DNA of 64,000 nt, taken from positions 185,798-249,797 of the IMG/VR virus record IMGVR_UViG_3300033143_001962. The stretch is one strand, 5' to 3'. Below are positions 1 to 64,000 of this stretch, piece by piece. Positions within the stretch are counted from its first letter, which is position 1, and every line of letters begins with the position of its first letter. Position numbers and translations under genes: made by a program. The notes below the pieces were generated by a model. It was not told where the DNA came from. It worked only from the letters and a program-made list of their open reading frames with translations, and made no database searches.

Positions 1-654
1 ACCTTTCTTTCTAACGCCTGGATATGCACTAAAGACATTGTCACTCTTATCACCCCTAATGCACTTCTCAAATAGTATCCAATCTGGCTCACCAATTTGT
101 TTAGGCAATCCAGTCTTCTTATCCATTACTAATTTGTTCTTGTCGTCGAACACACCGTCTAGTGTAATTCTGTGTTTCATAATTCCGTTGTATTGTGTAA
201 CTTGATCGGAGATAAGCTGGTAGTAATCTGTGTCACTACTTAAAATAACATGCTCGTCATCCGGGTGTAGTTGTACCCAACGTGCAATAACATCATCTGC
301 TTCTGCTGTCGGTGCCGCTATAACTGAACAGTTTGTTTTTTCTGCTAGGTAAGTTACGAATTGATTGTATACTTCAAAGTACAAATCATCTTCTTCAACT
401 TCTACTTCACTGCGTTTCTGTCTTTCTGCTGCACGTTGCTTCTTGTAAGGAGTATAAAAATCCTTACGCCAGTTGTTGCCACCTTCCAAACAAAATACTA
501 CGTGATCAACTTTTGAGCTTTTAACTACTTTGTTAGCCGCAGCTAACATCATGTGCATACTCATACCTAGTTTATCGTGTAAGTCTGCGCTTGGGTGAAG
601 TGAGTGTTTTGCTCTGAAGAACAAATTCATTGTGTCTACTAGTATATATCTCAT
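1..654 (-). CDS. rnh: T4-like RNase H / 5'-3' flap exonuclease (3' end runs off the window)
   Basis: Manual translation, not in ORF track: MRYILVDTMNLFFRA...EGGNWRKDFYTPYK...EADDVIA...ILSSDTDYYQL...IRGDKSDNV; acidic motifs of the FEN/PIN 5' nuclease family. Confidence 0.9.
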   Translation of the reverse strand, partial: MRYILVDTMNLFFRAKHSLHPSADLHDKLGMSMHMMLAAANKVVKSSKVDHVVFCLEGGNNWRKDFYTPYKKQRAAERQKRSEVEVEEDDLYFEVYNQFVTYLAEKTNCSVIAAPTAEADDVIARWVQLHPDDEHVILSSDTDYYQLISDQVTQYNGIMKHRITLDGVFDDKNKLVMDKKTGLPKQIGEPDWILFEKCIRGDKSDNVFSAYPGVRKKG

Positions 655-821
655 TTTAATCCTTTTAATGATACAGGGTGATACTGACGCACTATTCTAT
701 TAGATTCGATAATAGCCGGTATGAACTCCCGGTACCATGCGAAGTTGATTGTTTCGTTGAACGGATGCTTACTGTGACGAATTGCTGTGCGTTTTATATC
801 TTTAATAATTTTTAAAATCAT
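651..821 (-). CDS. small hypothetical protein (56 aa)
   Basis: Manual: MILKIIKDIKRTAIRH...SLKGLK; fills the gap and overlaps the rnh start as ATGA. Confidence 0.55.
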   Translation of the reverse strand: MILKIIKDIKRTAIRHSKHPFNETINFAWYREFIPAIIESNRIVRQYHPVSLKGLK

Positions 822-822
822 T

Positions 823-1542
823 TTATACCATTTTGTGTTTTATAATATGCTTAAGCAATACATTGTTCGCCCAAGCTGCATGTGCATCGTGTCCGTAATG
901 ATAGTTAGACGTAATGACATGATCGTATCCGTTTGTTTGCAACCAACCATCAAAGCTACCTTCTGGCAGGTATGGTTCTATGTAGCTTTCCTTAAAGTCT
1001 ACGTGCTCGTCGTTACGTATATCGTAGAACGTGTTGTTGCCGTTAAAGAATATGTGCTTGTAGCCTAAGTTAGTTAAGTACGCATCAAAGTCACAAATGT
1101 CCTGATACGCTTCTTCTGTCTTTTGATCCCAGTCAATATCTGCAATGTACTTTTTATACTGTTCGACGTACTCTGCTGGCACATCATCTATGCCGCTTGC
1201 ATTAACTTGGAAGTACGTGCCATCAATTAACCATTCTTCACGTTCCCATGTGCTCCATTGGATGACCATTAACACATCTTCAGCAGGAATAATATCTTGT
1301 GTGCGTTCTATGTACGCTTTAGTTGTTCTAATAGTACGTGCATTAGAACTAGCACTTTCAGCATCACATTGAAGCGTTGCCTTAATTGTACTAGCAAGAA
1401 CTGTGCTCCATGCAACCTTTAAGTTGTCAGGATGTGGTTGACGCTTTTGCATCCAGTACTTAGGATCATCCTCAGCGAACGAATAACTGTTTACTGCTTC
1501 CGCACCTGCTGTATGACTATCGCCGTTAGTATAAAGTATCAC
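823..1542 (-). CDS. SGNH/GDSL-hydrolase-like protein
   Basis: N-terminal NGDSHT (GDS block), ASSNAR, C-terminal HYGHDAH. Confidence 0.7.
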   Translation of the reverse strand: MILYTNGDSHTAGAEAVNSYSFAEDDPKYWMQKRQPHPDNLKVAWSTVLASTIKATLQCDAESASSNARTIRTTKAYIERTQDIIPAEDVLMVIQWSTWEREEWLIDGTYFQVNASGIDDVPAEYVEQYKKYIADIDWDQKTEEAYQDICDFDAYLTNLGYKHIFFNGNNTFYDIRNDEHVDFKESYIEPYLPEGSFDGWLQTNGYDHVITSNYHYGHDAHAAWANNVLLKHIIKHKMV

Positions 1543-1838
1543 TCACATTCACCTAATGTGCCTTTAAGCCTTTCAAGTACAAATGTTTCTTTCTTTAAGT
1601 ACTGCCTAATAGTCACAGGAGGCCCACCAAACAATGCACCTACATTATTTTCATGTGTGCCTGTGTACATTTTAGTGAATGGATAAATGTCTTCCTCTGT
1701 GATACTATCGACACGGAATTTAAAATTCCAAATGTATTCCCAGTCATTATTCGATTTTATTAAATTCAGATTCATACGTGGTAACCTCTTAACTTTATAA
1801 GTTATTATATTATCAACGGCTGCATAGCTACTGCCCAT
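1539..1838 (-). CDS. hypothetical, dispersed member of paralog family A
   Basis: YPFTKMYTGT...YLKKETFVLERLKG matches the 3332-5500 array consensus. Confidence 0.6.
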   Translation of the reverse strand: MGSSYAAVDNIITYKVKRLPRMNLNLIKSNNDWEYIWNFKFRVDSITEEDIYPFTKMYTGTHENNVGALFGGPPVTIRQYLKKETFVLERLKGTLGECE

Positions 1839-2314
1839 TATTCTTCCAGTTTTTCCAAACGTTCAATTTCTGCTAAAATGTAGTACTTAATTTTCTTAGC
1901 ATCACGCATCTTAGCACTGTGCTCTACTTCGCCATAACGGTAAACTGCACGGAAGATTTCACCCATCTGTGCATTCATATCTTTATGTGATATTAAGTGT
2001 TGTAACTCACAAGCGCATTCTGGCAATTCATAATAGCTTGCAGTACTGCCATCACTTGCTTCTTTACTTGTAGTTTCTTCTTCACTATCAAGAAGAGCAC
2101 GAGTCTTTTTTATTTCCGCTGTTACTGTCTGATAATCGTCCGCGTCTGCAGGCCCTACAGCTGGCGTGAAAACAGTATCTGCTTCAAAATTAATATTGCT
2201 TTCGTCAACTAACACCACTGGTTTTGCAGGCCCTAAATCTATCCCATTTTCTTCAGTTGCGCTTCCATCCTTCTCGTCCTGGTCTTTTAAAGGTGTTCCC
2301 ATTCCTTGTGCCAT
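1838..2314 (-). CDS. DUF3310/SaV-like phage protein with acidic N-terminal extension
   Basis: C-terminal YYELP...MGEIFRAVYRYG...DAKKIKYYILAEIERL pattern. Confidence 0.5.
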   Translation of the reverse strand: MAQGMGTPLKDQDEKDGSATEENGIDLGPAKPVVLVDESNINFEADTVFTPAVGPADADDYQTVTAEIKKTRALLDSEEETTSKEASDGSTASYYELPECACELQHLISHKDMNAQMGEIFRAVYRYGEVEHSAKMRDAKKIKYYILAEIERLEKLEE

Positions 2315-2332
2315 TATACTTCCTCCATTATG

Positions 2333-2542
2333 TTACTTGATGATATTACCGTCATCGTCGGTCGTCACTAACTCTATGTAGTCTATCTTATGCGGTGGTA
2401 TCCAGTGCCGCATATCACTTGTTGTAAATTTAAATAGTCCATTTATCCAGAATCCGTCTTTCAGATCTGCTAAATTATCAGCAAGGACAAAACCAAATGG
2501 TGTTGTGTTTTTCTCTAAGTGAGCTTTGTGATAATGTTTCAT
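2333..2542 (-). CDS. hypothetical protein
   Basis: ORF track; start moved to MKHYHK, which overlaps the upstream stop. Confidence 0.55.
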   Translation of the reverse strand: MKHYHKAHLEKNTTPFGFVLADNLADLKDGFWINGLFKFTTSDMRHWIPPHKIDYIELVTTDDDGNIIK

Positions 2543-2937
2543 TTTGTTTCCTCTTCGACACCATCGGGGCAAAATGTCTCTAAGACAGTTAATAATGATT
2601 TTGCAATATCGTACTGTCCTGCTAGTGTAGAGTAACTTATCACTTGGCGAACTTGTTCTGCAATTTCATCACGGATTGGATTATTCTCGTATGCGTATTG
2701 CACGAACAATCCAGCTCCTCTCAATGATCCCACCCACTCTGCAATGAACTCATCATTGCGTCCAGTAACATCAATATTAATTACATCACCATCATCACGA
2801 ATACGCTCAATGGCTTCTTTAGATTCTTTTAACCCGTACCCAGTTAACGCGCGGAACGATTTAATAGCCTGCACGAAATGATTAATATCGCCGCGCGATG
2901 TAATCAATAGCCTTTTAAATTGGTGTTCCATTGTCAT
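2539..2937 (-). CDS. protein with ribosomal protein bL12 (L7/L12) C-terminal-like domain
   Basis: FVQAIKSFRALTGYGLKESKEAIE resembles bL12 CTD ([21 protein letters not shown]). Confidence 0.65.
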   Translation of the reverse strand: MTMEHQFKRLLITSRGDINHFVQAIKSFRALTGYGLKESKEAIERIRDDGDVINIDVTGRNDEFIAEWVGSLRGAGLFVQYAYENNPIRDEIAEQVRQVISYSTLAGQYDIAKSLLTVLETFCPDGVEEETK

Positions 2938-3347
2938 TATCTGTACTCTCTACGGCCGCCATCTAATTTTCTGTTTTGTGGATCTGCTTGTTCTTGTTCG
3001 AATGTTTCAAGTACTACATTTCTGCATACATCAGTAAACCACTGATCAACTAAGTCAGCATCTTCTTTACCTTGGTAACCAAAACGCATTAACTTTGCAA
3101 TAAAGTAATCATTCCAGTCAAGTTCGAAATTACCATTACTTAAATCATTGTAATCAACATCCATATCAACGATAGTAACCCACGGTTCTTTACGCTTGTC
3201 GGCTTCTGCTTTTTGCTTTGCTAATGTTTCGTCACGCTTCTGCACATCTGTCTTACTTGGCTTGCGTTTTTTAACAGGCTTGTCTACGTCTTTGTTTCTT
3301 ATTACTGCCCACGTTGCACTTGCAGTTTCTCTTAATTTCTTAAACAT
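2937..3347 (-). CDS. conserved-looking phage hypothetical protein
   Basis: ORF track; start moved to MFKKLRE (3347) because the upstream part is occupied by the family A gene 3332-3553. Confidence 0.6.
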   Translation of the reverse strand: MFKKLRETASATWAVIRNKDVDKPVKKRKPSKTDVQKRDETLAKQKAEADKRKEPWVTIVDMDVDYNDLSNGNFELDWNDYFIAKLMRFGYQGKEDADLVDQWFTDVCRNVVLETFEQEQADPQNRKLDGGRREYR

Positions 3348-3553
3348 CTTTTTTCCGTACCTTTTAATTTTAGTAGTACTAATTCTTTTTCGGATATCCA
3401 CTCTTTAAATACAACTTGATACCCATCTACTTCACCTATACGCTCTCTCCAATACACTGTGGAAAGTGGCCGTATACTGTTACCTGTTACCTGACATGTG
3501 CGCGGCAATATGGTTCTTGTCTTAGTCCAATGTATATTAATACTGTAGATTAT
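3332..3553 (-). CDS. family A paralog 8 (73 aa, putative ATA start; absent from ORF track)
   Basis: Manual: IIYSINIHWTKTRTILPRTCQVTGNSIRPLSTVYWRER...KEWISEKELVLLKLKGTEKRCLRN; ATA overlaps the upstream TAA as ATAA. Confidence 0.75.
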   Translation of the reverse strand: MIYSINIHWTKTRTILPRTCQVTGNSIRPLSTVYWRERIGEVDGYQVVFKEWISEKELVLLKLKGTEKRCLRN

Positions 3554-3840
3554 ATTATACCTTTTAATTTGTTAAATGTAAACTCTTCTGGCAACATCCA
3601 GAAGTATTCTTTCATAGTTGGGTGTTTGCCACCTTCATAACCTTCATTTGTAATTCTCCTAGTTCCTTTGTACGCTTTAGTAAATGGCATTAATAATTTA
3701 CCAGTAGCCAAACACCGTGTTGGTACAATATTGCGCGTTTCTACCCACGTTGTATTGCTTAAGTATACGTCAGCGCCGTACCATGATTTAAATGTTCTAG
3801 GTAATGTCTCCACTTCCGTTACGCGACTATGCAGTCTCAT
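3550..3840 (-). CDS. family A paralog 7
   Basis: W...VPTRCLATGKLLMPFTKAYKG...WMLPEEFTFNKLKG. Confidence 0.8.
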   Translation of the reverse strand: MRLHSRVTEVETLPRTFKSWYGADVYLSNTTWVETRNIVPTRCLATGKLLMPFTKAYKGTRRITNEGYEGGKHPTMKEYFWMLPEEFTFNKLKGII

Positions 3841-4088
3841 ATATCTTCGCCCTTTATCTTTGCAAATATAAACGCTTCTTTGCTTGCGTACTTAATATCT
3901 ATACTATGCGGAATAAACGGATGCTTTTTTACACCTCTGTATATTGTGCTGCCAAACTTAGTGTACTGCTTAGTGATACAACATTTGTGTGGGAAGAATG
4001 CATACACTTCAGTCCACTCAAACGTACCCATTAACTTTTTCTGAAAGTCTGTAATTTCCTTAATTGCTTCGTCACCGATTATGATCAC
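3837..4088 (-). CDS. family A paralog 6
   Basis: W...FPHKCCIT...IYRG...YASKEAFIFAKIKG. Confidence 0.75.
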   Translation of the reverse strand: MIIIGDEAIKEITDFQKKLMGTFEWTEVYAFFPHKCCITKQYTKFGSTIYRGVKKHPFIPHSIDIKYASKEAFIFAKIKGEDI

Positions 4089-4366
4089 AGTGATCCTTTT
4101 AGTTTAAGTATCAAGTACTCTGCACTTGTTAACCACTTGTGCAATATAACAGGAGGCTCACCTGCTAAGCCGTATATCTTCCGTGTACCTTTGTATGCAT
4201 AAGTGAACATAGGAATACGCATCCTAGATAGTACACAAATATGCGGACGTATTGCTAATCGTGCCTGCCACTCGTACTTTTGTATCGGATCGTCAGAGTG
4301 TGCTTTGAGTACACGTTCTTCTTCATCTAAGAATATGTCTTGTATTGTTGGTCTTAAATCACTCAT
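4085..4366 (-). CDS. family A paralog 5
   Basis: W...RPHICVLS...IPMFTYAYKG...WLTSAEYLILKLKG. Confidence 0.8.
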   Translation of the reverse strand: MSDLRPTIQDIFLDEEERVLKAHSDDPIQKYEWQARLAIRPHICVLSRMRIPMFTYAYKGTRKIYGLAGEPPVILHKWLTSAEYLILKLKGSL

Positions 4367-4602
4367 ACATTTCCTTTAATCTTTTCAAATAAGAATTCTC
4401 GTTCAGTCATCCATTGATCTGTTTCTAATGTCATGACACCGTCATCGGTACAATTAAGTATATCTTGCTTTAAATGATAAGCTGTACTGAACATAGGAAT
4501 CTTATTGCCCGACACTACACTCTTCTTAGGCCACAATGTTTTAACCCTGCACCAACTTGGTGCTTGTGAATGGTTATTAGATGACGGTGTTGCTGGAGCC
4601 AC
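4363..4602 (-). CDS. family A paralog 4 (GTG start)
   Basis: W...WPKKSVVSGNKIPMFSTAY...WMTEREFLFEKIKG. Confidence 0.8.
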   Translation of the reverse strand: MAPATPSSNNHSQAPSWCRVKTLWPKKSVVSGNKIPMFSTAYHLKQDILNCTDDGVMTLETDQWMTEREFLFEKIKGNV

Positions 4603-4880
4603 TACACTTCACCTTGCAACTTTTTAAAGACGTACTGTTTTTCAGACATCCAGTGTACCTCTGGGATAGAGTGCGTATCATGCCCGTGAAACGAGGTTAC
4701 ATTCTTAAAGTACGCTTTAGTGAACATTGGAATATATTCATCACTCACTGAACAGCGTTTCGGCCAAAATGTTCTTCCTGGTGTCCATAGATGTGTGACA
4801 AATTGCTGTGTGTTTGTTTGGTCTGTAGTTCCGCCATCGTACTGTGTACTCATTGTATAACCCTCGTCTCTAACTGGCAT
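4602..4880 (-). CDS. family A paralog 3 (TAG stop)
   Basis: W...WPKRCSVSDEYIPMFTKAY...WMSEKQYVFKKLQG. Confidence 0.8.
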   Translation of the reverse strand: MPVRDEGYTMSTQYDGGTTDQTNTQQFVTHLWTPGRTFWPKRCSVSDEYIPMFTKAYFKNVTSFHGHDTHSIPEVHWMSEKQYVFKKLQGEV

Positions 4881-5235
4881 GTTTAATTTTCAATTTATAA
4901 AACACCATTTGTGCTTCACTAACCCATATAGTGCGTTCTCTGCCTTTGTACGCTAAAGTACCTTTAAATACTTTATTAACAAATGGCATAATAACTTTGC
5001 CAGACAATAAACACTTTCTTATTTTATAAGACGTCTCGTGTTCCCACTTAGCATTTGGTAGTACGTCTTCTACAAAAACATCAGGATCTGCTAGGTACTT
5101 GTCTACACTAGCCATAGCTAAATGTAACCGTATGTCGTTACAATCTGTGTGTAGCTTTGCACGTTGCCCACGTATTTCTTCCTGGAGTACAGCAAGTCTA
5201 TCTTTAACATTTTGTATTTCTTCTGGCCTAATCAT
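4870..5235 (-). CDS. family A paralog 2 with N-terminal coiled coil
   Basis: W...IRKCLLSGKVIMPF...FKG...WVSEAQMVFYKLK; start moved to MIRPEE overlapping the upstream stop. Confidence 0.75.
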   Translation of the reverse strand: MIRPEEIQNVKDRLAVLQEEIRGQRAKLHTDCNDIRLHLAMASVDKYLADPDVFVEDVLPNAKWEHETSYKIRKCLLSGKVIMPFVNKVFKGTLAYKGRERTIWVSEAQMVFYKLKIKHAS

Positions 5236-5500
5236 CAATTTTACCTTGTAGTCGTAATAGAACAAAACTTTTTTCACTCACCCAACGTGTCTCAGTGATG
5301 TGTACCATGCCCATGTTGCCATCTGCTTTGATACGGCCGGACACACCTTTTAAATGCGTTCCAGTCCACAACCACTGTTTAGTAACTGCGTCTATGCGCG
5401 GCAATAATATTCTTTCCTCTTGCCAATTTGCGCCCTTAAAGAATTCGTCACTTACGTTAGGATAAACTTGGCTAAGTAGTGTGTCTCTTACGTACCCCAT
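5228..5500 (-). CDS. family A paralog 1 (TAG stop)
   Basis: W...LPRIDAVT...HLKG...WVSEKSFVLLRLQG. Confidence 0.75.
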   Translation of the reverse strand: MGYVRDTLLSQVYPNVSDEFFKGANWQEERILLPRIDAVTKQWLWTGTHLKGVSGRIKADGNMGMVHITETRWVSEKSFVLLRLQGKIDD

Positions 5501-6360
5501 TCATTCTTCCATAAGTCAACTTGTAAACGTGCGCTATATCTAAAACCGTACAACATTGCTAACTTAGCCACCTCAGGAGCATTAACATCATACAATTCAG
5601 GATCACCACCACATGGCATTAAGTACACCTCACCGTGGAACCCCGCGTCTCTGTACTTTTCAACAAAGAAATTAACATCACGCATATCTGTTTGCTTGCT
5701 TACAACGAACTTTAAGTACACACTACCATACCTTTGATAGCTTGCTACAATTTCAGGTTGTAGTGCATCCTCCATTGCTTCACCAGAACTGCTAATCTTA
5801 GGACTAACACTAAATGTAAGCTGGTGAGATTCAGAATTTTTAATCTGATCTCTTAGTAAGTAATCTGCAAAGTCGTCTGTAATCTTTTGTGTGCCGTTTG
5901 TTTCAAATGTAACTTGTTTGTAGCCCATGTCACGTGCTGTACTTAGTAACTCAGGATAAGCTCGTTGCCACCCTAGTAGTGGCTCACCACCAGTTATAAC
6001 TAAGTGTGTGCTACCGTTGTTTTCTGCTACCGGGTTATTTTCTAAACGGACAACTTCCATTTGTCTAATAATCTCGTCAACTTCTAACATTGGACTTAAA
6101 TTCTTAAAACCTTTATGCCAACTTGCATAACTGTCACATCCGTACTTAGCAAGCGGCAGGCTATTATAACCCCAACCTGGATTATTTTTGTATTCTTTTG
6201 CAAACTGTTCCGGCTCTGTCGTTTCTTCGCCATCTTCTAATCCAAATGATCTACACTCAAAGTTGCAACCGAATGTTCTCACGAATACCGACGGAACGCC
6301 TGTGTATAATCCTTCGCCTTGTAAGCTGTGGAATATTTCTGCTATTTTAATTTTTGCCAT
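5488..6360 (-). CDS. queE: 7-carboxy-7-deazaguanine synthase (radical SAM)
   Basis: EIFHSLQGEG...FVRTFGCNFEC...CDS, VITGGEPLL, FETNGT, SVSPK, LQVDLW. Confidence 0.9.
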   Translation of the reverse strand: MAKIKIAEIFHSLQGEGLYTGVPSVFVRTFGCNFECRSFGLEDGEETTEPEQFAKEYKNNPGWGYNSLPLAKYGCDSYASWHKGFKNLSPMLEVDEIIRQMEVVRLENNPVAENNGSTHLVITGGEPLLGWQRAYPELLSTARDMGYKQVTFETNGTQKITDDFADYLLRDQIKNSESHQLTFSVSPKISSSGEAMEDALQPEIVASYQRYGSVYLKFVVSKQTDMRDVNFFVEKYRDAGFHGEVYLMPCGGDPELYDVNAPEVAKLAMLYGFRYSARLQVDLWKNEWGT

Positions 6361-6571
6361 ACTTTCCTTCTACGTAGTCAAGTAAAGCTAGTTGATCTTT
6401 AGTCTTACGAGAATCGCCGTAAGCCTTCACTAGCTTTATAATTTCATTTAATTCATATCGTTTTGTAATATTGTTTATTACCGCTTGCGCATGTAACGTC
6501 GAGTCATACTGATCAACATTATTGTTAATCCAATCTATTTCTGCTTGTAAACAAACGCCCATTACATCCAC
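6347..6571 (-). CDS. hypothetical protein
   Basis: ORF track, coupled to neighbours. Confidence 0.55.
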   Translation of the reverse strand: MDVMGVCLQAEIDWINNNVDQYDSTLHAQAVINNITKRYELNEIIKLVKAYGDSRKTKDQLALLDYVEGKYGKN

Positions 6572-6762
6572 CTCAATTTATAAAGCATTGCATCTTTCTC
6601 TCTGACAAAGCCTAACCGTTTCCAATCTAAGTACATGAAGTTCTTTTCGCCTACAGACTTCATAAGCCAGCGTAATTTATCGTCCTCAACCCTCGGGTGA
6701 TAGTTAGCAGGCATTGTGTACTTAAACTTCCGAGATTGGTTGCGTCGTTGTTTAGCGTTCAT
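6562..6762 (-). CDS. hypothetical, family C (C-terminal DAxxFxLKW-type motif)
   Basis: ends FVREKDAMLYKLRWM. Confidence 0.6.
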   Translation of the reverse strand: MNAKQRRNQSRKFKYTMPANYHPRVEDDKLRWLMKSVGEKNFMYLDWKRLGFVREKDAMLYKLRWM

Positions 6763-6908
6763 TATAACACCTTAGGTTCGTCATACCAAATACATTCTTC
6801 GTCGTGTCCGTCGACAAAGATGTGATCGATTGCTATTGCACCGCAACATCCGCAGTGCCCGACATTGTCTGCTAACTTAGCCCACATTTGTATTTGTTCT
6901 TGGTCCAT
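6762..6908 (-). CDS. small Cys/His-rich protein (48 aa)
   Basis: Manual: MDQEQIQMWAKLADNVGHCGCCGAIAIDHIFVDGHDEECIWYDEPKVL; TAATG overlaps on both sides. Confidence 0.55.
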   Translation of the reverse strand: MDQEQIQMWAKLADNVGHCGCCGAIAIDHIFVDGHDEECIWYDEPKVL

Positions 6909-7411
6909 TACTTTGGTTTACTCATCCACCAATCTTCAAATGGGAATACAACCCAAACATCGTTTTCTGCTTTGTTAATTTCTAATCCGGTGTATCCAAC
7001 TTCATTGAAGTCACTACTTTGATTATCCACTACTGTTGCAAAGCGTACATTGTTACCGAATACATTTTGGAATTCATCGTGAATGCTTATTTGCCAATCT
7101 TCTTTAATCCAATTAAGCGTTGCACCTGAGTCGTTGATGTCATCTACAATAAGAATGTTCTTACCATTGAACGCATCTTCTGCCATCCAGCAATTACTTT
7201 CCGGGCCTTCTTTGTTTGCATTGTCACGTAAACTTACATCTAAACTGTACATAGGTACATTCATGTATTGGCTGATTAGTACTGCTGGGAGCAATCCACC
7301 GCGTGTAATGCCCACAATGTAATCTGGTTTGTAGCCGTCTAAGTTAATGTCCCGAATAATGGTTTGCACCATACGTTCCATGTCTGTGTAGTCTAAATAT
7401 AGTTTGTTCAT
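6908..7411 (-). CDS. purine phosphoribosyltransferase (Gpt/Hpt-like)
   Basis: IVGITRGGLLPA, PRPP-binding ILIVDDINDSGAT, WVVFPFE. Confidence 0.88.
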   Translation of the reverse strand: MNKLYLDYTDMERMVQTIIRDINLDGYKPDYIVGITRGGLLPAVLISQYMNVPMYSLDVSLRDNANKEGPESNCWMAEDAFNGKNILIVDDINDSGATLNWIKEDWQISIHDEFQNVFGNNVRFATVVDNQSSDFNEVGYTGLEINKAENDVWVVFPFEDWWMSKPK

Positions 7412-7429
7412 AAGGTCTCCTATGTGTAC

Positions 7430-7458
7430 ATTATACTATATTAGTTAAATAAAGTCAA
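7430..7458 (-). promoter_or_regulatory. sigma70-type early promoter
   Basis: TTGACT-17 nt-TATAAT on the minus strand just upstream of the PRT gene. Confidence 0.75.
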
Positions 7459-8467
7459 TTTCTTTTAGATGTTTTCCGAGGGTTATTTCGACACGGTCCA
7501 TTTTGGATATAACCTGTTTATTATGTTCGAAGATATCATTGCACTTAGTAAGCACTACATCTTGCGGTAATAGTGTTAACTGATGTGCCGAATCAATAGC
7601 TGCTAACCACCGTTCTTCTTGATTTTCAATCTCATCGTAGCTTTCGTCAACTACGTCACCGAACGTCTTAAACCCAAGGCTACGTAAATTACGAAGATAG
7701 TGCTGCCCGCTAATTATAATGAATAAACGTCCGGCTGTTAACGGTTTGGCTATTTTCTCTGTAAAGAAACTAAACCAATTATGGTAGTTAGTTTCACAAA
7801 CAATTGAGTACGCTGCCTTGTTATAAATTTTATACGGCATAACCTGACTTGGTAGCATGACATGACCATTGAACTCCACACGAGAAGAATTAACATGTAT
7901 TATATCATCTTCCCATAAATCACCAGGCGAAATTGATTCAGTACTAACCGAGCTTGTTTTTAAAAATGGTGTTTCGAAGATCTTATCTCGAAAATGTGAT
8001 ACGTTATCGTTAACAAAAACTCTATGGTATCGAGAAACTCCGTACATTATTTCAAAGTGATATTCCTTTGTATGAGAGAGATGCTTATTATTACGGTTGT
8101 AAAAACTTCCTGTACTTACTAGCCAACTGCTGTTATAAAGTAATTTAGCATCTACCTGTAGCTGATCATTTAATATACCGCCTATGATATATGTGAATCT
8201 CTTACTACTATTCTTTTTCATGAATACCAGTGATTCAATGTGTAGCTCCATTGAGATTATTATTATTTGTACGTCTTCTGGTAACTTGTTGATTGTGTCC
8301 TGTAACGCATAAAACCTTTCAGATTCGTATTCTTGCTGCAATACCGCTACTTTGTTATCGCATTTAGCTGCAATGAATTTATCTAGCGAAGGAGAATACA
8401 CCACACCTTTAGCTAACTCAGTGTAGTGCATGTCATCGAAGTTAGAAATATAAATTAATCGATCCAT
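7445..8467 (-). CDS. hypothetical, possible glycosyltransferase-like (TEK-motif) protein
   Basis: YSIVCET...FFTEKIAKPL...LRSLGFKTF..VVDESYD; weak resemblance to GT10/GT-B C-terminal region. Confidence 0.45.
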   Translation of the reverse strand: MDRLIYISNFDDMHYTELAKGVVYSPSLDKFIAAKCDNKVAVLQQEYESERFYALQDTINKLPEDVQIIIISMELHIESLVFMKKNSSKRFTYIIGGILNDQLQVDAKLLYNSSWLVSTGSFYNRNNKHLSHTKEYHFEIMYGVSRYHRVFVNDNVSHFRDKIFETPFLKTSSVSTESISPGDLWEDDIIHVNSSRVEFNGHVMLPSQVMPYKIYNKAAYSIVCETNYHNWFSFFTEKIAKPLTAGRLFIIISGQHYLRNLRSLGFKTFGDVVDESYDEIENQEERWLAAIDSAHQLTLLPQDVVLTKCNDIFEHNKQVISKMDRVEITLGKHLKEIDFI

Positions 8468-8491
8468 TTAGTTCAATGTCAGTAACTTAGC

Positions 8492-8752
8492 TTATCTGAA
8501 GCAGGGTTCTGCTACTTTTTCTTTGATTTCAACACTTGTTGGGGTGATTTTGCGTAATGTTGCCTGTTCGAAGCGTTTATCGCAAATATTGACTTCGTAT
8601 ACATACGTAGACGCCATTGGCATGCCGTGTATGTCCAATGGATTTTCTATCCACTGCACGGCTGTGATAGTTACGTGTGCATTCCAAAGATTTTGCGGGG
8701 CATCAGTACTTTGCAATATAGCTACCTCACCAAGTTGAAATAGTTGGATCAT
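8492..8752 (-). CDS. hypothetical protein
   Basis: ORF track, coupled. Confidence 0.55.
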   Translation of the reverse strand: MIQLFQLGEVAILQSTDAPQNLWNAHVTITAVQWIENPLDIHGMPMASTYVYEVNICDKRFEQATLRKITPTSVEIKEKVAEPCFR

Positions 8753-9021
8753 TGCGATACTGAGTTATCCGGATCTACACAATATCCTTTCCAGTTATTT
8801 AATTCTGCTCTGAAGTGTCTTAGTTTTAACTTAACTACTGCGCTTCTTTTACTAGTAGGAATAAGTTCGTACTTGTTAACAATCTGTTGTAATGCTGTGA
8901 TCTTATCATCGCATTTTTTAGTCATTGCAGGAGAGCGTTGTAACTTCTGCTCAATTGCATTAAGACCAGCAAACGATGGAGTTGCAAATAACATTGTTAA
9001 TATAATTGCAATATGTTTCAT
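8749..9021 (-). CDS. putative secreted/membrane-anchored protein
   Basis: signal-peptide-like MKHIAIILTMLFATPSFAG; two Cys. Confidence 0.55.
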   Translation of the reverse strand: MKHIAIILTMLFATPSFAGLNAIEQKLQRSPAMTKKCDDKITALQQIVNKYELIPTSKRSAVVKLKLRHFRAELNNWKGYCVDPDNSVSQ

Positions 9022-9431
9022 TATTTTGTGCCTCGTAATGTATCTATTTTCTTATTCAATGCATCAATCTGTATAGTGTAATACTTAATTTCACCTTCAC
9101 GCTCTGACTTTCTAACAAGTTCGCCTAACTTTGTAACTTGCTCAGTTAAGTCTGCAATATACACTCCGCGTATAACTATCGCTTCGTCGTGAAAAGTTGA
9201 AGTAATACGATCTTCTGAATCTTTAAGCTGTTGCGGTGAAACAAAGCTCTTATCTACGTAAGATTCTACTTTTTCGTACAATGCAAAGCCCTGCATAATT
9301 AATACTACTAACGCTGTTGGTACCGCGATCAATGCAGATACCGTCCTAATTGGATGCGCTACGAATTGAGCCTTGATGTTATTAACTACACCTTCAGCTG
9401 TAACCTTTACTTCCTTAACCATAATAAACAC
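9021..9431 (-). CDS. single-TM coiled-coil protein, late-expressed (possible lysis function)
   Basis: hydrophobic VSALIAVPTALVVLIMQGFAL followed by coiled coil; TAAATA upstream. Confidence 0.5.
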   Translation of the reverse strand: MFIMVKEVKVTAEGVVNNIKAQFVAHPIRTVSALIAVPTALVVLIMQGFALYEKVESYVDKSFVSPQQLKDSEDRITSTFHDEAIVIRGVYIADLTEQVTKLGELVRKSEREGEIKYYTIQIDALNKKIDTLRGTK

Positions 9432-9444
9432 TCCTGTTATAGAG

Positions 9445-9450
9445 TATTTA
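9445..9450 (-). promoter_or_regulatory. T4-like late promoter core (TAAATA)
   Basis: AATAAATA 14 nt upstream of the 9431 start. Confidence 0.55.
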
Positions 9451-9458
9451 TTCTGATA

Positions 9459-10046
9459 TTAGTATTCTACCTTGCAGTGACTCTTAGGTGTTTCCCAGAA
9501 CTCAACAGCTACAACATCAACACCAAGTCCTAGCATTTTCTTCTGAGCTAATGTAAGTAACCAAGCCGCTAAGTTTTCACTTGTTGGAATAAAGTCTACA
9601 AACACCATACCTTCGTACTTTTCGATTACTGGTACTATGTTAGGCACGTACTCTAGATTTGGCGTATAATACCCTTCAGCATGTTCTATGCACTTATCAA
9701 AGTCTAAGATCTTTTTAGGCGCTGAATGTGTACCCGATGTATGATCAAACCCAATCAGTTCAGGCACTTCGTGTGGTAATAGTGGATCGTTAATATCCAT
9801 TATGAACTTATGATCAAGTACATCATCAATGAAGTCTTTCATCCAACCTAAGTGTTTAAAATCTGTAACCATACCACGTGTTAGTTCATCACCTTCAAGC
9901 ATAACTTTAAGCTTACCTTGATGCCCATGCAAATGTCTACATGCTAAACATGTATCACCTTCCGCTGTAAATTCTGCATTTAATTCTTGCGACCAAACCC
10001 TGTGCCCGTAGCACCAGTCAAAACTTTTATCTATCGTCCACTTCAT
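9459..10046 (-). CDS. queD: 6-carboxy-5,6,7,8-tetrahydropterin synthase
   Basis: FDWCYGHRV...CRHLHGH...DFKHL...LDHKF...PTSENLA...FWETPKS. Confidence 0.92.
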   Translation of the reverse strand: MKWTIDKSFDWCYGHRVWSQELNAEFTAEGDTCLACRHLHGHQGKLKVMLEGDELTRGMVTDFKHLGWMKDFIDDVLDHKFIMDINDPLLPHEVPELIGFDHTSGTHSAPKKILDFDKCIEHAEGYYTPNLEYVPNIVPVIEKYEGMVFVDFIPTSENLAAWLLTLAQKKMLGLGVDVVAVEFWETPKSHCKVEY

Positions 10047-10261
10047 TCTTTTTCCTTTATTTCAATTGATGTACTAAATTCTCTAGATATTAACTCGCTA
10101 GTGTACGGCGCGAATGATGATGTCACAATCCAATGTAGATCTGTGCTATCGTCTAAATTGTACTGTGATCGCAAGTACTGTTCAGCGTTTGCTTGTTCTT
10201 CGTGTTCGCTAACACTAACTTCTACCCTTGTGTACTTCTGTTCAGTTACGTTCATACTCAT
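10043..10261 (-). CDS. hypothetical protein
   Basis: ORF track, coupled. Confidence 0.5.
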   Translation of the reverse strand: MSMNVTEQKYTRVEVSVSEHEEQANAEQYLRSQYNLDDSTDLHWIVTSSFAPYTSELISREFSTSIEIKEKE

Positions 10262-10422
10262 GTGTTTTTCCTAGATAATATTCTATATGTTATTTCTTTA
10301 CCGTTATTCTTTTTAAACTGATCTAACTGGTCAGTTGTCATTCCAAACTTTCGTTGCATACGTAGTGGGTGCATATCACCCCTTACGATCCAATATATAA
10401 GTCTTCTTTTACGTTCGCCCAT
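10258..10422 (-). CDS. small basic hypothetical protein (54 aa)
   Basis: Manual: MGERKRRLIYWIVRGDMHP...ILSRKNT; ATGA overlap with the next gene. Confidence 0.5.
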   Translation of the reverse strand: MGERKRRLIYWIVRGDMHPLRMQRKFGMTTDQLDQFKKNNGKEITYRILSRKNT

Positions 10423-10436
10423 AGTATATTATAACA

Positions 10437-10841
10437 TTACTTGTACTTCAACGCAATCATAATGGCATCGTCGTCGTTATTGGTACCAATGTACACACGA
10501 TCACCACCACAGATTTCATTGAATTCAAATATGCTAGTTTCGTCGTATAACCCGCGTCCTGATTTAATTGTTGTGTGGTCTCCTAGCTCCCTTGCTGGGT
10601 AACAGTACGTATCCCTAAATGTTTTGTCGACATACCATCCCATCATCGGGCAATCGCCAAACACTTTATGCCAGTCTACCTCAATAATGTGCTTGTAGTT
10701 ATAGAAGACTGTTTTTATATTAGGCGCATGTAGCCACAAGTTTTCAGCATTCCACTTATCTATCTCACGCTCGTGATAAGTTCGTCCTGTCTTCCAGGTT
10801 AGGTACTTGTCTTTAAGATTTTCAAGAATTTTACTTGTCAC
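10437..10841 (-). CDS. hypothetical, family C-like C-terminus
   Basis: ends NDDDAIMIALKYK. Confidence 0.55.
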   Translation of the reverse strand: MTSKILENLKDKYLTWKTGRTYHEREIDKWNAENLWLHAPNIKTVFYNYKHIIEVDWHKVFGDCPMMGWYVDKTFRDTYCYPARELGDHTTIKSGRGLYDETSIFEFNEICGGDRVYIGTNNDDDAIMIALKYK

Positions 10842-11637
10842 GGTACTTAGTGTTAAGTTCGCGAGCCTTTTCTAAAAGGTGTAATGGAGATCCCATTTCG
10901 TTAGCCCATGCTGTAAATTCTTTTGTATCCTTAGGGAAACAATGTCCACCAAAGCCGTACTGTCCATCTGGACCTGGTACTTGTGTATGTGACATTCCGA
11001 TGCGCTTGTCAAGTGCAAGTGCTTCTATCATTGCGTCCCAGTTAGTGTCGTATGTTTCTTTGTACAGTGCTTCTAGTTCATTAAAGAACATAACCTTCAT
11101 TGCTAAGAACGAGTTTTCTGCGTACTTTAAAAAGCCTGCGCTTGCAATATCTAAAAAGCGTACATCCTTAATAGTCATTAATTGGCTAAGCACTTCATGC
11201 CACCAACGTCCACCTTTGCCTCCAAATATAGCAAACTCTGAATCACGGAACTCTTGTGTCGGGTCAGTACCTACACTACCTCTAAGGAATTCAGGACTGA
11301 ATGTTACTTTATCTCTGACACCGAGAATGTCTAGTGTATCAACACTAGTAGTCGACTTAATAAGAATTTGTGCATTAGGGTAATGCTGTTGAATCTCAAG
11401 AGTGTACTCAGTTACTAAGCTATCATCAACACGACCATTGTCTGATTCAGGAGTAGGAACACAAATAACAAAACCGTCTACATCAGTGTATCTGTTATGT
11501 AACGCACCTAAATTCGCAAAGTAATTAGTCATTGGTTGGAAGTTATAAGGGTCAACAATGTACACATCATGCTTGTCACTTAAAACACTGTAAATGGCTT
11601 TGCCAACAAAGCCTAATCCTACTACGCAAAATTTCAA
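10831..11637 (-). CDS. ugd: UDP-glucose/GDP-mannose 6-dehydrogenase (lacks C-terminal domain)
   Basis: VVGLGFVG, ICVPTP, IKSTT, FSPEFLR, KYAENSFLAMKVMFFNE, GFGGHCFPKD. Confidence 0.88.
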   Translation of the reverse strand: MKFCVVGLGFVGKAIYSVLSDKHDVYIVDPYNFQPMTNYFANLGALHNRYTDVDGFVICVPTPESDNGRVDDSLVTEYTLEIQQHYPNAQILIKSTTSVDTLDILGVRDKVTFSPEFLRGSVGTDPTQEFRDSEFAIFGGKGGRWWHEVLSQLMTIKDVRFLDIASAGFLKYAENSFLAMKVMFFNELEALYKETYDTNWDAMIEALALDKRIGMSHTQVPGPDGQYGFGGHCFPKDTKEFTAWANEMGSPLHLLEKARELNTKYRDK

Positions 11638-11792
11638 CTTAGTACATCTCCAAGTCCTTCAGCTATATCACCTAAGGTGTCTACTGCTGATTCCGCTGTA
11701 TCAGATGCTGCATCTGTAACTACATCAACCACTCCGACTACAACGTCAATTGCTGTGTCTAAAATACCTTCATTATCATTTTTCTTTGTCAT
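11634..11792 (-). CDS. small acidic protein (52 aa)
   Basis: Manual: MTKKNDNEGILDTAIDVVVGVVDVVTDAASD...GLGDVLS. Confidence 0.5.
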   Translation of the reverse strand: MTKKNDNEGILDTAIDVVVGVVDVVTDAASDTAESAVDTLGDIAEGLGDVLS

Positions 11793-12139
11793 TTTATTAC
11801 CTCTGATACTACATAGCTATCGATACTACATTCAAATAATCTACCATCCCAACATGCGGATCTTTCCATTTTACGCGGCCAAACCCCGTACAGTGTTATT
11901 CCATCTTCTGGGAAATCTAGTACTTCAATTTTTTGGTGCGAGTGCATAGCTTCACCTAAGTCTGGCTCCATGCCGTACTTCAATCTATTCCATACTTTGT
12001 CTTTACTGCTATCATCATCTGGGCAAATAATTTCAACGTCAGTGATAGTTCTCTTGCCCGGCGAGTGTGATGCCATTCCACCGTTACCGTATACTTCGAT
12101 TGTTGCTACTACTGTTGTTGGTGCCGTCTTTAATATCAA
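11789..12139 (-). CDS. hypothetical protein (TTG start)
   Basis: ORF track; start moved to a TTG overlapping the upstream TGA. Confidence 0.5.
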   Translation of the reverse strand: MILKTAPTTVVATIEVYGNGGMASHSPGKRTITDVEIICPDDDSSKDKVWNRLKYGMEPDLGEAMHSHQKIEVLDFPEDGITLYGVWPRKMERSACWDGRLFECSIDSYVVSEVIK

Positions 12140-12867
12140 GCTGCTTCTTCTTTTGGTGTTAACTTTCTGTACTCGCCAATGCCATGTACAATAGCGTACA
12201 ATATCCAAATGTAATGATACGTGTAATCTGTGTTGCTGTAGTCCCAAAAGTCTTGCATGTCGAACTTTAACTCACCGTCGTCACTTTTCCAAGTAAAGTC
12301 ACTTGCTGCATCATAAGCACGTACACCGTTTTCATCACAGTTAAGTACTTCATCTTCTAGTGCTTCTAGTAGCTCCGCTGCCATTTCTCTTAACGTTTGT
12401 GTATCCTGTGGATATGCTTCTGCAATTTCTGCATCGTCACCTTCATCATCAAACACATCTTCGTCTGTTTGGAATTGTTCGATAAAGTTATTGTACTCGT
12501 TCATAACGTTTTGTTTGAACATATCCATGCTAAACGCTTCTATGCCTTCGCCATTCTTGTTTGCTGCAACAACTTTCTCTGCCCAGTAACCAGGATTAAT
12601 AACGTGCTTCTTATTAAAATCGTTATCGTCCATAATGAAGAATTCAAACATATCGTACAGGCGATTAAACATATAATCGCCCATGTCTCCACTTACTGCT
12701 AAGTGTCCAGGCCATGTCACTAAATCAAATCTATAACACTGCGACCCGTTGTTAGTAAACTTTAAGTGTCGGTAAACACCATCGTCCTTAAGCACTTCCA
12801 TTGTGTGATTTTTAGTGTCACGTTCAAATGCTTCTTTAATTTGTTCTCTAGTCTGTTTCATTACCAT
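12136..12867 (-). CDS. conserved phage hypothetical protein
   Basis: 243-aa ORF, DDGVYRHLKF...FDLVTWPGHLAVSGDMGDYMF. Confidence 0.7.
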   Translation of the reverse strand: MVMKQTREQIKEAFERDTKNHTMEVLKDDGVYRHLKFTNNGSQCYRFDLVTWPGHLAVSGDMGDYMFNRLYDMFEFFIMDDNDFNKKHVINPGYWAEKVVAANKNGEGIEAFSMDMFKQNVMNEYNNFIEQFQTDEDVFDDEGDDAEIAEAYPQDTQTLREMAAELLEALEDEVLNCDENGVRAYDAASDFTWKSDDGELKFDMQDFWDYSNTDYTYHYIWILYAIVHGIGEYRKLTPKEEAA

Positions 12868-13055
12868 GTACTCATTGTGCTTGCAGATGCGCTTGCGGTT
12901 GATAAAGCTGAAGCTCGTTTAATCGGTTGTAATTGTCTCGAAGGGTCTGTATCTAAATGACAATCTTTATGCCCCCAACGAGGCGTATGCTCTTCGGAAC
13001 ACGGCTTCTTATGCTCTTCGCATGATTCGCATCCGTGTTTATAATAATGTTTCAT
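12861..13055 (-). CDS. small Cys/His-rich hypothetical protein
   Basis: CESC..C..H..C. Confidence 0.45.
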   Translation of the reverse strand: MKHYYKHGCESCEEHKKPCSEEHTPRWGHKDCHLDTDPSRQLQPIKRASALSTASASASTMSTW

Positions 13056-13168
13056 ATTTCTTTTCCTTGCAACTACAATAGGGATATTCGCAGTACTTCT
13101 CGCCCTGGTGCGGACAACTTGGTTTGTTCTGCTCGTTGATTTGTTTTGATAACTGTTCGAGATCGTCT

Positions 13169-13405
13169 TTAGCTTTCCGCATCAGATGTCTCCTTAACTA
13201 CTATGCTATCGCCATTGATGGATGGTGCATTTAATACAGCGTCCCAACATGCCATGTGTTCTTCCTTTGGCTCTGTTGCCATACCACATGCTTTCTTAGT
13301 GTCGACAATGTAAGTAATTGCTGTGTCTATTTGCGATTGCATACCTTCTATTACTGCTTTATAGTAGGCTTCTTTATTTGCAAATTGGCTCATTGATAGT
13401 GTCAT
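13169..13405 (-). CDS. hypothetical protein
   Basis: ORF track; SD-like GAGGA upstream. Confidence 0.55.
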   Translation of the reverse strand: MTLSMSQFANKEAYYKAVIEGMQSQIDTAITYIVDTKKACGMATEPKEEHMACWDAVLNAPSINGDSIVVKETSDAES

Positions 13406-13423
13406 TTACTTTCCTCTGTTGTT

Positions 13424-13497
13424 TGGTGCTCGGTGCGGGATTCGAACCCGCGTCTTAAGATTTAGAATCCCGCGCTAAGCCACTCAGCTAACCGAAC
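13424..13497 (-). tRNA. tRNA with CUA anticodon (amber suppressor type), CCA encoded
   Basis: GTTCGGT/ACCGAGC acceptor stem, GCTG/TAGC D-stem, loop TT-CTA-AA, T-arm GCGGG-TTCGAAT-CCCGC, 3' ACCA; anticodon stem weak (C-A mismatch, two G-U). Confidence 0.85.
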
Positions 13498-13696
13498 TTT
13501 TATCTGGTACGCATGTTGGTAATGGTTTTCTTGTATCTAGTGTGCCTGCTGGTAAATTAACCATTACGGTTATAACTGTTGTTAGTAGTATAACATAGGG
13601 CCATGCCACTTTGCAAGCTTTTCCTTTACCTAATGCTTCACACACTCCTTTTGGGAGTGGCTTATTTAGGAACTTTAATACTTTCTTTATGATCAT
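13484..13696 (-). CDS. small single-TM protein
   Basis: WPYVILLTTVITVMV; overlaps the tRNA 5' end by 14 nt. Confidence 0.4.
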   Translation of the reverse strand: MIIKKVLKFLNKPLPKGVCEALGKGKACKVAWPYVILLTTVITVMVNLPAGTLDTRKPLPTCVPDKSSVS

Positions 13697-14321
13697 CTAA
13701 GGCCTTCTGAAATTTAACAATCCATTCCCAAGGTATCTTCACTTTGGAATCTTTCATGTACGTAACTGTGTCTAACATCGTATTGGTGCTTAGGTATGCT
13801 TGTATTTCATCGTACATTACTTGAGAGCAATAGCCTTTCTTTTTGAGCATATCAATAAACGCACTGCGGAAATAAACTGGCATTGTACCAGCTAACGTAT
13901 ACATTGTCTTTTTGTACTTAGGATATAAATGGTAGTATGCATGAGCGTACTCGTGATCTAGTGCGGCAGCTTCATCACCGTGTACTCCAATGATATAAAA
14001 CTTTTTGTCTTCAAACAAGTAATCATGCAATAAATCTTGTAGCTTTTGTTCTTTCTTAAATAATTTACCACTGTACAAACTAAAGAACTTATCCACAATA
14101 TGCCCAGGAACATTAAAACCACCCCAGTCACTTGTGTATGTAAAGTTACCGTTTTCTTTTGCGTACCAGTCCATGTAGTCTTCTAGCTCGAAATACTTAT
14201 TGCGGAACTTTGGATTAGGACTTTCGTAGAACTCTTGTAAGCGTAAAAACGTAGCACAAAGCTCGTACTGTGTTTCAGCGTGGAGCATAATAATGTTATT
14301 CTTTGTTGATTTTATTTTCAT
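13662..14321 (-). CDS. putative zinc metallopeptidase (HExxH)
   Basis: LDHEYAHAYYH; FYES...DWGGFNVPG. Confidence 0.5.
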   Translation of the reverse strand: MKIKSTKNNIIMLHAETQYELCATFLRLQEFYESPNPKFRNKYFELEDYMDWYAKENGNFTYTSDWGGFNVPGHIVDKFFSLYSGKLFKKEQKLQDLLHDYLFEDKKFYIIGVHGDEAAALDHEYAHAYYHLYPKYKKTMYTLAGTMPVYFRSAFIDMLKKKGYCSQVMYDEIQAYLSTNTMLDTVTYMKDSKVKIPWEWIVKFQKALDDHKESIKVPK

Positions 14322-14589
14322 CTCTGTACTCTTCTAATATTGGACAATTATCCATGTTACAAAACATTCCGTCAATGTGTGCGCAGCCTATTGTTTTAAA
14401 GACTTCGCAATGCTTAACCGGATCATTTTTATTCCAGAATATAAAGTCTTGTAATGTCACTCCGGGTAAATATCCTAGCTTAACTGCTGCGGCTGTTACA
14501 ATAACAAATAATACAAATGTCACCGCAAATACTGCTAAGAGTATTGCTGTTAGTGATAACCAAAATTCCATCATCCTACTATCCTGCAT
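14296..14589 (-). CDS. membrane protein with Cys cluster
   Basis: long hydrophobic N-terminal helix; C..C..C..C tail. Confidence 0.5.
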   Translation of the reverse strand: MQDSRMMEFWLSLTAILLAVFAVTFVLFVIVTAAAVKLGYLPGVTLQDFIFWNKNDPVKHCEVFKTIGCAHIDGMFCNMDNCPILEEYRDENKINKE

Positions 14590-14659
14590 TGGTCAAAAAA
14601 TGTACATACAAAAGTCGTAAGTACGATTGTTACTGTAATTGGAATTATAAATAAAAGTT

Positions 14660-14863
14660 TCATTTCTTCCATCCCTTGTTTAGATCGCTTTCTTCGCCGC
14701 AGTCTTTACAGTACATCTTAGCGTAATCGAAAAAGCCTTCTACTCCGGCGTTAGTTTGAATGAGGCTAGGCTTAATACCTTCTTGTGCTTTACTAGTCCA
14801 ATTGTGCATACCCATCATTTTACATCCGACTATTATACTGAACCATCTTCTTATCCGTTCCAT
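14660..14863 (-). CDS. small zinc-finger hypothetical protein
   Basis: GCKMMGMHNW...YCKDCG. Confidence 0.5.
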   Translation of the reverse strand: MERIRRWFSIIVGCKMMGMHNWTSKAQEGIKPSLIQTNAGVEGFFDYAKMYCKDCGEESDLNKGWKK

Positions 14864-15078
14864 TTTTTCACTACCTCTTCGGCGGTCTTAGCTGAGACTT
14901 CATGTTGACAATCATCGCAAGCTAACGCACAATTACTAATTGGCCCAGATAGGCCTTCTCTCATTAAACTTATATTATTACTGTTACAACGCCTACAGCT
15001 TCTAACTGAAAGAAACCGCATATAGCCTTCGTCAAATGTTTTAATGCCACCATTGACATTAATCCGTATTAGACTCAT
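14851..15078 (-). CDS. Lar (restriction alleviation)-like zinc ribbon
   Basis: CRRC...CDDC...SAKTAEEVVKKWN, Lar-family pattern. Confidence 0.55.
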   Translation of the reverse strand: MSLIRINVNGGIKTFDEGYMRFLSVRSCRRCNSNNISLMREGLSGPISNCALACDDCQHEVSAKTAEEVVKKWNG

Positions 15079-15364
15079 TGAGAAGTTTCTCTAGCATTTT
15101 GTATTGTTCGTAAGCATCTTTAAGTGCTGGATACTTCTCGTGCATTGCAAAGTTCGGTTCAAGTATAAGTAAACGTTCTTTAATTTGCTCTAACGTTTCT
15201 TTAATATCAACACCGTCAAGTGTTAAGTTGTCAGCTACCATGTCGCCATACGAAGATGCAAATGAAATTCCATCGTTGATTACATACATGCCATCGGCGT
15301 CAGTAATTAAGTCTGCACAGGCCGACAACACGTTTGGGTCTGTGCTGTGCGATTCACTTGCCAT
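15059..15364 (-). CDS. hypothetical, family B motif
   Basis: KYPALKDAYEQYKMLEKLL. Confidence 0.65.
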   Translation of the reverse strand: MASESHSTDPNVLSACADLITDADGMYVINDGISFASSYGDMVADNLTLDGVDIKETLEQIKERLLILEPNFAMHEKYPALKDAYEQYKMLEKLLNESNTD

Positions 15365-15650
15365 GCTTCATTGCTTCGAGTGTTATGAACTGAGTCAAAG
15401 CTTTATCAAAGTCTTCGTTCTCGGCAACTAAGTACAAGTTCTCTTTAGTTTGATGAACATGGTCATCGTACCAACTAAACCTAATAATCTTACCACCTGT
15501 TGCGTGAAGTATTTGGATGTTAAGTGGACGTTGCGAAAACACTCCACTATCATCACCTTCACGTACTGGCGCGTCGACTGAGCAATTACTGTACTTTGAT
15601 TGCTGGCCTTCTTCTGCCCACTGTGCTATTTTACGTTTGAACCATTTCAT
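15354..15650 (-). CDS. hypothetical protein
   Basis: ORF track, coupled. Confidence 0.6.
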   Translation of the reverse strand: MKWFKRKIAQWAEEGQQSKYSNCSVDAPVREGDDSGVFSQRPLNIQILHATGGKIIRFSWYDDHVHQTKENLYLVAENEDFDKALTQFITLEAMKHGK

Positions 15651-15658
15651 AAATCACC

Positions 15659-16339
15659 TTAACACTTGTTGTTATGGAATATAGACATAAACTCTTGTCT
15701 AGTACTAGGATCAGATTTAAATACGCCACCAAGCTTGCTTGTAATTGTGCTACTACCTACATCTTCAACACCGCGTGACTTAACACAAAAATGTTGTGCA
15801 TCCATAATAACTGCAACATCTTCTGTGTCTAATATAAATTGTAATGCGTTAAACACTTGCTCTGTTAAGCGTTCTTGTATTTGTGGACGTTTTGCAAAGT
15901 ACTCTACAATACGATTAATTTTACTCAACCCTAGTACAGTTTTCTTTGGAATGTAACCCACTGTAGCGAAGCCATCAATGACAACAAAGTGATGTTCGCA
16001 ATTTGATTGTACGTTTATGTTACGTTCAACAACCATTGCATCGTACTTCATCTTGTTTTCGACTGTTGTACACTTTGGAAATGCGGCTGGATCTAAGCCC
16101 CAAAACACTTCACCTACGTACATTTTCGCTACACGTTTAGGAGTATCAATGAGACTATCATCAGTCATGTCTAATCCTAACGTTTCCATAATATCCTTGA
16201 ACTTTGTTTCAATTATGTCAATTTTTGCTGATCTACTAAGTCCATTGTCGACCATTGGAGTTTGTACACCTTTTTCTTTAAGGTAGTCGTTTACCTCTTT
16301 ACCTAAATCTGAATCTGTTTTTACCTTGTTAAAACTCAT
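15659..16339 (-). CDS. folE: GTP cyclohydrolase I
   Basis: DTPKRVAKMY, SNCEHH, GLSKINRIV, RPQIQERLT, HFCVKSRGV. Confidence 0.95.
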   Translation of the reverse strand: MSFNKVKTDSDLGKEVNDYLKEKGVQTPMVDNGLSRSAKIDIIETKFKDIMETLGLDMTDDSLIDTPKRVAKMYVGEVFWGLDPAAFPKCTTVENKMKYDAMVVERNINVQSNCEHHFVVIDGFATVGYIPKKTVLGLSKINRIVEYFAKRPQIQERLTEQVFNALQFILDTEDVAVIMDAQHFCVKSRGVEDVGSSTITSKLGGVFKSDPSTRQEFMSIFHNNKC

Positions 16340-17012
16340 TTGTCTTCCTTTTCATGTGTTGTGTATAATTACCTATATCCCACTCTCTAGTGCAACATAA
16401 GCAACAAGCATTTCTGCCATTGAATCTTTTTCCATTGTGATTTATTATAGCAGCCTTTGCCATGCGTTGTCTAGTCTTTTGACTCTTAGGTTTATCTTTA
16501 TGCGTTGCTGCAATCAGGTCTTTTGTCTTATTAGTGTGCTTATGCCCTTCTGCGAACTTGTTACCTGTTACCGCTATAGATTGCGCAAGTCGTCCTGCAT
16601 CTGTTTCTTTAGTTTTGCCAAGTTGTCTTTCACGTTGATCTTGTGCAAGTTTTGCTTTTCGCTCAGGTGATCGTGTTGCTATAGTTTTTCTGCGCTTACT
16701 ATTAACGACTTCACCAAGGTCCCCACCACATCCGCCGTTAGCTACATTGTATCCATTCTGTGTGACATGTGACTCGTATAACTCTATAACAGGTTGTTCA
16801 AGGATTGAGATGTACTCTTTAGTTGGCCCTATACATAATGTTTCAATGATGAAATTTTCTACTCCGTACTTAGCAAACGCATATTGTACAGGATATTTAG
16901 GATTTTTAGCAGTACTTAAATGAATAGCCAGACGTTCTTCTACCTCTAGCTTAGTGAATCCGATATACGTTTTTCTGTTTATCAGATTTGTGATTTTGTA
17001 TAATTTATACAT
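16329..17012 (-). CDS. free-standing GIY-YIG homing endonuclease with NUMOD3-like repeats
   Basis: LYKITNLINRKTYIG, GYN...GG, HKHTNKTKDLI / KSQKTRQRMAKA. Confidence 0.88.
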   Translation of the reverse strand: MYKLYKITNLINRKTYIGFTKLEVEERLAIHLSTAKNPKYPVQYAFAKYGVENFIIETLCIGPTKEYISILEQPVIELYESHVTQNGYNVANGGCGGDLGEVVNSKRRKTIATRSPERKAKLAQDQRERQLGKTKETDAGRLAQSIAVTGNKFAEGHKHTNKTKDLIAATHKDKPKSQKTRQRMAKAAIINHNGKRFNGRNACCLCCTREWDIGNYTQHMKRKTNEF

Positions 17013-17089
17013 GTGTAATTCCTTTTATCGCATCTATCGTATATACGTAACGAGGCTGTTGCCTAAATACTACCGCTGTGTAGTTAAAA

Positions 17090-17716
17090 CTATTTATCCT
17101 TATTTATCGTTATTTCTCGCAGGTCTGGATATTCTTTGTACCCAGGACTACTTATTGTATTGATCTCATTGTTAGCTAATTTGTTCAAGCCGATTACTGC
17201 ATCTTCTGGACGCATCATATAGTGATAACCAATATCAAATTCTTTTTGATCTTTCCAGTGCTTAATGTCTGGATCACGCCCATCGTAAGATGCACGTTTA
17301 AGCCATTTGTATACTTCTCTGTTGTCTGTTAGTATTGCGCCACCATGTCCAATCTCAAGTGGCTTACCATGACCAAATGATAAGCATTGTACAGTCCTAG
17401 GTACGAACATATCTTTTTCAAATGTTCTAGCAAAATCCCAAATACCTGTACCACCTATGTTGTAGCCCTTATCCCACTTTTCTTCAGTGAACATATAACT
17501 AACGTCTAACTTTTCAAGTGTCATTAATACACTCAAGTAAGTGTTAGCAGGAATAGATGCGTACATTGGCGGACGCTTTCTACGTATGCCTAACTCAATT
17601 GCATGTGTGCAAGAGTCTGTTAACACGACACCAGGAGCACCTGTGTACTCGCTTATTGCTTTTTCAAATTCTTCAATTGCGTCAAATGGGTCTGTGTAGT
17701 CACTAATGTTTTTCAT
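17090..17716 (-). CDS. DegT/DnrJ/EryC1/StrS-like PLP aminotransferase (short form)
   Basis: EFEKAISEYTG, DSCTHAI, CLSFGHGKPLEIGHGGAILTD, GYHYMM. Confidence 0.75.
   Translation of the reverse strand: MKNISDYTDPFDAIEEFEKAISEYTGAPGVVLTDSCTHAIELGIRRKRPPMYASIPANTYLSVLMTLEKLDVSYMFTEEKWDKGYNIGGTGIWDFARTFEKDMFVPRTVQCLSFGHGKPLEIGHGGAILTDNREVYKWLKRASYDGRDPDIKHWKDQKEFDIGYHYMMRPEDAVIGLNKLANNEINTISSPGYKEYPDLREITINKDK
17091..17096 (-). promoter_or_regulatory. T4-like late promoter core (TAAATA)
   Basis: ATAAATA about 80 nt upstream of the endonuclease-folE unit. Confidence 0.5.
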
Positions 17717-18483
17717 AAGTATGCCTTTAGTTTTTCTGCGACAATCCGATTTGATTGTGGGCCAAGATGCCCAGCTGAATCGGATTGGTCCACAGACATT
17801 GTTTTAAAATCTGATTGTGTAAAATCCATATAAAAATCTTTATCAACTTGTGATATTAGCATCATAATATGATCGAGCCGTTGCTGTAACACATCATCTG
17901 GATATGCTGCTCCGTCAAACACTGCTTCCATTGCATCATTTAGTAAATGGTTACTCAACGGTACGTCCATTTGCACTATCTTATTAAGATAATTCGAAAA
18001 ACCGCTAACAAAAACGTACGGTATGTCTTTTTGTTTTAGCATACCCTGTAATGCTATAACATAGCTCAACCAATTGCAAATTTCAATGTACGTGTTCATA
18101 AAATGCTTCAAGTAGATTTTCCTAAAAGCACGAAAATCTTTATTCAATAACTTTGTACCTGTTGGTACAATACAGATCATATCTTCTCTGTCCGAATTCA
18201 ATGACCGGTGCATTGATAATCTACTCACCCCCGACCATTGAACTATAACACGATCATAGTCATTGATCGATAATGCTTGTACAGTCCTGCAGAAAATTTC
18301 GTGGTTAGACGAGCCGTCCCTTGCTCTATTATCTATTTTAACATTAAGATCCTGTTCTAATAGATTACTGTACAGGTACTTATTAATATCTTCGTCGGTT
18401 AGATACCCTGATGACTTCGAATGTGAGCATCCTACTAGTAAAATGTTTTCAATGTTTGTTGTAGTAGTCATTAAATGATTCAA
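17713..18483 (-). CDS. SGNH-hydrolase-like protein
   Basis: VGCSHS, GSSNHEI, IVQWS, HLGPQSN. Confidence 0.6.
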   Translation of the reverse strand: MNHLMTTTTNIENILLVGCSHSKSSGYLTDEDINKYLYSNLLEQDLNVKIDNRARDGSSNHEIFCRTVQALSINDYDRVIVQWSGVSRLSMHRSLNSDREDMICIVPTGTKLLNKDFRAFRKIYLKHFMNTYIEICNWLSYVIALQGMLKQKDIPYVFVSGFSNYLNKIVQMDVPLSNHLLNDAMEAVFDGAAYPDDVLQQRLDHIMMLISQVDKDFYMDFTQSDFKTMSVDQSDSAGHLGPQSNRIVAEKLKAYL

Positions 18484-19447
18484 TTATAGTTTTCATATCG
18501 CTAAATTGCGGTTGTGTGCTATTATAGTATAAACTAGCGTCTGCCACAAGTGAATCTGGGTCACCTTCACGTCTGGATTTTACCAAAACGTCTACTTTTC
18601 CGACAATATCTTCAAAAATATCAATTATTTGCTGATTACTGTACCCATCGTTCGTACCCAAATTGAATACTGCTGAGGATTGCCCTTCACTTAGGTCAAC
18701 ACATGCTTTTAAGTGTGCTAATGCGAGATCGCAGACATGAATATAATCACGAACGCAAGTGCCGTCAGGCGTATCGTAATCTGAGCCAAACAATTTAAAC
18801 ACGGTGTCGTTTTGATACGCTTCGAAAATGCGCGGTATAATGTGCGTATCATTTGGCTCTGGTCCTAGTTCGTTGTCCCATACATCTGCTCCTGCTGCGT
18901 TAAAATATCTAAAGCAATAACTTCTAAGGTCGTATGCTTTGTCATAATCTTCTAAGATAAGTTCAATCATCATCTTAGTACTACCATAAGGGTTACAAGG
19001 TACCGTTGGATCGGTCTCTTGTATCATAGCCGCGCAATTATCTGCATTGCCGTACACCGCGGCTGAGCTACTGAAAACAACGAATGGTGTATGCTTCAGC
19101 TTTCGCAGCTGATCTAGCATTTGAATTGTTTTAACCACATTGTTATTGTAGTACTCAGACGGGTCTAGTACACTTGGCCCAACTAAACTTGTTCCAGCAC
19201 AATGGACGACACCATCTAATGTACCGTATTTTTTAATATTTTCTTCATCAACGCAAAGCGCATCCCATAAGTCAGGATCGCCGTAATCGTTAGTAATGTA
19301 TTCAACACCTTTAACGATGTTTTGCTCAACGTGTCTGTTGTCGACTGAGATAACGTATGCACCTGCCTTGTGTAGTACTTTACAAGTGTGACTACCTACG
19401 TAGCCCATACCACCTGTTACTACTATTTTTAATCCGTCTAGTCTCAT
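18449..19447 (-). CDS. galE: UDP-glucose 4-epimerase
   Basis: VTGGMGYVGSH, FSSSAAVYG, YGSTK, RYFNAAGAD, DGTCVRDYIHV; start moved to MRLDG. Confidence 0.92.
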   Translation of the reverse strand: MRLDGLKIVVTGGMGYVGSHTCKVLHKAGAYVISVDNRHVEQNIVKGVEYITNDYGDPDLWDALCVDEENIKKYGTLDGVVHCAGTSLVGPSVLDPSEYYNNNVVKTIQMLDQLRKLKHTPFVVFSSSAAVYGNADNCAAMIQETDPTVPCNPYGSTKMMIELILEDYDKAYDLRSYCFRYFNAAGADVWDNELGPEPNDTHIIPRIFEAYQNDTVFKLFGSDYDTPDGTCVRDYIHVCDLALAHLKACVDLSEGQSSAVFNLGTNDGYSNQQIIDIFEDIVGKVDVLVKSRREGDPDSLVADASLYYNSTQPQFSDMKTIIESFNDYYNKH

Positions 19448-19719
19448 TTTGATAATTCCAATAATGTTATTAAGTGATTGTATGTTTCGTGTACTGCGGG
19501 GTTTTTGCTTTCGCACATCATATCAGTAAAACGTATTAAGTGACACATAGAATAAAAACGCTCATCGTCTATTTCAACTTTCATCTCAGTAATTACTTTA
19601 ACTGGATTTTCCATAGTGTCATGTGTCATTTCACGGATAGGCAACGGAACGTGCGTGTGCTTAACGTCCATTACTCTGAGTCCAAGTTTAGCTAATAGTT
19701 TCTGATTGATATTGGGCAT
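19444..19719 (-). CDS. hypothetical, family B motif
   Basis: KNPAVHETYNHLITLLELS. Confidence 0.6.
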   Translation of the reverse strand: MPNINQKLLAKLGLRVMDVKHTHVPLPIREMTHDTMENPVKVITEMKVEIDDERFYSMCHLIRFTDMMCESKNPAVHETYNHLITLLELSK

Positions 19720-20215
19720 CTATTACTCCTGTGCAATTACAAGTATAACATCTAACATCGTTCATGTCAATAGTGTGTTCGCCACCTTCAAAGTCTTCTA
19801 TAGATGGAGGCGGTAGTACATGATATCCTTTGCCGTTGCATTCTGGGCACGTCCTAGGGTTGCGTAATTTCCTACTTTCGGTTATCATTACTTCTAAGCG
19901 TATTTCGGTTGCCTGGATGTCTTCATGCCATGATGTACGCTGGATGAACAGGCCGTTTTCTTCATGCTTGTAAATTTGAATAGGTACTGCGCCACTGAAC
20001 CAATGCCCGTGTAACTTCCAATGCACTACAGGATCGTAGAACTTAACTTCTGTTATCTTCTGGCCAGGTACAAATGCTGCGGACCACTTATCCATTTCGA
20101 TCTTAGCAGGATCACGTAAGTACGTTGCTGTTACATCGTACTTAAAATCTTCAACCATAAACTTGTTACACAGGTAGTTATGCGACTCCTGATTTATTAA
20201 CTCAGTCGGTAACAC
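19688..20215 (-). CDS. hypothetical with DnaJ-type zinc finger
   Basis: CPECNGKG...CYTCNCTG. Confidence 0.55.
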   Translation of the reverse strand: MLPTELINQESHNYLCNKFMVEDFKYDVTATYLRDPAKIEMDKWSAAFVPGQKITEVKFYDPVVHWKLHGHWFSGAVPIQIYKHEENGLFIQRTSWHEDIQATEIRLEVMITESRKLRNPRTCPECNGKGYHVLPPPSIEDFEGGEHTIDMNDVRCYTCNCTGVIDAQYQSETIS

Positions 20216-20571
20216 TAAGGATCGTCCATGACAGGAACTTCATTTGCATTGCGACCATTCACTAATGCCATTGTAGTTAGTAGTCCTTCGAACGCATCTT
20301 TAATTGCCGGGTCATGTGAATTACGTATAGTATCCATTAGCTCTAAGTCTTTAATAAATTTTCCTAAGTTAATGTCCACGCCGTATATACTACCAGCAAA
20401 TGTTATCTCAGTATTCGTTGTTGCTGTATTATCGTACTTTTCAGTAACGCTTGCTACCATTAAATTATAATAAGATAGGTTTACTTTAAATGTGTCTTCA
20501 TTATTCATACTTTCCTGCTTGCACCATGTCTCTATAGCGCATATCATCTCGGTTCCATTCCTCACCACCAC
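20215..20571 (-). CDS. hypothetical, family B motif
   Basis: HDPAIKDAFEGLLTTMALV. Confidence 0.55.
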   Translation of the reverse strand: MVVRNGTEMICAIETWCKQESMNNEDTFKVNLSYYNLMVASVTEKYDNTATTNTEITFAGSIYGVDINLGKFIKDLELMDTIRNSHDPAIKDAFEGLLTTMALVNGRNANEVPVMDDP

Positions 20572-21679
20572 CTTGCATTATGTCAATGCACCGATCAATA
20601 GTACCGTTTGTCCAATCGCTTATCTTGCCTATGTTAGGACTTGGTGCATCTAATAATTTCATAAGTTTAGCTTCCGCATCATCTAAACTCCAAGGTACGT
20701 ATAAGCGATCTGCATCATTAGCAAATGTTTCCGGGAATGAACGGTATGCTGGATATAATACATTACATCCTAATGCGTCTGCTTCACTTACTGTATTACT
20801 AACCCAATCTTGTAATGCACAATTGAACATTATTCGACTATCGTTAACAATATCGTAGTACTGGTTCTTCTTTAAGTCTTCGTGTATAGTAAGTTTACCT
20901 TCTGCTTCTAACTTGCGAGCACGGTTAATAAACTTCTGATTGTTACTACGTAGTGGACCACCTTGCATAATTGCAAACTCCACTGTTGGATCTTTAGCTG
21001 TTACACGTTCAATTAAGTCCATGTAGAAGTCTGGTTGCTTCTCTTGATCCCAACGTGCGCCAAATACTACTCTGCGCTTACGTTCGTTAAAAGGTTTAAT
21101 GTTGTTATCAACTCTACCTTGTACTTCTTCTTTGCCAAATGCTAGTCCACTAATGTTATACAGTGGAGCAGTCCAGTTAGCTATCTTCATGTGTGCAACC
21201 ATTTCTTCATTAGTTGCAAGTACATGACAATTTGGAATTTCGTTAACCATTGCTTCGTACAATGACATCCACTTAGCCATACCCCATACATGAACAAAGT
21301 CATCTGGGTCTACTGCTTGTGCTAAACATCTTACGTATACTTGCGGTTGATCTTCTTTTGGTATCTGATTCATAATGTAAGGTAACGACTCGATACCAGG
21401 GCTAAACATATCTTCAAAAAAGATACAGTCTTCCCCGGTAACGTCACCGTTCCGCATCATTTGAACTAAGTTCATCATCTGCGACATTGAGAAATATGAT
21501 CTGCCATGGGCATCAAGCACTTGTCCCACTTGAATAGACTTAGTGTTGTCGATTTCCGTTCCGGGCACTATCACGTAATCTATGCCACGTTTCTTAAATG
21601 CCGCTTCGCTCCAGTCCTGTAACTGTAAGGTATATCTACCTTCATACGATTCCAAACCCATGTAAATCAATTTTCTCAT
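20501..21679 (-). CDS. GT-B (GT4-like) glycosyltransferase
   Basis: VVFGARWDQEKQPDF...ALQDWVSNTVSEADALGCNVLYP (ExxxxG acceptor motif variant). Confidence 0.75.
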   Translation of the reverse strand: MRKLIYMGLESYEGRYTLQLQDWSEAAFKKRGIDYVIVPGTEIDNTKSIQVGQVLDAHGRSYFSMSQMMNLVQMMRNGDVTGEDCIFFEDMFSPGIESLPYIMNQIPKEDQPQVYVRCLAQAVDPDDFVHVWGMAKWMSLYEAMVNEIPNCHVLATNEEMVAHMKIANWTAPLYNISGLAFGKEEVQGRVDNNIKPFNERKRRVVFGARWDQEKQPDFYMDLIERVTAKDPTVEFAIMQGGPLRSNNQKFINRARKLEAEGKLTIHEDLKKNQYYDIVNDSRIMFNCALQDWVSNTVSEADALGCNVLYPAYRSFPETFANDADRLYVPWSLDDAEAKLMKLLDAPSPNIGKISDWTNGTIDRCIDIMQGGGEEWNRDDMRYRDMVQAGKYE

Positions 21680-21688
21680 TTTCTTTCC

Positions 21689-21922
21689 TTATCGTTTGCC
21701 GGTGTATACTGGCTTGCTATGGAATCGGCGTAAGTCGAAATCCCATTGGTTCTTGCAATTTTTATTATTGCGGAACTTGTTGTACTGCTGGAAGGGATAT
21801 GTACGCATATTGTACATGTCAGCTTCGTTAAATTTATATCCGTGACTCACGCAAAATGCTTTGTACTTTTCTAAGTCATCAAACACTTGTTCCGTGCGCG
21901 GGTTTTTCTTTTTATACTTCAT
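21689..21922 (-). CDS. small basic hypothetical protein
   Basis: ORF track; start moved to MKYKKK. Confidence 0.55.
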   Translation of the reverse strand: MKYKKKNPRTEQVFDDLEKYKAFCVSHGYKFNEADMYNMRTYPFQQYNKFRNNKNCKNQWDFDLRRFHSKPVYTGKR

Positions 21923-21941
21923 TGTTAATTCCTTTATGGGA

Positions 21942-22376
21942 TTATAGTTTAGTGTAATGGATCTCCGATCCATTTTCGTTATCTTCGCTTACGCTTATTG
22001 TGATATCTCTTTCAGGATATCTGTTCGCAATGTAATTATAAAGTTCGTCGGATAGCATCTCGCATGACTTATAATCTAGTTGCAGAATATCTTGGTTGAA
22101 GCCATTAAGGCACCAACGCTTAAATTGTATAAATTCTATTTCTCTATCATTGTGGAATACTTCGATTGCAATTTTAAAATGGAACATGTGCCTATGTGGG
22201 TGGGCAAGGAAACTTACATCGTACTCGTCACCTGTTGCAAGGGCAGGATTAATCTTTGCGTCTGGGTAGTTGTGAACGCCTTCGCGTTGGAATGTTACCC
22301 AAATAAACCGCTGTGCGTTAGTCTTTACTGTATCAACTTTATCTTGCTTTGCTTGTATTCTTTGTTCTGTATCCAT
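21942..22376 (-). CDS. QueD-paralog T-fold protein, DpdL-like (putative CDG decarboxylase)
   Basis: LAHPHRHMF fits LxxxHRHxF; DREIEFIQFK, SCEMLS, ISVSEDNENG; DpdL motif recalled from the literature, not searched. Confidence 0.65.
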   Translation of the reverse strand: MDTEQRIQAKQDKVDTVKTNAQRFIWVTFQREGVHNYPDAKINPALATGDEYDVSFLAHPHRHMFHFKIAIEVFHNDREIEFIQFKRWCLNGFNQDILQLDYKSCEMLSDELYNYIANRYPERDITISVSEDNENGSEIHYTKL

Positions 22377-22411
22377 GTCTTATTATAACACCTTTAGTAA
22401 GTTAATGCTAG

Positions 22412-22639
22412 TTAAACGGTTCCACGTGCTTGTTTTTCAACAATTTCAATTTCAACTCGTTCTCGAATTGAATCCAATGCGTCCATTAAGTCGTCTTCAT
22501 TGCGTGGCTCGTGCTCGTCATTGATAAAATTCAATGTAGCATTAAACCCGTTTTCTTCTAAGAATTCATGTAGTGCTTGTGAAATTGCTGACTTGCCTAC
22601 ACCGGCTGCGCCAGTAACGGTTATTGTAATTTTACTCAT
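22412..22639 (-). CDS. small P-loop-containing protein
   Basis: TGAAGVGKS Walker A in 75 aa. Confidence 0.5.
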   Translation of the reverse strand: MSKITITVTGAAGVGKSAISQALHEFLEENGFNATLNFINDEHEPRNEDDLMDALDSIRERVEIEIVEKQARGTV

Positions 22640-23271
22640 ACTATTTTATCATCCTTGTATTTTTTCCAATTTGTGTACTTGTCTGGATCCATTAAGCTAT
22701 GTAACTTATGACACCATACACCTGGGTTCGATGCATCAAAATCTTTATCATCGATCTTAACTGTAGCGTTATATCCCATTTGGTTAGCATAAGGAATCTT
22801 ACAACTAATCATCGGAATGAAGTTATGCTTTTCGACTAAAATAGTTTCAACAATATCTTCTGCGTACTTAACGTCAAAGTCTAACGTACACCAAAAGTCA
22901 TCTACGTGCATAAGACAACCATTGATCATCTCAACCCATTCTCGCAACTGGTCCGACAGACTTGGCAACGGAGTGTTAATAAGATCAAAACTTTGATTGG
23001 CACCGAAGTAAATAGCCTGACATTGTAATGTGTTAGCTCTTGTAAGTATTTCTCTAAGGGGCTGCACACCTACAACAAATAATGTTTTAAGTTCATGTGC
23101 TGGTGTATGCTCTACTTCATAACCTATGAAGAAGTTAGCATCTGTATTTTCTGTTTCGTTTGTATAATCTCTTTTCATTTTCTTTCCTTGTGAACATTTA
23201 GGGCATGTTGCGCCATGTGGGTATTGTACCTTGTGCGTTGGACACAAATGATATGTATCTGCATTTAACAT
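22636..23271 (-). CDS. uncharacterised protein in the dpdA-dpdL interval
   Basis: FFIGYEVEHTP...IYFGANQSF...TVKIDDKDF...NPGVWCH; optional N-terminal C..H...C..C finger. Confidence 0.65.
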   Translation of the reverse strand: MLNADTYHLCPTHKVQYPHGATCPKCSQGKKMKRDYTNETENTDANFFIGYEVEHTPAHELKTLFVVGVQPLREILTRANTLQCQAIYFGANQSFDLINTPLPSLSDQLREWVEMINGCLMHVDDFWCTLDFDVKYAEDIVETILVEKHNFIPMISCKIPYANQMGYNATVKIDDKDFDASNPGVWCHKLHSLMDPDKYTNWKKYKDDKIV

Positions 23272-23513
23272 TTCTTATCCCAGTTTATATCTTCTTTGTT
23301 TGTCTTGTCTGTTAATATGTACGCAATGTAATGTCGCTCACCTTCCGGACCATCATCCCTTGCAACTTTATGTAATGTTAACGGTCTGCCTGGATCTCGC
23401 TTTAATAAATGCCAAATCTTTTCGGCATCGGGCAAGTCATCTACAATCATATCTCGTATAATGTGGTGTGGTATTTCAGCCATAGCTTCCGTGATTAACT
23501 GTTCTAGTTTCAC
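23265..23513 (-). CDS. hypothetical protein
   Basis: ORF track; N-terminus MKLEQLITEA. Confidence 0.5.
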   Translation of the reverse strand: MKLEQLITEAMAEIPHHIIRDMIVDDLPDAEKIWHLLKRDPGRPLTLHKVARDDGPEGERHYIAYILTDKTNKEDINWDKKC

Positions 23514-23754
23514 CTTCTGTACCGCATAGTTCGCAATACGGCGTATAGTCTGTATAATCTGTATCTAAGTATCCGCCTGGGCTGTAGTACTCCCTGGTCT
23601 TAACGTACTGCTGAGGATGGTGACATATACTTTTTAATTCTTCTTTCGCGTCCATGATTTCTTGAGACATTGCATCACGTTCAGCTTCTAATTCTGCAAT
23701 GTTTTTGTTCCAAGCTTTAATATCACGTATGTACATATTACTCTCCAAATTCAA
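23476..23754 (-). CDS. coiled-coil plus zinc-finger hypothetical protein
   Basis: CHHP...YCELCG. Confidence 0.55.
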   Translation of the reverse strand: MNLESNMYIRDIKAWNKNIAELEAERDAMSQEIMDAKEELKSICHHPQQYVKTREYYSPGGYLDTDYTDYTPYCELCGTEGETRTVNHGSYG

Positions 23755-25318
23755 ATAACGATGTTTCTGCTACTGAAGCCTTAACTAACTTTTCTTCTTC
23801 TTTTGCTGTTGCCTTAGCAACATCAAGATCAAACATATCGTCGAACTGTCCAGCTGCACTAATAGCTTTCTTACCGCCCATGCCACGTGCGCCACTGATC
23901 CCCATAAAGAACTTACTGTACACATCTAAAATTGCCATACGTTCTTCGTATGCATCTGTTGAGAACACTGCGTCAATAATATCAGTAATAGTTGTGCCTG
24001 TGTGAAGGTCTACTAACATTTTCGGCATAATACCTGCATCGTACTTGCGGTTAGCTTCTTGTACTGAATTAATATGGTGCCAAACATTGTGCCCCATCAT
24101 TAATGCATAACTGAAACTATCCCAAGATGTTTTACCTTCCTTCTTAATCTTATTAAGGTCGCCCGGTGCGTAAACATCAATGTCACTAATAAGTAGTTGT
24201 TCAGATATAGGACTGTCTTCAAATACATCATGAAACACCTTGCCAGTCTTTGGGTTAATGTCAGTTGTTGCAACTTCTGAGAACTTACGATTGTCTGTTG
24301 CGTACTTCTTATCGTCCATTGTAGGATTCATTCTATAACTCCACTTACCACTTTTGTTTGCTTTAGTAAGTGTTCTGTAATCAGGAGTAACAGTCTCATG
24401 ATATATTTGTCCATTGGCGGTAGCAAGAAACGGGCTGGCGCAATCAAAGGATATTGTAAAATTCTTATTATGTGTGCGTCTTACTGCCCGTTGTAATGCT
24501 GTTAATAACACCGCCCATTCTAGTTTTGATGTGCCTAAGAAATGCATCCAGTCTTGCTTGCCTTCCTCTAATAGACCATCATGAATAAGTGTAACTACTC
24601 GTTTAATAGCTAGGTGGGGATCAGCCATGTTAGCTCCTCCCATTGCCCAACCTTTAAAATACTTTTCGTGCTTAGTCGGATCGCTGTACTCTTTCATTTC
24701 TTCGTACCAACGATCAGCGTCGGCATGGTTACTTCCTTGTAGTACATTAAGGAACTTTGCATCGCCTGTAGCATGTTCCATAAAGTATTCGTGATTGTAC
24801 TTAGTCGCATCTACTGCGTCTTGGTAACTTTTAATATTTGTTTTCTTAACGGACTCTGGATTAGTACAAGTCCATGTAGGTATATCAAGTGTCATACTGT
24901 AATCACTAATGCTGCATAGCCATTTAAGTACTGTGCTTCTGTATTTTTCAGCTTTAGGACATTTAGGGTCAAGCCAGTCTGCTTCCCACACACCTTTTGC
25001 AATTTGGAATCCACCACTATCAGCTAACAGTAATGTATCACTGCTACGCTTACGGATCATATCTTCTTTAGGTACTTCCTTAGTTAAATCTAAGTTAGCG
25101 TGTCCTGCTGAGTACAATCCCCATTTGTACTTAAACAAACCTTCCTTGTTATTAAAGAAGTTCATCATTTCCATATCAGGAATGCCTGTAGGCATACGCT
25201 CTTGCGGAACGTTCTCTGGATCACTTTGCTGCTTACCAATGTAAGTGCTGTAGAAGCTACTAATAGCTGGTAAGAATAATGCGTAATCTTCTTGCTTATC
25301 TGTTAAATTTTTATTCAT
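23738..25318 (-). CDS. dpdA: DpdA/TGT-fold 7-deazaguanine transglycosylase
   Basis: ADSGGFQ, MTLDIP, FLNVLQG, GWAMGG, MHFLG, SFDCASP, GHN; no CxCxxC zinc site of tRNA TGTs. Confidence 0.8.
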   Translation of the reverse strand: MNKNLTDKQEDYALFLPAISSFYSTYIGKQQSDPENVPQERMPTGIPDMEMMNFFNNKEGLFKYKWGLYSAGHANLDLTKEVPKEDMIRKRSSDTLLLADSGGFQIAKGVWEADWLDPKCPKAEKYRSTVLKWLCSISDYSMTLDIPTWTCTNPESVKKTNIKSYQDAVDATKYNHEYFMEHATGDAKFLNVLQGSNHADADRWYEEMKEYSDPTKHEKYFKGWAMGGANMADPHLAIKRVVTLIHDGLLEEGKQDWMHFLGTSKLEWAVLLTALQRAVRRTHNKNFTISFDCASPFLATANGQIYHETVTPDYRTLTKANKSGKWSYRMNPTMDDKKYATDNRKFSEVATTDINPKTGKVFHDVFEDSPISEQLLISDIDVYAPGDLNKIKKEGKTSWDSFSYALMMGHNVWHHINSVQEANRKYDAGIMPKMLVDLHTGTTITDIIDAVFSTDAYEERMAILDVYSKFFMGISGARGMGGKKAISAAGQFDDMFDLDVAKATAKEEEKLVKASVAETSLFEFGE

Positions 25319-25544
25319 AATCTGATTCGTGTGGTCCGTCTGTTAATGCATAGAAGGTGCCTAGTGCCGTTACCTTATCAAATGCTTCTCTAATCTCAGG
25401 GATTGCGTTGTGTACGCTTGCCCTGTCATATCCTTTGGCGTTGTTTTTGTCAAGTAAAAGTTCATAGTACGCCCATACTTCATTTTCTAATGGAGTTGTG
25501 TGTCTGCCATACTGGCCGTGATTGGGACTATCTTCTTGTATCAT
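25311..25544 (-). CDS. hypothetical, divergent family B motif
   Basis: AIPEIREAFDKVTAL. Confidence 0.5.
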   Translation of the reverse strand: MIQEDSPNHGQYGRHTTPLENEVWAYYELLLDKNNAKGYDRASVHNAIPEIREAFDKVTALGTFYALTDGPHESDYE

Positions 25545-25765
25545 AGTTTGTATTTTAACATAAATGCTGTCTTACTACTATCGTTCTGGAACTTTACATC
25601 TTTAATACCGTAGTTGCATTCATCCATAATAAGCTTGCAGCCGTAGTCTTCTTGAAACTGTTCTAGTGTTTTGCCATCAAAGACATAACTTTTAAGTGCG
25701 GTAGCAAGCACCTTTAACTCTTCGCGGTCGAGTTTAATGTCTAGGAACATGTGTTCCTTCTTCAC
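25541..25765 (-). CDS. hypothetical, family C
   Basis: ends FQNDSSKTAFMLKYKL. Confidence 0.6.
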   Translation of the reverse strand: MKKEHMFLDIKLDREELKVLATALKSYVFDGKTLEQFQEDYGCKLIMDECNYGIKDVKFQNDSSKTAFMLKYKL

Positions 25766-25956
25766 AAGCTACCCCATTTAAGTACAAATGCAGTTCTATC
25801 TTTTTCATCTGCTATGTACACTCTGACAATACTTTTAAATGTTATTGGATCCACAATAGGTTCTACTATGTTTGCTATGATATCTGAATCAAGTATCCAC
25901 TCTTTCATTAGCTTGTAAGTATCTGGTTCTGTAAGTTCAGCTTTTATTATTTGCAT
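25762..25956 (-). CDS. hypothetical, family C
   Basis: ends IADEKDRTAFVLKWGSL. Confidence 0.6.
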   Translation of the reverse strand: MQIIKAELTEPDTYKLMKEWILDSDIIANIVEPIVDPITFKSIVRVYIADEKDRTAFVLKWGSL

Positions 25957-26225
25957 TATCTAACTAAACTCTTAAGCATTTGGTACTTTTCCCAAGCTTC
26001 TGCAATTGCTGGATTATCACCATCTGCATCGGCTTGATCCATTAGCTTCCAGTAGTTCTTCTCCCACTGTGGTCTGTCTTCTAAGTGTTTACGTTCAGTA
26101 ACCTTAACGCCCATTAATGTACGTATAACATCAATTTGTTCAAACGCATCTTTAAGTGCTGGGTTGTCGTCGTGAAACTTTGTTTGTGATTCTAGCCAAG
26201 ACAGTTCTTTTTCCATGTCGTTCAT
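25956..26225 (-). CDS. family B protein with two motif copies
   Basis: DNPALKDAFEQIDVIRTLM and DNPAIAEAWEKYQMLKSLV. Confidence 0.7.
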   Translation of the reverse strand: MNDMEKELSWLESQTKFHDDNPALKDAFEQIDVIRTLMGVKVTERKHLEDRPQWEKNYWKLMDQADADGDNPAIAEAWEKYQMLKSLVR

Positions 26226-26416
26226 GTTACTAACCTCAATGTTACTCGATACTGCTCGTATGCATCCATTACTGCTGGATGCAGCCTGCGGATGTTTGCT
26301 TCCTGCACTGCGAGGGATTGTAGTCTTATCAACTCAGATTGCAACTCATCAATGCGATGTTGCTTCTCGTCAAGTTCGCTGTGAGTTGGTGGACGTTTTG
26401 ATCTGTACTCTATCAT
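26222..26416 (-). CDS. family B protein
   Basis: LHPAVMDAYEQYRVTLRLV; start moved to MIEYRS. Confidence 0.7.
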   Translation of the reverse strand: MIEYRSKRPPTHSELDEKQHRIDELQSELIRLQSLAVQEANIRRLHPAVMDAYEQYRVTLRLVT

Positions 26417-26607
26417 TGTATTAACTCCAACATAAGTTGATATTGATCCCACAGTTCTTTGAGACCTGGATGCTCGGCACGTAATTCTTCCTGTACTTCA
26501 TCAATCTGATCACGCGCCCTGATTTCAGCAGTAAGTTGTCTAATAATAGTACTACGGTTATCACGTATGTCACCGTCTATTGTGTACTCTTGGCCTTCTT
26601 CTAACAT
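26413..26607 (-). CDS. family B protein
   Basis: EHPGLKELWDQYQLMLELI. Confidence 0.7.
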   Translation of the reverse strand: MLEEGQEYTIDGDIRDNRSTIIRQLTAEIRARDQIDEVQEELRAEHPGLKELWDQYQLMLELIQ

Positions 26608-26798
26608 TATGCTATCAGCCTTTTAGTCAATTGAAACTTTTCGTATAAGTCTTGTAGTGCTGGGTTTTGTTCACGTAAGTATTCGTCCCAGTTAAGCGCG
26701 TCTTCAAGATCTCTAACCCTGGCGTCAAGGTCACGTATAACCGTAGACAGATCCTCTCCTGCTGTGTAACCACCAGAAAAGTTACGCGATATTGACAT
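26607..26798 (-). CDS. family B protein
   Basis: QNPALQDLYEKFQLTKRLI. Confidence 0.7.
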   Translation of the reverse strand: MSISRNFSGGYTAGEDLSTVIRDLDARVRDLEDALNWDEYLREQNPALQDLYEKFQLTKRLIA

Positions 26799-27072
26799 CT
26801 GCTGTTACCTTTGCTAATGCTGCTATTACTTTGTACTTGTCGTAAGCATCTTTAACAGATGGGTTACTTTTAATTAACGCGTCTTCTTCCATTAATCTAC
26901 TTTCAAGTAGCTCAAAGTTCACTTGTAACATATCAAGTCTACGCTGCATATCCTGCATACCAAATCCTGGACTAACCTGTACTTCCATTGTAGGACTTCC
27001 GTCGTGGTTACTATAAGTTTGAAACTTATTAATCATAATAAGATTCTCGTCCATGGATTTGATATCAAACAT
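26782..27072 (-). CDS. family B protein
   Basis: SNPSVKDAYDKYKVIAALA. Confidence 0.7.
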   Translation of the reverse strand: MFDIKSMDENLIMINKFQTYSNHDGSPTMEVQVSPGFGMQDMQRRLDMLQVNFELLESRLMEEDALIKSNPSVKDAYDKYKVIAALAKVTADVNIA

Positions 27073-27075
27073 ATT

Positions 27076-27795
27076 TTACTTGCTCTGTGCTGGTAAGATG
27101 TAAGTGTATTCAGCCATACCGCTGTCTACAATGATTTGTGCTGCGCCATCATCACTGATGCGTAGTACCTTGTCGCCTGGTAGGCTTAAGATGTTAATAA
27201 CATGAGCTACAGGCCAATGCCACTTGCGCTTAAGTTCACCTTGCACGTCTGCTGCAAACACAAAGTTACCTGCGTGTGTGCTATGATCGCCGAAGTAAAA
27301 CTTCAAGTCACCATCTTCGGTTGTTGCAATAAATGTAGTTTCACCTGGGTTAGCTTGTGCTTGATACTTAAGACGCATAATAGCTGCTACTGTAGGTTCA
27401 AGTTCAACGTTCCAGTTAACACCTTTAAACTTAACTTCTTTTAATTTTTCTTCAACAACTTCTTGAGCCATAAAGCGGAAATCGTTTGTGAAGTCACCTG
27501 TGTCATTTTTGAAGTTCATGTTAGACGGACCTTTGTCACTTTGCACTACTGTAATTGTAGCGTTTTCAGCGTAAGGTTCAAGACTGATAATAGTCTTTAA
27601 TGTACTCATTGTTGGCATACCAAATGTTCCTACGAACTCTGGAATTGCAGTATGGAACTTTGCTTGAATAACAACACTGTGGTCGTCTGCTAATCCATCT
27701 ACTACTGTTGACTTATCGTCTCCAGTTATTTTTACTAAATCAACACATCCTAAATCATGTGTATGTGTAATCAAATCCTTTAAATTGTCAATCAT
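27076..27795 (-). CDS. putative DNA sliding clamp (gp45/PCNA-like)
   Basis: 239 aa, alternating beta/alpha pattern with two-domain symmetry, ends YTYILPA; lies next to polB. Confidence 0.55.
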   Translation of the reverse strand: MIDNLKDLITHTHDLGCVDLVKITGDDKSTVVDGLADDHSVVIQAKFHTAIPEFVGTFGMPTMSTLKTIISLEPYAENATITVVQSDKGPSNMNFKNDTGDFTNDFRFMAQEVVEEKLKEVKFKGVNWNVELEPTVAAIMRLKYQAQANPGETTFIATTEDGDLKFYFGDHSTHAGNFVFAADVQGELKRKWHWPVAHVINILSLPGDKVLRISDDGAAQIIVDSGMAEYTYILPAQSK

Positions 27796-27819
27796 TTTAT
27801 TTCCTTATATTATCTTTGT

Positions 27820-27848
27820 ATTATACATTATGTATAACAGTATATCAA
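27820..27848 (-). promoter_or_regulatory. sigma70-type promoter
   Basis: TTGATA-17 nt-TATAAT upstream of the clamp gene. Confidence 0.7.
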
Positions 27849-28807
27849 GTCTTCTGGTTACTTTCTTTAAGAATACACCCTAATGTCTTTCCACCTTTAA
27901 GCGTACTAAGCTCGCCTGGTTTCTTTATACACAACCATGAAACTCGATCATTATATTCTGCTCTTTCTATTTCAAACCCAGTTAATGCACATAATTCGCG
28001 TACAAGTGTGCCCGGTGTAAAACTGTTTAACCCATTTTCAAAATTGATGGCACCGCTTGCATAATCGCAATCGTTATATGTGAATATTAAATAGCCACCT
28101 TCGCGAAGCACTGTAAATGTTTCTTCTAAGTATTGCTTCATAACATCAATTGGTTTATAGTTCATAAAGTTATCCATTACTATTAATCCAATTTGCCCTT
28201 CGGGCAATGAGTTAGATATAAACTCATCTTTATATTCATCAATTAACTTAAAATGAATTGTGTTAAATTCTGCTGTACTTAGATTTTTAAACATATACGG
28301 AACTGCACTACTCTGTTCCATTACATAAAGCACATCACTTGCTTTTAATGCATTAAAGAATCGTAACGAGTTTGGCCTAATGTATACCGATGGGTACTTC
28401 CACGACGTATGCTTTTTAATTAGATCATTAAATGTTGTTCTATTAGCTTCATCAGTGAACAAATCTAAATCCCTGTACTTGTCAATCGTTTCAATATTCG
28501 GCCAGTTACGTTTGGTCTCGTCGTAATGATCTCGGCTTTCAACCAATGGCTCATGTGATTTTTCTTGCATCAATTCAGCTGCTTGTTCTTTAGCTCCAGA
28601 GATTGCACTTTCCATTTCGTACATGTCTTGTGTTAAGTCTCTGATTCTATCGCCTAACGTGCAGAACCAATCACCTAACTCGGTGCCTTCCATTGCTTCC
28701 ATGTTATTATTAATGTCTGAGATAGCACGATCTAATGCGCGTACTTCTTTATCAATATTCCAACTATCAATAGTTGCTTTGTCTGTTAGTAAGTCACTTA
28801 ATTTCAT
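27845..28807 (-). CDS. class I SAM-methyltransferase-like protein with coiled-coil N-terminus
   Basis: IGLIVMDNFMNY...LREGGYLIFTYND; start moved to MKLSDLL (TAATG overlap with polB). Confidence 0.5.
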   Translation of the reverse strand: MKLSDLLTDKATIDSWNIDKEVRALDRAISDINNNMEAMEGTELGDWFCTLGDRIRDLTQDMYEMESAISGAKEQAAELMQEKSHEPLVESRDHYDETKRNWPNIETIDKYRDLDLFTDEANRTTFNDLIKKHTSWKYPSVYIRPNSLRFFNALKASDVLYVMEQSSAVPYMFKNLSTAEFNTIHFKLIDEYKDEFISNSLPEGQIGLIVMDNFMNYKPIDVMKQYLEETFTVLREGGYLIFTYNDCDYASGAINFENGLNSFTPGTLVRELCALTGFEIERAEYNDRVSWLCIKKPGELSTLKGGKTLGCILKESNQKT

Positions 28808-31578
28808 TAGAACTCGAATAAATTTCCAAAAGTACTGCTTGTGTCTGTATGTGCTGCTAAATCCCAATCAAGCACACCTAATAAGTTTTCAATCTTTTGC
28901 GTAACTACAGACTCTTCCATACCTTCTTCGTCAAAGGGTAAGTCCTTAAACCATTGCGGTATATTGTTTTCGTCTGTTGGTCGTGCAACACTTGTATATC
29001 CAAGTGGATTCTCTCTTAACTTACATACAATACACTTTGTACCATCTGAGATAGCAGCGGTGTACTTGTCGTCGTGCATCTTAAGTAACTTATTGTAATT
29101 GTAACCTGCTCGTACGTGTCCAGGTAACCGTGCTTTCTCACCTTTGCTTTGTGCCATGTCTTCTAATGCGCTGTACTTGGTTAAGTTATTAACACGTTTA
29201 GGAGCACCCTTTTCCCAAGGTTCTAAGTCACCGAATGTTGTTTTAAAGTCCATTATTTGCTCAATTACTCTATCCTTACCTTGTTCAGTAAGTGTTGACT
29301 CAAGTATATCCTTTAAGAACTCTTGCACAACTGGTGGAGTATCAGAACGTTTTAAGTCTAAGCCCATAGCTTTAATCTTGCCAGGCTTGCCATCTACGTC
29401 ACAACGTTGTCCTTCATTGTCTACTACCATTAATGCATAACGCTTCTTAGTAATAAACAAACCGTTAACTGCTACAACTTCTCGACCGCACTTAATAAGC
29501 TCGCCGTACTTCTGTGGCGCGTTAAACGCACGTTTCATAAATGGTGGAAAGCTAACATTACATTCGTCTGCTAATCCATCGTACAATGCAATAGCCGAAT
29601 CTACGTTCCATGGCATTTTACCTTTTTCAACTTGGTCTTTAATAACAGGCCATGCACTAAAGTAAGCGGAATCTGTATCGCCGTAAACAATAGTTTCGCC
29701 AGTGTGATCGTACACGCCAGTTAAACATTCATTAACATGTGCGTCCATGTGCTGTGCAATAGCTCGGCCAGTTAATGTAGTACTTTGTCCGATACGCTTA
29801 TCAAAGAATCTACAGTGCTGATTTAATATCGCACCGTACAGTGAGTTAAGATTGATCTTTTTAACAAGCTGTCGCTTATCCCAGTATTCGATCTCTACTT
29901 TGTTTCCTGCTTTGTACGCTTCTTTAAGTTTAGCTTGCATGACTTTACGTTCTGCGTACCAGTGCTTAAGTAGGCCAGGTATAATGCCTTCGCGTTCAAG
30001 TGTAAAGATAGTACCGTTAGCAGTTATTACCCAAGGTAAGCCACTATCAAATATCATCTTATGTACATCGTCTGCTTGCATACGCATACCATCAGCGATA
30101 GCACCGTATGTAACATAACTACCAAATCCAAGTTCGGTTAACTTTTCACTTGCATTTCTATCCCAGTCTATTGTAACTGTAACGTCTGGATCCTTGTCCA
30201 TAACCGCAGTGTATTCTAAGCTGCCGAACATTCCTTCCCAACTTGCTGCAAAGGTTTTACCCTTCTTAGTTTTACGTGTTTTAGGATTAACTTGATCGGC
30301 CATTTGTGACGCAATGTGCTCATCTGTCATTATAGGACGTAATTGTCCCATGATAGTTTCAGGAGCCATGTTCAATGATTGAATAGCACTTGGATACAGT
30401 GAGTTAATATCAACACTGCCTATCCACTTGTGTATACCTTTCTTAGGATATGCTACGTATGCGCCTGCTGCTTGTGTGTTATCATCATCACTGTAACGTA
30501 TCTTGTCAGGAACAATAAAGCCTTGCTTGTGTGCTTCGTTTATAATAGCTTGTTCTGTTTGTGCTACTGCGCCCATTGTCTTAGGAAGTAGAACAGTGTT
30601 TTCATGTGCAACTGAATTCGCTAAGTCAATGAACTTAAGTTTAACGTCAAGCTTATGTAACAACAAAGTATCTTGTATGTTGTACTCGATGAACTTTTTA
30701 AAGTCATAATTGTATAAGTGATCAAGTGTGCCTTTATACGCAACCTTAGTTTCGTTAAGTTCGTACTCGCCAATTGCATCTAAGCTGTAGCTATGCATTT
30801 CGTGATACGTGTACTTTCTGTATAGTTGCATGTAATCTAAATGCACACGACCAAACAAATCGTATGTTGTATTTTCAGCACCAAATCGTTCAAATGTACG
30901 CTTCTTAGGAAGCTTATCCCATAAGCAGAAACGTCTGGTGTCATTTTTACTTAGCACTCTTGTTATTCTATTAACCATGTACGGAATATCGTAGCCTTCA
31001 CTGTTCCATCCGCTTAGTATATCAGCATCTTCTATAACATCGAGCCAGTCTTTGAACATTTCCTTTTCATCTGTATATAATATACAGTTATCAAAGTGTG
31101 CTACAATAGCTTTAGCTTGCTCGTTAGATAATGTGTCTGGAGCGATTACTTGCGTAACCATTGTCTTAGACCAATTAAGATACGTTGAGATAGCTGTTAC
31201 TTTATTAAACGGATCATCTGTAGGTGAGAAACCTTTCACCTTATCGAAGTCTACCTCGATATCGAAGAACGCTGTATGCAACTCAGGAAACTCTGCACCA
31301 CCGTAGTTCTTTTCGAGACATCGTTGCAAGGGAGTGAAGTCACTTTCAAATAACTTCGTGCCACTGTGCATACGTTTCTCTTTCTGGAACTCTTTATTAG
31401 ACCGTGTGGTGAATTTACTAACTGGTGTATCGTAAACAGTCCTGTACTTGCCGCCTCTATCTTCGAAATAGAATGTGTGGTCTGCCGGGTAATCGACAAA
31501 GATACGTTTACCATGTACACGTTCTACTACGTGTACTGTATCTTTGTCCTTGTTGTAGAATGCATCTACAAAACTCAT
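28807..31578 (-). CDS. family B DNA polymerase with 3'-5' exonuclease
   Basis: FDIEVD, GWNSEGYDIPY, DINSLYPS, KINLNSLYG, YGDTDS, KKRY; uninterrupted, no intein. Confidence 0.97.
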   Translation of the reverse strand: MSFVDAFYNKDKDTVHVVERVHGKRIFVDYPADHTFYFEDRGGKYRTVYDTPVSKFTTRSNKEFQKEKRMHSGTKLFESDFTPLQRCLEKNYGGAEFPELHTAFFDIEVDFDKVKGFSPTDDPFNKVTAISTYLNWSKTMVTQVIAPDTLSNEQAKAIVAHFDNCILYTDEKEMFKDWLDVIEDADILSGWNSEGYDIPYMVNRITRVLSKNDTRRFCLWDKLPKKRTFERFGAENTTYDLFGRVHLDYMQLYRKYTYHEMHSYSLDAIGEYELNETKVAYKGTLDHLYNYDFKKFIEYNIQDTLLLHKLDVKLKFIDLANSVAHENTVLLPKTMGAVAQTEQAIINEAHKQGFIVPDKIRYSDDDNTQAAGAYVAYPKKGIHKWIGSVDINSLYPSAIQSLNMAPETIMGQLRPIMTDEHIASQMADQVNPKTRKTKKGKTFAASWEGMFGSLEYTAVMDKDPDVTVTIDWDRNASEKLTELGFGSYVTYGAIADGMRMQADDVHKMIFDSGLPWVITANGTIFTLEREGIIPGLLKHWYAERKVMQAKLKEAYKAGNKVEIEYWDKRQLVKKINLNSLYGAILNQHCRFFDKRIGQSTTLTGRAIAQHMDAHVNECLTGVYDHTGETIVYGDTDSAYFSAWPVIKDQVEKGKMPWNVDSAIALYDGLADECNVSFPPFMKRAFNAPQKYGELIKCGREVVAVNGLFITKKRYALMVVDNEGQRCDVDGKPGKIKAMGLDLKRSDTPPVVQEFLKDILESTLTEQGKDRVIEQIMDFKTTFGDLEPWEKGAPKRVNNLTKYSALEDMAQSKGEKARLPGHVRAGYNYNKLLKMHDDKYTAAISDGTKCIVCKLRENPLGYTSVARPTDENNIPQWFKDLPFDEEGMEESVVTQKIENLLGVLDWDLAAHTDTSSTFGNLFEF

Positions 31579-31841
31579 TACTCAGTGCGACCAACTGTTT
31601 CCAATATGTTCTCAAGTAATTCAAAATCTGTAGTTGCTTGATGGAAGCCTGACTTGTGTGCTGTTTTAATTGCTTTAGTAAGCACTGCTGGTTTGATTTC
31701 CATTTCTTCAGCAATAGCTTTTACTGTATCTTTTAAACCGCCGTTTAGTACTTCGATTTCTTCCATAACAGAAAGACCTTCTGTCATTAATTGCTTTAGT
31801 TTTAACTGTTCCTCTACGTTAAAAATTTTATCGTCCGACAT
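31578..31841 (-). CDS. T4 DsbA/GapR-like dsDNA-binding protein
   Basis: 87 aa helical: LKQLMTEG...LKDTVKAIAEEMEIKPAVLTKAIKTAHK. Confidence 0.55.
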   Translation of the reverse strand: MSDDKIFNVEEQLKLKQLMTEGLSVMEEIEVLNGGLKDTVKAIAEEMEIKPAVLTKAIKTAHKSGFHQATTDFELLENILETVGRTE

Positions 31842-31866
31842 TTATACTTCTCCTTTGTAATGTAGT

Positions 31867-31895
31867 ATTATAGCTTATTACTTAGGCTTTGTCAA
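31867..31895 (-). promoter_or_regulatory. consensus sigma70 promoter driving dsbA-polB
   Basis: perfect TTGACA-17 nt-TATAAT. Confidence 0.85.
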
Positions 31896-31904
31896 CAAGA
31901 AGTC

Positions 31905-31930
31905 AAAAAAATAGACACCGAAGTGTCTAC
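31905..31930 (-). terminator. Rho-independent terminator ending the late cluster
   Basis: TAGACAC-TTCG-GTGTCTA hairpin followed by a T-run. Confidence 0.85.
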
Positions 31931-31952
31931 TAAACTATGGTTTTGGAAAACT

Positions 31953-32288
31953 TTATGTTAGTGTAATGCCTTTACCTTGAGCGGCCGCTTTAATCTTTTG
32001 CTTTAGGATTGCGATGTGTTTTGCACTAGCCCCTTGCTTTGCAAGTTTAGAAATGTGATTCCATTGCGCAATTAATTTTTCTTTTTCAGCTTTGTCAGTA
32101 TGTGCTTTACGTTGCTCTATGCCGACGCCACTGTCTGTTGTTTTGCCTTTACCTACAAATGACTTGTCTGACTTAAAGTCCATTGGATCCATCTCATTAA
32201 TCATTGTCATAATGGATTCAAAAAGTCTATCAGCTTTACTGTTTAACTGTGCTTCTGTAAGTGGTTGGTATAATTCAAATAATCTCAT
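31953..32288 (-). CDS. putative internal head protein
   Basis: N-terminus MRLFELYQPLTEA. Confidence 0.55.
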   Translation of the reverse strand: MRLFELYQPLTEAQLNSKADRLFESIMTMINEMDPMDFKSDKSFVGKGKTTDSGVGIEQRKAHTDKAEKEKLIAQWNHISKLAKQGASAKHIAILKQKIKAAAQGKGITLT

Positions 32289-33481
32289 TTTATTTCGCCT
32301 GGCGGTGTTAATTTAATTCCACGTTTTCTTGCAAGTTCAACTAACTTACTGACTTGTTCTATTGTATCCATATCATCAAGTGCATCACCTGATTTAATGT
32401 CGAGGATTAATTGTCTCCAAGTTGCGTTTATACGTTTATTTAGCTGTTCTTCTGTACCTTCTGGCATAGTTTCCAATAACGACATCATACTGTTAATTGA
32501 CTCTGCCATTGGGTTAGCTATCATTTCAATTCCCCAACCTTCACGTTGGAATTCATGGAACTCTTTAGCTGATTCAAACTTACCACTTGGGTAAATTGCA
32601 AACTTACGGTTACCTAATATGCCAAAGTACGCAACTTCATCACCGCGTACTAGTTTAGTCTTATTATATAAATTTCCGCCTTTTTCGATAAGCTCGTCCA
32701 TTGTTTCATGTTGTGCTGGTGTTGGACCTGTTGGCGCAGCTTCTGTTACTGCGTCTTCTGGCATGTACTTTGCAAAGTCTCTATGCCCGCGACGTCTAAG
32801 TTCACGGTCGATCATTTTAATTTGGAATGCTCTCGGAGTTCCTCCTCCGCCTGCTTGATGACTGTCGATACCTTGTCCAGCTAATGCTTTTAATTCATCA
32901 TCGTCCATTTTATTAATTCGTGCCATCATATCTTTCGGAGTAAGGTAGCCGTCCCACCAAAACATTTTATTAAACTTACGTCCTAAGCTATCACCACGTG
33001 CTTCATCAATACCTTCGCCGAACCATTGTTCTGGATTTTCTAATGCTTGTATAGTATCGCTTGCTAATTCGTCCATGTCACCGTCTAGAGTTAGGACTTT
33101 TTGCATAATGTCAGCTACGTATTCGTCACCGTACTGGCTAAAAATGTCTGGGTTAATTGCTAACAACTTTTGTGTTAATAATTCCATACCGTTATTAGTA
33201 TCGTAAGTATCTTCACCTAAGGACATAGCCTTACCGGATTCAAGTGCATCTAACCGTGCAACAATGTTGCCTAAGTCAAACTCTTGATCTTTATTAACTT
33301 CTGCATTAATGTCGATTTCGCTGTCGTGACCTGCATCCATATCACGTGACAGTGATGCTACTGCACCTAAGTCATCGTCGACTGATCCTTTGTATCTCGA
33401 TCTGGCTTGTTTAATAGCCATTGCCGTACCTGCATCTCTTGTTTTTATATCTGTCTTTTCAAATAATTGAAATAGTTTCAT
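32285..33481 (-). CDS. modular putative internal head protein
   Basis: MKLFQLFEK; modules separated by LGED, IDEA, VTEA, MAES. Confidence 0.55.
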   Translation of the reverse strand: MKLFQLFEKTDIKTRDAGTAMAIKQARSRYKGSVDDDLGAVASLSRDMDAGHDSEIDINAEVNKDQEFDLGNIVARLDALESGKAMSLGEDTYDTNNGMELLTQKLLAINPDIFSQYGDEYVADIMQKVLTLDGDMDELASDTIQALENPEQWFGEGIDEARGDSLGRKFNKMFWWDGYLTPKDMMARINKMDDDELKALAGQGIDSHQAGGGGTPRAFQIKMIDRELRRRGHRDFAKYMPEDAVTEAAPTGPTPAQHETMDELIEKGGNLYNKTKLVRGDEVAYFGILGNRKFAIYPSGKFESAKEFHEFQREGWGIEMIANPMAESINSMMSLLETMPEGTEEQLNKRINATWRQLILDIKSGDALDDMDTIEQVSKLVELARKRGIKLTPPGEIK

Positions 33482-34302
33482 TACTTAAATCCTTTGTCTC
33501 TGTACTGTTGTACAGTGTTTTTAGTGCTAGAGCGAACTGCTTCTACTGCGCTGATAACTTTATTTGCAAATGCAATAAATGTCTCACCATCGTTTGTTCT
33601 AAACTCTTCGTCTACTTCGTCAATATTCCCACCGAAGTATGCAAGGTTTTTAATCTGTGCCATTAATTCTTGTATACTAAGCATACGACTACTTTCAGAT
33701 AAATTAGATTTACCATTGTCGCCTTTAGTTAATTCTTTGTTAGTTATTTCGTCATGTAGCTCACGCTTAAAACGTGTCTCCATGTTCTCGTGTTCTTCGT
33801 CCATTGACTTAAATATATCTGCAAAGGATTGTTTCTGATTCATTGCTTGCTTTGGTGCTAATTTTGGGCTTAGTTGTTCTTCTACAGCGCCTTCGTGTAG
33901 TTCGCCTACCCCGTCGCATCTGCTGCACTCTTCGCCACTGTGGGTAAAACCGTTGCCTTGGCAAGATGGGCATTCTGTTGTAGCTGGTTCAAATGATTGT
34001 TTACTTTTCTTTTTATTCTTTTGTACGTCAGCCCAAGTAGTAACTAAGTCACCTTCTTCTAAATCCACTTCATCATCAAACTCACCGCCAACTAAGTACT
34101 TACTTGCAGGGTGTTTTGTTTTTGTATTCTTAGCCATTTTATGTTGTGCTGGCATTCGATTAACACTTTTTTGTTGTGAGTCTAACCCTTCTAACAATAT
34201 TTTCATAGCATCTTTTTCTACTGCAGCGTTGATAATAACAGGATTCTCTTGTCCTGCGCCTGCAAAATTCTTAAGTATGTTTGTCATGTTGTCGTCTATC
34301 AT
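33481..34302 (-). CDS. modular late protein with zinc finger
   Basis: CPSCQGNG...CSRCDGVG; LLEG, LEEG, LHEG, LSES linkers. Confidence 0.55.
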   Translation of the reverse strand: MIDDNMTNILKNFAGAGQENPVIINAAVEKDAMKILLEGLDSQQKSVNRMPAQHKMAKNTKTKHPASKYLVGGEFDDEVDLEEGDLVTTWADVQKNKKKSKQSFEPATTECPSCQGNGFTHSGEECSRCDGVGELHEGAVEEQLSPKLAPKQAMNQKQSFADIFKSMDEEHENMETRFKRELHDEITNKELTKGDNGKSNLSESSRMLSIQELMAQIKNLAYFGGNIDEVDEEFRTNDGETFIAFANKVISAVEAVRSSTKNTVQQYRDKGFK

Positions 34303-34727
34303 TAGTCTAAATCCTTGCTATTCTTATATTTACCGGATTTTTTCTTCTTCTTCTTCTTTTTTGCAGGGTTGCCATAAATTGATGCATTGCGAGTTAATGT
34401 AGACCCCATGCCTGTTGCTACTGTTGCAACACACCCTGCTGTAGTTGTTTCATTTAGGTTAGCTTGCTGGAACTTACGTCTGGATTTTTCAAACCTGAGT
34501 CCGTCACCTTTACCACCTTTGTACGCTGTACCAACACCTTTGTAATCGCTCCATGTACCTTTAAGTCTGGTGCCACCTGCGTCTACTGCGTAAATTAAAT
34601 CTGTGTTAAATTCTTTCTCATTGACAAATTCCACGGCTCCCATTGATCGCATATCTTCTATCCAATCGCCCTTAACTGTGTACTCTATGCCTTCTATTAA
34701 AAAATCACTTGCTCTCATAAATCTCAA
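34302..34727 (-). CDS. putative internal head protein with Lys-rich tail
   Basis: MRASDFLIEG...LNETTTAG...KKKKKKKK. Confidence 0.55.
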   Translation of the reverse strand: MRFMRASDFLIEGIEYTVKGDWIEDMRSMGAVEFVNEKEFNTDLIYAVDAGGTRLKGTWSDYKGVGTAYKGGKGDGLRFEKSRRKFQQANLNETTTAGCVATVATGMGSTLTRNASIYGNPAKKKKKKKKSGKYKNSKDLD

Positions 34728-34998
34728 ACCTATTGTTATCTAGTACTTCTGCGTTACCAATTAATACTGTTGGTGCGCTTATATCAAATGTGCCAGTAAA
34801 TGGAGATAGCTGGTCAACCCGTATTGTATATATCCCTGGCACCGCTTCTATCTGTAATACTTCTTTAATAAATGTATCGTTGCGCCATTTAAATGTACGC
34901 TCTGCAAACATTTCGTCGTTTACGTACACTCTGTAGTCTGGTGGAAATCCTTCCCAATCACAACGTACTTCAAAATTAACTTTAATAAACTGCTCCAT
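34705..34998 (-). CDS. small beta-rich late protein
   Basis: start moved to MEQFIK, directly after TAAATA at 35004-35009. Confidence 0.55.
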   Translation of the reverse strand: MEQFIKVNFEVRCDWEGFPPDYRVYVNDEMFAERTFKWRNDTFIKEVLQIEAVPGIYTIRVDQLSPFTGTFDISAPTVLIGNAEVLDNNRFEIYESK

Positions 34999-35006
34999 AG
35001 CAGTAT

Positions 35007-35606
35007 TTATCCGTATATCCAATCTCCGACCATTTTGTACTTAATGTTAAATGCATTCATTAATAACTGCATTTCTTTTAAGCATTCGTGCTGCCCACCA
35101 CCACCTAGCAATGATCCACTAAGTGCTTTTAAATCACCTATGCTAATTTCAGGGAGGTAAATTCCATCATCGTACATCCAAGAGCCACCGTCGTCTCCGA
35201 CAAGCTTCTGGAATATTTCTACTCCGTTTTCTTGTTGTTCGATTATATCTCTGCTGTCGTTCATATCGTTCATAACCATATAACGCACTACTCTTATAAT
35301 AGTACTGTTATCAACACCTTGATCCATCCAGCCACGTAACCATGCATAACTCTTTTCTTTGTACGTAATGCTTTGTGCTATATCTTCATCTAACCCGTAC
35401 TCTACAAAATGTTCTGCAACTTCGTACGCTGTATCTTCTATACCTACATCTTCGCCATTGAAGAATGCTGTAATGTTAGGGTTCTTTTCGTTTAAGTAAT
35501 GCATACATCGTTCAATTGCATCTCTGTATCCGAACTGATCAGAGTCGTATGCTGGTTGAAAATCAACTAAAATTACACTATTGCCTCTTGCTTCAATTAG
35601 TTTCAT
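35007..35606 (-). CDS. isochorismatase/nicotinamidase-like cysteine hydrolase
   Basis: ILVDFQP, EKSY, GGGQHECLKE (D-K-C triad pattern); N-terminus MKLIEA. Confidence 0.55.
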   Translation of the reverse strand: MKLIEARGNSVILVDFQPAYDSDQFGYRDAIERCMHYLNEKNPNITAFFNGEDVGIEDTAYEVAEHFVEYGLDEDIAQSITYKEKSYAWLRGWMDQGVDNSTIIRVVRYMVMNDMNDSRDIIEQQENGVEIFQKLVGDDGGSWMYDDGIYLPEISIGDLKALSGSLLGGGGQHECLKEMQLLMNAFNIKYKMVGDWIYG

Positions 35607-36487
35607 TATTTTCCGGCAGCGTCATTCATTGCGTTTTTAAGTATATCCATTTTAAGCTCTTGTACTTCGTCGTAATACTCTCTACCGTACTCTAATAATG
35701 CTTTAGCTAGTTTGGCTCTTGCCGCAGGCTCTTCTTTAAGTAATCGTTCAAGTTCACGTGCATTGTTAGGAACACTTGCCCAACCGTGATGCAATGTACC
35801 GTACGTGTTTAAGAATCTATCCATTGTTTTTCTGTTAAATCCTTCTTCAGCAACTTCTTCGATTGTTTCTGCTGCTTCAAGTGCTAGTTCCCTTGCACTT
35901 TGCGTACCACGTGTAAACGATGGGTTGCGTCCGTACTTGTCATAGCCTCGTGGTATTTCACGTAAGCCTGCGTAAATAGCATCTGCCATTTTATTTAACT
36001 TGTCTTGTATTTTTGGTAAGAATGTTTTATCCATGTACTCGTAAATATCATAATCACTGACAACACCAACTTCTTCTCTGTCCCTGACACTTGCGACATC
36101 ACTTGCTGGTTTGTCGCCTCTGTACTCATGGAATGTATTAAGGAAGTAAAACTTTCCGTTGCCTTTTTTAGCACCAAATCGTTTCTTAGCATCGGAGAAT
36201 TTTTGTTCAGTGCTTTCTTTAACCTTGTCGGTCTTTGGATCGTATGTCCAAACTGTCCAGCCGGAACCGCCCCACTTACCTTTACGTATTGCATAAGCTG
36301 TCCCATCGTTGTTAACACGGAAAATTATACCGTGTTCCATATCTTTCATGTTAAGCTTTGTAACTTCTTTTGGCGTGTCTTTATGCCCGATAGTGTACTC
36401 TTTAGCAACTCTCGCAGCAAGCTTCTTCGGAACACCCACTGATTCCAGCCCTGGTGTTGCTTCTATTAAAAATTCTGTTGCTTTCAT
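35606..36487 (-). CDS. putative internal head protein
   Basis: MKATEFLIEA. Confidence 0.55.
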   Translation of the reverse strand: MKATEFLIEATPGLESVGVPKKLAARVAKEYTIGHKDTPKEVTKLNMKDMEHGIIFRVNNDGTAYAIRKGKWGGSGWTVWTYDPKTDKVKESTEQKFSDAKKRFGAKKGNGKFYFLNTFHEYRGDKPASDVASVRDREEVGVVSDYDIYEYMDKTFLPKIQDKLNKMADAIYAGLREIPRGYDKYGRNPSFTRGTQSARELALEAAETIEEVAEEGFNRKTMDRFLNTYGTLHHGWASVPNNARELERLLKEEPAARAKLAKALLEYGREYYDEVQELKMDILKNAMNDAAGK

Positions 36488-39400
36488 ACGTAATGTCCTA
36501 TATCCATGTATAAATTTTTAAATGCCGCTCTCGCTGCACTCTTCGGGGCTCCTGTTCTGCCCATTTCGATTTCCATTGCTTCCATCCAACGCATTTCACA
36601 TTGCATATCAAGTATAGCATGTCTGTCTGCTAACATTTCTATTGCCTCGCGTTCGTTCTTAGGACTAGGTATTTGTACCTCGCCTGGCTTTCCAGTGTCG
36701 ACTGCTTCACCTGCTTCTGCTGCCGCTCTTGCTTCTGCACGTTTTGCCGCAGCTTTCTTTAAGTTTACTATAAGTTGATCTTTAGTAATCATACCTGCGT
36801 TAAATGCTGCAAACAATGTCATTGCTGTTTTATCATTTGCTCGTTTATGTGTTGGCAAGTTAGTTGCCATCTTATAAAGCTTCTTAGCGTATTCTTTCTT
36901 ATGTGCTTCTGGATCTGCTGCCACTGCATACGCAACAACAAATCTGTTAATCGAATGGGTAATAGCTTCTATATCGTGTATATAATCTGCACCGCCGGCT
37001 GCTCGAAACTCTATTCTATCAGCTTTAATGCCTACTGAACTGAACTTACCAAAATCAACGTTCTCAAATGAACTCATTAAGCTGTGACTTAAGTTGTTTT
37101 TCATCTTACCCATCATGTCTGCATAGCCTTTAGCTTTTGCAGGGCGATCTTTTTCATAACCTTGTGTGCTATCAATGAAGTCAGTTAACTTAGCCAGTGA
37201 GTTTACAGCAAATTCGCTGTACTCACGACCAAACTCTCTTGCGACTTTATTATCGCCGACCATTAATACTAACTTAGCGTAATCTAGTTTACTGTGATCT
37301 ATGTTCTTCATGCTTACGTTAACATGTAAGCCTGTAGACTCATTTGCGTACCCGCCATTTTGTTTAAGGAACTGCACTATATCTTCTACGTCAGCGATAC
37401 CTTCTTCGTATTCTGTAGGAGGCATAATAATTTCCATGCCTGCATCATCATCGTCGTTAGGCTTAACAGAACTGTCTGGCATTATTATCCAATCTTCTGA
37501 TGCTACTGCTAAATCATCAGCATCATCTCCAGGTTCGCCTTCGTTTTCTTCAACGGTACGTACTTCAACAGTGTGCCCTAATTGTTGTTCCATTTTACTA
37601 GCCATATTATGCGCTGCTTCTTCGTCGAAGCTTCCATTGCTATAATCACCAGTAAAGAAACTATGCTCACTGTATAATCTGCCATCGTACTCTCTACCAA
37701 TTTCTTTAAAAGATCTAATAGTGTCTTTAATGAACCAACTACCTAAACTATATGCTGAATCATCCGGGTATGCGCTTTCCCAGAAGTCTGCTTGTACTAA
37801 CTCTCTTAGAGGCTGTACTGCTTCATCTGCATCTTCTATAAATATTTCATAGTACAATGATAGGTACGGGTTTGTACCTATTTGTGGCGTTGGCCAACTA
37901 CCAACCGCTCCTATTTCTTTATACGCTTCCTGTGATTTAGATATAACTAATTTTGCCATTTCTTCAGTAAGTTCAATGTCATCATCGTCGCCTGTAATTC
38001 TAATTATAATGTCGTCCATGTCACCTGTCGTCGTCATGTTAACCATAGCTTCAACCTTTTCATCATCGTTATAATACGGTACATTAATAATATGTTTTAA
38101 TTGATCCTCAACCCATTCAGGCTCTTTCTCGGCACTAATCCATTCCATGTGCTCTTGTTCCATTTCTACCCAGACTTCATCATCGTCGCTGTTGTCGAAG
38201 TAGTCTTGTAAGTCTCTTAAAGATGTTTCATCTGTCACCTTAGGGTTACTGTCATCATCGGATGCTACGCATACTTCAAACTCTAATCCTATAACCGGAC
38301 GGGCTGTTTGTACTATTTTGTTTACTTGTTTTCGGAGGCCACCCGGTGTCATATCCAGTTCAAATAATGCACCTTCCATTATGTTTGATACTGTCTTGTA
38401 ACTACCGTTTGATTTAAGTAAAGGGGGAATGCCACCTTTATCTACTGTAAGGCCTAACTTGGCTGCTTCACGTTTAGTACTGTTCTCATCAACGTCTGCT
38501 GTCGTGTTAACACCTTTAACTATAATGCCTACACCTTCATTGACGCCTTTATCATTCCAACGTGTGAGGAATTCACCTTCGTCATCTACTACATCGAACG
38601 TAGCTTGCCCTGGTCTAATAAATTCCTTAGGACGTGGGTATTTGCTAAGTTTAAGTTTTGATAGTTTAATTACTTTTTCTAAAATGCCCGGATCAATATC
38701 TGCAAAATCCTTTATTAAATCAGGTTCATTGGCAAATGCTATAACCTTGACTTCGTCAGTTGGGTTATTGATATTATTAAACACAAAGGCAACACCAACA
38801 CTAACTTCGCTACCTAGCTGGATTGCTTTAAGTTGTATCTCTGGATCTGGGTTTTTAATGTATTTAATGTTCTGCAAGCCGCCATCTCTCAATACAACAG
38901 ACTGCAATTCTTTAGATGGATTGTCTATGTACTTTAAATTCCACGGACTTGTGTGTACAGCATCATACAACTCGGAGTCTGATGGATTGTCCATCAATGG
39001 AACCATGCCGTGTCGTGTTGCGTACTTATTGAGTACTTTCTTTATCTGAGGATAGGTGTCTACTAGCTCTTTCATTTCTTCTGGCGTTAACTCTTGATCT
39101 CGTGCGTTCATGTACGAGTTGCTTTGGAAATGGAATTGGAACTTACCTAGCTTTTTGGTTTGTATAATCCAAAGCGGACCTTGTTGATGATAATGCTCAA
39201 AATAATTGTCGCCGCCGTAGCTTGCTGCTGTACACCACTTAGTGCCTTTACCAAAGAAACAACTTGCTTCTTCAGTAGCTGGTACTACTATCTCAACATC
39301 TTTATCCTTGTACATTAATTCAGCTGCGGAGCTATCCAGGAACGCTTTCTTTTCTCTGCGGTCAGCTTCTCTATTTGATACTGTATCTTTTTCTTCAAAC

Positions 39401-40788
39401 GGTTCCAGCACATTGTATAAATCATCCAACGATAATCTGTTTAAGTCTCTGTGCTCTGGTGGTAGTTTTGATTTAACTTTTGCGAACTTCATTAGCTCTT
39501 GTTTAATTTGTCCGATATCTTCTAGCTTGTACTCGCCAGCTATGTATCGATTTGCTAACCACTGTATTGCTTTTGTGCTTGCTACTGCGAGCTTATTGAT
39601 TATTTCTAATGCGGTAACTTCAGTATGTGTATTACCAGTTTCTTCTTCGTAACGTGCAATTAACTTATCATTTAATTGATCTGCTACGTGCTGTGCTCTG
39701 TCTTCGTCAAGCATTTCGCCTTCGTGGAATTCATCACCGACTAAGTCAACACCAGTAAACCTTTGTATCATTTCCCAAGCTTCTTTATGCTTGCGTAATG
39801 CTAACAAGTTTCTAAATTGATCTATAAGTCCTTGGTTAGCTTCTTTGTAAAATTTCATTACTTCCATAGCACCTAAGTTGCCGCTGTACGCTGCTTCCAT
39901 TGTTGCTATATCAGATGCTTGTTCGTGCAATGAATCGTAGTCGTAATCATCAAACAGTGTATCTGCACCGCTGTATAATTCTTTTATGATATCTTCTGCT
40001 GTGCGACCACTTTCACCGTAGTTGTTAAAGTCTGCTGCGAGCTCTTGCTCTAAGTCTGTATCTACTTCGTCGTTCACGTGTTCTAAACTTAAATGTTCAT
40101 CTTCAAAGCTGCGTCTCTTATCCCATAGCTTATCAAAGTATCCATCTTTACGTAACATCTTAAATGCTAAGTTCTCTGGACCAAACTCACCGTTCTCACT
40201 TAGTCCTGCTTTTCTATAACGTTTTACAATGTCAAGCACATCATCAAGGTATTGTCTATTGTCGGTTGCGAGTGCTCTAATTGCAAGTTGCTTTAACTTA
40301 TTGTATTTGAAGTAACTTGCTTCTTCATCTACGTTTGCACGTTGCTTAGTTGGAAAACGGTTCCATTCGTTATTGAAAACACTATAGTTTCCTAAGCTCA
40401 CATGCGGTTGCGCTGCATCTTGTACATACAGTTCAACATCGTACCCCTTGATCTTAATATCGTGCTGATCATTATATTGGTACTTTTTAGAATCAAATAA
40501 CTCTCTGTATACTTCGTTGTCTGGTAGTTGAGAGAAGTCAACGATTAAATGCAAGTCAACGTCTGAGTGAGGCGTGTAACTATATGCTGCATTAGACCCG
40601 CTTAAAGTAATATCAACTAAAGACGTAAGTTCAACGCCGAGAAATTCACGAAAATGATCAGCTATACCAATCAAGGACTGATGAACCTCAGGACGCATCA
40701 CTTCATCTACGAAGAGTTGCGGATTAAGATCATTATTGAAATTAATTGCTTTTGTTATTTGAAACTTGTCAAGTTCTTCTAAATTCAT
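36484..40788 (-). CDS. 1434-aa multidomain protein: Pol-beta-superfamily nucleotidyltransferase, WCT module, short repeats, putative amidoligase
   Basis: LSGSNAAYSYTPHSDVDLH; GTKWCTAA; YIDNPS/YIKNPD repeats; IGLEFEV, PDSSV, GMEIIMP, STGLHVNVS, IEFRAAGG. Confidence 0.75.
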   Translation of the reverse strand: MNLEELDKFQITKAINFNNDLNPQLFVDEVMRPEVHQSLIGIADHFREFLGVELTSLVDITLSGSNAAYSYTPHSDVDLHLIVDFSQLPDNEVYRELFDSKKYQYNDQHDIKIKGYDVELYVQDAAQPHVSLGNYSVFNNEWNRFPTKQRANVDEEASYFKYNKLKQLAIRALATDNRQYLDDVLDIVKRYRKAGLSENGEFGPENLAFKMLRKDGYFDKLWDKRRSFEDEHLSLEHVNDEVDTDLEQELAADFNNYGESGRTAEDIIKELYSGADTLFDDYDYDSLHEQASDIATMEAAYSGNLGAMEVMKFYKEANQGLIDQFRNLLALRKHKEAWEMIQRFTGVDLVGDEFHEGEMLDEDRAQHVADQLNDKLIARYEEETGNTHTEVTALEIINKLAVASTKAIQWLANRYIAGEYKLEDIGQIKQELMKFAKVKSKLPPEHRDLNRLSLDDLYNVLEPFEEKDTVSNREADRREKKAFLDSSAAELMYKDKDVEIVVPATEEASCFFGKGTKWCTAASYGGDNYFEHYHQQGPLWIIQTKKLGKFQFHFQSNSYMNARDQELTPEEMKELVDTYPQIKKVLNKYATRHGMVPLMDNPSDSELYDAVHTSPWNLKYIDNPSKELQSVVLRDGGLQNIKYIKNPDPEIQLKAIQLGSEVSVGVAFVFNNINNPTDEVKVIAFANEPDLIKDFADIDPGILEKVIKLSKLKLSKYPRPKEFIRPGQATFDVVDDEGEFLTRWNDKGVNEGVGIIVKGVNTTADVDENSTKREAAKLGLTVDKGGIPPLLKSNGSYKTVSNIMEGALFELDMTPGGLRKQVNKIVQTARPVIGLEFEVCVASDDDSNPKVTDETSLRDLQDYFDNSDDDEVWVEMEQEHMEWISAEKEPEWVEDQLKHIINVPYYNDDEKVEAMVNMTTTGDMDDIIIRITGDDDDIELTEEMAKLVISKSQEAYKEIGAVGSWPTPQIGTNPYLSLYYEIFIEDADEAVQPLRELVQADFWESAYPDDSAYSLGSWFIKDTIRSFKEIGREYDGRLYSEHSFFTGDYSNGSFDEEAAHNMASKMEQQLGHTVEVRTVEENEGEPGDDADDLAVASEDWIIMPDSSVKPNDDDDAGMEIIMPPTEYEEGIADVEDIVQFLKQNGGYANESTGLHVNVSMKNIDHSKLDYAKLVLMVGDNKVAREFGREYSEFAVNSLAKLTDFIDSTQGYEKDRPAKAKGYADMMGKMKNNLSHSLMSSFENVDFGKFSSVGIKADRIEFRAAGGADYIHDIEAITHSINRFVVAYAVAADPEAHKKEYAKKLYKMATNLPTHKRANDKTAMTLFAAFNAGMITKDQLIVNLKKAAAKRAEARAAAEAGEAVDTGKPGEVQIPSPKNEREAIEMLADRHAILDMQCEMRWMEAMEIEMGRTGAPKSAARAAFKNLYMDIGHYV

Positions 40789-40793
40789 ATCTG

Positions 40794-40799
40794 TATTTA
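40794..40799 (-). promoter_or_regulatory. late promoter core (TAAATA)
   Basis: ATAAATA 5 nt upstream of the 40788 start. Confidence 0.65.
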
Positions 40800-40826
40800 T
40801 GCCTAACTAGACACTGTACAGAAATG

Positions 40827-41492
40827 TTATAGTCGGAAGTTGTTTATGAATTCGTTAAATTCGCGGATTAGTGATTCAGTTTGTACAACGCCTAAGCGTT
40901 TGTCAAACAATTTTTTAAGAGTTGCAGTTGGTTTCTTATCGTACATATCTGCTAATATTTGTGTACGCTGTTCATCGCTTGCATTTGCATACATATCGCG
41001 TATCTCTGTTGCACCTGTAATAGCTTGTCCTGCTATTGTAAATTCAACTGTCGGAGTTACTTCTACGTATATATGGCCATTAGCTACCGGTTGTGGGTTG
41101 TCTGTTAACCATTGTATAGCTGCTCTACTACCGTCTTTCTTAAGTGCAAAACCTTCTGCATCTTTAGTTTTACCGATTAAACGGTCACCATCTTTTCTGC
41201 TTAGTGCTACAATTAGAACAGTGTTCTTTTCATTGAATGGAAGTACTGCTTGTATTAAGTCTTTATTGTAAACACTTTTAGGTGCGATGAATTTGTCTAC
41301 TGGAATGCCCATCATCTTAGCAATTTTTTGTTTCTCTTTCCAAGCAAATGGATCTTTAGGACCTGTTGGTTTATCCGCAGATGCTACATACACCGCACCA
41401 TTGCCGAACTTACTTACAAGTGCATCGTAAGAAGCTTTGTGGCCTTTATGCATTGGTTGGAATCGTCCACCATAAATTACTATTGTTTTCAT
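40827..41492 (-). CDS. HIGH-motif cytidylyl/adenylyltransferase-like protein
   Basis: IYGGRFQPMHKGH, DPFAWKEK, GATEIR; TAAATA at 41498-41503. Confidence 0.8.
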   Translation of the reverse strand: MKTIVIYGGRFQPMHKGHKASYDALVSKFGNGAVYVASADKPTGPKDPFAWKEKQKIAKMMGIPVDKFIAPKSVYNKDLIQAVLPFNEKNTVLIVALSRKDGDRLIGKTKDAEGFALKKDGSRAAIQWLTDNPQPVANGHIYVEVTPTVEFTIAGQAITGATEIRDMYANASDEQRTQILADMYDKKPTATLKKLFDKRLGVVQTESLIREFNEFINNFRL

Positions 41493-41496
41493 AGTA

Positions 41497-41799
41497 CTAT
41501 TTATTCGGTTCGAATGGTATTACTTCGGCTTCTTGTGTTGTGTCTAAATCATTAAAGCGATCAAGCTCACTGTAGAACATTTCAACAAGTGCATTAAAAC
41601 GTACAATAGGATCTTTGTACTTTTGCAACTCTCTGTCCATGCGCCATACTGCTTTGCGACAGCGTTCTGCTCCGCACTCAGTTACACACATGTCTTGTAT
41701 TTTTTGTTCGAGGATTTCGATACGTTTTTCGTGAAACGCATCCTCATTTGTTTGATATAGTTTTACTAAGTCTGTATACAGTTCGTTAAAATTGCACAC
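41497..41799 (-). CDS. hypothetical protein (TAG stop)
   Basis: ORF track. Confidence 0.5.
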   Translation of the reverse strand: MCNFNELYTDLVKLYQTNEDAFHEKRIEILEQKIQDMCVTECGAERCRKAVWRMDRELQKYKDPIVRFNALVEMFYSELDRFNDLDTTQEAEVIPFEPNK

Positions 41800-42165
41800 T
41801 TAGTGGCCTAAAGAAACCTTCTGGATAGAACCTGCTGTGAAGTCAGTCACTGTAGCTCTAATCCAAGTATATTTTCCTTTAAGATTAATGAAGTCATTTA
41901 TTGTTACTGGTGTCACTGTGCCATCTACTGTTGCAATAGCTGAGTAATTAGTTGTATCTGGATCTGCATCTAACGTTGCTTCAATTAGCAACTTAGCATT
42001 GAAATTAGTTAAGTACCATGACGCTGTCTGTGTGTCTTTTGCCTTAGAGTAATAAGCCGATGCTTTTACTGGAACACCGCTGAATGTTGCTGCTAATCCA
42101 TCGTAGTTACCTACGGCTGTTCCGAATGTTGTTGCTGGTATTAAATTGTAAGATAAAGTTTTCAT
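41800..42165 (-). CDS. small beta-sandwich late/structural protein
   Basis: start at MKTLSY after TAAATA at 42171-42176; Thr/Ala-rich. Confidence 0.55.
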   Translation of the reverse strand: MKTLSYNLIPATTFGTAVGNYDGLAATFSGVPVKASAYYSKAKDTQTASWYLTNFNAKLLIEATLDADPDTTNYSAIATVDGTVTPVTINDFINLKGKYTWIRATVTDFTAGSIQKVSLGH

Positions 42166-42169
42166 ATTG

Positions 42170-42823
42170 TTATTTATCACTAATTATCGTGTATATTTTA
42201 CTTGTTACGCCCGGGGCCATTAAATCTAGTACCACCTGCATCTTTGCATCATTAACATCAATGAAAAAATGTGTTTCTGTATGCTGCCACCAATATTTAC
42301 CAAATGCCCATCTTAGCAAAGACCCGCTCGAGCGTACATCAGCGTCATACGACGTTAAAAATTTAGCAATATTCTCACGCACATCCTTTCCACATTTAAC
42401 ATGCCTAAATGGAATGCGGTACTTGTACTCTGAGTTTTTCCTGTATATTGTTCCTGGCTCGCATGTAACACTAGCTTCTGTAATAACACCAGTTTTATCA
42501 AAAGCTAGTAACTCATGAATAGTATCTATGTTATTTGTGTACGCTATTGTTGTATTACGAGATGCAGCAAATCGCATATCTTCACTCTGCACTATGTAAT
42601 CATGTAAGTTGCATAAGTTATCAAGCAATAGTGCTAATCCCTCAGGAGCACGGTTGTGTATGTGATATTTTTCAGCCCGCGTACATATTCTCTCATGTGA
42701 CACCGGACGGTGCTTGGCCCCGCGTATAACCGAGGAGCCTGGCACACTTAATCTTACACTGTACTTGTACTTGTTAAAGAATAACTTATCAGTACTCTTA
42801 AGCTTTAGGTTTAAATTGGTCAA
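42170..42823 (-). CDS. hypothetical protein
   Basis: 217-aa ORF; KLFFNKYKYSVRL. Confidence 0.6.
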   Translation of the reverse strand: MTNLNLKLKSTDKLFFNKYKYSVRLSVPGSSVIRGAKHRPVSHERICTRAEKYHIHNRAPEGLALLLDNLCNLHDYIVQSEDMRFAASRNTTIAYTNNIDTIHELLAFDKTGVITEASVTCEPGTIYRKNSEYKYRIPFRHVKCGKDVRENIAKFLTSYDADVRSSGSLLRWAFGKYWWQHTETHFFIDVNDAKMQVVLDLMAPGVTSKIYTIISDK

Positions 42824-45104
42824 GTACTACGTACCCTTCGTCGTCTGTATGCCCTGCAGGTGTTTTCGCAGGCAACATTGGAGGTGGTAACAATTGACTA
42901 GTAGTAAACGTAATTTTATCACCTTCGTAATCTACTCTAACAGTACAATCTGTTAACCCATCGAATAAAATCTTTTTACTTAACGGAGTTTTAATAATCT
43001 CGTTAATCTTTCTGTCGATTGGTCTTGCACCTAAGCTTGAATCGTAACCAGCTTCAGCAATATGTTGTACCGCTGCTTCTGTTATGTTCAATACAATCTT
43101 CTTAGCTTTTAAACTTTCCTTAAGTACGTTAATGAACTTAACCACAATTTTCTTAATGTTAATATCTTCAAGCTTCTGGAACTTAACAATACCATCAAGT
43201 CTGTTACGTAATTCTGGCTTGAAGAATTCTTTAGTAGCTTTATCTTCTTCGCCTGTACGTTCTAGTGATTTGCCAAAGCCAATGTTGTTCTGCTCGTTAG
43301 CCGATGCACCCAAGTTTGAAGTAAGTATAATAATACAGTTAGTAAGGTTAACTTCTTTACCACCTGCACTTGTAATTTTACCTTCATCAAGTATTTGTAA
43401 TAACACTGAACTAATATCTTGGTGTGCTTTTTCAATTTCATCAAACAATACAACTGAGTAAGGATGTTTACTTACATCACTAATAAGTTTACCGCCACCT
43501 TGTGATCCATCTTCAAATCCAACGTAACCCGGAGGTGCACCGATTAATGTACTAAGCGAATGTTTCTCTTGGTACTCGGACATATCGTAACGTAACAATT
43601 TCATGTCTAAGTTCGAGCTTAATAATTTAGCAAGTTCTGTTTTACCTGTACCAGTTGGTCCTAAGAATAAGAAACTAGCTACCGGCTTAGTTGCTGAACC
43701 TAACCCACTAAAGTTAACATAGATCTTCTCGAGTACTTGCTCGACGGCTTCTTCCTGACCGTACAATTTGTCATCTATGTTACTCTTTAGTGACATTAAG
43801 TTTGCGCTTTGTTCGTTACCTAGTCTTTCAACTGGAACGCTTGCCATCTTGCTAACTTGAGCTAGTACTTTTTCTTCGTTAATGATAGCTGACTTATTAT
43901 CTATCGCACGTTCTCTTGCACATGCCGCATCAATAATGTCAATTGACTTATCCGGATTCTTTCTGTCATGAATGTAACGTGTGCTTAAATCAACTGCTGA
44001 CTTAATAGCATCTGCTGTAATAGTAACACTATGGAACTCAGACAAACGTTTAGCAACACCAGTAATAATTTTAATAGTGCTATCGTAATCTGGCTCGTCT
44101 ACTGTTAAGTTAAAGAAGCGGCGCATAAGTGCCTTATCTTTCTCAAAGGATTCGTAGTACTCGTCCCAAGTAGTGTTTGCAATAACTTTAATCTTACCAC
44201 GTGTGATAGCTGGCTTCAACATGTTTGCAAAGTCTAAACTGCCGCCTGTAGTTGCACCAGCACCTTTCATAGTATGTGCTTCATCAATAAACAGTACTGC
44301 CTTGCCACTTGCTTCAAGTGCTGTAATAATCTTTTGGAACTTCTCTTCAAAGTCACCACGGTACTTACTGCCAGCTAACATGCTGCCAATCTCTAAGCTC
44401 CATACAGTGTGATCTTTTAAGAACTCAGGTACATCGTTAGCAAGGATCTTTTGTGCAAGTCCTTCTACGATTGCAGTTTTACCTACACCTGGGTCGCCAA
44501 TCATTAGTACGTTAGACTTAAACTTCTTAGCAAGTATTTCAATGGTGCTTTTAATTTCTTCGCCGCGGCCGATAAGTGGTTCTAAGTCACCGTCTTCTGC
44601 TTGTCTGCTTAAGTTAATACAATGTTCTTCAAGTAACTCTTCAGACTGTGTTGGTGTTAATACTACATTACCATCACTGTAATGTTCATTCCAGTAATCA
44701 GCAAATGAATCCCTATCATCAATGCCGTACTTAAGTATAAAATAATTTGCGTGGCTATTTGCTTCGCCTGTGATACTTAAAAACAAATCAACTGTAGTAA
44801 CATAACGTCGGTTGCTGAACAGTACCTGTGTTACTGCTCTATTAAATACACGTTCTAATGTGTTTGTACGCTTTGGTTGTGTGTTTGGCGGAAGTGGTGT
44901 AGTAAGTAAACTATCTAAGTACTCGTCTACATCATTGATCATGTCATCAATTTCAACGCCATAGCCTTTTAAGCAATTATAAAATGGCTGATAACTTAAA
45001 AGTGCTTCTAATAAGTGTTCCACAAGTACGTACTCGTGTCCTTTCTTCTTTGCTAAGTTAATAGCATAGTCTGTAATTTGTTCAATCTCTGGATTAATTT
45101 GCAT
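42798..45104 (-). CDS. clpA: ClpA-like AAA+ unfoldase
   Basis: Clp N-domain; GDPGVGKT, GSKYRGDFEE, FIDEAH; GPTGTGKT, DMSEYQE, LFDEIEKAH, FKPELRNRLD, GARP. Confidence 0.92.
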   Translation of the reverse strand: MQINPEIEQITDYAINLAKKKGHEYVLVEHLLEALLSYQPFYNCLKGYGVEIDDMINDVDEYLDSLLTTPLPPNTQPKRTNTLERVFNRAVTQVLFSNRRYVTTVDLFLSITGEANSHANYFILKYGIDDRDSFADYWNEHYSDGNVVLTPTQSEELLEEHCINLSRQAEDGDLEPLIGRGEEIKSTIEILAKKFKSNVLMIGDPGVGKTAIVEGLAQKILANDVPEFLKDHTVWSLEIGSMLAGSKYRGDFEEKFQKIITALEASGKAVLFIDEAHTMKGAGATTGGSLDFANMLKPAITRGKIKVIANTTWDEYYESFEKDKALMRRFFNLTVDEPDYDSTIKIITGVAKRLSEFHSVTITADAIKSAVDLSTRYIHDRKNPDKSIDIIDAACARERAIDNKSAIINEEKVLAQVSKMASVPVERLGNEQSANLMSLKSNIDDKLYGQEEAVEQVLEKIYVNFSGLGSATKPVASFLFLGPTGTGKTELAKLLSSNLDMKLLRYDMSEYQEKHSLSTLIGAPPGYVGFEDGSQGGGKLISDVSKHPYSVVLFDEIEKAHQDISSVLLQILDEGKITSAGGKEVNLTNCIIILTSNLGASANEQNNIGFGKSLERTGEEDKATKEFFKPELRNRLDGIVKFQKLEDINIKKIVVKFINVLKESLKAKKIVLNITEAAVQHIAEAGYDSSLGARPIDRKINEIIKTPLSKKILFDGLTDCTVRVDYEGDKITFTTSQLLPPPMLPAKTPAGHTDDEGYVVLDQFKPKA

Positions 45105-45523
45105 TATTTTGCCTTCTTCTTTGCTTTCTTTTTAGCAACCTTTTTAACTACTGTACCGTTATGTAAGTACTCTATAGCTGTCCGGATTGCTCCGTCTGCA
45201 TCATTGATCTCAATCTTCTTATCTTTCCCGAGATAGTTTTGATAACTTATATGTATTATACTATCTTTTGAATCGGTTGTCGACTGTTTTGAATCCAAAA
45301 TAGCCGGATTAAAGAAGAAATGTGGCTTTATTTTGGTTACAAGTATCTTTGAATCTACGTTCACTTCAGGTGCTGTAATAACATCCTTAGTGGTTAGGTT
45401 CAATGCAATGAGCATTTCGATGCCAAGTTTTTGTACGGTTGTTGGCGTAGTGTAATCTACGTCTTGTGCTGGTGTTTTTTGTGGTTTTTCAATTATTTTT
45501 AACATAAAATTATTTAGCTTCAC
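45104..45523 (-). CDS. hypothetical with Lys/Ala-rich tail
   Basis: ends KKVAKKKAKKKAK. Confidence 0.5.
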   Translation of the reverse strand: MKLNNFMLKIIEKPQKTPAQDVDYTTPTTVQKLGIEMLIALNLTTKDVITAPEVNVDSKILVTKIKPHFFFNPAILDSKQSTTDSKDSIIHISYQNYLGKDKKIEINDADGAIRTAIEYLHNGTVVKKVAKKKAKKKAK

Positions 45524-46263
45524 TTGTGGTGTTGCTTAATAATATTTATTATGTCCTCCGGAATGTTATCTGGTATTATTGCTTCGATGTGAACTAGCAT
45601 ATCACCTACGGCTAACATATTCTGTCTAGTACGCATACCTTTACCTTTCACTCTTAGGTAAGTGCCTGGTTGTGTGCCCTTTGGAACCTTTAAGCGTATA
45701 GTCTTTTTATCTATTGTAGTAACGTCAACTTCCGTGCCTAAAATTAAATCCCATATATTAACCTTAACAGATTTAATAAGATTCATCTCACTTACTTCCC
45801 ACTCAGAGTCGGGCAGAATCAAGTACGATATTATTATATCACGTCCTTCTGCAAGGTTAGGATACCTAACAGTTTCGCCATGACGTGTACCAGGCGGTAT
45901 GTCAATTTCGAATGATTTGTTTTGTCCATTGATAGTTAGTTCTATGTACTTAGTGCCACCGTTTATTGCGTCGGACAATGTAATATTAATATTAACTCTA
46001 TAAAACTGTTGCCTTTGTTGTTGCTGGTGTCTTTTAAAGAAATCACTGAAGTCGGATGCTGAAGTAAACTTGTACTCGTTGACATCCGGAGCGGGTGGCC
46101 CGTCTTTAACTTGGTCGTACGCTGCTTGCACTTCCTTGAACTTTTCATCCTTGCCATCGTTGCGGTCCGGGTGATGTTTCATAGCAAGTTTTTTGTATGC
46201 TTTTTTAATGTCTGGCAGCGGAGTGTCACGGGTGACACCTAATGTAACATACGGGTCACTCAT
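45520..46263 (-). CDS. dnaJ: DnaJ/CbpA-like co-chaperone (no zinc finger)
   Basis: DPYVTLGV, KHHPDRN (HPD), LRVKGKGM, GDMLV. Confidence 0.9.
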   Translation of the reverse strand: MSDPYVTLGVTRDTPLPDIKKAYKKLAMKHHPDRNDGKDEKFKEVQAAYDQVKDGPPAPDVNEYKFTSASDFSDFFKRHQQQQRQQFYRVNINITLSDAINGGTKYIELTINGQNKSFEIDIPPGTRHGETVRYPNLAEGRDIIISYLILPDSEWEVSEMNLIKSVKVNIWDLILGTEVDVTTIDKKTIRLKVPKGTQPGTYLRVKGKGMRTRQNMLAVGDMLVHIEAIIPDNIPEDIINIIKQHHK

Positions 46264-47336
46264 TACTTAGATACTAGCTCAGGTTTGTAAACTGATGCTA
46301 ATCCAAGTGCTTCTTTGTTGAATTTAACAAGTGCCTTAAGTGCTGGTGCTGTTGTCATACCTTTTAAGATACTAACAGTCTTGTTACCGTCTTCGCCGAT
46401 AACCCAATCGTACTTGCCAATCTTCTTTTCAAGTATAGCAATCGATTCTGGATTCTGTGACATTTGCGTACACGCTAAACGGAACTTTTCTGTATTAGGA
46501 TTTCCTTTGTTAACCCATAGTGCTTTTTGAATACTATCACGCCATGTATGAATCATCGTGTAAGCATCGTATAAGTCACCGAATGGTTCCATGCCCCACT
46601 TAGCTTTAAATACTTCTTCAAAACGCAATCCTGGATAGTTAATGTCATCGCCGGGCTTGCCTGTAGCTAAATCAAGTACGCCGTGATGGAACCAAGTCTC
46701 AACCTTACCTTCTTTAATTAAAGGAAGTACCTTAGATTTGTATGCTGCTGGATTTTCACGTGTGCCTAGTAACTCTTTCTTAGCAAATGCTAAACGTCTG
46801 CCCTTGCCATTTACCCATGTCACCTTGTCGTTAAAAATAGCAATGTACTCATCAACTGTTCTATTAGGGCCGCCAATCATCATTGCAATTGATAAACCTT
46901 CTGGTACCATGCCGCTTCCTGCTGAAAAACTAAATCCATTGTCTTCATTGACACCAACGTGCTTTGCTACAATAATGTTTAAGTTCTGATGGCAAATAGA
47001 ATCATACTTAGTGTAATCGTACTTTACATTTTCTTGTACGTAACTAATACCGTTACCACCATGTGATACCATTATAGTGTTGTCTTTAAAACGTTCTGTT
47101 TTATGAAACTTATTAAAGCCTGCTTGATCACGTGCGCCTGGGTTATAAGAGATAATAATGTTCTCTCCCTTAAGTGCATCTGTCTTTGCTAATTCTTTAG
47201 CAATAATTCCTGCCCATTGACTTGTACCTTTGCCTGGTTTTTGTGGCACCATTAATGTTACGTCTGCCTTTAGTGGTGAAATAGCTGCCATCAATCCTAT
47301 GATCGCACCCACTAATATAATTTGTGTTAATTTCAT
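46263..47336 (-). CDS. TctC/Bug-like periplasmic binding protein
   Basis: signal peptide; MVPQKPGKGTS, NPGA, Bug-family layout; adjacent to tctA. Confidence 0.6.
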   Translation of the reverse strand: MKLTQIILVGAIIGLMAAISPLKADVTLMVPQKPGKGTSQWAGIIAKELAKTDALKGENIIISYNPGARDQAGFNKFHKTERFKDNTIMVSHGGNGISYVQENVKYDYTKYDSICHQNLNIIVAKHVGVNEDNGFSFSAGSGMVPEGLSIAMMIGGPNRTVDEYIAIFNDKVTWVNGKGRRLAFAKKELLGTRENPAAYKSKVLPLIKEGKVETWFHHGVLDLATGKPGDDINYPGLRFEEVFKAKWGMEPFGDLYDAYTMIHTWRDSIQKALWVNKGNPNTEKFRLACTQMSQNPESIAILEKKIGKYDWVIGEDGNKTVSILKGMTTAPALKALVKFNKEALGLASVYKPELVSK

Positions 47337-47524
47337 TCTTCTCTTTTTCCTTGTGTTAGTCTGTAGATTACAATAGCATCTTCATACGCTTCGAGTTGAT
47401 TGAACGTTTTCTTTAATGATGCTGCCGAGCGGCCTTTTCGTAATCCTTCTAATAGTTTATTTCTAAAGTACTGTAAGTCTTCATCGTTTACAATGTGACC
47501 TTCTGGCAATAATGTGTCTTCCAT
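47333..47524 (-). CDS. hypothetical protein
   Basis: 63-aa soluble ORF between tctA and tctC-like genes. Confidence 0.45.
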   Translation of the reverse strand: MEDTLLPEGHIVNDEDLQYFRNKLLEGLRKGRSAASLKKTFNQLEAYEDAIVIYRLTQGKREE

Positions 47525-47533
47525 ATTTTAATC

Positions 47534-49102
47534 CTATGCGTAATCAATCTTACTTTTATTCTTATATCCCCATACTAGTACAAGTACGGTTAATAGAACA
47601 ATAGCTATAAATGTAGGATGCTGTAACAAATCTTTACCTGGCAATAAAGCTGCGTTGATTTGTCCTTGTCCTACATTGTATCCGAATAATTCTTTTAATT
47701 TAATTAACGGATAGCCTGCAACATTAAACAATTGAAATGTTTGTAGTGCAAGTTCCTCAATTCTGTACCCTAATATAAATCCTATCATTAGCGCGGGTCT
47801 GCTAAATCTGTACTTCTTTAATTGCAATCCTAGCACTGTAAAAAACACTAACAGTATAACATTTTCTACGCCATAAGTCGCGAATCCTGACGTGTAAGTT
47901 GCCCAAACTATTAAAGATAGTATAATGGGAAAGTAGTATTTATAGGGTACATAGGTGATCCTCGAAATATACTTAATCAAAACTAAGCAAATTATACCTG
48001 TTAATAATGTAGCTGCTAAGAATCCTATACTCAAGGCATTAAAGAAGTTTGAGTCTGCAAGTACACTTTCACTGTCTAGCGTAAGTTCAAATCCGATGGC
48101 ACCAAACAATCCTACAACCACGGCTGCAAATGGTGCACCTGGTATTCCAAAAAGTACTGTAGGTATCATGCTTGTTGCTTTCTGTGCGTTGTTGCTACCT
48201 TCTGGTCCTATAACACCTTTAATGTTACCGTTACCAAATTCCTCTTTCGGGTTGGATGCTACTGTTGCTCCGTAACTTAACCAGTCACTTATGCCACCGC
48301 TGAGACCAGGCAAGAAGCCAACTACACTTCCTATCAGTCCTCCCTTAAGCGACAGTTTCCATTCTTTAAAAGATATTTTAATACCATCTTTAACTTGTTT
48401 ATAATTGTCTGTTGCGTAGACACTAAGTTTAGAATCTTTTTGTAACGCAAGGATAAGTTCGGGCATAGCAAATATACCTGCCATAAGTGGTATCATTGGA
48501 ATACCGTGGCCTGCGTCACCTTCTAAAAATTCCCAGCCCATCGTAAAGCGTGGAGCTGCTGTCATTGGATCTGTGCCTACTAGGCTAAAGAATATACCTA
48601 AGGATAGTGCTATAAGTGAACGTACCCAAAATTTATTAGATACAAAACTAACAGTGACAAATGCCATTATACAAAACGCAAATAGTTCTGCTTGGCCAAC
48701 GCCACCTAAGTGTGCTGGCAGTAATAAAAAATCTTTATAATAAGGTAAGAGTAAGAATGTTGCTGCACCAAATATTAATCCATTAACAGTTGACGTTGTA
48801 ATAGCTGCTGATAATGCATAACTTGCCTTACCTTGCTGAGCAAGAGGGAAGCCGTCCACCATTGTTGCTGCGCTGCTATTAGCCCCTGGTATACCTAAAA
48901 GTATACTAGCAAAGGTGTCGCCTGTTGTACTTGCTGCGACAACAGACATAATAAAGACTACAGCGAGATAAGGATCAACTGCTTGCAATATAGCAATAAA
49001 CGGAAATAGCGCGACAAGACCTGTCGTTGCGCCTGCTGCCGGGATTATGCCAACAACAAGTCCGTAAAATGTGCCCAGGAATAAGGCTAATAAGTATGTC
49101 AT
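47534..49102 (-). CDS. tctA: tripartite tricarboxylate transporter large subunit
   Basis: GIIPAAGATT, ILLGIPG...ATMVDGF, GPEGSNNA, LFGIPG; many TM helices. Confidence 0.88.
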   Translation of the reverse strand: MTYLLALFLGTFYGLVVGIIPAAGATTGLVALFPFIAILQAVDPYLAVVFIMSVVAASTTGDTFASILLGIPGANSSAATMVDGFPLAQQGKASYALSAAITTSTVNGLIFGAATFLLLPYYKDFLLLPAHLGGVGQAELFAFCIMAFVTVSFVSNKFWVRSLIALSLGIFFSLVGTDPMTAAPRFTMGWEFLEGDAGHGIPMIPLMAGIFAMPELILALQKDSKLSVYATDNYKQVKDGIKISFKEWKLSLKGGLIGSVVGFLPGLSGGISDWLSYGATVASNPKEEFGNGNIKGVIGPEGSNNAQKATSMIPTVLFGIPGAPFAAVVVGLFGAIGFELTLDSESVLADSNFFNALSIGFLAATLLTGIICLVLIKYISRITYVPYKYYFPIILSLIVWATYTSGFATYGVENVILLVFFTVLGLQLKKYRFSRPALMIGFILGYRIEELALQTFQLFNVAGYPLIKLKELFGYNVGQGQINAALLPGKDLLQHPTFIAIVLLTVLVLVWGYKNKSKIDYA

Positions 49103-49809
49103 GCACTGATGCTAATGTAATTATCTTTCAAGTATTTGTACGCTGCCTTGTGTGCATCTTCCAACGGATGCCACATAGGGCTAATCTCAAAATTGTTTTG
49201 TTTACTCCACTCATGCAAGCCTAAGTCGTCGAACCACCACATGCGTTCTTCGTACTGTTCCTTAAGAACATTTACTAGCGGTGTGTTATAGTGCTCGTCG
49301 TGATAGATTTTTTCATCTATACACGTTGCAATAAAATCTATATTACGTAACTGCATGTAGTCTAATATTAAGTTAATGGCTTTAAGTGATTCAACTTGAT
49401 CCCACATTGTGCTATGTATGTTTTTGTAGTACAGTTCGTAGTACTGGCTATCCTCTGTTCCGCTTGGCCTAATTGTTTCCCAGTTACGTTCTAAGTCATT
49501 ATAAAAGTCGTAACGGTCACGCCATGTAAAACTTATTATAACTGTGTCGCCTTTTCCTATTAGATGCACATTCTCAAAAAACTTACGTACCATTGACTGA
49601 TTGCTGCACCCTTGTTCTGCTAAACACATGTAATCCATGTTGTTATCTTTTGCAAATAACGATTGCCAAGTGCTTCGTGAGTAGGTACTGTCGAAGCTAT
49701 TTTGCTTCTTCCATGCTTCGGGTTTTGCTTGGTATTCCCATATACGCATAGTGTCTGCCATGTCACTGCCCCATGTAAAGCTGTCGCCGAATGCTATTAT
49801 TTTAGCCAT
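49099..49809 (-). CDS. SGNH-hydrolase-like protein
   Basis: AFGDSFTWG, GCSN, WHPLEDAH; start moved to MAKIIAF. Confidence 0.7.
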   Translation of the reverse strand: MAKIIAFGDSFTWGSDMADTMRIWEYQAKPEAWKKQNSFDSTYSRSTWQSLFAKDNNMDYMCLAEQGCSNQSMVRKFFENVHLIGKGDTVIISFTWRDRYDFYNDLERNWETIRPSGTEDSQYYELYYKNIHSTMWDQVESLKAINLILDYMQLRNIDFIATCIDEKIYHDEHYNTPLVNVLKEQYEERMWWFDDLGLHEWSKQNNFEISPMWHPLEDAHKAAYKYLKDNYISISA

Positions 49810-50030
49810 AAGTAAAATAGTCCTGGTATAATAATAAAAAATTGTGGTAAGAAGTTCAATAGTAAAGACTTTTCGTCCCATTTTAGTGCTACGTAAACCC
49901 AACCACTTGCACCTAATAACTGCAAGTAACTGTTCCACGGCGTAATTCCTAACACATGAAACACCATTGCTATTAATATAATAATAGCTGATGCCCATTT
50001 AATTACTGTTGTTGCTTTATCGTCTTTCAT
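49797..50030 (-). CDS. small three-TM membrane protein
   Basis: WASAIIILIAMVFH...GWVYVA.KW; start moved to MKDDK. Confidence 0.55.
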   Translation of the reverse strand: MKDDKATTVIKWASAIIILIAMVFHVLGITPWNSYLQLLGASGWVYVALKWDEKSLLLNFLPQFFIIIPGLFYLWLK

Positions 50031-50629
50031 GGTTTGTACATTGTTACTAGTACATCGTCCCATATTGGCATTACATCATCGGGCACTGCACCGAACATTT
50101 TTTCACACCATTCTACTGTGAATGATTCCCACACTAACTTATTTTCGTAAGCGAATTTCAGCATTGCGTTATTTTGGACTTGTATTTCGTAGAACATTCG
50201 CTCAGTTGTACCGTACCATGAATAATCAGGATACGTGATTTCCTTAAATCCGCCTACCATTAGCCACCATGCGAAACTTACCATGTCTGGTCTGTATACT
50301 AACATTATCCATCCGTCGTCGCAATGATACTGTTTGATGCTATCTAACATGTACGCCCAATGATGGCTTTTTGCTAACATGCAGCCTGCGTCTGGATCTG
50401 TGTACAGTGTATGCACTTCTTCTGGAATAGCATCGTGTTCCATCCCTGGACCGAAGTATGCGCCGGCATGTCGTACATCACCGTTATTGAAACCATCGTC
50501 GTAGTATTCGCGCTCTGGGCTCCTGTCAGTTGTATTGACCCCATCCATTATTTCAAGCAATTGTGAGATTCCGCTCCACTTACTTCCGGGTGCACCTGTA
50601 AAAAATATTTTATTCGGTAATTCATTCAT
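50027..50629 (-). CDS. P-loop/sulfotransferase-like protein
   Basis: FTGAPGSKWSG, KSH, VYRP; TAAATA at 50649-50654. Confidence 0.55.
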   Translation of the reverse strand: MNELPNKIFFTGAPGSKWSGISQLLEIMDGVNTTDRSPEREYYDDGFNNGDVRHAGAYFGPGMEHDAIPEEVHTLYTDPDAGCMLAKSHHWAYMLDSIKQYHCDDGWIMLVYRPDMVSFAWWLMVGGFKEITYPDYSWYGTTERMFYEIQVQNNAMLKFAYENKLVWESFTVEWCEKMFGAVPDDVMPIWDDVLVTMYKP

Positions 50630-50672
50630 GTTTCTATTTCCTTTTCGTTATTTACATAGCCTGCCGTCTGCT

Positions 50673-50680
50673 TATAAATA
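50673..50680 (+). promoter_or_regulatory. T4 late promoter consensus TATAAATA
   Basis: exact match immediately upstream of the plus-strand methyltransferase. Confidence 0.65.
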
Positions 50681-50682
50681 TA

Positions 50683-51213
50683 TTGATGCACAACCAAACA
50701 TTTCTTAATAATTATTTTTCCGAACACTGGGACTCGGCTATTTCGCAGTACATCTACAGCGGGTATTCAATCTTAGATAAAATTCTATCGACCCAATCCG
50801 TAATTGATGTTGGGTGCGGTACTAATCCATTTAAGGACAAAATACAAAATTTAGTCGGCATCGATCCAACTGATGTTGGTGCTGATATTGTAACAACCCT
50901 CGAAGATTACACGCCAAACAATAAATATGATGTTGCATTATGTCTGGGCTCTATTAACTTTGGCTCTGAAGATATTATAGCAAATCAAATTGAAAAAGTC
51001 AATTCATTACTTAATCCATCTGCTCGAATATTTTGGAGACTTAATCCAGGACTTGCAGATCACGATAGCGAGTTATGCGATAACATTGATTTCTATCCGT
51101 GGACATTTGAAAAGTTAGATGAGTTTGCTATACGGTATGGATTCAAACAAGTAAACTGTGCCGAAGATACCGATGGCGAGAATGTGCGTTTGTACGCAGA
51201 ATGGATTAGATAA
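50683..51213 (+). CDS. class I SAM-dependent methyltransferase-like protein
   Basis: VIDVGCG, YDVALCLGS; own late promoter. Confidence 0.75.
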   Translation: MMHNQTFLNNYFSEHWDSAISQYIYSGYSILDKILSTQSVIDVGCGTNPFKDKIQNLVGIDPTDVGADIVTTLEDYTPNNKYDVALCLGSINFGSEDIIANQIEKVNSLLNPSARIFWRLNPGLADHDSELCDNIDFYPWTFEKLDEFAIRYGFKQVNCAEDTDGENVRLYAEWIR

Positions 51214-51811
51214 TACGAGCGTTGCGTTGCATACGCTTTAAATCTTCGTCTGTTGTTTTTTCGTGTTGTGTAGGAATTTGTGCTAGTTCGCGCATTGCAT
51301 TAACATCATCAGCTTTACTTTTGTAAATTGCTTTAGTTGGCATTCCTGCTGCGATTCGCATTTCATTTAGATCCATTTCGTGCGTTTCTCTATAAGTTTG
51401 TGGGCTAAGGATTAACGCTGATTTAAGTACTTCTTCATCAAATGGGTAATCAGCTTCTTCGAACGTAACAGTCCAATCTTTTAAAGTAAATTCAGTCAGA
51501 GTTTCAAAGTCTTCAAGCATTTCGCGGAGCTGTTCTATAATTTGTGTACGTCGTTTAATTTCAACAAACACTAAGTAACGGTTAGGTTCAATTTCGCCTG
51601 GGCTGCGATCAGCATCTATAATAAAGTCATATCCGCTTTCAAACCACTGTACTAAATCTTCTGCAACAACTTGGTTGTGTACATAGAAGCTTAATACGAT
51701 GTAAGCATCATCTTCACCTACTTTACTTTTAAACTCATCAACGTATACAGTAGGTTTAATCATCTCTACCATATCTTTATATTCTAATCCTTCCTTAAGC
51801 GAACGGGTCAT
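51206..51811 (-). CDS. hypothetical late protein
   Basis: start moved to MTRSLKEG; DEFKSKVG motif. Confidence 0.6.
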   Translation of the reverse strand: MTRSLKEGLEYKDMVEMIKPTVYVDEFKSKVGEDDAYIVLSFYVHNQVVAEDLVQWFESGYDFIIDADRSPGEIEPNRYLVFVEIKRRTQIIEQLREMLEDFETLTEFTLKDWTVTFEEADYPFDEEVLKSALILSPQTYRETHEMDLNEMRIAAGMPTKAIYKSKADDVNAMRELAQIPTQHEKTTDEDLKRMQRNARII

Positions 51812-52382
51812 CTTCTGCCTCTTCCTGATCTTGTGCTTCTGCTTCCACTTCTTCTTCATCATTGTCAACTACTGCATCATCCTCTAAGTCCTCTTCGTAA
51901 CTTAGATCTAAATCTTCTAGGTCAATTTCTTGTCCTTCTAATTCAATGCTACCTGAACGTATGTCTGCAATTAAGTCTTTTGGCATTGTTATCTCAACTA
52001 ACCAAACTGGAACATCTTTAAGCTTTGGCTTTTTAATCTCATCTCTGTAATCATCATTTGATTCGATTTTCATTGGAATTTTCATCTTAGTCTTCTTCCA
52101 TTTAATTTTGCAATCAAACGGTAGTAAACGTTTAGCTCCACGTGGGTCTGGCATTAAATGTGCTGGCCATAAAAATGTGCAAGCTACTGAATAACGTGTT
52201 ACTTCAGGACCTTCGACTAATTCGCCTAATATCCAGTTCTTAAATGCATATAAGTCAACTTCGTCTAGAACTGCTTCGTAGTCTAATAACGTAGTTAAGC
52301 TGCCGTCACTCATATAAATATCTTTTATATTCTCAGCAACATTCCAATAATCGGTGTCTTTTGTAAACAGTTCTTCATTCAT
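51795..52382 (-). CDS. hypothetical late protein with acidic tail
   Basis: start moved to MNEELF after TAAATA at 52388-52393. Confidence 0.6.
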   Translation of the reverse strand: MNEELFTKDTDYWNVAENIKDIYMSDGSLTTLLDYEAVLDEVDLYAFKNWILGELVEGPEVTRYSVACTFLWPAHLMPDPRGAKRLLPFDCKIKWKKTKMKIPMKIESNDDYRDEIKKPKLKDVPVWLVEITMPKDLIADIRSGSIELEGQEIDLEDLDLSYEEDLEDDAVVDNDEEEVEAEAQDQEEAEDDPFA

Positions 52383-52520
52383 AGTGTTATTTATGCAGAG
52401 TTGATTACGAGCTTGTATAATAAAATAGCGGATATTTACCACAACGGTAAATATTAATATGTGCATATAATGGTCGCGGCGTAGGATTAGTAAATAATTT
52501 ATACAAAAGGAGAATACATT

Positions 52521-53243
52521 TTGTCAAAGAAGCAAAGAGCTAAGAAAAGAGAAAGAAGCGGAAGTGTAGTAAATTTTAATGATGCAGTAAAAGCAAAAAC
52601 AAGAGACATTAATTTAGTACCAAAAAGTATTAACCAAGAAAAGTACATTGTAGGTTTATTGGACGACAAGCAAGACATAGTCATTGCGTACGGTCCGGCC
52701 GGAACAGGCAAAACTTACTTAGCGATGCAGGCAGCGATAAAGAGCTTGCGACAAGGGACTTGTGAACGTATTGTGTTAACAAGACCAGCAGTGGGAGTAG
52801 AAGACGAAAAACACGGTTTCTTACCAGGCACATTAGAAGAAAAGATGGCGCCATGGACTAGACCATTACTAGATGTAATGCGTGAATATTATACACCACC
52901 TGAGATACAGAAGATGCTAGAAAACCAAACAGTGGAAATTTCACCCCTAGCGTTTATGCGAGGTCGAACGTTTAAAGACTCTTGGATAATTGGCGACGAG
53001 ATGCAGAACGCAACTCCAGGTCAAATGAAAATGCTATTAACACGTATAGGTGAAAATAGTAAAATTGTAGTAACAGGCGACATCGAACAAACAGATAAGC
53101 GTAAGAAGGACAATGGTCTGATGGACTTATGCGATCGACTAGACGATACAGTCTCTGGAATTACAGCATGTGAATTAACAGCAAAGGACATTCAAAGACA
53201 CAGAATAATTGCATCTGTGTTAACTATGTACAACGATATTTAA
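52521..53243 (+). CDS. phoH: PhoH-like ATPase
   Basis: GPAGTGKT, LTRPAV, GFLPG, PLAFMRGRTF, DEMQN, VTGD; TAAATA at 52491-52496. Confidence 0.95.
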   Translation: MSKKQRAKKRERSGSVVNFNDAVKAKTRDINLVPKSINQEKYIVGLLDDKQDIVIAYGPAGTGKTYLAMQAAIKSLRQGTCERIVLTRPAVGVEDEKHGFLPGTLEEKMAPWTRPLLDVMREYYTPPEIQKMLENQTVEISPLAFMRGRTFKDSWIIGDEMQNATPGQMKMLLTRIGENSKIVVTGDIEQTDKRKKDNGLMDLCDRLDDTVSGITACELTAKDIQRHRIIASVLTMYNDI

Positions 53244-53500
53244 TTTTTATTTTTGCAGATGTACTTTCTATGGAAGTACATCGCGAAGGTTACGCCCAGG
53301 GCGCCGCCCGTGCCAATGTACATTGCTGCTGCCCATCCGTGCTGAACAGCAAATAACACGATTGCAATATCTGCAAATGCTAATCCATAACTAGTGGCAG
53401 CCGCCCAATAAAAGAATCTATGCTGGACATTTTGCTGCTGAAATGCTCTTAATGATACTAAGCAAAATGCAGTAAACACCATTAACAAGTTAGTAATCAA
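53240..53500 (-). CDS. small three-TM membrane protein
   Basis: hydrophobic segments, GTGGALG. Confidence 0.55.
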   Translation of the reverse strand: MITNLLMVFTAFCLVSLRAFQQQNVQHRFFYWAAATSYGLAFADIAIVLFAVQHGWAAAMYIGTGGALGVTFAMYFHRKYICKNKN

Positions 53501-53775
53501 CTTGCTGCGCTCTCTGGACTATGTTCTGCTTCTAAACTTTTAATAGTTGTTTCGTAGTGCTTCTTGTAAAAGTCATTGAGTGTATCATAATCCGCAGCTG
53601 GCTTCATGCCTGCTTTGTCTTGCGTAAAGCGTGACTTAACGATCTTCTGCAACTTGTAATCGAGTATAACGGATGCTTCCTGGAGATGTCTGTTCTTAAT
53701 TTTATCTTCAAGATGCATTGTTTCATTGTATTTGCCGTCTGGCGTTTGGTAGTACGTAATTATAAAATATCGCAT
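53497..53775 (-). CDS. hypothetical protein
   Basis: ORF track, coupled. Confidence 0.55.
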   Translation of the reverse strand: MRYFIITYYQTPDGKYNETMHLEDKIKNRHLQEASVILDYKLQKIVKSRFTQDKAGMKPAADYDTLNDFYKKHYETTIKSLEAEHSPESAAS

Positions 53776-54851
53776 AATTGTATTCCTAAATAATCCCTGT
53801 GGTTAATATTTCTTCTTTCATCTAGTTCGTGTATAAATGCTGATAATAATTCAGGCTCACCTTCTAGCATTATTTGCCTAAGTGTACTATCTACGTTCGC
53901 TTTAAACTCACTTCCGTCAACGTAGAACTTTGATTGTTTTATCTTTTCAAATTGGTTAATTGTATTCGTTTTGTATTGATGCGGTATGTTTTCAACTTGT
54001 AACTTTTTACGTGCAATAACAAATGACAACGTCCAAAAATCAATACCATCTTCAAGTTCAATTAACTCGTGCATGTTTAATACAGATACCGCATCGATTA
54101 CAGAATTAAACATCAGTGTACAATTTAATGTCTTTGCCCATTCTAGGTTAGTTGTAAACTTACTCCACTTAAGCGGGTACCTGTGGTACTCATTGACGTC
54201 ACCATAAGCATCAACACTAATGGTTAATGTCAAGTTTGTTATTCTATTAAGTACTGCTTTAATACTATCATTGACTCTGGTTAAATTCGTATTGATAACT
54301 ACTTCTGGTTGTACTTTCGAATCTGCTATTACACCTAACAATGTAATAAACTCATCAATGATTAGTGGTTCACCACCTGCAAGATAAATTTTCTTGGAGT
54401 TTAATATCTCTGTCAAATTAATATCAATCTGTCTGTGACCTACCGGAATACCTAACTCCTTCTGCCAGAGCGAACTGTTATCAGGCTTACAAGTAATACA
54501 CGCTAGATTACATTTGTTATCGTACCGTATATCATAAAAGTATTTAGGTTCGGTGTCGTACGGTTGCCAATTATTGATGTAAAACTTTACATCTGGATCT
54601 ACCATCCAGCGTTTAGTTTCGCGGAAGCGGGGGCTAATGCCACCCTTGTCTTCAATATCGTAACATGCAGTACATTGCTCAACACGTTCACCGTTTGCTA
54701 TCTTTTCCTTAAGCTGTTCTACATGGTAGCCTTCACGTACCGGAGCATGAGTTTCGCCCATGCAACATAGATACTTGTTACCATCCAGGCTAATAAACTC
54801 CTCAATGAATGGCAGCACACAAAATGTACCATTACTTAAGTCTTTACGCAT
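53760..54851 (-). CDS. radical SAM protein with N-terminal SPASM/twitch-like Cys cluster
   Basis: FCVLPF...CC, CTAC; CNLACITC; GGEPL; SVDA. Confidence 0.85.
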   Translation of the reverse strand: MRKDLSNGTFCVLPFIEEFISLDGNKYLCCMGETHAPVREGYHVEQLKEKIANGERVEQCTACYDIEDKGGISPRFRETKRWMVDPDVKFYINNWQPYDTEPKYFYDIRYDNKCNLACITCKPDNSSLWQKELGIPVGHRQIDINLTEILNSKKIYLAGGEPLIIDEFITLLGVIADSKVQPEVVINTNLTRVNDSIKAVLNRITNLTLTISVDAYGDVNEYHRYPLKWSKFTTNLEWAKTLNCTLMFNSVIDAVSVLNMHELIELEDGIDFWTLSFVIARKKLQVENIPHQYKTNTINQFEKIKQSKFYVDGSEFKANVDSTLRQIMLEGEPELLSAFIHELDERRNINHRDYLGIQLCDIL

Positions 54852-55770
54852 TCTGCACTAATTCAATAAGTGTTGCTGATAAATTAATTTCTGGATCAGC
54901 AACAAAACTATGGTTAACTAATCCTGTGCGTATTACTAATATAGCAGCATCTTTCTTTTCATCAGTGTCACCCCATAAGCCTAACGAATCGTACATCCAT
55001 CTGTACACACCTTCCATTTCTTCTGGCCTTACACTTGCGCACAATAGCTCACGAGCCTTAGTGTACTGTTGCTTCTTCATTAAATCAACTACCGCTAACT
55101 TATAATCGTCACCACCACCTGCACCAGTGCTGCTACCAGGAGAGGCAAGCTTTAAGTCTACACTACCTTCTTGTAAGCTGTTTAAGCATTTACGCAAGTC
55201 TGGGTACGTAGCTGTAACATAGCTATCTAATGTATCGAGATCAAACTCTACACCTTCTGTTATAAGCACTTCTGCTGCTCTTGCTGTAAACTCTGTTTGA
55301 TCAACTCTATCAACATGGAAGCCTTGGCAGCGTGAATGCAACGGGCCTATAATCTTATACGGAAAGTTACATGTTAAGATAAAGCGGGCTGTACTTGCGT
55401 ACTTCTCCATTAATCCACGTAGCACTGCTTGAGCGTTAGGTGATAAGTAATCTGCTTCATCTAAGAGTACAACTTTAAAATCACCAAATGGCATTGTTTG
55501 GACAAAACCTTCAACAGTGTTTCTAATGTAATCCACGCTGTTGTCTCGACTTGCGTTAATTTCCTTAACATCGTATTCTTCAACGCCGAGTTGATTAATT
55601 AATATTTTTGCTAATGTAGTTTTGCCTACGCCTGCACTACCACTGAATAGCAAGTGCGGAATTGACTTTTCAGCAATCCAACTGTTTATTTTTGCTTTCT
55701 GATCTTCGTTCTGAAATACATATCCGTTTACTGTATTTGGTCTGTATTTTTCTACCCATAGCTCTTTCAT
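54844..55770 (-). CDS. clamp loader small subunit (RFC/gp44-like)
   Basis: LWVEKYRP, SGSAGVGKTT, EINAS, LLDEAD, SRC, PDLRK. Confidence 0.93.
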   Translation of the reverse strand: MKELWVEKYRPNTVNGYVFQNEDQKAKINSWIAEKSIPHLLFSGSAGVGKTTLAKILINQLGVEEYDVKEINASRDNSVDYIRNTVEGFVQTMPFGDFKVVLLDEADYLSPNAQAVLRGLMEKYASTARFILTCNFPYKIIGPLHSRCQGFHVDRVDQTEFTARAAEVLITEGVEFDLDTLDSYVTATYPDLRKCLNSLQEGSVDLKLASPGSSTGAGGGDDYKLAVVDLMKKQQYTKARELLCASVRPEEMEGVYRWMYDSLGLWGDTDEKKDAAILVIRTGLVNHSFVADPEINLSATLIELVQNA

Positions 55771-56105
55771 TATTCTTCTCGCTTTCCATTAAACACACAA
55801 ATGAAATACATACTAGTATTCTCATCATTATTAAACACTCTATGGAAGGCGCCATCAGGAACCATTACAGTATCGCCTGCTGTTACTTCTATCATAGTGT
55901 CGTTTAATTGCATGGTGCCGTCGCCGAGTGCAAAGAAGTATATTTCTTCTTGCCCTTCGTGTGCGTGTCCACCTGTTGATTGATTAGGTTTTAATCGTGT
56001 ACTGCTAAGTACTAAATTCTTTAAGTCTGTGTTATCCTTAACAACATAGCGTTCGTCATCTCTTACGATTTTGCCGCCTATTGTCCAGTTACTGTATTTT
56101 GACAT
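55770..56105 (-). CDS. cupin domain protein
   Basis: HAHEGQEEIY...PDGAFHRV. Confidence 0.85.
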   Translation of the reverse strand: MSKYSNWTIGGKIVRDDERYVVKDNTDLKNLVLSSTRLKPNQSTGGHAHEGQEEIYFFALGDGTMQLNDTMIEVTAGDTVMVPDGAFHRVFNNDENTSMYFICVFNGKREE

Positions 56106-56162
56106 GTAGCCCTCCGTTGCGTAATTATAACATTACACAACGAAGATGTCTATAAGGTTTGG

Positions 56163-56591
56163 TTACTTTGCTATTGCGTCTCGATCTGTTCCATCGTTAT
56201 GCAACGAGCCTTCAATGCGATGTGCGTCTGAGTGTGCTGTTAGTGCAACTGATACAGTTTCGTCTTCCATTGCTTCTGTACTAACTAACAATATGTCAGC
56301 GTTGTCTACCATGCGTACTGTTAGATCTTCACCTGCGATGTTGTACTTCATACCACGTGTCCAACGACCGTGACTTACAAGTATCCATTCGCCTACTGCA
56401 ATGTCTTTCTGCTCTGGCCCTACTGCGTGTACTTCTGCCCAACGTGGGCGAATGCCTTCTGACTTTCTATCGTCACCGATCATTAGGATGCCGCCGGTGG
56501 TTAGGCGATCACCGAATACCATGTCACGTACTAAAATGCGATCACGTATTGGTTCTAGTGCGTTTGCTTCGTATATGTCAATTGATGCCAT
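56163..56591 (-). CDS. groES: GroES-like co-chaperonin
   Basis: LEPIRDRILVR, TTGGIL, VHAVGP, VGEWIL, DILLV. Confidence 0.8.
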   Translation of the reverse strand: MASIDIYEANALEPIRDRILVRDMVFGDRLTTGGILMIGDDRKSEGIRPRWAEVHAVGPEQKDIAVGEWILVSHGRWTRGMKYNIAGEDLTVRMVDNADILLVSTEAMEDETVSVALTAHSDAHRIEGSLHNDGTDRDAIAK

Positions 56592-57100
56592 TAAATTTTC
56601 TTTACACCGTCTACGCTACGCGCTTCTTCTTGCGGGGTTTTAACCGTTTCTTGTTTTACTTCACGTGCCTTAGCAATAGCTTCTGCAAGCCCACCTTTGG
56701 CTTCTGCAACAACTTCCGTTACATCTTCAACGACTGGAGTATCGACTTCTGCGGTTATATTTTCAACTACCGGAGTAACGTCTACAATAGTAACATCATC
56801 GTCTAATCCAGTAACTTCTGTAACTTCCGTTGTTGAGTTTACATACTTTTCAGCAATTATCTGAGCTGCTTTCTTGCTGTTAACAACTGGCATGTCTTTA
56901 ACTTGTGTGCCAATTTGCTTTCTGTAATTCTTACTTACTTGCTTATTGCGATCAACAACTTTCTTGTTGTTACTATCAATAACATCACCACGAGCATTAG
57001 TATTCATGTTACCTACTGCACGTACTTCTTCGTTCTTTAGCATTAGCTTGCCGAGATCTAACTCTTTACCTTGGCTTGTTTTATAAACATTTCCTGCCAT
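56591..57100 (-). CDS. hypothetical late protein
   Basis: start at MAGNVYK after TAAATA at 57126-57131. Confidence 0.6.
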   Translation of the reverse strand: MAGNVYKTSQGKELDLGKLMLKNEEVRAVGNMNTNARGDVIDSNNKKVVDRNKQVSKNYRKQIGTQVKDMPVVNSKKAAQIIAEKYVNSTTEVTEVTGLDDDVTIVDVTPVVENITAEVDTPVVEDVTEVVAEAKGGLAEAIAKAREVKQETVKTPQEEARSVDGVKKI

Positions 57101-57128
57101 TTGTATTCTCCCTATTATATACGTATAT

Positions 57129-57662
57129 TTATCGTAAAAATTCACTGACGTCAAGTTTATAAAACATTGAGTCTATTCTGTGTACTTTCATTTTATATAA
57201 TACGTAACTCGACACGCTAGAACCACGTCCAACGCCCCAAATAACTCCATTTAATTCCATTAAGTCTACTAAGTATTTCATATAGCGCAATAGATCAAAC
57301 AGGTCACGTTCCATGTACATTAATAATTCTTCACCACAGCGTTGTAACTCTGCATCAGTACTGCATAAGCTTAATACATGTGCCGCAATGTCTAAATCTT
57401 TGTACTGTTGTGGCATTTGCCACTCAACTTGATTTTGTTTGTCAAATTCTTCTACAGATAAATTATCGTTATCTAACTGTTTTACTAACGCTTCGTACCC
57501 AGCGACTGTGTTTGCAGTGTCTACGTCTATGGTCTGCCCATCGTCGGCAACGACAAAAGGACCGGGTTTGAATTCTGGATCGGCATTATTTACATCGTGC
57601 ATTAAGATATCAAATATCTCAGCTTCGTTGTAAATCATTTGACCGAACTTATCAGTAATCAT
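57129..57662 (-). CDS. DNA polymerase III alpha (DnaE) fragment
   Basis: RCGEEL...LRYMKYLVD...WGVGRGSSVSSYVLY...IDS; ends before the PDID catalytic motif. Confidence 0.75.
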   Translation of the reverse strand: MITDKFGQMIYNEAEIFDILMHDVNNADPEFKPGPFVVADDGQTIDVDTANTVAGYEALVKQLDNDNLSVEEFDKQNQVEWQMPQQYKDLDIAAHVLSLCSTDAELQRCGEELLMYMERDLFDLLRYMKYLVDLMELNGVIWGVGRGSSVSSYVLYKMKVHRIDSMFYKLDVSEFLR

Positions 57663-58318
57663 TTTTTCTTATTAAAATCGTTCATGTTAATAATTGTACT
57701 TTCTTCTTTCTCTTCTGTTAATGATTTCTTTAACGATTCAGGAGTGAATACAATTTCTAAGTCTTCGTCTTCGTCTTCTTCATCTACCCAATGTAACTGC
57801 AAGTCCTTCCATGTCATGGTAGTTTCAGTGGTGCCACTGACGTAGTCTGGTTCTTTCTTTGCCCACCACTTCTTCGGATCTTCTGTGTTAACTAGCTCAT
57901 GTATTTCATCTTCGTCGTCTTCGTCTGCAACATCAAACACGTATGTAACGAATCCGCCTAAGTGGCTCATTATCTCAGACTCTGTAATAATTAATGCATC
58001 TTCAAGTATTGCATTAAGCTTAGTTACAATAACGGCTTGGACGACTTGATCGTATGCACCTGGCTCCGGAACTGTTAACAGTGGAATGTCTGCATTTGCT
58101 AATTTATTAATACCGTCTTGGTCAGTTTCTGTAATGAATACACTACGCTGAACAATGTCTTGTATGAAATAGTTAATACGCTCAAAGCCAATGGTGTGGT
58201 CGCCCATGTTCTCTGAGTTAGTGTACAAGTCAAGGTTCATTTTAAATCTATTAAAGAATAACTCGTTGCCGATGTATATTCCTGCCATAAAATCATATTC
58301 GTTTTTTAGTCTTGCCAT
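57659..58318 (-). CDS. hypothetical acidic protein
   Basis: 219-aa ORF, coupled. Confidence 0.6.
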   Translation of the reverse strand: MARLKNEYDFMAGIYIGNELFFNRFKMNLDLYTNSENMGDHTIGFERINYFIQDIVQRSVFITETDQDGINKLANADIPLLTVPEPGAYDQVVQAVIVTKLNAILEDALIITESEIMSHLGGFVTYVFDVADEDDEDEIHELVNTEDPKKWWAKKEPDYVSGTTETTMTWKDLQLHWVDEEDEDEDLEIVFTPESLKKSLTEEKEESTIINMNDFNKKK

Positions 58319-58326
58319 TTTAATCC

Positions 58327-58806
58327 CTATTGTAGTTCTACTACTAATCTTACGTTTTTAAACGTGTCTACTATGTTAATTTTATCATGTGCTGTTATCG
58401 TCGAAGCGCCATCTATAATAACCATGCTGCGATTCTGCACAGGTTCAATTCTACGGGCTGTACTTCTATCGCCTACAATAAATACACGCTTCATCATGTC
58501 TGCACGTACTACATATAGCTTTGATAAATTATCTACATGCTCTCTAATACCGCGCATTGCACTGCCATTTCTAACATATAGTATAGCATCGTCATTAGCA
58601 AATAACAATCTTATTGCTGCGGTTGTATGCCCCATGCGTCTTGCCATTTGTATCTTAACTGTGCCGAACTCTTGCCTGAACGCGCCGCTATCTAAATTGT
58701 AATTTTCTCTGTAGTCTTTAACAACTCCACGTTCTAAGTTCTTTAGTGCTGCTTCAACTACACTACAAATCATGTCTGCATTGTCTGGCTTAACATCTTC
58801 AATCAT
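58327..58806 (-). CDS. degenerate P-loop protein
   Basis: MARRMGHTT (Walker A with K replaced by H), VIIDGA. Confidence 0.5.
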   Translation of the reverse strand: MIEDVKPDNADMICSVVEAALKNLERGVVKDYRENYNLDSGAFRQEFGTVKIQMARRMGHTTAAIRLLFANDDAILYVRNGSAMRGIREHVDNLSKLYVVRADMMKRVFIVGDRSTARRIEPVQNRSMVIIDGASTITAHDKINIVDTFKNVRLVVELQ

Positions 58807-59039
58807 GATATATCAATCTTACCATCCATGCCCTTATTACCTTTGAACATTTCGTCGATCATTTCGTGATGCGCACGTTGGTATGTTTCAAGAGCCATTT
58901 CAATTTGATACACGAGTTCTTGCTGCCCCATGCCGTATGAAAAGGACAAGCGTGACATAAGATCATTTATCTTCGTTTGGACTTGCTCAATAGTCATATC
59001 TTCTTTAATTGTTCTTACACTTAATCCTGGATGTTCCAT
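58803..59039 (-). CDS. hypothetical protein
   Basis: ORF track, coupled. Confidence 0.55.
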   Translation of the reverse strand: MEHPGLSVRTIKEDMTIEQVQTKINDLMSRLSFSYGMGQQELVYQIEMALETYQRAHHEMIDEMFKGNKGMDGKIDIS

Positions 59040-59245
59040 TACACTTTCCTGAAAATCGGAGTAGTATTCTGCATACGTTCAAATGCAACATCAGTTAAAT
59101 CAGATATTTCAGATTCGTTAATCTTCATAACTTTAAGATTCATTCCGTTGGTACTATTAGGCGTTTTTAGCATGTAGTAAAGAAGGTCATTGTCACGTTC
59201 TTCGTTTTCTAATTGCGCTTTGAAATATTCTTTCATTTCTTTCAT
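59039..59245 (-). CDS. hypothetical protein
   Basis: ORF track, coupled. Confidence 0.5.
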   Translation of the reverse strand: MKEMKEYFKAQLENEERDNDLLYYMLKTPNSTNGMNLKVMKINESEISDLTDVAFERMQNTTPIFRKV

Positions 59246-59264
59246 ACTATTAATTATCCTTGTA

Positions 59265-59666
59265 TTACAAGTCGCCTGCTTTTCTGTTTTCAGATTCGTC
59301 TACTGTAAAGCCATTTACATAACGCTTATCTATCTTTTCAACGTTTTCAATAATAACTTCTTCTACGCTATATCCTAGTGCAACACATGCCATAGTTAGG
59401 TAAAATGCTGCATCGCCTAATTCACGTTTCATGTGGAATCGATTGGCTTCGTTAAGTTCTTTGCCTTGCCATTGTATTTTCTTAACAATTTCAATAAACT
59501 CACCAGCTTCTGCGGCGAGGCCTTCTGATGCTGTAATCATTAACGGAATGTTAACGTTAGGCATTGTTTCTTGTAGTTCTTCAAGACGCCTGATATAGGT
59601 ATCTAAGTCTTTACTTGTTGTTGATGTTTTGTCAAAGACAAAATCCTGGTACTTTTCTAATTCCAT
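59265..59666 (-). CDS. mazG: MazG-like nucleotide pyrophosphohydrolase
   Basis: AEAGEFIEIVKK, ELGDAAFY, NVEKIDKRY. Confidence 0.88.
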   Translation of the reverse strand: MELEKYQDFVFDKTSTTSKDLDTYIRRLEELQETMPNVNIPLMITASEGLAAEAGEFIEIVKKIQWQGKELNEANRFHMKRELGDAAFYLTMACVALGYSVEEVIIENVEKIDKRYVNGFTVDESENRKAGDL

Positions 59667-59668
59667 TT

Positions 59669-59908
59669 TTACTTTTCCTTATATATAAAATCGTGTATCT
59701 TTTTAATAATCCAATGTCCTACGAACATAGACATAAACCATAGTATAAAGAACAATGGCATGAGTAGACTAAACCATCTAGCTTCCGCGCTAGTAATAAA
59801 CTCTGGGCTAAATGCGTAGTCCATTATGTACATGCCGCCTATCATACATATGATAGACCATGCTATCATTGCTGCTCTGAAGAATTTTATGTGCTTGGTC
59901 TTCGCCAT
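59669..59908 (-). CDS. two-TM membrane protein
   Basis: two hydrophobic helices. Confidence 0.55.
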   Translation of the reverse strand: MAKTKHIKFFRAAMIAWSIICMIGGMYIMDYAFSPEFITSAEARWFSLLMPLFFILWFMSMFVGHWIIKKIHDFIYKEK

Positions 59909-60189
59909 ACTTGCTCCTTTGGTGTATCGTGTTTATATCCTTGGAATTCAAACTTCCAATTCTTCTGACCTGTGTGTCCAGGCCACGTTAATGTAATCGT
60001 TGCCTTGTACAATCCTATTTTACCAGACTCCATCGGTACTTCAATGTTATTTGTTTTGAGTTGTCCGTGTTCCCACAGATTGTAATTCTGTAGCTGGTGA
60101 TCAAATACACAATTATGATTGAAGTCAAGTTTGTATTTCTTCGCTGCTCTACGCGCTTTCCAAAGATTGTACTTATCCTTTAGCTTCAT
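59887..60189 (-). CDS. hypothetical protein
   Basis: ORF track. Confidence 0.5.
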   Translation of the reverse strand: MKLKDKYNLWKARRAAKKYKLDFNHNCVFDHQLQNYNLWEHGQLKTNNIEVPMESGKIGLYKATITLTWPGHTGQKNWKFEFQGYKHDTPKEQVWRRPST

Positions 60190-60484
60190 ATCGCTCTGCT
60201 TCTTTTTTATAATCTATTATACAGTCAAACGGAATGTTTGAATATATTGTTAAGTCATGTGCTGCGTGTTTGACCAGTTTCATTAGTTCGTGGTTAGCGT
60301 GTTTTAATTTCGCAATGTCAACTGTGTCTATTTCTATAATTTTATTAAGTGCATCGATCTTTTCTTCAATTAATTCACACGAAAAATTTAATACGTACTT
60401 GCCGTCAGGGTCTAAGTACTCTATTAACTTTCCGTCCATTAATTCTACACTTACTCTGGTCGTCATTATACTGTCCTTGGCCAT
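60173..60484 (-). CDS. hypothetical coiled-coil protein
   Basis: ORF track. Confidence 0.5.
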   Translation of the reverse strand: MAKDSIMTTRVSVELMDGKLIEYLDPDGKYVLNFSCELIEEKIDALNKIIEIDTVDIAKLKHANHELMKLVKHAAHDLTIYSNIPFDCIIDYKKEAERYEAKG

Positions 60485-60720
60485 TTCTTGTAGTACGCAA
60501 TAATTAAGATTAATATAACATTAAAGCCGTAGTTGGCAATAAGAGGCCATAGTAGTTGCGGAATAACATAAATCAATACAGCAACTTCGCCCCAGAACCA
60601 TAAGTTCAGGAATGTCCAAGTTAAACTATGTCCTACCTGTCCTGACTTGTATGCTTCCCATGCTAATGGCACACCGCAAATTGCTAATAGTAAGCCGCCG
60701 ATCCAACCAATTATTTCCAT
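60466..60720 (-). CDS. PQ-loop/SemiSWEET-like three-TM protein
   Basis: GWIGGLLLAICGVPLAW...SLTW.FL.LW...LIANY. Confidence 0.65.
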   Translation of the reverse strand: MEIIGWIGGLLLAICGVPLAWEAYKSGQVGHSLTWTFLNLWFWGEVAVLIYVIPQLLWPLIANYGFNVILILIIAYYKKWPRTV

Positions 60721-60721
60721 A

Positions 60722-61054
60722 TTATGAAGTACATCTTTCTAAGTAATCTTGTGCTGCTTCAAGTACAACTTCGTTTAAGTTCCGGGATGCCGCTAATATA
60801 TGTTTGCCGAACTCAGAGTCATCCCATTGATAAATGTAGTACTCGTCTACATCTTCATCTGCAAATAATTGCCAGTTGTCAATCATCATTAACTTGCTAA
60901 GTAATTTAAAACACTGCCCATCGTTTAATAGTGGTTCGTACACACAATACCCGTTTCCGTTGCATCGTACGTATTCGTTATCTGTTTGGTCTGTTAGAAT
61001 TTCTGCAGGTATTTCACAAATCGTTGCGAGTCGTAATAGGTCTTTAGCGTTCAT
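60722..61054 (-). CDS. hypothetical protein
   Basis: first gene after the sigma70 promoter. Confidence 0.55.
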   Translation of the reverse strand: MNAKDLLRLATICEIPAEILTDQTDNEYVRCNGNGYCVYEPLLNDGQCFKLLSKLMMIDNWQLFADEDVDEYYIYQWDDSEFGKHILAASRNLNEVVLEAAQDYLERCTS

Positions 61055-61076
61055 AATGATTCCTTAGTAGATAACA

Positions 61077-61105
61077 ATTATAAACGATACAGAACTAGAA
61101 GTCAA
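61077..61105 (-). promoter_or_regulatory. sigma70-type early promoter
   Basis: TTGACT-17 nt-TATAAT, abutting the terminator T-run. Confidence 0.8.
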
Positions 61106-61130
61106 AATAAAAGGGCGAAATGCCCTTTTA
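61103..61130 (-). terminator. Rho-independent terminator ending the structural cluster
   Basis: AAAAGGGC-ATTTC-GCCCTTTT followed by ATTTT. Confidence 0.8.
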
Positions 61131-61144
61131 ACATTACCGAAATG

Positions 61145-61462
61145 TTACCAAGTAGCTGGAGAGCGTACCCAAATGCCTGGATCACCGTTTACGTAGTCTG
61201 ATATACACATGTACATATAAGTCGCATCTGCTGCTATCATCCCAATTCTATCACCCGCTTGCCCAGCTGAACTAACCGGTACTGTAGTTGGAATTGCCAC
61301 TGTTGCAATTTCAGCTTGCAATGAAGATATTTCATCTTTTGCTGTTGCAAAGTTTGATAAAATGTTTGTAAAGTTATCGCGGAAGCCTTGACTGTCGTTA
61401 TCTTGTCCTGCTTGCGGGAAACCTGGGTCTATAAAATCTGTGCCTGTGTTTATTGTGCTCAT
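61145..61462 (-). CDS. short baseplate/tail-fibre-like protein
   Basis: PQAGQDNDSQGFRDNF; C-terminus GMIAADATYMYMC...IWVRSPATW paralogous to the 63799+ gene; TAAATA at 61487-61492. Confidence 0.65.
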   Translation of the reverse strand: MSTINTGTDFIDPGFPQAGQDNDSQGFRDNFTNILSNFATAKDEISSLQAEIATVAIPTTVPVSSAGQAGDRIGMIAADATYMYMCISDYVNGDPGIWVRSPATW

Positions 61463-61489
61463 TTAATTTAATTCCTTAATTTACTGTAT

Positions 61490-63793
61490 TTATTGTTCAT
61501 TATTTATTATTTTCGTTTGTGGGAACATAATATACGTGTCGTTCTTATCACTTGTTATGTACAAGTCAATTGGTGAAGTAAATCGTAAACTACCACCATC
61601 AAATGTTGTTTCAAATTCAATGCCAGCTGTTCTATCAAACGTTGTTGATACTGCCGGGAACCATTTTTGTTCAACTAAGTCCCAATTCTGTGACATTCTT
61701 GAATCTAATGTGTATCTATCTATTTCAAAATCAATTAAGTTTAATTGTGTTCCGAAAAACTCTTGTATATTGTATTGAATTAGCTTAGACTTTTCTGGCT
61801 TAGTGTACGTAATTACCCATGCTGGCGTAAACCCAAGTACTTCACCATTTTCTTGCTTTGAAAGCATCCAACGCGGTAGTACTTTTGATTGCTGTCCAAT
61901 TTGATCAACAACTTGCTCACGCATATTCTCTAAGCTGTTAGTATAAACTGCATTTACTTCTGTGCCATTATGAATAGCCGGTGCTGATATATCCTGCAGG
62001 CTTACTACACTTTCGCCTGCTGCATTTACAGCATCATCGATAATTTGACTGTACACTACTTCATATACTATATTGCCGTCATCATCAAGTGCTCTTGCTG
62101 TTTTAAGTTCGCCTAACGTAACTGTTTTATTAAAGTGATTTGTGCTTAATGCTGCAAAGTAATCTTCTATAGTTGCAGGTGTAAGCCCTAATGCATGTTG
62201 GTAGTACACACGTTTAGCTGAACCAAAATTAACATCGTCTGCTCTGTACACATGCTCAAGTGGAATAACATCACTGTTTAATAACATAGAATCTATTAGG
62301 TTTCTATCTGCTAGTGGTGGCATTGCTTTGCAATATAATATGTTCTGCGGAGTTTGAAATTCTCTGTGTACCATTACTGTAAATTCTTTTGTTACCGAAA
62401 CAAGACCACTTAAACTATAAGCTTCAACTGTAAATGTAAATGTTAAATCAAATGTAGTTGGGTTGACGTCTAAACGTGTAGCATGATCAGAATTAAATGT
62501 TGTTGTGCCACCGTCTAAGCTAAATGTTTTAAACGATGTGCGGCCGGCTAAGTTACCACTTTCGAGTAATGTTAACCCTTGCGGTAACTTATTAAATGTA
62601 CCGTTTTCAGCTATTCTATAATATAGTACAGTACCTTCGTGTACTGCTTCAACCGACAATGTACTAACTGAACCGTTGTTGATTGTTCCTAAGTCACTAT
62701 CAGTTAGCCATGTAACGCTTGTTTCGATATCACCATGTACGACCATTTGTGTGTTATAGATTCTAGAAATAATGTCCGGGTTAACTACCTTACGTACTTG
62801 TATTCCAAATTCGTGTAGTTGTTCTGTTACCCCCACACTTATTAAATGTCCGGACAACCAGCCAGTGACTGGATCAAGTGTTAGATTCAGTGGCAGTGTT
62901 CCTGTCCCTAAGAAGTACTCAACCTGATCGCCATCTGGGTCTTCACCTTGGAATTGATAAGCAAAAAAGTTATCGTGTCTATAGCGGCCCAAGTCTTCAT
63001 CGAAGTTATTAATGTACGGCGAACGGATAGCAATACTATCTGCTGTTATGTTAGTAGTATCAGCTGTAATCTCAATGGTATCAGCTGTCATGCTGCTGCG
63101 ACTAAACACAAATATTTCAAATGTGCGCATAGCAACATCTTTGCCATCTGTCACTTGTAATGTAAATTGGTAATTAGTGCTTATTGATCTTGTACTAAAA
63201 TCAAATGGGTTCTCAGCGAAGCCTGTGCCATCTCTGTCCCAGCCTGCTTGTATACCTGTTGCTAAGTCTACTATCGGATCAATGAATCCAGTTAACAAAC
63301 CATTTGAGTCTATTGTTGTGCCAGCTGGTAACTGCCCATTGGCAAATGATACAGTGAGCACGTCACCTGGATCGTCATCGTGAACTTCAAATTGGAAATT
63401 TATTTCACTACCATCAAAGTACTGTCCGATTAATCCCGGAGGTGTAACAAATTCCGGAATGTCTTGTCCTGTTACTGTAAGCGTAAATGTTCTGTCTGCT
63501 ATTCTATCTTCGTCATCAACTGCACGTATAGCAAATTTAGATGTTGTGTTTTGTGATACTTCTGCTGGTACACCTTTAAAGTCTGCCACTGAGACTGGTA
63601 TACCTTCTATTGTTCCGTTTGTGTTTACTTGTACGCCAGCAGGTAACTCGCCCGATATTAACGAGTAGGTTACTTTAGTAGGGTCTGCTGGAAAGTCTGG
63701 ATCGTAAGCTTCAAGTGCAACACGGTAGAACCTACCTTCTGGCACTACGCCTAAACTACCTGTCTCTGTTATCCAAATCGGCGGCTGCGTCAT
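61490..63793 (-). CDS. baseplate wedge-like protein with Ig-like (He_PIG/cadherin) repeats
   Basis: repeated YSLISGELPAG / GQLPAG / GTLPLNLTLD..TGWLSG; C-terminal LPRWM and IDRY motifs. Confidence 0.7.
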   Translation of the reverse strand: MTQPPIWITETGSLGVVPEGRFYRVALEAYDPDFPADPTKVTYSLISGELPAGVQVNTNGTIEGIPVSVADFKGVPAEVSQNTTSKFAIRAVDDEDRIADRTFTLTVTGQDIPEFVTPPGLIGQYFDGSEINFQFEVHDDDPGDVLTVSFANGQLPAGTTIDSNGLLTGFIDPIVDLATGIQAGWDRDGTGFAENPFDFSTRSISTNYQFTLQVTDGKDVAMRTFEIFVFSRSSMTADTIEITADTTNITADSIAIRSPYINNFDEDLGRYRHDNFFAYQFQGEDPDGDQVEYFLGTGTLPLNLTLDPVTGWLSGHLISVGVTEQLHEFGIQVRKVVNPDIISRIYNTQMVVHGDIETSVTWLTDSDLGTINNGSVSTLSVEAVHEGTVLYYRIAENGTFNKLPQGLTLLESGNLAGRTSFKTFSLDGGTTTFNSDHATRLDVNPTTFDLTFTFTVEAYSLSGLVSVTKEFTVMVHREFQTPQNILYCKAMPPLADRNLIDSMLLNSDVIPLEHVYRADDVNFGSAKRVYYQHALGLTPATIEDYFAALSTNHFNKTVTLGELKTARALDDDGNIVYEVVYSQIIDDAVNAAGESVVSLQDISAPAIHNGTEVNAVYTNSLENMREQVVDQIGQQSKVLPRWMLSKQENGEVLGFTPAWVITYTKPEKSKLIQYNIQEFFGTQLNLIDFEIDRYTLDSRMSQNWDLVEQKWFPAVSTTFDRTAGIEFETTFDGGSLRFTSPIDLYITSDKNDTYIMFPQTKIINNEQ

Positions 63794-63798
63794 TTAGC

Positions 63799-64000
63799 TT
63801 ACCAAGTCGCTATAGCTGAACGAGCCCAAATAGGTGTTGCACCATCAAAGTATCCGGTGCATACATACACGTAAGCTGAATCGTATGCTATCATTCCAGC
63901 AATATCACCTGTTGCTCCGATCGACGCTAGTGGCGGCGTGTTACGTGCTACTGATGCAATACCTGCATAAATTTCATTGAAGTTATCGTTAGCTTTAGTG
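63799..64000 (-). CDS. baseplate/tail protein, C-terminal part (5' end outside the window)
   Basis: Manual: TKANDNFNEIYAG...GMIAYDSAYVYVC...IWARSAIATW; gp9/gp10-like KxNxNFxE motif. Confidence 0.65.
   Translation of the reverse strand, partial: TKANDNFNEIYAGIASVARNTPPLASIGATGDIAGMIAYDSAYVYVCTGYFDGATPIWARSAIATW

What the first reader, a model, noticed from the sequence alone, without database searches (positions are those of the whole stretch)
3332..5500. Eight-gene tandem array of highly diverged small paralogs (family A) next to queE
Seen: eight consecutive, translationally coupled ORFs share W-x6-7-P-x2-C-x2-[ST]-x4-P-[FL]-[ST]-x-[AV]-Y-x-G ... W-[MIV]-[ST]-E-x2-[FY]-x3-[KR]-[LI]-[KQ]-G at the C-terminus, with unrelated variable N-termini. 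A ninth copy lies at 1539-1838. I see no obvious DNA-level repeats, so the expansion is old and maintained as diverged protein. I recognise no named family. Inference: a diversified array of host-interacting or anti-defence proteins (constant scaffold, variable specificity), or subunits of a hetero-oligomer that dock through the terminal KLKG helix.
Basis: partly seen in the sequence, partly recalled or inferred. Interest (0 to 1): 0.72.

Follow-up and report, generated by a model that had tools for sequence, protein, structure and literature searches.

The report
Phage array of zinc-less finger proteins
Eight back-to-back genes (plus a ninth nearby) in an uncultivated giant phage encode diverged copies of a small unnamed protein whose predicted fold looks like a PARP-type DNA-break-sensing zinc finger that has lost its zinc site; the array is real, old and shared by related phages, but its job is still only inferred.

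Summary
Nine minus-strand ORFs (3332-5500 and 1539-1838) are true paralogs: in a search of all 558 window ORFs they hit only each other, and a profile finds exactly nine copies in the 250 kb virus record. Two gene models need correcting. A7 starts at ATG 5235. A1 has no canonical start codon for its first strand.

The family has no Pfam, PHROG, NCBIfam or PDB sequence match. It is rare: 242 representatives among 1.84 billion proteins, all 66-147 aa.

In related giant phages the family lies directly after queE in every queE-linked locus seen, as 1, 3 or 8-10 copies. The 8-10-copy arrays form one clade on the QueE tree. Their copies fall into cross-genome orthogroups, so the expansion is old and maintained. 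Array copies diverge about twice as fast as the flanking genes, while single-copy members are under purifying selection.

Two independent AlphaFold models give a basic beta-sheet-plus-helix core. Its best structural matches are PARP-1 and DNA ligase III zinc fingers, at weak Z of about 5. Three of the four zinc ligands are replaced.

My best reading is a diversified set of zinc-less, PARP-like nucleic-acid-binding modules. That function is inferred. Anti-defence, hetero-oligomer and QueE-partner roles remain open.

The parts
5228..5500 (-). A8, first array copy (90 aa). Its ATG lies 13 nt inside the end of queE. The family Cys is replaced by Asp.
   Evidence: Ortholog L089_1 at 47% identity.
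4870..5277 (-). A7, the copy with a long helical N-terminal extension. The real start is probably ATG 5235 (121 aa), overlapping the A8 stop in ATGATTAG.
   Evidence: P0008 aligns 1:1 from Met at 5235. Ortholog L089_2 at 50% identity.
4602..4880 (-). A6 (92 aa)
   Evidence: Lies in the starred A5/A6/A1 super-group.
4363..4602 (-). A5 (79 aa). It is the closest paralog of A6 (E 2.6e-10 to 4e-10).
4085..4366 (-). A4 (93 aa), the copy that was modelled. Core residues 30-93 have pLDDT above 90.
   Evidence: Orthogroup with L089_5, L001_3, L002_6/7, L085_2 and L087_2/4.
3837..4088 (-). A3 (83 aa)
   Evidence: Orthogroup with L002_8 and L001_6, support 97/90.
3550..3840 (-). A2 (96 aa). Its orthologs stand first in the arrays of L002, L085 and L087, but it is seventh here.
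3332..3571 (-). A1. The called ORF is 3332-3508 (TTG, 58 aa) and lacks strand 1. The open frame up to 3571 still encodes the W-x7-P-x2-C part but has no canonical start. It is either a decaying copy or one started at a rare codon.
   Evidence: Full-length orthologs L087_7 and L085_8.
1539..1838 (-). A9, the dispersed ninth copy (99 aa), just upstream of the DUF6071 gene. The Cys is replaced by Asp. It groups weakly with the single copy of L010.
   Evidence: support 82/82
5488..6360 (-). queE-like radical SAM gene (290 aa), the conserved upstream anchor of the array
   Evidence: phrog_2076 at E 3e-53; Pfam Radical_SAM, weak; 69 related loci
2937..3401 (-). Conserved downstream anchor: homolog of a 'virion structural protein' family. 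It follows queE directly in phages that lack the family.
   Evidence: phrog_13349 at E 2.4e-13; synteny
3554..3582 (-). Promoter-like site TTTACA-17-TATAAT (11 of 12 matches) lying over the A2 end and the lost A1 start
   Evidence: This is a consensus match only; 16 sites were found against 20.6 expected in shuffles.

Best explanation
Family A is a phage-only family of small proteins. Each has a basic core of about 63 residues: strand, Cys-bearing hairpin, two strands, then a C-terminal helix ending in K-L-K-G. In front of the core sits a variable, often acidic or coiled-coil N-terminal tail.

Shown:
- The gene sits as one copy directly after queE in several lineages of T4-related giant phages.
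- It was expanded once, by tandem duplication, in the ancestor of the clade that holds this phage.
- It has since been kept at 8-10 copies as distinct orthogroups, with occasional duplication, loss and reshuffling.
- The copies are co-translated with queE through overlapping stop and start codons.

Inferred:
- The core is a PARP-type finger that has lost its zinc. Ligand 1 (Cys) is kept, while ligands 2-4 have become Ser/Thr, Ser/Thr and Glu/Ala. The Trp two residues before ligand 3 and the basic residues before ligand 1 are kept; in PARP-1 these contact DNA.
- The proteins are therefore most likely sequence-independent binders of nucleic-acid ends, nicks or structures.
- The paralogs differ in the loop equivalent to the PARP base-stacking loop and in the N-terminal tail, which gives each copy a different target or partner.
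For: - Paralogy and copy count.
- Purifying selection on single-copy members: dN/dS 0.04-0.29 in four of five pairs, 0.57 in a near-identical pair, with amino-acid divergence equal to QueE's at short range.
- Arrays of 8, 10, 9, 8, at least 5, and 3 copies in L001, L002, L085, L087, L089 and L095, always in the order queE - array - virion-protein gene.
- The six large arrays form one starred clade on the QueE tree, with single-copy L010 as sister.
- Cross-genome orthogroups.
- Array orthologs are 40-50% identical where QueE is 75-77%, and 30-48% where QueE is 68-76%.
- Two independent AF2 models (pLDDT 84 and 82) share one topology.
- PARP-1 Zn1/Zn2 and ligase III fingers are the recurring best matches: VIA Z 5.3 and 5.1 over 58-59 residues, six of the top eight for model 2. 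They also appear in Foldseek PDB, AFDB, BFVD and the ESM Atlas.
- Column counts: Cys 128/144, Ser/Thr 139/144, Trp 133/144, Arg/Lys/His before the Cys.
- The spacing between the ligand-2 and ligand-3 positions is 32, inside the 26-37 range of PARP-like fingers. Ligands C21/C24/H53/C56 and the DNA-contacting Trp157 and Arg122 are taken from PMC3094755; R18 and F44 from PMC8150716.
- The core has a mean net charge of +4.7 and is positive in 90% of 144 members.
Against: - Structural scores are weak: Z about 5 and Foldseek E 0.1-1. The tool itself warns that Z under 8 may reflect only a common arrangement.
- RING and C1 domains (both models) and, for the single-copy model, COMM domains score nearly as well. 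That model also matches PC4 and Pur-alpha folds at Z 4.1-4.4.
- No sequence profile links the family to PF00645.
- The residue-level mapping of the zinc ligands rests on motif spacing and aligned ranges, not on a superposition I could inspect.
- Some window copies are nearly neutral (A5, A6, A9).
- No binding experiment or DNA-complex model was possible.
Confidence: 0.4

Rival explanations
1. The copies are protein-binding inhibitors or adaptors, that is, anti-defence or host-takeover proteins. A constant scaffold presents a variable loop and tail, and each paralog is aimed at a different host protein.
For: - The array sits in a variable slot between conserved genes.
- Array copies evolve about twice as fast as the flanks.
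- Copy number (1, 3, 8-10) and order vary among relatives.
- Treble-clef relatives such as RING and C1 domains are protein or ligand binders and score as well as PARP fingers.
- The family is absent from four cultured jumbo phages, the nearest GenBank matches by DNA polymerase (40-44% identity).
Against: - Orthogroups are retained across QueE divergence of 65-77% identity to the window and copy number is stable at 8-10. That looks more like a maintained set than rapid turnover.
- Single-copy members evolve as slowly as QueE.
- The family matches no named family in the libraries searched; PADLOC was not run, and no anti-defence library was at hand.
Confidence: 0.25
2. The copies are subunits of one hetero-oligomer, in the way that PC4 or PUR-type strand-strand-strand-strand-helix repeats pair up to form a nucleic-acid-binding domain. 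The array is kept because each paralog fills one place in the complex.
For: - Copy number is stable and orthogroups are retained.
- Tight translational coupling favours equal dosage.
- Most arrays hold one copy with a coiled-coil-like N-terminal extension; the main such orthogroup is in four arrays, and the window and L089 carry a separately grouped long-extension copy (A7 type).
- One metagenomic protein (P0061, 147 aa) carries two family domains in one chain.
- Pur-alpha and PC4 folds match the single-copy model at Z 4.1-4.4.
Against: - The family works as a single gene in other giant phages, so a multi-paralog complex is not required.
- Arrays differ in which orthogroups they hold, and in their order.
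- P0061 is a single sequence on a 2.3 kb contig and may be a frame error.
- No complex prediction among paralogs could be run.
Confidence: 0.15
3. The family is an accessory or regulatory partner of QueE or of 7-deazaguanine synthesis.
For: - It is the first gene after queE in every one of 23 queE-linked loci, including eight loci where 3.5-5.7 kb of other genes separate it from the next backbone gene.
- Its start often overlaps the queE stop codon.
- folE and queD lie nearby.
Against: - In related phages without the family, the next gene uses the same overlapping start, so adjacency may be inherited position only.
- The family also occurs with no queE within 5 kb (L090/L091 and L093).
- Many phages in the same half of the QueE tree lack it.
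- Eight to ten different partners for one enzyme is hard to explain.
- The QueE-dimer plus single-copy complex prediction scored 0.11 against a mark of 0.32, which the tool says is no evidence either way.
Confidence: 0.1
4. The ORFs are non-functional remnants or chance reading frames.
For: A1 has lost its canonical start. Several copies have lost the conserved Cys.
Against: - Frames are open and coupled, and orthologs persist in six or more phages.
- dN/dS is well below 1 in single-copy members.
- Models are confident.
Confidence: 0.02

Closest known systems
PARP-type zinc finger (Pfam PF00645: PARP-1 F1/F2, DNA ligase III-alpha finger)
   Same: - The order of elements is the same: strand 1, long loop with a Cys hairpin, strand 2, variable loop, strand 3, then a helix whose first turn carries the second ligand pair.
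- The Cys is at ligand 1.
- The spacing between the ligand 2 and ligand 3 positions is 32 (29 in the single-copy form), within the 26-37 range.
- A Trp sits two residues before ligand 3, and basic residues sit just before ligand 1.
- The surface is basic.
- PARP-type fingers are the best, or co-best, structural match for two independent models.
   Different: - Ligands 2, 3 and 4 are Ser/Thr, Ser/Thr and Glu/Ala, so no zinc site can form.
- There is no profile-level sequence similarity.
- The protein stands alone at about 80 aa and ends right after helix 1, with no second helix.
- It is found only in phages and occurs in tandem arrays.
- The structural scores are weak.
Other treble-clef domains (C1 domains, RING fingers such as ZNRF1)
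   Same: Hairpin-sheet-helix core of similar size, with VIA Z 4.4-5.6.
   Different: These bind two zinc ions through Cys/His sets that are absent here. Their alignments are shorter (47-56 residues) and their partners are lipids or E2 enzymes.
PC4 / Pur-alpha / Whirly-type strand-strand-strand-strand-helix single-stranded nucleic-acid binders
   Same: Four strands followed by a helix, a basic character, and function as paired repeats. Z 4.1-4.4 for the single-copy model.
   Different: They are not among the top 50 matches of the array-copy model. No sequence similarity was found, and the dimer-forming features were not examined.
Lineage-specific tandem paralog families of large phages and giant viruses (general phenomenon; my own knowledge)
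   Same: Small accessory genes are multiplied in place, diverge fast, vary in copy number among relatives, and lie between conserved core genes.
   Different: Here the set is old and numerically stable (8-10). It descends from a conserved single-copy gene and keeps recognisable orthogroups.

Membership tests
zf-PARP (PF00645) | CCHC zinc ligand set | tested here: not met
   Counts over 144 members are: ligand 1 Cys 128; ligand 2 position Ser 80 / Thr 59; ligand 3 position Ser 63 / Thr 45; ligand 4 position Glu 61 / Ala 24 / Gln 14. There is no conserved His. The ligand identities of PARP-1 come from PMC3094755.
zf-PARP (PF00645) | [quoted passage not shown] | tested here: met
   32 residues separate positions 47 and 80 in the 4085-4366 copy, and 29 in the L024 single copy. 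The range is from PMC3094755.
zf-PARP (PF00645) | Fold: three-stranded sheet, ligand hairpin in loop 1, helix carrying ligands 3 and 4 on its first turn | tested here: inconclusive
   The topology matches in both models, and PARP-1 or ligase III fingers are the best or near-best hits. However, Z is 4.5-5.3 and Foldseek E is 0.1-2, below the level the tool calls reliable.
zf-PARP (PF00645) | Significant match to the family profile | tested here: not met
   None of 144 members matches PF00645, even at E up to 10. The family profile does not hit PARP chains in the PDB sequence set.
zf-PARP (PF00645) | Binding to DNA breaks through the loop-1 Arg and the sheet Trp | not testable with these tools
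   The equivalent residues are conserved (Arg/Lys/His 128/144 at position 42, Arg/Lys 93/144 at position 43, Trp 133/144) and the core is basic. No binding assay or DNA-complex model was available.
QueE accessory protein (hypothetical class) | Constant genomic linkage to queE | tested here: not met
   The family is linked to queE in 23 loci. It stands with no queE within 5 kb in L090/L091 and L093, and is absent after queE in many relatives.
QueE accessory protein (hypothetical class) | Physical complex with QueE | tested here: inconclusive
   Complex prediction scored 0.11 against a mark of 0.32. The controls were not run, and the tool states this is no evidence either way.
PC4 / PUR repeat | Four-strand-plus-helix repeat with a significant structural or sequence match | tested here: inconclusive
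   Z is 4.1-4.4 for one model only. These folds are absent from the top 50 of the other model, and there is no Pfam hit.

The most novel reading that the evidence does not exclude
A previously undescribed, phage-restricted class of zinc-free PARP-like fingers. After one ancient amplification, they act together as a set of 8-10 specialised nucleic-acid-end or structure sensors or maskers, possibly pairing as hetero-oligomers, in a clade of uncultivated 345 kb phages. They could, for example, shield replication or packaging intermediates, or decoy host nucleases.
Probability: 0.2. Interest if true: 0.7.

Novelty: new variant of a known kind. Interest (0 to 1): 0.45.

Why it matters
The work gives an unnamed protein family (no Pfam, PHROG or NCBIfam model) a testable structural identity. 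It would be a finger fold best known from eukaryotic DNA-damage sensing, here kept without its metal.

It also offers a clean natural series for studying how a small phage gene is amplified and then partitioned into stable paralog types. Copy number runs from absent to 1, 3 and 8-10 at one conserved genomic slot.

If nucleic-acid binding is confirmed, the array would be a new kind of phage toolkit for handling DNA ends or structures. If it is not, the array is still a well-defined candidate set for anti-defence screens.

Tried and rejected
- Megablast of 9 kb and tblastn of one copy against GenBank phages found nothing.
- Profile searches of four cultured jumbo phages (Atu_ph07, Vibrio 2.275.O, XaC1, Ecwhy_1), the nearest GenBank matches by DNA polymerase, found no copies.
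A subfamily alignment recovered only the L001 and L002 contigs from IMG/VR and JGI metagenomes.
- Several representative proteins sit on contigs under 2 kb and gave little context.
- No sequencing run was listed for the region, so expression could not be checked.
- The QueE-partner complex prediction gave no answer.
- I could not run a profile-profile comparison with PF00645.
- Two literature searches found no description of the family.
- dN/dS for array orthologs was not attempted because synonymous sites are saturated at these distances (dS already 1.9-3.2).
Full report
**1. What is in the window**

The window is the last 64 kb of a 249,797 bp IMG/VR virus record that CheckV rates 72% complete. 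GC content is 0.39 and almost every gene is on the minus strand. Its T4-type DNA polymerase is only 40-44% identical to those of Agrobacterium phage Atu_ph07, Vibrio phage 2.275.O, Xanthomonas phage XaC1 and the Asteriusvirus group. It is therefore an uncultivated, distant member of the giant T4-related myoviruses.

In transcription order after queE (5488-6360) they are:
- A8, 5228-5500
- A7, 4870-5277
- A6, 4602-4880
- A5, 4363-4602
- A4, 4085-4366
- A3, 3837-4088
- A2, 3550-3840
- A1, 3332-3508
- A9, 1539-1838, lying 1.5 kb further on

**2. Is the similarity more than chance?**

Yes. Each copy was searched with phmmer against all 558 stop-to-stop ORFs of the window. Each hit only other family members, with E-values from 4e-3 down to 2.6e-10, and no unrelated ORF appeared. 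A profile of the nine finds nine places in the whole record and nothing else.

Mean pairwise identity within the window is 31%. At the DNA level only 14-33 nt patches over the motif codons repeat.

**3. Anatomy and corrections**

queE->A8 and the six junctions from A8->A7 to A3->A2 overlap by 13, 8, 11, 1, 4, 4 and 4 nt.

A7 does not start at GTG 5277. Its ortholog P0008 aligns from its own residue 1 to the Met at 5235 at 58% identity, and that ATG overlaps the A8 stop codon (ATGATTAG).

In five junctions, the AAGG of the Lys-Gly codons in the conserved C-terminal K-L-K-G lies 4-10 nt before the next start. The end of each copy therefore doubles as the ribosome-binding site of the next.

A2->A1 is different. 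There is a 41 nt gap and a near-consensus TTTACA-17-TATAAT site at 3582-3554 (a pattern match only). A1's only canonical start (TTG 3508) removes the first strand. The in-frame upstream stretch still encodes W-x7-P-x2-C but holds no ATG, GTG or TTG. A1's orthologs in two other phages are full length. A1 is thus either decaying or started at a rare codon.

**4. How large and how known is the family?**

An exhaustive profile search of 1.84 billion representative proteins gave 242 hits at E<=1e-3 and 21 at E<=1e-10. All are 66-147 aa. Where a source gives a name, it is 'hypothetical protein'.

Neither the nine copies nor 144 aligned members match any Pfam, PHROG or NCBIfam model or any PDB sequence at meaningful E-values. 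Four cultured jumbo phages, the nearest GenBank matches by DNA polymerase, have no copy.

**5. Genomic context elsewhere**

Sixty-nine IMG/VR loci encode a QueE relative. Scanning them with the family profile showed the following:
- 8 copies in L001 (QueE 76% identical)
- 10 copies in L002 (68%; a complete 344,483 bp genome with terminal repeats, all ten copies in the array)
- one copy in ten further loci (QueE 52-56%)

In every case the family gene is the first gene after queE.

A search seeded with a single-copy family member found four more loci, again with queE (48-49%) directly upstream. Look-ups of individual representatives added arrays of 9 (L085), 8 (L087), at least 5 (L089, cut by the contig end) and 3 (L095). 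All lie between queE and the same downstream gene. Short contigs L074-L076 also carry 2-3 adjacent copies.

The conserved backbone is phosphoribosyltransferase - queE - [slot] - a 'virion structural protein' homolog (phrog_13349; window 2937-3401) - an L7/L12-like protein - DUF6071. In relatives without the family, the virion-protein gene follows queE directly and uses the same overlapping start.

The linkage is not universal. In L090/L091 (contigs of 200 and 88 kb) and L093 (185 kb), a single family gene has no queE within 5 kb.

The single-copy contigs G002 and G003 are rated only 25% and 20% complete at 86 and 70 kb. Those phages are probably giant too.

**6. History of the array**

On a QueE tree the six loci with large arrays form one starred clade (99). 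Single-copy L010 is their sister (94). Twelve single-copy loci form another starred clade, and clades without the family lie between them. All family-bearing loci fall in one half of the tree.

On trees of the copies themselves, the single-copy forms make one starred clade. The array copies do not cluster by genome but form cross-genome groups. Examples:
- A4 with L089_5, L001_3, L002_6/7, L085_2 and L087_2/4
- A3 with L002_8 and L001_6 (97/90)
- A8 with L089_1 (99/94)
- A7 with L089_2 (100/100)
- A1 with L087_7 and L085_8 (98/92)
- A2 with L085_1, L002_1 and L087_1
- a coiled-coil group of L001_4, L002_3, L085_3 and L087_3 (100/98)

The amplification therefore predates the split of these phages. 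There have been a few later duplications (L002_6/7), losses and changes of order; the A2 type is first in three arrays but seventh here. The trees rest on about 80 columns, and many deeper forks are unresolved.

**7. Selection**

For single-copy members, Nei-Gojobori dN/dS is 0.04-0.29 in four of five pairs. It is 0.57 in a near-identical pair with very few changes. Amino-acid identity tracks that of QueE at short range: 81 vs 84%, 91 vs 92% and 96 vs 95%.

Array copies diverge much faster than their flanks. Against the closest relative L089 (QueE 75-77%), orthologs are 40-50% identical. Against L001 and L002 (QueE 76 and 68%, QueD 80 and 73%, PRT 63%), best matches are 30-48%. Synonymous sites are saturated at these distances, so I did not try to separate relaxed from positive selection.

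**8. Fold**

AlphaFold2 with a 144-row alignment models A4 at mean pLDDT 84, with residues 30-93 mostly above 90. The elements are strand 32-38, short hairpin 42-44, strands 55-64 and 73-79, and helix 81-90. A separate model of the L024 single-copy protein, built with a different alignment, has the same order of elements at pLDDT 82.

Fold searches gave these results:
- With the exhaustive aligner, the best matches to A4 are a RING domain (Z 5.6), PARP-1 finger 1 (5.3; 58-59 residues at 2.6-3.7 A), PARP-1 finger 2 (5.2), C1 domains (about 5) and the ligase III finger (4.7).
- For the second model, PARP-1 finger 1 is first (Z 5.1, model 14-73 on chain 5-64), and six of the top eight are PARP or ligase III fingers.
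- Foldseek against PDB, AFDB clusters, Swiss-Prot models, BFVD and the ESM Atlas repeatedly returns PARP-type fingers and DNA ligase 3 among the few named hits. DUF3331 and Rv1322 proteins also appear.

All these scores are weak. The tool notes that Z under 8 can be a common arrangement only. COMM, Pur-alpha and PC4 folds reach Z 4.1-4.5 for the second model.

**9. Comparison with the PARP finger, residue by residue (pattern level)**

The facts about PARP-1 come from two papers:
- PARP-1 finger 1 binds zinc through Cys21, Cys24, His53 and Cys56.
- Ligands 2 and 3 are 26-37 residues apart.
- The second ligand pair sits on the first turn of helix 1.
- A Trp two residues before the His (Trp157 in finger 2) and a loop-1 Arg (Arg18/Arg122) contact DNA (PMC3094755; PMC8150716).

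In family A the corresponding columns, counted over 144 members, read as follows:

| PARP-1 feature | Family A column | Count (of 144) |
|---|---|---|
| Ligand 1 | Cys | 128 |
| Ligand 2 | Ser/Thr | 139 |
| Ligand 3 | Ser/Thr | 108 |
| Ligand 4 | Glu, Ala or Gln | 99 (61 / 24 / 14) |
| Spacing, ligand 2 to 3 | 32 residues (29 in the single copy) | - |
| Trp two before ligand 3 | Trp | 133 |
| Basic residues before ligand 1 | Arg/His/Lys, then Arg/Lys | 128, then 93 |

The region equivalent to the PARP base-stacking loop is the most variable part of the core, in both length and sequence. The core carries a mean net charge of +4.7 and is positive in 90% of members. The N-terminal tail averages -1.0.

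I could not inspect a superposition. This mapping rests on motif spacing and on the aligned ranges printed by the aligner, so it is an inference.

**10. What it most likely does**

The shown facts are:
- a real, selected, phage-only protein
- co-translated with queE
- amplified once and then kept as a stable set

The step to function is inference. A basic, PARP-like finger that keeps the DNA-contact positions but not the metal most plausibly binds nucleic-acid ends, nicks or structures without sequence preference. The variable loop and tail would set each paralog's target or partner.

The rival readings are protein-targeting anti-defence proteins, hetero-oligomer subunits and a QueE partner. 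None is excluded, and the evidence for and against each is listed in the rival entries. The one complex prediction I could run (QueE dimer plus its own single-copy neighbour) scored 0.11 against a mark of 0.32. The tool says this must not be counted either way.

**11. queE context**

The window also encodes QueD (9459-10046) and FolE (15659-16339). Neither QueC nor a TGT/DpdA-type transglycosylase was found in the incomplete record. The complete relative has a weak QueC-like gene and no TGT match. Whether these phages modify DNA with 7-deazaguanines is therefore open, and I draw no link from that to family A.

**12. Verdict**

Its functional guesses are untested.

The family is new as a sequence family. 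Structurally it is a zinc-less variant of a known finger, and as a phenomenon it is an instance of paralog amplification in large phages. Interest is moderate: it makes a clear, well-bounded system with a testable structural hypothesis, but no function has been demonstrated.

Noticed in passing
window 13424-13497 (-): A tRNA with anticodon CTA (amber-suppressor type; ARAGORN labels it Pyl). TAG ends only 6 of 66 long minus-strand ORFs, but A8, A7 and A6 all stop at TAG.
   Followed up: partly
window 3554-3582 (-): A near-consensus sigma-70-like site (TTTACA-17-TATAAT, 11/12) lies exactly where A1 has lost its start codon. It may drive the downstream virion-protein gene. A weak hairpin lies at 3585-3604.
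   Followed up: partly
window junctions at about 5235, 4602, 4366, 4088 and 3840: The codons of the conserved C-terminal K-L-K-G (AAA..AAAGG) serve as the Shine-Dalgarno of the next copy in five junctions. A duplicated unit therefore carries its own translational coupling.
   Followed up: partly
window 5488-5500 and the queE ends of L001, L002, L010, L012-L017, L085, L087: The gene after queE, whatever it is, starts at an ATG buried in the last queE codons (its product begins Met-Gly in L001, L002, L010, L085 and L087). The coupling site is conserved while the downstream gene changes.
   Followed up: partly
window 2539-2937 (-); also L085 5652-6062: A phage protein with a weak match to the ribosomal L7/L12 C-terminal domain (PF00542, E 8e-4 here; listed for the L085 homolog too), conserved in the backbone next to the array.
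   Followed up: no
window 9459-10046, 15659-16339 and 6908-7411 (-): QueD, FolE and a phosphoribosyltransferase accompany queE. No QueC or TGT/DpdA was found in the 72%-complete record. The complete relative G001 has only a weak QueC-like gene and no TGT match.
   Followed up: partly
P0061 (147 aa, Logan contig of 2,295 bp): One metagenomic protein holds two family-A domains in a single chain. It is either a natural fusion of neighbouring copies or a frame error.
   Followed up: no
L081/G002 (85.7 kb) and L022/G003 (70.3 kb): Contigs carrying the single-copy form are rated 25% and 20% complete. The single-copy phages are probably also about 350 kb, not ordinary T4-sized phages.
   Followed up: partly
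window 42798-45104 and 53760-54851 (-): A Lon-like ATP-dependent protease (phrog_4871, E 1e-226) and a second radical SAM protein (phrog_14086) are encoded in the same window.
   Followed up: no
window 1838-2314 (-): The acidic 158 aa protein between A9 and the L12-like gene has a weak match to a PHROG annotated as kinase (phrog_4897, E 4e-6). It is conserved in L002, L085, L087 and L095.
   Followed up: no

What the first reader, a model, noticed from the sequence alone, without database searches (positions are those of the whole stretch)
5488..25318. QueC-less 7-deazaguanine DNA modification pathway (FolE, QueD, QueE, DpdL-like, DpdA)
Seen: folE (15659), queD (9459), queE (5488), a TGT-fold protein without the tRNA-TGT zinc site (23738), and a second T-fold protein with LxxxHRHxF (21942); no queC or queF in 64 kb. 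Known: FolE, QueD and QueE make CDG; QueC is needed for preQ0; DpdA exchanges 7-deazaguanines into DNA. As I recall it, the LxxxHRHxF paralog (DpdL) was proposed to decarboxylate CDG to 7-deazaguanine. Inference: this jumbo phage replaces some G with dDG or dCDG as an anti-restriction measure, with the genes unusually scattered over about 20 kb.
Basis: partly seen in the sequence, partly recalled or inferred. Interest (0 to 1): 0.65.

Follow-up and report, generated by a model that had tools for sequence, protein, structure and literature searches.

The report
Jumbo-phage 7-deazaguanine DNA modification module
An uncultivated jumbo phage carries a QueC-independent gene set for replacing guanine in its DNA with a 7-deazaguanine, a known kind of anti-restriction system, but here with a divergent base-swapping enzyme and conserved sugar-transferase and phosphoribosyltransferase genes that published models do not explain.

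Summary
No QueC or QueF lies in the 250-kb record that holds the window. That record is about 72% complete. It is collinear with a complete 344-kb relative. That relative has a QueC-like gene in a stretch the record covers, but the matching slot here lacks it. More distant, 91-99% complete relatives have DpdL and no QueC.

This is the DpdL-type pathway of Cui/Hutinet 2023 (phiST, dDG). The nearest cultured kin are PA5oct-like Pseudomonas jumbo phages, whose DNA resists G-site restriction enzymes.

- The "scatter" is one conserved module, 8.7 kb in a relative, stretched to 20 kb by small ORFs and a homing endonuclease.
- The transglycosylase belongs to a long jumbo-phage clade, with DpdA2 as its only detectable relative.
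- A GT4 glycosyltransferase, a purine-type phosphoribosyltransferase and an unknown protein (X211) are conserved parts. The GT occurs only in DpdL phages, across seven lineages.

So plain dDG or dCDG may not be the end product. The kind is known; this variant has unexplained parts.

The parts
23738..25318 (-). DpdA-like DNA guanine transglycosylase (526 aa, P0002), of the long jumbo-phage clade
   Evidence: TGT TIM-barrel fold: Foldseek E 3e-7; VIA Z 19.5, rmsd 4.5, 304 aa. DSGGFQ at 100-105, D145 and D292 are invariant in 31 homologues. No Cys3His zinc site. Profile link to DpdA2: hhalign probability 94%, E 1.4e-7. 36% identical to PA5oct EST35_0316.
22636..23271 (-). X211, a conserved protein of unknown function; the real start is probably near residue 33
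   Evidence: Present in 28 of 29 full-flank related loci. Homologous to the ACP17 protein just upstream of its dpdA (HMM E 3.5e-23). No Pfam or PHROG hit. Fold search gave nothing above noise.
21942..22376 (-). DpdL (QueD paralogue, proposed CDG decarboxylase)
   Evidence: LAHPHRHMF motif. Aligns with phiST and ACP17 DpdL. phrog_17812 E 1e-27. Present in 29 of 29 related loci.
21689..21973 (-). x94, a small conserved ORF between DpdL and the GT
   Evidence: Present in 24 of 29 related loci, always in this position. No family hit.
20501..21679 (-). GT4-type (GT-B) glycosyltransferase
   Evidence: Pfam Glycos_transf_1, 28.7 bits against a cut-off of 26.4. Profile hit to PDB 6eji (WlaC), E 8.8e-6. 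Present in 26 of 29 related loci. Adjacent to dpdL or dpdA in ACP17, BUCT-ZZ01 (71% identity), BUDD/X1, BCSR5, PA5oct and Phosso.
18449..19516 (-). UDP-glucose 4-epimerase (GalE)
   Evidence: TIGR01179 E 2e-86, 289.7 bits against a cut-off of 262.3. Present in 20 of 29 related loci.
17090..17716 (-). X208, a half-length DegT/DnrJ/EryC1-type aminotransferase-like protein
   Evidence: PF01041 E 6e-13, 49 bits against a cut-off of 19.8. Present in 19 of 29 related loci, about 200 aa in all of them.
16329..17012 (-). GIY-YIG homing endonuclease (an insertion, not part of the pathway)
   Evidence: TIGR01453 E 1e-18. Present in 0 of 29 related loci.
15659..16339 (-). GTP cyclohydrolase I (FolE)
   Evidence: NF006824 E 1.7e-95, above cut-off. 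Present in 26 of 29 related loci.
15059..15650 (-). x98 (15354-15650) and x101 (15059-15364), small ORFs that follow FolE in relatives
   Evidence: Present in 15 of 29 and 6 of 29 related loci. They sit between FolE and QueD in the compact locus L016. x101 is weakly similar to PA5oct_0319.
9459..10046 (-). 6-carboxytetrahydropterin synthase (QueD), carrying an insertion of about 60 aa
   Evidence: PF01242 E 7e-25. CRHLHGH motif. phrog_2389 E 1.5e-33.
6908..7411 (-). Purine-type phosphoribosyltransferase (PRT)
   Evidence: PF00156 E 5e-16. Best NCBIfam match is xanthine PRT, E 1.6e-10, below cut-off. Lies next to QueE here, in PA5oct (0321), in BUCT-ZZ01 (annotated XGPRT; 32% identity, E 6.5e-18) and in L016.
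5488..6360 (-). 7-carboxy-7-deazaguanine synthase (QueE), phage type
   Evidence: phrog_2076 E 3e-53. QueE NCBIfam models reach E 1e-14 but stay below cut-off. C32 and C36 are invariant. C75 in GCDS is shared with most phage QueE proteins in the alignment, including phiST and PA5oct.
27076..31578 (-). Context: family B DNA polymerase (28807-31578) and a sliding-clamp-like protein (27076-27795) directly upstream of dpdA
   Evidence: PF00136 E 6e-36. The 239-aa protein matches the Phosso protein annotated 'sliding clamp' and a PA5oct 'structural protein'. Both are present in 29 of 29 related loci. Phage 9g has the same PolB, clamp, DpdA1 order.

Best explanation
The region is one conserved module, next to the replication genes, that makes a 7-deazaguanine and puts it into the phage's own DNA without QueC.

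Inferred from family membership: FolE turns GTP into dihydroneopterin triphosphate, QueD makes CPH4, and the radical-SAM enzyme QueE makes 7-carboxy-7-deazaguanine (CDG).

Inferred, and never shown biochemically for any DpdL: the QueD paralogue DpdL processes CDG. The published proposal is decarboxylation to 7-deazaguanine.

Inferred from the fold, the conserved catalytic aspartates and distant kinship to the experimentally active VH7D DpdA2: the 526-aa zinc-less TGT-fold enzyme exchanges guanine in double-stranded DNA for that base after replication. This would protect the genome from restriction.

Shown here by comparative genomics: a GT4 glycosyltransferase, a purine-type phosphoribosyltransferase next to QueE, and the unknown X211 belong to the module. 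In this clade GalE- and DegT-like sugar-nucleotide genes belong to it too.

Their roles are inferred only. My best guess is that the PRT salvages the guanine that DpdA releases (or a deazapurine base), and that the GT adds a sugar to the modified DNA base or to a pathway intermediate. If so, the final base may be more elaborate than dDG.
For: Gene identities.

TGT fold and catalytic motifs. The motifs align with DpdA2 (DSGGFQ with DSGGLQ, LDIP with FDEIP, SFDCAS with SYDSTT), hhalign E 1.4e-7. VH7D DpdA2 inserts preQ1, preQ0 and CDG into DNA in E. coli (PMC10516641).

The same long TGT-like clade sits beside QueF, QueC, a YhhQ-like transporter and FolE in Vibrio phage 2.275.O. It sits beside GT, DpdL and QueE in PA5oct. 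[quoted passage not shown]

Module conservation in 29 full-flank loci: DpdA 29, DpdL 29, X211 28, GT 26, FolE 26, x94 24, GalE 20, X208 19. Locus L016 holds a compact 8.7-kb version with the same gene order, including QueD, PRT and QueE.

The GT lies next to DpdL in seven lineages, with shuffled gene order. It is absent from all QueC-type DpdA phages tested and from DpdL phages that lack a DpdA2-like or long DpdA.

QueC absence. The PolB, clamp, DpdA order matches phage 9g.
Against: There are no chemical data for this phage.

DpdL activity has never been demonstrated. Co-expressing dpdL and dpdA from phiST or ACP17 in E. coli gave no dDG (PMC10516641).

phiST makes dDG without any GT, so the GT is not needed for dDG itself.

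Decarboxylated 7-deazaguanine offers no obvious acceptor for a sugar.

The sugar genes could instead serve the virion or the host surface.

The record is only about 72% complete. The two closest relatives carry a QueC-like gene together with DpdL, so QueC and DpdL are not mutually exclusive in this clade.

The phage encodes His, Tyr, Asn and Asp GUN tRNAs, which are the usual substrates of TGT.
Confidence: 0.72

Rival explanations
1. DpdL decarboxylates CDG, DpdA inserts DG (or CDG), and the product is plain dDG or dCDG. The GT, PRT, X211 and sugar-nucleotide genes are unrelated neighbours, for example for glycosylating the virion or the host envelope, or for general nucleotide salvage.
For: phiST has DpdL and a DpdA3 but no GT, and it contains dDG at complete replacement (PMC10516641). 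VH7D DpdA2 can insert CDG at low efficiency. 7-deazaguanine has no obvious acceptor group for a sugar. GalE and X208 are missing from about a third of related loci.
Against: The GT keeps its place beside DpdL or DpdA in seven lineages despite rearranged gene order, and it is found in no tested phage that lacks DpdL. The PRT keeps its place beside QueE in three lineages. X211 is in 28 of 29 loci and also in ACP17. Linkage this persistent is unusual for unrelated genes. Expressing ACP17 dpdA and dpdL alone did not yield dDG.
Confidence: 0.3
2. A nucleotide-level route. The PRT next to QueE condenses CDG (or 7-deazaguanine) with PRPP, as TubE and ToyH do in tubercidin and toyocamycin biosynthesis (recalled from memory, not tested). 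DpdL then acts on the nucleotide, and the deaza-dGTP is incorporated by the phage polymerase. The TGT-like protein would have a secondary role.
For: A purine-type PRT lies beside QueE in the window, PA5oct, BUCT-ZZ01 and L016. The module abuts PolB. The ADG nucleoside was detected in cells infected with CP220 (PMC10516641).
Against: A DpdA-type enzyme with intact catalytic aspartates is in 29 of 29 loci. The PRT is not universal: ACP17, BUDD and Phosso loci show none within the fetched flanks. The authors' DpdL model favours action on the free base. The PA5oct digests suggest motif-dependent rather than total modification.
Confidence: 0.1
3. The pathway is not really QueC-less. A queC lies in the roughly 28% of the genome that is missing, or the host supplies preQ0. 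The DNA would then carry dPreQ0, dADG or dG+.
For: The record is about 72% complete. The two closest relatives (G001, G002) have a QueC-like gene: phrog_1550 E 2.5e-26, an SGGFDS motif and a CGECASC motif. The record has a PP-loop protein of unknown role (P0243).
Against: G000 covers the slot that matches the relatives' QueC-like gene, and that slot holds unrelated small ORFs. The part of G001 missing from G000 (about 142-253 kb) has no QueC hit. G003, G004 (99% complete) and G005 have DpdL and only NadE-like PP-loop hits. P0243 lacks QueC's cysteine motif and is not linked to que genes elsewhere.
Confidence: 0.1
4. The TGT-fold enzyme modifies tRNA, either the phage's own GUN tRNAs or the host's, rather than DNA.
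For: The fold is that of tRNA-guanine transglycosylase. The genome encodes 32 tRNAs, including His-GTG, Tyr-GTA, Asn-GTT and Asp-GTC.
Against: The zinc site that canonical tRNA TGTs carry (recalled) is absent. The protein does not reach the Pfam or NCBIfam TGT cut-offs. Its only detectable sequence kin are phage DpdA2 enzymes, which act on DNA. The gene sits beside PolB and a clamp, as in phage 9g. PA5oct DNA is modified at G. No QueC, QueF, QueA or QueG genes are present to make the usual tRNA bases.
Confidence: 0.05

Closest known systems
DpdL-type 7-deazaguanine system of Cellulophaga phage phiST (dDG; Cui, Hutinet et al., NAR 2023, PMC10516641)
   Same: It has FolE, QueD, QueE, a DpdL with LxxxHRHxF, and a DNA transglycosylase, with no QueC. 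The QueE cysteine pattern is the same.
   Different: phiST uses a 259-aa DpdA3, which is not detectably related to the window's enzyme (hhalign E 0.039). It has no GT, no PRT and no X211. Its module is compact, and the phage is 79 kb.
Pseudomonas jumbo phage PA5oct (Wroclawvirus) and its relatives
   Same: The closest cultured homologues: TGT-like 36% identity, DpdL about 50%, and GT, PRT, QueE and the clamp-like protein are all homologous. The order is TGT-like, GT, DpdL ... PRT, QueE, downstream of the DNA polymerase. Its DNA resists G-site restriction enzymes (PMC12191111). A deazaguanine system was predicted for it (PMC7824862).
   Different: Protein identities are low. PA5oct DpdL has HFH in place of HRH. 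No X211, GalE or DegT-like homologue was found in the fetched PA5oct locus. The chemical nature of its modification is unpublished in the papers I could read.
Acidovorax phage ACP17, Synechococcus phage BUCT-ZZ01 and Xanthomonas phages BUDD/X1 (DpdL with a DpdA2-like enzyme)
   Same: DpdL and GT lie next to dpdA. ACP17 has an X211 homologue. BUCT-ZZ01 has a PRT beside QueE, and its GT is 71% identical to the window's.
   Different: Their transglycosylases belong to the DpdA2 group (BLAST E 1e-42 to 1e-50 to VH7D DpdA2). The window's enzyme reaches them only at E 1e-5 or worse. These phages are 156-200 kb and mostly T4-like.
DpdA2 of Vibrio phage VH7D (an experimentally validated DNA transglycosylase)
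   Same: The catalytic core aligns over residues 93-308, and the Asp and Gly motifs are conserved.
   Different: Similarity is only at the profile level. VH7D works with QueC, QueF and DpdM and inserts preQ1 and preQ0.
Bacterial tRNA-guanine transglycosylase (TGT; e.g. PDB 2ash, 1q2r)
   Same: The fold matches: Z 19.5 over 304 aa, 15-16% identity. The DSGGFQ-type active-site loop is present.
   Different: The window's protein has no Cys3His zinc site and carries large insertions and a C-terminal extension. It does not pass the TGT family thresholds.

Membership tests
GTP cyclohydrolase I (FolE) | Scores above the curated equivalog cut-off | tested here: met
   NF006824, 318.7 bits against 202. 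TIGR00063, 239.9 bits against 181.6.
QueD (6-carboxytetrahydropterin synthase) | PTPS T-fold domain with the CxxxHGH signature | tested here: met
   PF01242, 87.7 bits against 22.4. Motif CRHLHGH. TIGR03367 stays below cut-off (50.8 against 89.25) because of an internal insertion.
QueE (CDG synthase, radical SAM) | Passes the curated QueE or radical-SAM model thresholds | tested here: not met
   Best QueE NCBIfam score is 54.3 bits against a cut-off of 206. Pfam Radical_SAM scores 20.6 against 29.5. The protein does belong to the phage QueE-like PHROG 2076 (E 3e-53).
QueE (CDG synthase, radical SAM) | Three cluster-binding cysteines, shared with the QueE of a phage of proven phenotype | tested here: met
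   C32 and C36 are invariant. C75 in GCDS is shared with phiST, PA5oct, BUCT, BUDD and Moby QueE, with an insert of variable length between the cysteines.
DpdL (proposed CDG decarboxylase) | QueD paralogue in which CxxxHGH is replaced by LxxxHRHxF | tested here: met
   LAHPHRHMF. It aligns with phiST CGPG_00067 and ACP17 DpdL, and the QueD rows of the alignment keep C...HGH.
DpdL (proposed CDG decarboxylase) | Occurs with FolE, QueD, QueE and a DpdA, without QueC | tested here: met
   Note that relatives G001 and G002 combine DpdL with a QueC-like gene.
DpdL (proposed CDG decarboxylase) | Decarboxylates CDG | not testable with these tools
   This activity has never been shown for any family member (PMC10516641).
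DpdA (7-deazaguanine DNA transglycosylase), generic | TGT TIM-barrel fold with conserved catalytic aspartates | tested here: met
   Z 19.5 to TGT. D100 (in DSGGFQ), D145 and D292 are invariant in 31 homologues and align with the invariant Asp residues of DpdA2. That these correspond to TGT Asp102, Asp156 and Asp280 rests on my own knowledge of Z. mobilis TGT.
DpdA (7-deazaguanine DNA transglycosylase), generic | Acts on DNA rather than tRNA | not testable with these tools
   Only indirect support: gene context, the PA5oct restriction digests, and kinship to DpdA2.
DpdA1 (9g type) | Detectable sequence similarity to 9g gp03 | tested here: not met
   hhalign E 0.2. The test has little power: the DpdA2 profile against DpdA1 also gives only E 0.042.
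DpdA2 (VH7D/nt-1 type) | Clusters with VH7D, nt-1, ACP17 and Moby at the BLAST level | tested here: not met
   Within DpdA2, E is 1e-41 to 1e-74. The window protein against them gives E 1e-5 to 8. There is a profile-level link (probability 94%, E 1.4e-7). I read this as a sister or outlying clade, not a member.
DpdA3 (phiST/CP220 type) | A protein of about 260 aa, similar to CGPG_00065 | tested here: not met
   hhalign E 0.039, probability 1.3%. tblastn with CGPG_00065 finds no PA5oct-type phage.
DpdA4 (archaeal-virus type, DUF6610) | Matches Pfam DUF6610 (PF20314, per PMC10516641) | tested here: not met
   The Pfam scan of P0002 returned no family at E <= 0.01.
tRNA-guanine transglycosylase (Pfam PF01702 / TIGR00449) | Passes the family threshold and has the Cys3His zinc site | tested here: not met
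   TIGR00449 scores 16.9 bits against 47.6. There is no Pfam hit. No cysteine follows residue 293.
GT4 / Glycos_transf_1 glycosyltransferases | Passes the Pfam gathering threshold | tested here: met
   PF00534, 28.7 bits against 26.4. Profile hit to WlaC (6eji), E 8.8e-6. Atlas neighbours carry Glycos_transf_1 and GT4-conflict. Donor and acceptor are unknown.
QueC (preQ0 synthase) | Any ORF in the record that passes PF06508 or has the PP-loop plus the C-terminal Cys cluster | tested here: not met
   The best hit scores 12.8 bits and covers the PP-loop only, in P0243, which lacks the Cys cluster. The relatives' QueC-like gene has no counterpart here.

The most novel reading that the evidence does not exclude
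In the GT-bearing DpdL phages (this clade, PA5oct, ACP17, BUCT-ZZ01, BUDD/X1, BCSR5, Phosso) the final DNA base is not plain 7-deazaguanine. It would be a further decorated 7-deazaguanine, most likely carrying a sugar. The conserved GT4 enzyme would make it, perhaps with X211, and in this clade GalE-, DegT- and Ugd-like enzymes would supply the sugar nucleotide. As far as I know, that would be the first sugar-bearing purine hypermodification in phage DNA. It could also explain why dpdA plus dpdL from ACP17 gave no product in E. coli.
Probability: 0.25. Interest if true: 0.85.

Novelty: new variant of a known kind. Interest (0 to 1): 0.55.

Why it matters
7-deazaguanine DNA modifications are a major phage counter-defence, and the QueC-independent DpdL branch is the least understood. 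No DpdL activity has been shown, and reconstitution has failed.

This window, together with thousands of metagenomic homologues, shows that the branch is widespread in environmental jumbo phages. It uses a long transglycosylase clade that falls outside every DpdA subfamily I could test (DpdA1-4). It also travels with a glycosyltransferase, a purine phosphoribosyltransferase and an unknown protein.

These genes are concrete candidates for the 'other unknown enzymes' that the 2023 study invoked. Cultured phages that carry them (PA5oct, ACP17, BUCT-ZZ01) make the question directly testable by LC-MS and knockouts.

The presence or absence of a QueC-like gene among near relatives offers a natural experiment on how the product changes.

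Tried and rejected
- Megablast of 5 kb of the window against phage records found no match.
- A sequence profile of the TGT-like family against PDB sequences found nothing at E <= 1. Only the fold search linked it to TGT.
- X211: no Pfam, PHROG or NCBIfam hit. Foldseek against PDB gave nothing at E <= 0.001. The wide VIA search peaked at Z 6.3, which is within noise. QueE structures recur at Z 5.5-5.7 and Atlas QueE clusters at TM 0.46-0.48, but hhalign of X211 against QueE gives probability 0.2%. I treat 'QueE-like' as an unsupported lead.
- The PP-loop protein P0243 (outside the window) as a QueC substitute: rejected. It has no Cys cluster, it is absent from all five large relatives, and elsewhere it travels with a 205-aa partner but not with que genes.
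- The QueF hit in the window is FolE's T-fold.
- The N-terminal 260 aa of Bakedbeans gp176, annotated as fused to DpdL, has no homologues in my sets and was not informative.
- TAG recoding, prompted by the CTA suppressor tRNA: TAG ends 29 of 242 long ORFs, and read-through lengths are ordinary. No other genetic code was used.
- The supplementary tables of PMC10516641, which would give the published DpdA subfamily of the ACP17 and PA5oct enzymes, are not held.
- Not used: read laying, the look-up of sequencing runs, complex prediction and the big representative search. No claim here rests on them.

Full report
**Where the window lies.** The window is the last 64 kb of a 249,797-bp linear IMG/VR viral record, which CheckV estimates to be 72% complete. 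GC content is about 39%, and nearly all genes lie on the minus strand. The record is collinear with a 344,483-bp relative that has direct terminal repeats (G001, 100% complete). G000 1-92 kb corresponds to G001 253-344 kb, and G000 93-250 kb to G001 1-142 kb. The counterpart of G001 142-253 kb is therefore missing. 'Jumbo phage' is correct.

**Checking the observation.** All five genes exist at the stated coordinates.
- FolE (15659-16339) passes the curated equivalog cut-off.
- QueD (9459-10046) has a PTPS domain and the CxxxHGH signature, as CRHLHGH.
- QueE (5488-6360) belongs to the phage QueE-like PHROG (E 3e-53). It fails the curated bacterial QueE thresholds. It keeps three cysteines in the pattern shared with the QueE of phiST and other phages.
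- The second T-fold protein (21942-22376) carries LAHPHRHMF, an exact fit to LxxxHRHxF. It is homologous to the two DpdL proteins named in the literature: ACP17 at 49% and phiST CGPG_00067 at 31%.
- The 526-aa protein (23738-25318) scores almost nothing against TGT sequence models. Its AlphaFold2 model (pLDDT 88) nevertheless matches only tRNA-guanine transglycosylases (Foldseek E about 3e-7; VIA Z 19.5 over 304 residues). It has no cysteine where the TGT zinc site would lie.

**Is it really QueC-less?** Six-frame searches of the whole record with the QueC and QueF models find nothing above cut-off. Because the record is incomplete, I tested its relatives.

The two closest, G001 and G002 (DpdA 83% and 79% identical), do carry a QueC-like gene of 195 and 231 aa. 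It has a PP-loop SGGFDS and a C-terminal CGECASC, scores phrog_1550 at E 2.5e-26, and matches the QueC model end to end at E 1.5e-6. G000 covers that neighbourhood, and its flanking genes are conserved. The slot (G000 121.4-124.7 kb) holds unrelated small ORFs, and no homologue exists elsewhere in the 250 kb. The part of G001 that G000 lacks has no QueC hit.

More distant relatives G003, G004 (99% complete) and G005 have DpdL but only NadE-like PP-loop proteins. So the QueC-less state is the norm for the wider clade and is very likely true of this phage. The clade does, however, show that DpdL and a QueC-like gene can coexist.

**What the TGT-fold protein is.** It has more than 8,000 metagenomic homologues. 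In an alignment of 31 of them, DSGGFQ, D145 and D292 are invariant. In cultured phages the family occurs in PA5oct-like Pseudomonas jumbo phages (36% identity), Sinorhizobium phage Phosso and Vibrio phage 2.275.O.
- In 2.275.O it sits beside QueF, a YhhQ-like transporter, QueC and FolE.
- In PA5oct it sits beside a GT, DpdL and QueE.

This ties the family to 7-deazaguanine metabolism whichever base is made.

Profile comparison links it to the DpdA2 group (probability 94%, E 1.4e-7), and the active-site motifs align. That group includes VH7D DpdA2, which has been shown to insert bases into DNA. No link was detected to DpdA1, DpdA3 or DUF6610/DpdA4. At the BLAST level it is clearly outside DpdA2. 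I therefore call it a DpdA-like enzyme of a distinct long clade. I could not check how the published supplementary tables classify the PA5oct protein.

Its position, directly after a family B polymerase and a clamp-like protein, mirrors phage 9g, where the order is PolB, clamp, DpdA1, FolE.

**The scatter is one stretched module.** I examined 29 related IMG/VR loci with full 10-kb flanks. The genes found near the transglycosylase, as counts out of 29, are DpdL 29, X211 28, GT 26, FolE 26, x94 24, GalE 20, and the half-size DegT-like X208 19.

One relative (L016) packs the whole set into 8.7 kb, in this order: DpdA, X211, DpdL, x94, GT, X208, FolE, x98, x101, QueD, PRT, QueE. The window has the same order. 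Here it is stretched to 20 kb by many small clade-specific ORFs, a GIY-YIG homing endonuclease, a suppressor tRNA and a nucleotide-sugar dehydrogenase-like ORF.

The 392-aa protein at 20501-21679 is a GT4-type glycosyltransferase. Homologues lie next to DpdL and/or DpdA in ACP17, BUCT-ZZ01 (71% identical), BUDD/X1, BCSR5, PA5oct-like phages and Phosso. The gene order differs in each.

Whole-record searches with a GT profile gave these results:
- It is found in Phosso, which served as the positive control.
- It is absent from the QueC-type DpdA phages VH7D, Moby, 2.275.O and 9g.
- It is absent from DpdL phages in which I found no DpdA2-like or long DpdA in the records or flanks searched: phiST, RHph_I1_18, Ahp1, Bakedbeans and D479.

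Every GT-positive phage I examined is DpdL-positive.

A purine-type phosphoribosyltransferase (6908-7411) lies beside QueE here and in PA5oct, BUCT-ZZ01 and L016.

X211 has a homologue just upstream of ACP17 dpdA. Its fold could not be assigned.

The main text of the 2023 paper mentions neither glycosyl- nor phosphoribosyl-transferases. I found no later paper on DpdL.

**Mechanism.**
- Shown: the gene families, the fold, the motif conservation, the linkage and the phyletic pattern.
- Inferred: GTP is converted to CDG by FolE, QueD and QueE. DpdL processes CDG, by the proposed decarboxylation. The DpdA-like enzyme swaps the base into DNA after replication.
- Supporting evidence from kin: PA5oct DNA resists five G-containing restriction sites (PMC12191111), and phiST DNA is fully dDG (PMC10516641).
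- Open: what the GT, PRT and X211 do. The PRT could recycle released guanine into GMP. It could instead ribosylate the deazapurine, as in tubercidin or toyocamycin biosynthesis (my recollection, untested).

The GT argues that the end product in GT-bearing phages differs from that of phiST. Against this, decarboxylated 7-deazaguanine offers no obvious sugar acceptor, and phiST needs no GT.

**Verdict.** The kind of system is known: the DpdL branch of phage 7-deazaguanine DNA modification. The module here is a new variant with a divergent transglycosylase clade and conserved accessory enzymes that remain unexplained. Cultured relatives make these enzymes testable.

No alternative genetic code was used. 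No reads tools were used.

Noticed in passing
window 13424-13497 (-): A tRNA with a CTA anticodon (an amber suppressor; ARAGORN labels it tRNA-Pyl) sits inside the stretched module and is conserved in relative G001. TAG still ends 29 of 242 long ORFs with ordinary read-through lengths, so there is no sign of genome-wide recoding.
   Followed up: partly
window 16329-17012 (-): A free-standing GIY-YIG homing endonuclease (TIGR01453 E 1e-18) overlaps the start of folE by 11 bases. It is absent from all 29 related loci, so it is probably a recent insertion.
   Followed up: partly
window 10437-11637 (-): A nucleotide-sugar dehydrogenase-like ORF of 268 aa has only the N-terminal and central domains (PF00984 E 4e-21). 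The following 134-aa ORF has no family hit. This could be a truncated or split Ugd-like gene. Homologues lie near the module in 13 of 80 related loci.
   Followed up: partly
G001:C1:26871-27455 and G002:C1:164484-165062 (relatives; the matching slot in G000 is 121.4-124.7 kb, outside the window): A divergent QueC-like gene is present in the two closest relatives together with DpdL, and absent from this record at the same position. This is a natural presence/absence difference. It contradicts the idea that DpdL occurs only in QueC-less phages.
   Followed up: yes
G000:C1:134653-136457 (outside the window; L001:766-2498): A two-gene cassette made of a protein of about 205-223 aa and a 373-aa PP-loop ATPase (WSGGIDST, no QueC-type Cys cluster). 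It is absent from five large relatives but found in other phage contigs. Function unknown.
   Followed up: partly
G000:C1:136415-150028 (outside the window): An array of about 30 tRNA genes includes all four GUN tRNAs (His, Tyr, Asn, Asp), which are the usual TGT substrates.
   Followed up: no
L003:14766-15143 (PA5oct EST35_0318): PA5oct DpdL reads HFH where the published DpdL signature has HRH, so the arginine is not universal in the family.
   Followed up: no
L007:3879-5452 and L008:11267-13105 (BUDD, BCSR5): In these two DpdL phages a PAPS-reductase-like PP-loop protein and two further shared proteins sit between FolE or DpdL and the GT. They form another conserved but unexplained extension of DpdL modules.
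   Followed up: no
window 22636-23271 (-), N-terminal 32 residues: If translation starts at 23271, X211 gains a CPxH...CPKC stretch, which looks like a zinc ribbon and is not present in relatives. The shorter start near residue 33 fits the family better.
   Followed up: no
G000:C1:39102-52130 (outside the window): A single ORF of 4,342 aa, conserved in G001 at 61% identity.
   Followed up: no

What the first reader, a model, noticed from the sequence alone, without database searches (positions are those of the whole stretch)
15059..27072. Shared C-terminal 'P-A-L-K-D-A-Y-E-Q-Y' helix on nine otherwise unrelated small proteins (family B), five in tandem between the clamp gene and dpdA
Seen: ten copies of [HND]-P-x-[LIV]-x-[DE]-[AL]-[YFW]-[ED]-[QK]-[YFL]-x3-[LM]-x2-L in 15059, 19444, 20215, 25311, 25956 (twice), 26222, 26413, 26607 and 26782. 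The motif is near the C-terminus in most copies, often after a coiled coil, and the upstream regions differ. I recognise no named domain. Inference: a portable docking or sorting peptide that recruits many different small proteins to one partner (clamp, RNA polymerase, ClpA or a viral compartment), or a homotypic assembly tag forming a combinatorial network.
Basis: partly seen in the sequence, partly recalled or inferred. Interest (0 to 1): 0.7.

Follow-up and report, generated by a model that had tools for sequence, protein, structure and literature searches.

The report
Expanded phage helical-hairpin small-protein family
The repeated "P-A-L-K-D-A-Y-E-Q-Y" helix is real: it is the turn plus second helix of a roughly 45-residue helical hairpin that defines an unnamed family of small phage proteins, with 17 genes in this 250-kb phage genome and hundreds of relatives in metagenomes, and its function is still unknown.

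Summary
All ten motif copies sit where stated, all on the minus strand inside small ORFs. Seven copies in six ORFs are robust: a model built only from other phages finds them at E<1e-7. ORFs 20215 and 19444 are divergent members. ORF 25311 is marginal. Shuffled and reversed ORFs give no hits.

A second tandem array of eight genes lies outside the window. Related uncultured phages keep the order DNA polymerase, clamp, hairpin array, dpdA. That slot holds two to nine hairpin ORFs in them, in conserved order among the closest relatives.

A profile search finds 851 protein clusters, nearly all 40-140 aa with the hairpin at the C-terminus. One context is a P22-like phage. A scan of 185,579 prokaryote species genomes found none. 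Pfam, PHROGs, NCBIfam, PDB sequences and fold searches return no named family.

This is a paralogous domain family, not a peptide grafted onto unrelated proteins. My best guess is a protein-protein association module. The partner is unknown.

The parts
26782..27072 (-). Hairpin-family gene 1 of the clamp-dpdA array (96 aa; motif SNPSVKDAYDKYKVIAALAKV followed by an 8-aa tail)
   Evidence: External-only HMM E=1.1e-11. Collinear orthologues in L003, L006, L007, L008, L012 and L015.
26607..26798 (-). Hairpin-family gene 2 (63 aa; motif QNPALQDLYEKFQLTKRLIA at the C-terminus)
   Evidence: External-only HMM E=2.1e-13. AF2 model with pLDDT 84: helix 17-44, break at N-P, helix 46-62. Orthologues at 47-52% identity in L003, L006 and L007.
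26413..26607 (-). Hairpin-family gene 3 (64 aa; motif EHPGLKELWDQYQLMLELIQ at the C-terminus)
   Evidence: External-only HMM E=4.2e-12. Orthologues in L003, L006 and L007. Its stop overlaps the next gene's start as ATGA.
26222..26416 (-). Hairpin-family gene 4 (64 aa from the ATG at 26416; the ORF listing gave a GTG start at 26452). Motif LHPAVMDAYEQYRVTLRLVT at the C-terminus.
   Evidence: External-only HMM E=7.7e-11. ATGA stop/start overlap, with GGAG 8 nt upstream of the ATG.
25956..26225 (-). Hairpin-family gene 5 (89 aa), with two hairpin motifs in one chain: DNPALKDAFEQIDVIRTL and DNPAIAEAWEKYQMLKSLVR
   Evidence: Two HMM domains. A two-hairpin subfamily is conserved in L003, L006, L007 and in metagenomic proteins P0015, P0017, P0018, P0021, P0045, P0061 and P0064. 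AF2 predicts the expected helices, but with low confidence (pLDDT 60, pTM 0.31).
25311..25544 (-). Marginal member (77 aa; AIPEIREAFDKVTALGTF), the last small ORF before dpdA
   Evidence: Matches only the loose pattern and the self-seeded HMM. Not found by the external HMM. Orthologues in L003 and L006.
20215..20571 (-). Divergent member (118 aa; HDPAIKDAFEGLLTTMALV), directly downstream of a group-1 glycosyltransferase gene
   Evidence: External HMM E=0.44. Positional orthologues L012:10416-10682 (DPAVKEAWDQLITVSALKS) and L014:3166-3489 have motifs closer to the family consensus.
19444..19719 (-). Divergent member (91 aa; KNPAVHETYNHLITLLELSK at the C-terminus, in the family register)
   Evidence: Aligns over 73 aa with the strong member L008:4126-4389, which is P0028. 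Not significant with the external HMM.
15059..15364 (-). Scattered member (101 aa; KYPALKDAYEQYKMLEKLL) near the GTP cyclohydrolase I-like gene (named from reading the sequence)
   Evidence: External HMM E about 3e-8. It is the window protein most like the single family member in Pseudomonas phage PA5oct, EST35_0319 (40% over 43 aa).
27076..27795 (-). Sliding-clamp-like gene that heads the operon (context)
   Evidence: 34% identity to the PA5oct protein, which one record annotates as PCNA. 61-77% identity in L003, L006, L007, L008, L012 and L015, and always just upstream of the array.
23738..25318 (-). dpdA-like gene that closes the slot (context)
   Evidence: Weak tgt-superfamily match, E=0.0023. 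68-88% identity in L003, L006, L012 and L015, downstream of the arrays.
27820..27848 (-). Sigma-70-like promoter candidate (TTGATA-17-TATAAT, 11 of 12) upstream of the clamp gene
   Evidence: Consensus scan only. The number of sites in the region is not above the shuffled expectation.
25541..25956 (-). Two motif-less small ORFs (25762-25956 and 25541-25765) lying between the five tandem hairpin genes and 25311-25544
   Evidence: No HMM hit. 25541 has orthologues in L003 and L006.

Best explanation
Shown. This hairpin defines an unnamed family of small, soluble, mostly acidic phage proteins. The genome has 17 such genes: a tandem array of five between the clamp and dpdA genes, a second array of eight outside the window, and four scattered or divergent copies. 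The array members are old tandem paralogues. They keep their order among the closest relatives, while diverging much faster than the flanking genes.

Inferred. The hairpin is a protein-protein association module. Two helices bury too little hydrophobic surface to be stable alone, and helix 2 has a hydrophobic arc of about 180 degrees, wider than helix 1 can cover. I therefore think hairpins most likely pair with one another, as homo- or hetero-dimers, into four-helix bundles. The variable and often disordered N-terminal segments would then be presented in pairs or combinations. The naturally fused two-hairpin proteins are consistent with this reading. The array appears to be co-transcribed and translationally coupled with the clamp and dpdA genes. 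What the assemblies act on is unknown.

The descriptive part is well supported, at about 0.9. The confidence figure below is for the mechanism.
For: Motif is real and enriched:
-.
- 16 real ORFs against 0 in 20 shuffles and 0 in reversed ORFs.
- An independent external model recovers 12 genome ORFs at E<1e-7.

Hairpin structure:
- AF2 model of the 63-aa protein has pLDDT 84, above 90 over residues 21-63. Helix 17-44, break at N-P, helix 46-62.

Signature conservation in 167 aligned domains:
- R 92%, P 93%, W/Y 97%, Y 93%, final L 91%, D/E 96%.

Second array:
- Genome 103775-105906, which is L001:5773-7904.

Synteny and copy number:
- The order DNA polymerase, clamp, hairpin array holds in L003, L006, L007, L008, L012, L015 and L019, with two to nine hairpin ORFs. 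dpdA follows the array wherever the contig reaches that far.
- Orthologues are collinear in L003 and L006 at 27-52% identity. The clamp is 75-77% and dpdA 83-88% identical in those loci.

Family size and shape:
- 851 clusters at E<=1e-3 among 1.84 billion representatives.
- In the top set the median length is 80 aa. About 60% end within 3 residues of the model's end.

Two-hairpin fusions:
- Found in 9 of 158 top members and conserved as a subfamily.

Physical properties:
- No transmembrane segment.
- pI is 4.2-5.1 for 11 of the 17 proteins.

Translational coupling and promoter:
- ATGA overlap and overlapping ORF ends.
- Promoter candidate upstream of the clamp gene.
Against: - No direct evidence of self-association. 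The single complex job (a homodimer) gave no verdict and cannot be counted either way.
- The AF2 model of the natural two-hairpin protein is low confidence (pTM 0.31). It does not show the two hairpins packing together.
- Strongly conserved polar residues on helix 2 (D/E, E/D and Q at signature positions 29, 32 and 35) would fit docking to one conserved external partner equally well.
- Helix 1 has no detectable sequence conservation.
- No expression or proteomic data could be obtained for this phage.
Confidence: 0.4

Rival explanations
1. Common-partner docking module. The hairpin, through the conserved polar and aromatic face of helix 2, binds one conserved host or phage hub such as RNA polymerase, a chaperone or protease, or the ribosome. 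Each paralogue delivers a different N-terminal segment to that hub.
For: - Polar positions are very highly conserved across distant phage types: R 92%, D/E 96%, E/D 95%, Q 80%.
- The family occurs in a PA5oct-like jumbo lineage, in a P22-like phage (L011: Terminase_3 plus P22 portal) and beside ThyX and transaldolase genes. A shared partner would therefore have to be widely conserved.
- N-terminal parts are variable or disordered.
Against: - No candidate partner was identified or tested.
- The host is unknown.
- The conserved charged residues could equally be intra-hairpin or inter-hairpin salt bridges.
Confidence: 0.3
2. Clamp-docking tails. The C-terminal helix tethers the small proteins to the phage sliding clamp encoded just upstream, as the C-terminal tails of T4 gp33, gp55 and gp43 bind gp45.
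For: - The array lies directly downstream of the clamp gene in the window and in L003, L006, L007, L008, L012, L015 and L019.
- The motif usually sits at the extreme C-terminus.
Against: - None of the 17 proteins has a PIP-box, beta-clamp or T4-type tail motif.
- The motif is a 17-residue amphipathic helix modelled as packed in a hairpin, not a short extended peptide.
- The larger array of eight genes is about 107 kb from the clamp gene.
- No clamp gene is seen beside the family copy in the P22-like locus L011 or in L018.
- PA5oct has no copy in the clamp slot.
Confidence: 0.08
3. Sorting or targeting signal. The C-terminal helix is either a membrane-targeting amphipathic helix of the MinD/FtsA type, or a packaging signal that loads the proteins into the capsid, as the N-terminal capsid-targeting sequence does for T4 internal proteins.
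For: - It is an amphipathic helix at the extreme C-terminus with aromatic residues and a basic end, consensus ...LKLVKK.
- Many different small proteins share one terminal module.
Against: - Two nearly invariant acidic residues lie in the helix, which is unusual for membrane-targeting helices.
- The helix is modelled as packed against helix 1.
- The PA5oct member EST35_0319 is annotated 'hypothetical protein' without the ESI-MS/MS virion note that neighbouring EST35_0314 carries.
- The genes sit among replication and DNA-modification genes, not structural genes.
Confidence: 0.07
4. Fast-evolving accessory genes of a hyperplastic region, for example anti-defence or host-takeover factors, in which the hairpin is only a stable scaffold. 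Each paralogue would have its own unrelated target.
For: - Copy number in the clamp-dpdA slot ranges from 0 (PA5oct) to 9 (L019).
- Orthologues are 27-52% identical, against 75-88% for the flanking genes.
- A strict-pattern scan found no copy in 185,579 prokaryote species genomes.
Against: - The most conserved part is the shared hairpin, not the variable parts. Target-specific arms races usually give the opposite pattern.
- The 63-64-aa members have almost nothing besides the hairpin.
Confidence: 0.12

Closest known systems
Antiparallel helical-hairpin oligomerisation domains (ROP/Rom; hepatitis delta antigen oligomerisation domain 1A92; H-NS-family N-terminal domains)
   Same: A hairpin of about 45-60 residues made of two antiparallel amphipathic helices joined by a tight turn. 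1A92 and an H-NS-family N-terminal domain (5B52) appear among the best short-chain structural matches. Such hairpins normally function by pairing into four-helix bundles (established knowledge).
   Different: All matches have Z below 5, which is the generic level for helices. Foldseek finds nothing against PDB. There is no sequence similarity. The NP turn and the DAWExYQ signature are specific to this family. Dimerisation is not shown here.
T4 internal proteins sharing a capsid-targeting sequence
   Same: Several small, otherwise different phage proteins carry one short conserved terminal module (established knowledge of T4 IPI-III and Alt).
   Different: The T4 signal is N-terminal, about 10 residues long, and removed by the prohead protease. 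Here the module is C-terminal, about 26-45 residues long, and predicted to fold as a domain. The one cultured-phage member has no virion mass-spectrometry note.
C-terminal sliding-clamp-binding tails (T4 gp33/gp55/gp43 to gp45; PIP box; bacterial QL[SD]LF)
   Same: The location is at the extreme C-terminus, and the genes are linked to a clamp gene.
   Different: None of the defining short motifs is present. The element is a long amphipathic helix inside a hairpin. The family also occurs away from clamp genes.
Lineage-specific expansions of small domains in jumbo phages, for example about 35 zinc-ribbon copies in Bacillus phage G (PMC7824862)
   Same: One small domain is multiplied to many copies within a large phage genome, with function unknown or only guessed.
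   Different: The fold is different: an alpha-hairpin with no metal ligands. The family also occurs as single copies in small phages, and the array order is conserved among relatives.
Tetratricopeptide (TPR) helix B, turn, helix A junction
   Same: The same spacing of proline to tryptophan ('DPNNAEAW' in TPR against 'NPALQDAW' here) at a helix-turn-helix junction. The TPR string is recalled from memory of the consensus and was not tested.
   Different: No TPR model matches at E<=1. There are one or two hairpins rather than three or more 34-residue repeats. The G8 and A20/A27 positions are absent.

Membership tests
Any named Pfam, PHROGs or NCBIfam family | Significant profile match above the curated cut-off | tested here: not met
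   Pfam: nothing above threshold for the 9 window and 8 array-A proteins. PHROGs: only scattered single hits at E of 1e-3 or weaker among 54 domains. NCBIfam: none. PDB sequences: 0 hits at E<=10.
Clamp-binding peptides (PIP box, beta-clamp motif, T4 gp45-binding tail) | Q-x-x-[ILM]-x-x-[FY]-[FY], or QL[SD]LF-like, or an LDFL[FY]-like C-terminal peptide | tested here: not met
   A regex scan of all 17 proteins found no match.
Clamp-binding peptides (PIP box, beta-clamp motif, T4 gp45-binding tail) | Physical binding to the clamp's hydrophobic pocket | not tested
T4-type capsid-targeting sequence | N-terminal, about 10 residues, followed by a prohead-protease cleavage site; the proteins are found in virions | tested here: not met
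   The module is C-terminal. The PA5oct member lacks the ESI-MS/MS virion note in its record. No virion data exist for this phage.
MinD/FtsA-type C-terminal membrane-targeting helix | A short amphipathic helix at the extreme C-terminus whose polar face is basic, without conserved acidic residues | tested here: inconclusive
   The C-terminal amphipathic helix with a basic end is present. Against this, D/E at 96% and E/D at 95% are conserved within it, and it is modelled as packed on helix 1.
ROP-like antiparallel hairpin dimers | Helix-turn-helix hairpin fold | tested here: met
   AF2: helix 17-44 and helix 46-62, pLDDT above 90 over the hairpin.
ROP-like antiparallel hairpin dimers | Dimerisation into a four-helix bundle | tested here: inconclusive
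   The homodimer prediction returned no verdict. The two-hairpin protein model is low confidence.
ROP-like antiparallel hairpin dimers | Detectable sequence or structural homology | tested here: not met
   No PDB sequence hit. Foldseek against PDB finds nothing. The best VIA Z is 4.9.
TPR repeats | Three or more tandem 34-residue repeats matching TPR profiles | tested here: not met
   No TPR family among the Pfam results at E<=1. There are one or two hairpins per protein.
J-domain (HPD loop between helices II and III) | Invariant H-P-D and a four-helix domain of about 70 residues matching PF00226 | tested here: not met
   The residue after P is A or G in 81% of domains. There is no DnaJ Pfam hit.

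The most novel reading that the evidence does not exclude
The NP-ALQDAWEQYQ hairpin is a universal adaptor used by very different marine phages: jumbo PA5oct-like phages, P22-like phages and others. Through one conserved face it plugs a repertoire of variable N-terminal peptides into a single conserved host hub, or into each other. The 17 paralogues of this phage would then form a combinatorial set of small regulators acting during replication and DNA modification. That would make it a previously unrecognised, widespread phage protein-interaction code.
Probability: 0.2. Interest if true: 0.75.

Novelty: new variant of a known kind. Interest (0 to 1): 0.5.

Why it matters
Small phage ORFs of 50-100 codons are usually written off as unrelated hypothetical proteins. 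Here 17 of them in one genome, and at least 851 clusters in public metagenomes, turn out to share one sharply conserved hairpin domain with no entry in Pfam, PHROGs, NCBIfam or the PDB.

Defining the family gives annotators a handle on these genes. It also shows that a conserved genomic slot between the clamp and dpdA genes expands and contracts by whole hairpin genes. And it offers a compact, testable module of 63 aa, predicted with high confidence, for asking how phages build sets of small interacting proteins. If the hairpin proves to be a pairing or docking device, it would also be a useful minimal tag.

Tried and rejected
- **Homodimer prediction.** The 63-aa protein (window:26610-26798) gave no verdict. 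It is not evidence either way.
- **AF2 of the two-hairpin protein.** The helices are as expected, but pLDDT is 60 and pTM 0.31. It does not show how the two hairpins are arranged.
- **Fold searches.** Foldseek against PDB gave one hit at E=10. BFVD gave nothing at E<=0.001. VIA-align wide gave a best Z of 4.9, all generic helices. The ESM Atlas returned only unnamed viral clusters and no named cluster.
- **tblastn against 50,697 phage records.** Queries were the two-hairpin protein, a 55-aa consensus-like member and P0069. None matched. The only cultured-phage member found was PA5oct EST35_0319, by profile search of that record. Vibrio phage 2.275.O has none.
- **Prokaryote genomes.** A strict [LV][KQ]DAWE[KQ]Y pattern over 185,579 species genomes found no relative.
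- **Sequencing runs.** None was listed for the stretch tried (window:24000-28000), so expression could not be checked and read laying was not used.
- **Literature.** Six motif strings gave 0 papers. The jumbo-phage comparative paper and the PA5oct omics paper had no hits for the search terms tried and showed nothing on such a family.
- **Ideas dropped.**
  - PIP box or beta-clamp motif: the regex scan was negative.
  - J-domain HPD loop: no D after the P, and no Pfam hit.
  - TPR: no profile hit.
  - Transmembrane or secreted proteins: no hydrophobic segment.
- **ThyX neighbour of P0069.** Used to place that contig. The best hits were only 51% identical, to Rhodobacter phages, so this was not informative.
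- **PA5oct sequence in remote jobs.** I removed that row and sent the PA5oct sequence to no remote job.

Full report
**What the window is.** The window is the last 64 kb of a single-contig virus record of 249,797 bp. Almost all genes in the region run on the minus strand. The clamp-like protein (27076-27795) is 34% identical to that of Pseudomonas jumbo phage PA5oct. The DNA polymerase, clamp and dpdA-like genes are collinear with PA5oct and with several uncultured IMG/VR contigs.

**Checking the observation.** A loose form of the motif, P-x-[LIVM]-x-x-[ALT]-[YFW]-[EDN], hits 16 places in the six frames of the window.

An HMM built from the ten copies finds 16 ORFs in the whole genome at E<=1e-3. 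Twenty full shuffles of all 3,563 ORFs give none, and neither do the reversed ORFs. That HMM contains the window's own copies, so I also built one only from related IMG/VR loci. It still recovers 12 genome ORFs at E<1e-7. Six of them are in the window: 15059, 25956 (two copies), 26222, 26413, 26607 and 26782.

The remaining three reader copies are weaker:
- 20215 is tied to the family through positional orthologues whose motif is closer to the family consensus (L012:10416-10682, 'DPAVKEAWDQLITVSALKS').
- 19444 aligns over 73 residues with a strong member.
- 25311 is only marginal.

**What the motif really is.** Aligning 167 domains from the best 150 hits of the large search, plus family proteins found earlier, gives this signature: E-E-x-L-R-x-x-[NH]-P-[AG]-[LV]-[QK]-[DE]-[AL]-[WY]-[ED]-[QK]-Y-Q-x-x-[LK]-x-L. 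Conservation is R 92%, P 93%, W/Y 97%, Y 93% and final L 91%. The profile consensus is DDLERELKKLESILEEEEKLRKDNPALKDAWEKYQTILKLVKK.

AlphaFold2, given a family alignment, models the 63-aa protein 26607-26798 as a disordered N-terminus, a helix at 17-44, a break at the N-P, and a helix at 46-62. pLDDT is above 90 across the hairpin. In the 63-64-aa members that hairpin is about 70% of the protein.

The first helix has a heptad pattern but no detectable sequence conservation: a helix-1-only HMM finds nothing. None of the 17 proteins has a transmembrane-like segment. Eleven of the 17 have a pI of 4.2-5.1.

**Extent in this genome.** Beyond the nine window ORFs, a second tandem array of eight hairpin genes lies at genome 103775-105906, which is L001:5773-7904. 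Its consensus is even cleaner, for example 'LREEHPALKDAWEKYQIILKM'. That makes 17 genes and 19 hairpin motifs.

In the window array the genes overlap or abut. The junction of 26413 and 26222 is an ATGA overlap, with GGAG eight bases upstream. This favours the ATG at 26416 over the GTG at 26452 as the start. A near-consensus sigma-70-like promoter sits just upstream of the clamp gene (27848-27820). This is only a pattern match. It fits PA5oct's reliance on the host RNA polymerase (PMC7318152).

**Relatives.** IMG/VR and metagenome loci L003, L006, L007, L008, L012, L015 and L019 share the order DNA polymerase, clamp, hairpin array. dpdA follows the array wherever the contig reaches that far. 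Their clamps are 61-77% identical to the window's. The slot holds about two (L015) to nine (L019) hairpin ORFs. PA5oct has none in the slot and one a few genes downstream (EST35_0319).

In the closest relatives the five window genes have collinear orthologues (L003: 5420, 5733, 5926, 6128, 6319). They are only 27-52% identical in L003 and L006, while the clamp is 75-77% and dpdA 83-88% identical in the same loci. The paralogues are therefore old, individually retained and fast-evolving. They are not recent copies.

The complete 344-kb relative (the contig behind L003, handle G001) gave nine matches, six of them in a single array. So the second array is not universal. L002 does share it.

**Wider distribution.**
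- A profile search of 1.84 billion representative proteins gives 851 clusters at E<=1e-3 and 31 at E<=1e-10.
- The best 158 have a median length of 80 aa. About 60% end within three residues of the model's end. Nine carry two hairpins.
- One context is a P22-like phage (L011: Terminase_3 plus P22 portal).
- Another context lies beside transaldolase, ThyX and radical-SAM genes.
- A strict-pattern scan of 185,579 prokaryote species genomes found no relative.
- tblastn of three members against 50,697 phage records found nothing.

**Comparison with known families.** Pfam, PHROGs, NCBIfam, PDB sequences, Foldseek against PDB and BFVD, an exhaustive VIA-align pass and the ESM Atlas give no named match. 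The best structural neighbours are generic hairpins with Z below 5. Among the short chains are oligomerisation hairpins such as the hepatitis delta antigen domain and an H-NS-family N-terminal domain. This is suggestive and no more. No PIP-box, beta-clamp or T4-type tail motif is present.

**How it most likely works.** The following is shown: a conserved hairpin domain, old tandem paralogy, conserved placement in a replication and DNA-modification gene block, and soluble acidic proteins.

The mechanism is inferred. A 45-residue two-helix hairpin buries too little surface to stand alone. The hydrophobic positions of helix 2 span roughly 180 degrees of the helical wheel, more than helix 1 can cover. 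This is my own reading of the consensus. The natural two-hairpin fusions are what one would expect if hairpins pair.

I therefore favour self- or cross-pairing of hairpins into four-helix bundles that display the variable N-terminal segments, at about 0.4. The main rival, at about 0.3, is docking of the conserved polar and aromatic face to one conserved external partner. Nothing here separates the two.

The clamp-tail idea is kept low, at about 0.08. The synteny favours it, but there is no clamp-binding motif, the larger array is about 107 kb away, and members occur with no clamp gene nearby. Membrane or capsid targeting is also unlikely, at about 0.07, because of the conserved acidic residues, the packed helix and the absence of a virion note for the PA5oct member.

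**Verdict.** It is wrong in treating the proteins as unrelated and the module as a bare peptide. This is an undescribed, phage-restricted small-domain family with a striking lineage-specific expansion. Its function remains to be found.

Noticed in passing
genome 103775-105906 (L001:5773-7904, minus strand), outside the window: A second and larger tandem array of eight hairpin-family genes. One motif-less 62-aa ORF (L001:6283-6471) lies within it, between the second and third genes. The array sits next to a family-2 glycosyltransferase gene (identified from its L002 orthologue) and an ORF that reads like a metallophosphatase. The array is shared with metagenomic contig L002.
   Followed up: partly
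window 25541-25765 and 25762-25956 (minus strand): Two adjacent small ORFs inside the array operon lack the hairpin motif but share a similar C-terminal ending with each other ('SKTAFMLKYKL' and 'DRTAFVLKWGSL'). They may be another mini-family. 25541 has orthologues in L003 and L006.
   Followed up: partly
L001:5773-6009, L001:6009-6290; proteins P0112, P0143, P0153: Some family members carry the hairpin in the middle of the protein. It is followed by a basic tail with a second recurring short motif, roughly [AS]-D-[VI]-L-x-x-[IV]-R-x-R, sometimes repeated.
   Followed up: no
L001:6946-7218 and L001:7336-7752: Two array-A proteins have proline-rich tracts ('VVPPPPPPRPPRG' and 'HHLRPPPMPRVKP') just upstream of the hairpin.
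   Followed up: no
L001:7336-7752; L008:4524-4727; L019:7289-7501: A subfamily has a 5-6-residue insertion inside helix 2, for example 'ETYEAYQHAKLQYEMMLKL'. It recurs in three different phages.
   Followed up: no
window 27820-27848 (minus strand): A near-consensus sigma-70-like promoter (TTGATA-17-TATAAT, 11 of 12) lies immediately upstream of the clamp gene start. The scan found no terminator-like site on the coding strand between it and dpdA.
   Followed up: partly
window 16329-17012 (minus strand): A 227-aa ORF whose N-terminus reads like a GIY-YIG homing endonuclease ('YKITNLINRKTYIGFT'). It is wedged between an ORF I read as GTP cyclohydrolase I (15659-16339) and a 208-aa ORF (17090-17716) that I did not identify. 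None of these was tested with a profile.
   Followed up: no
window 15659-25318: The scattered hairpin genes sit within a block of candidate DNA-modification and sugar-modification genes: the GTP cyclohydrolase I-like ORF, an epimerase-like ORF (18449-19516), a group-1 glycosyltransferase (20501-21679, Pfam E=1e-6), a QueD-like ORF (21942-22376) and the dpdA-like ORF. Only the glycosyltransferase and a weak tgt match for dpdA were checked.
   Followed up: partly
L016 (PA5oct, MK797984.1 221902-222648): The PA5oct homologue of the clamp is annotated 'structural protein (ESI-MS/MS)' in that record, and 'proliferating cell nuclear antigen' in phage PAC2. The annotations of one protein disagree.
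   Followed up: no
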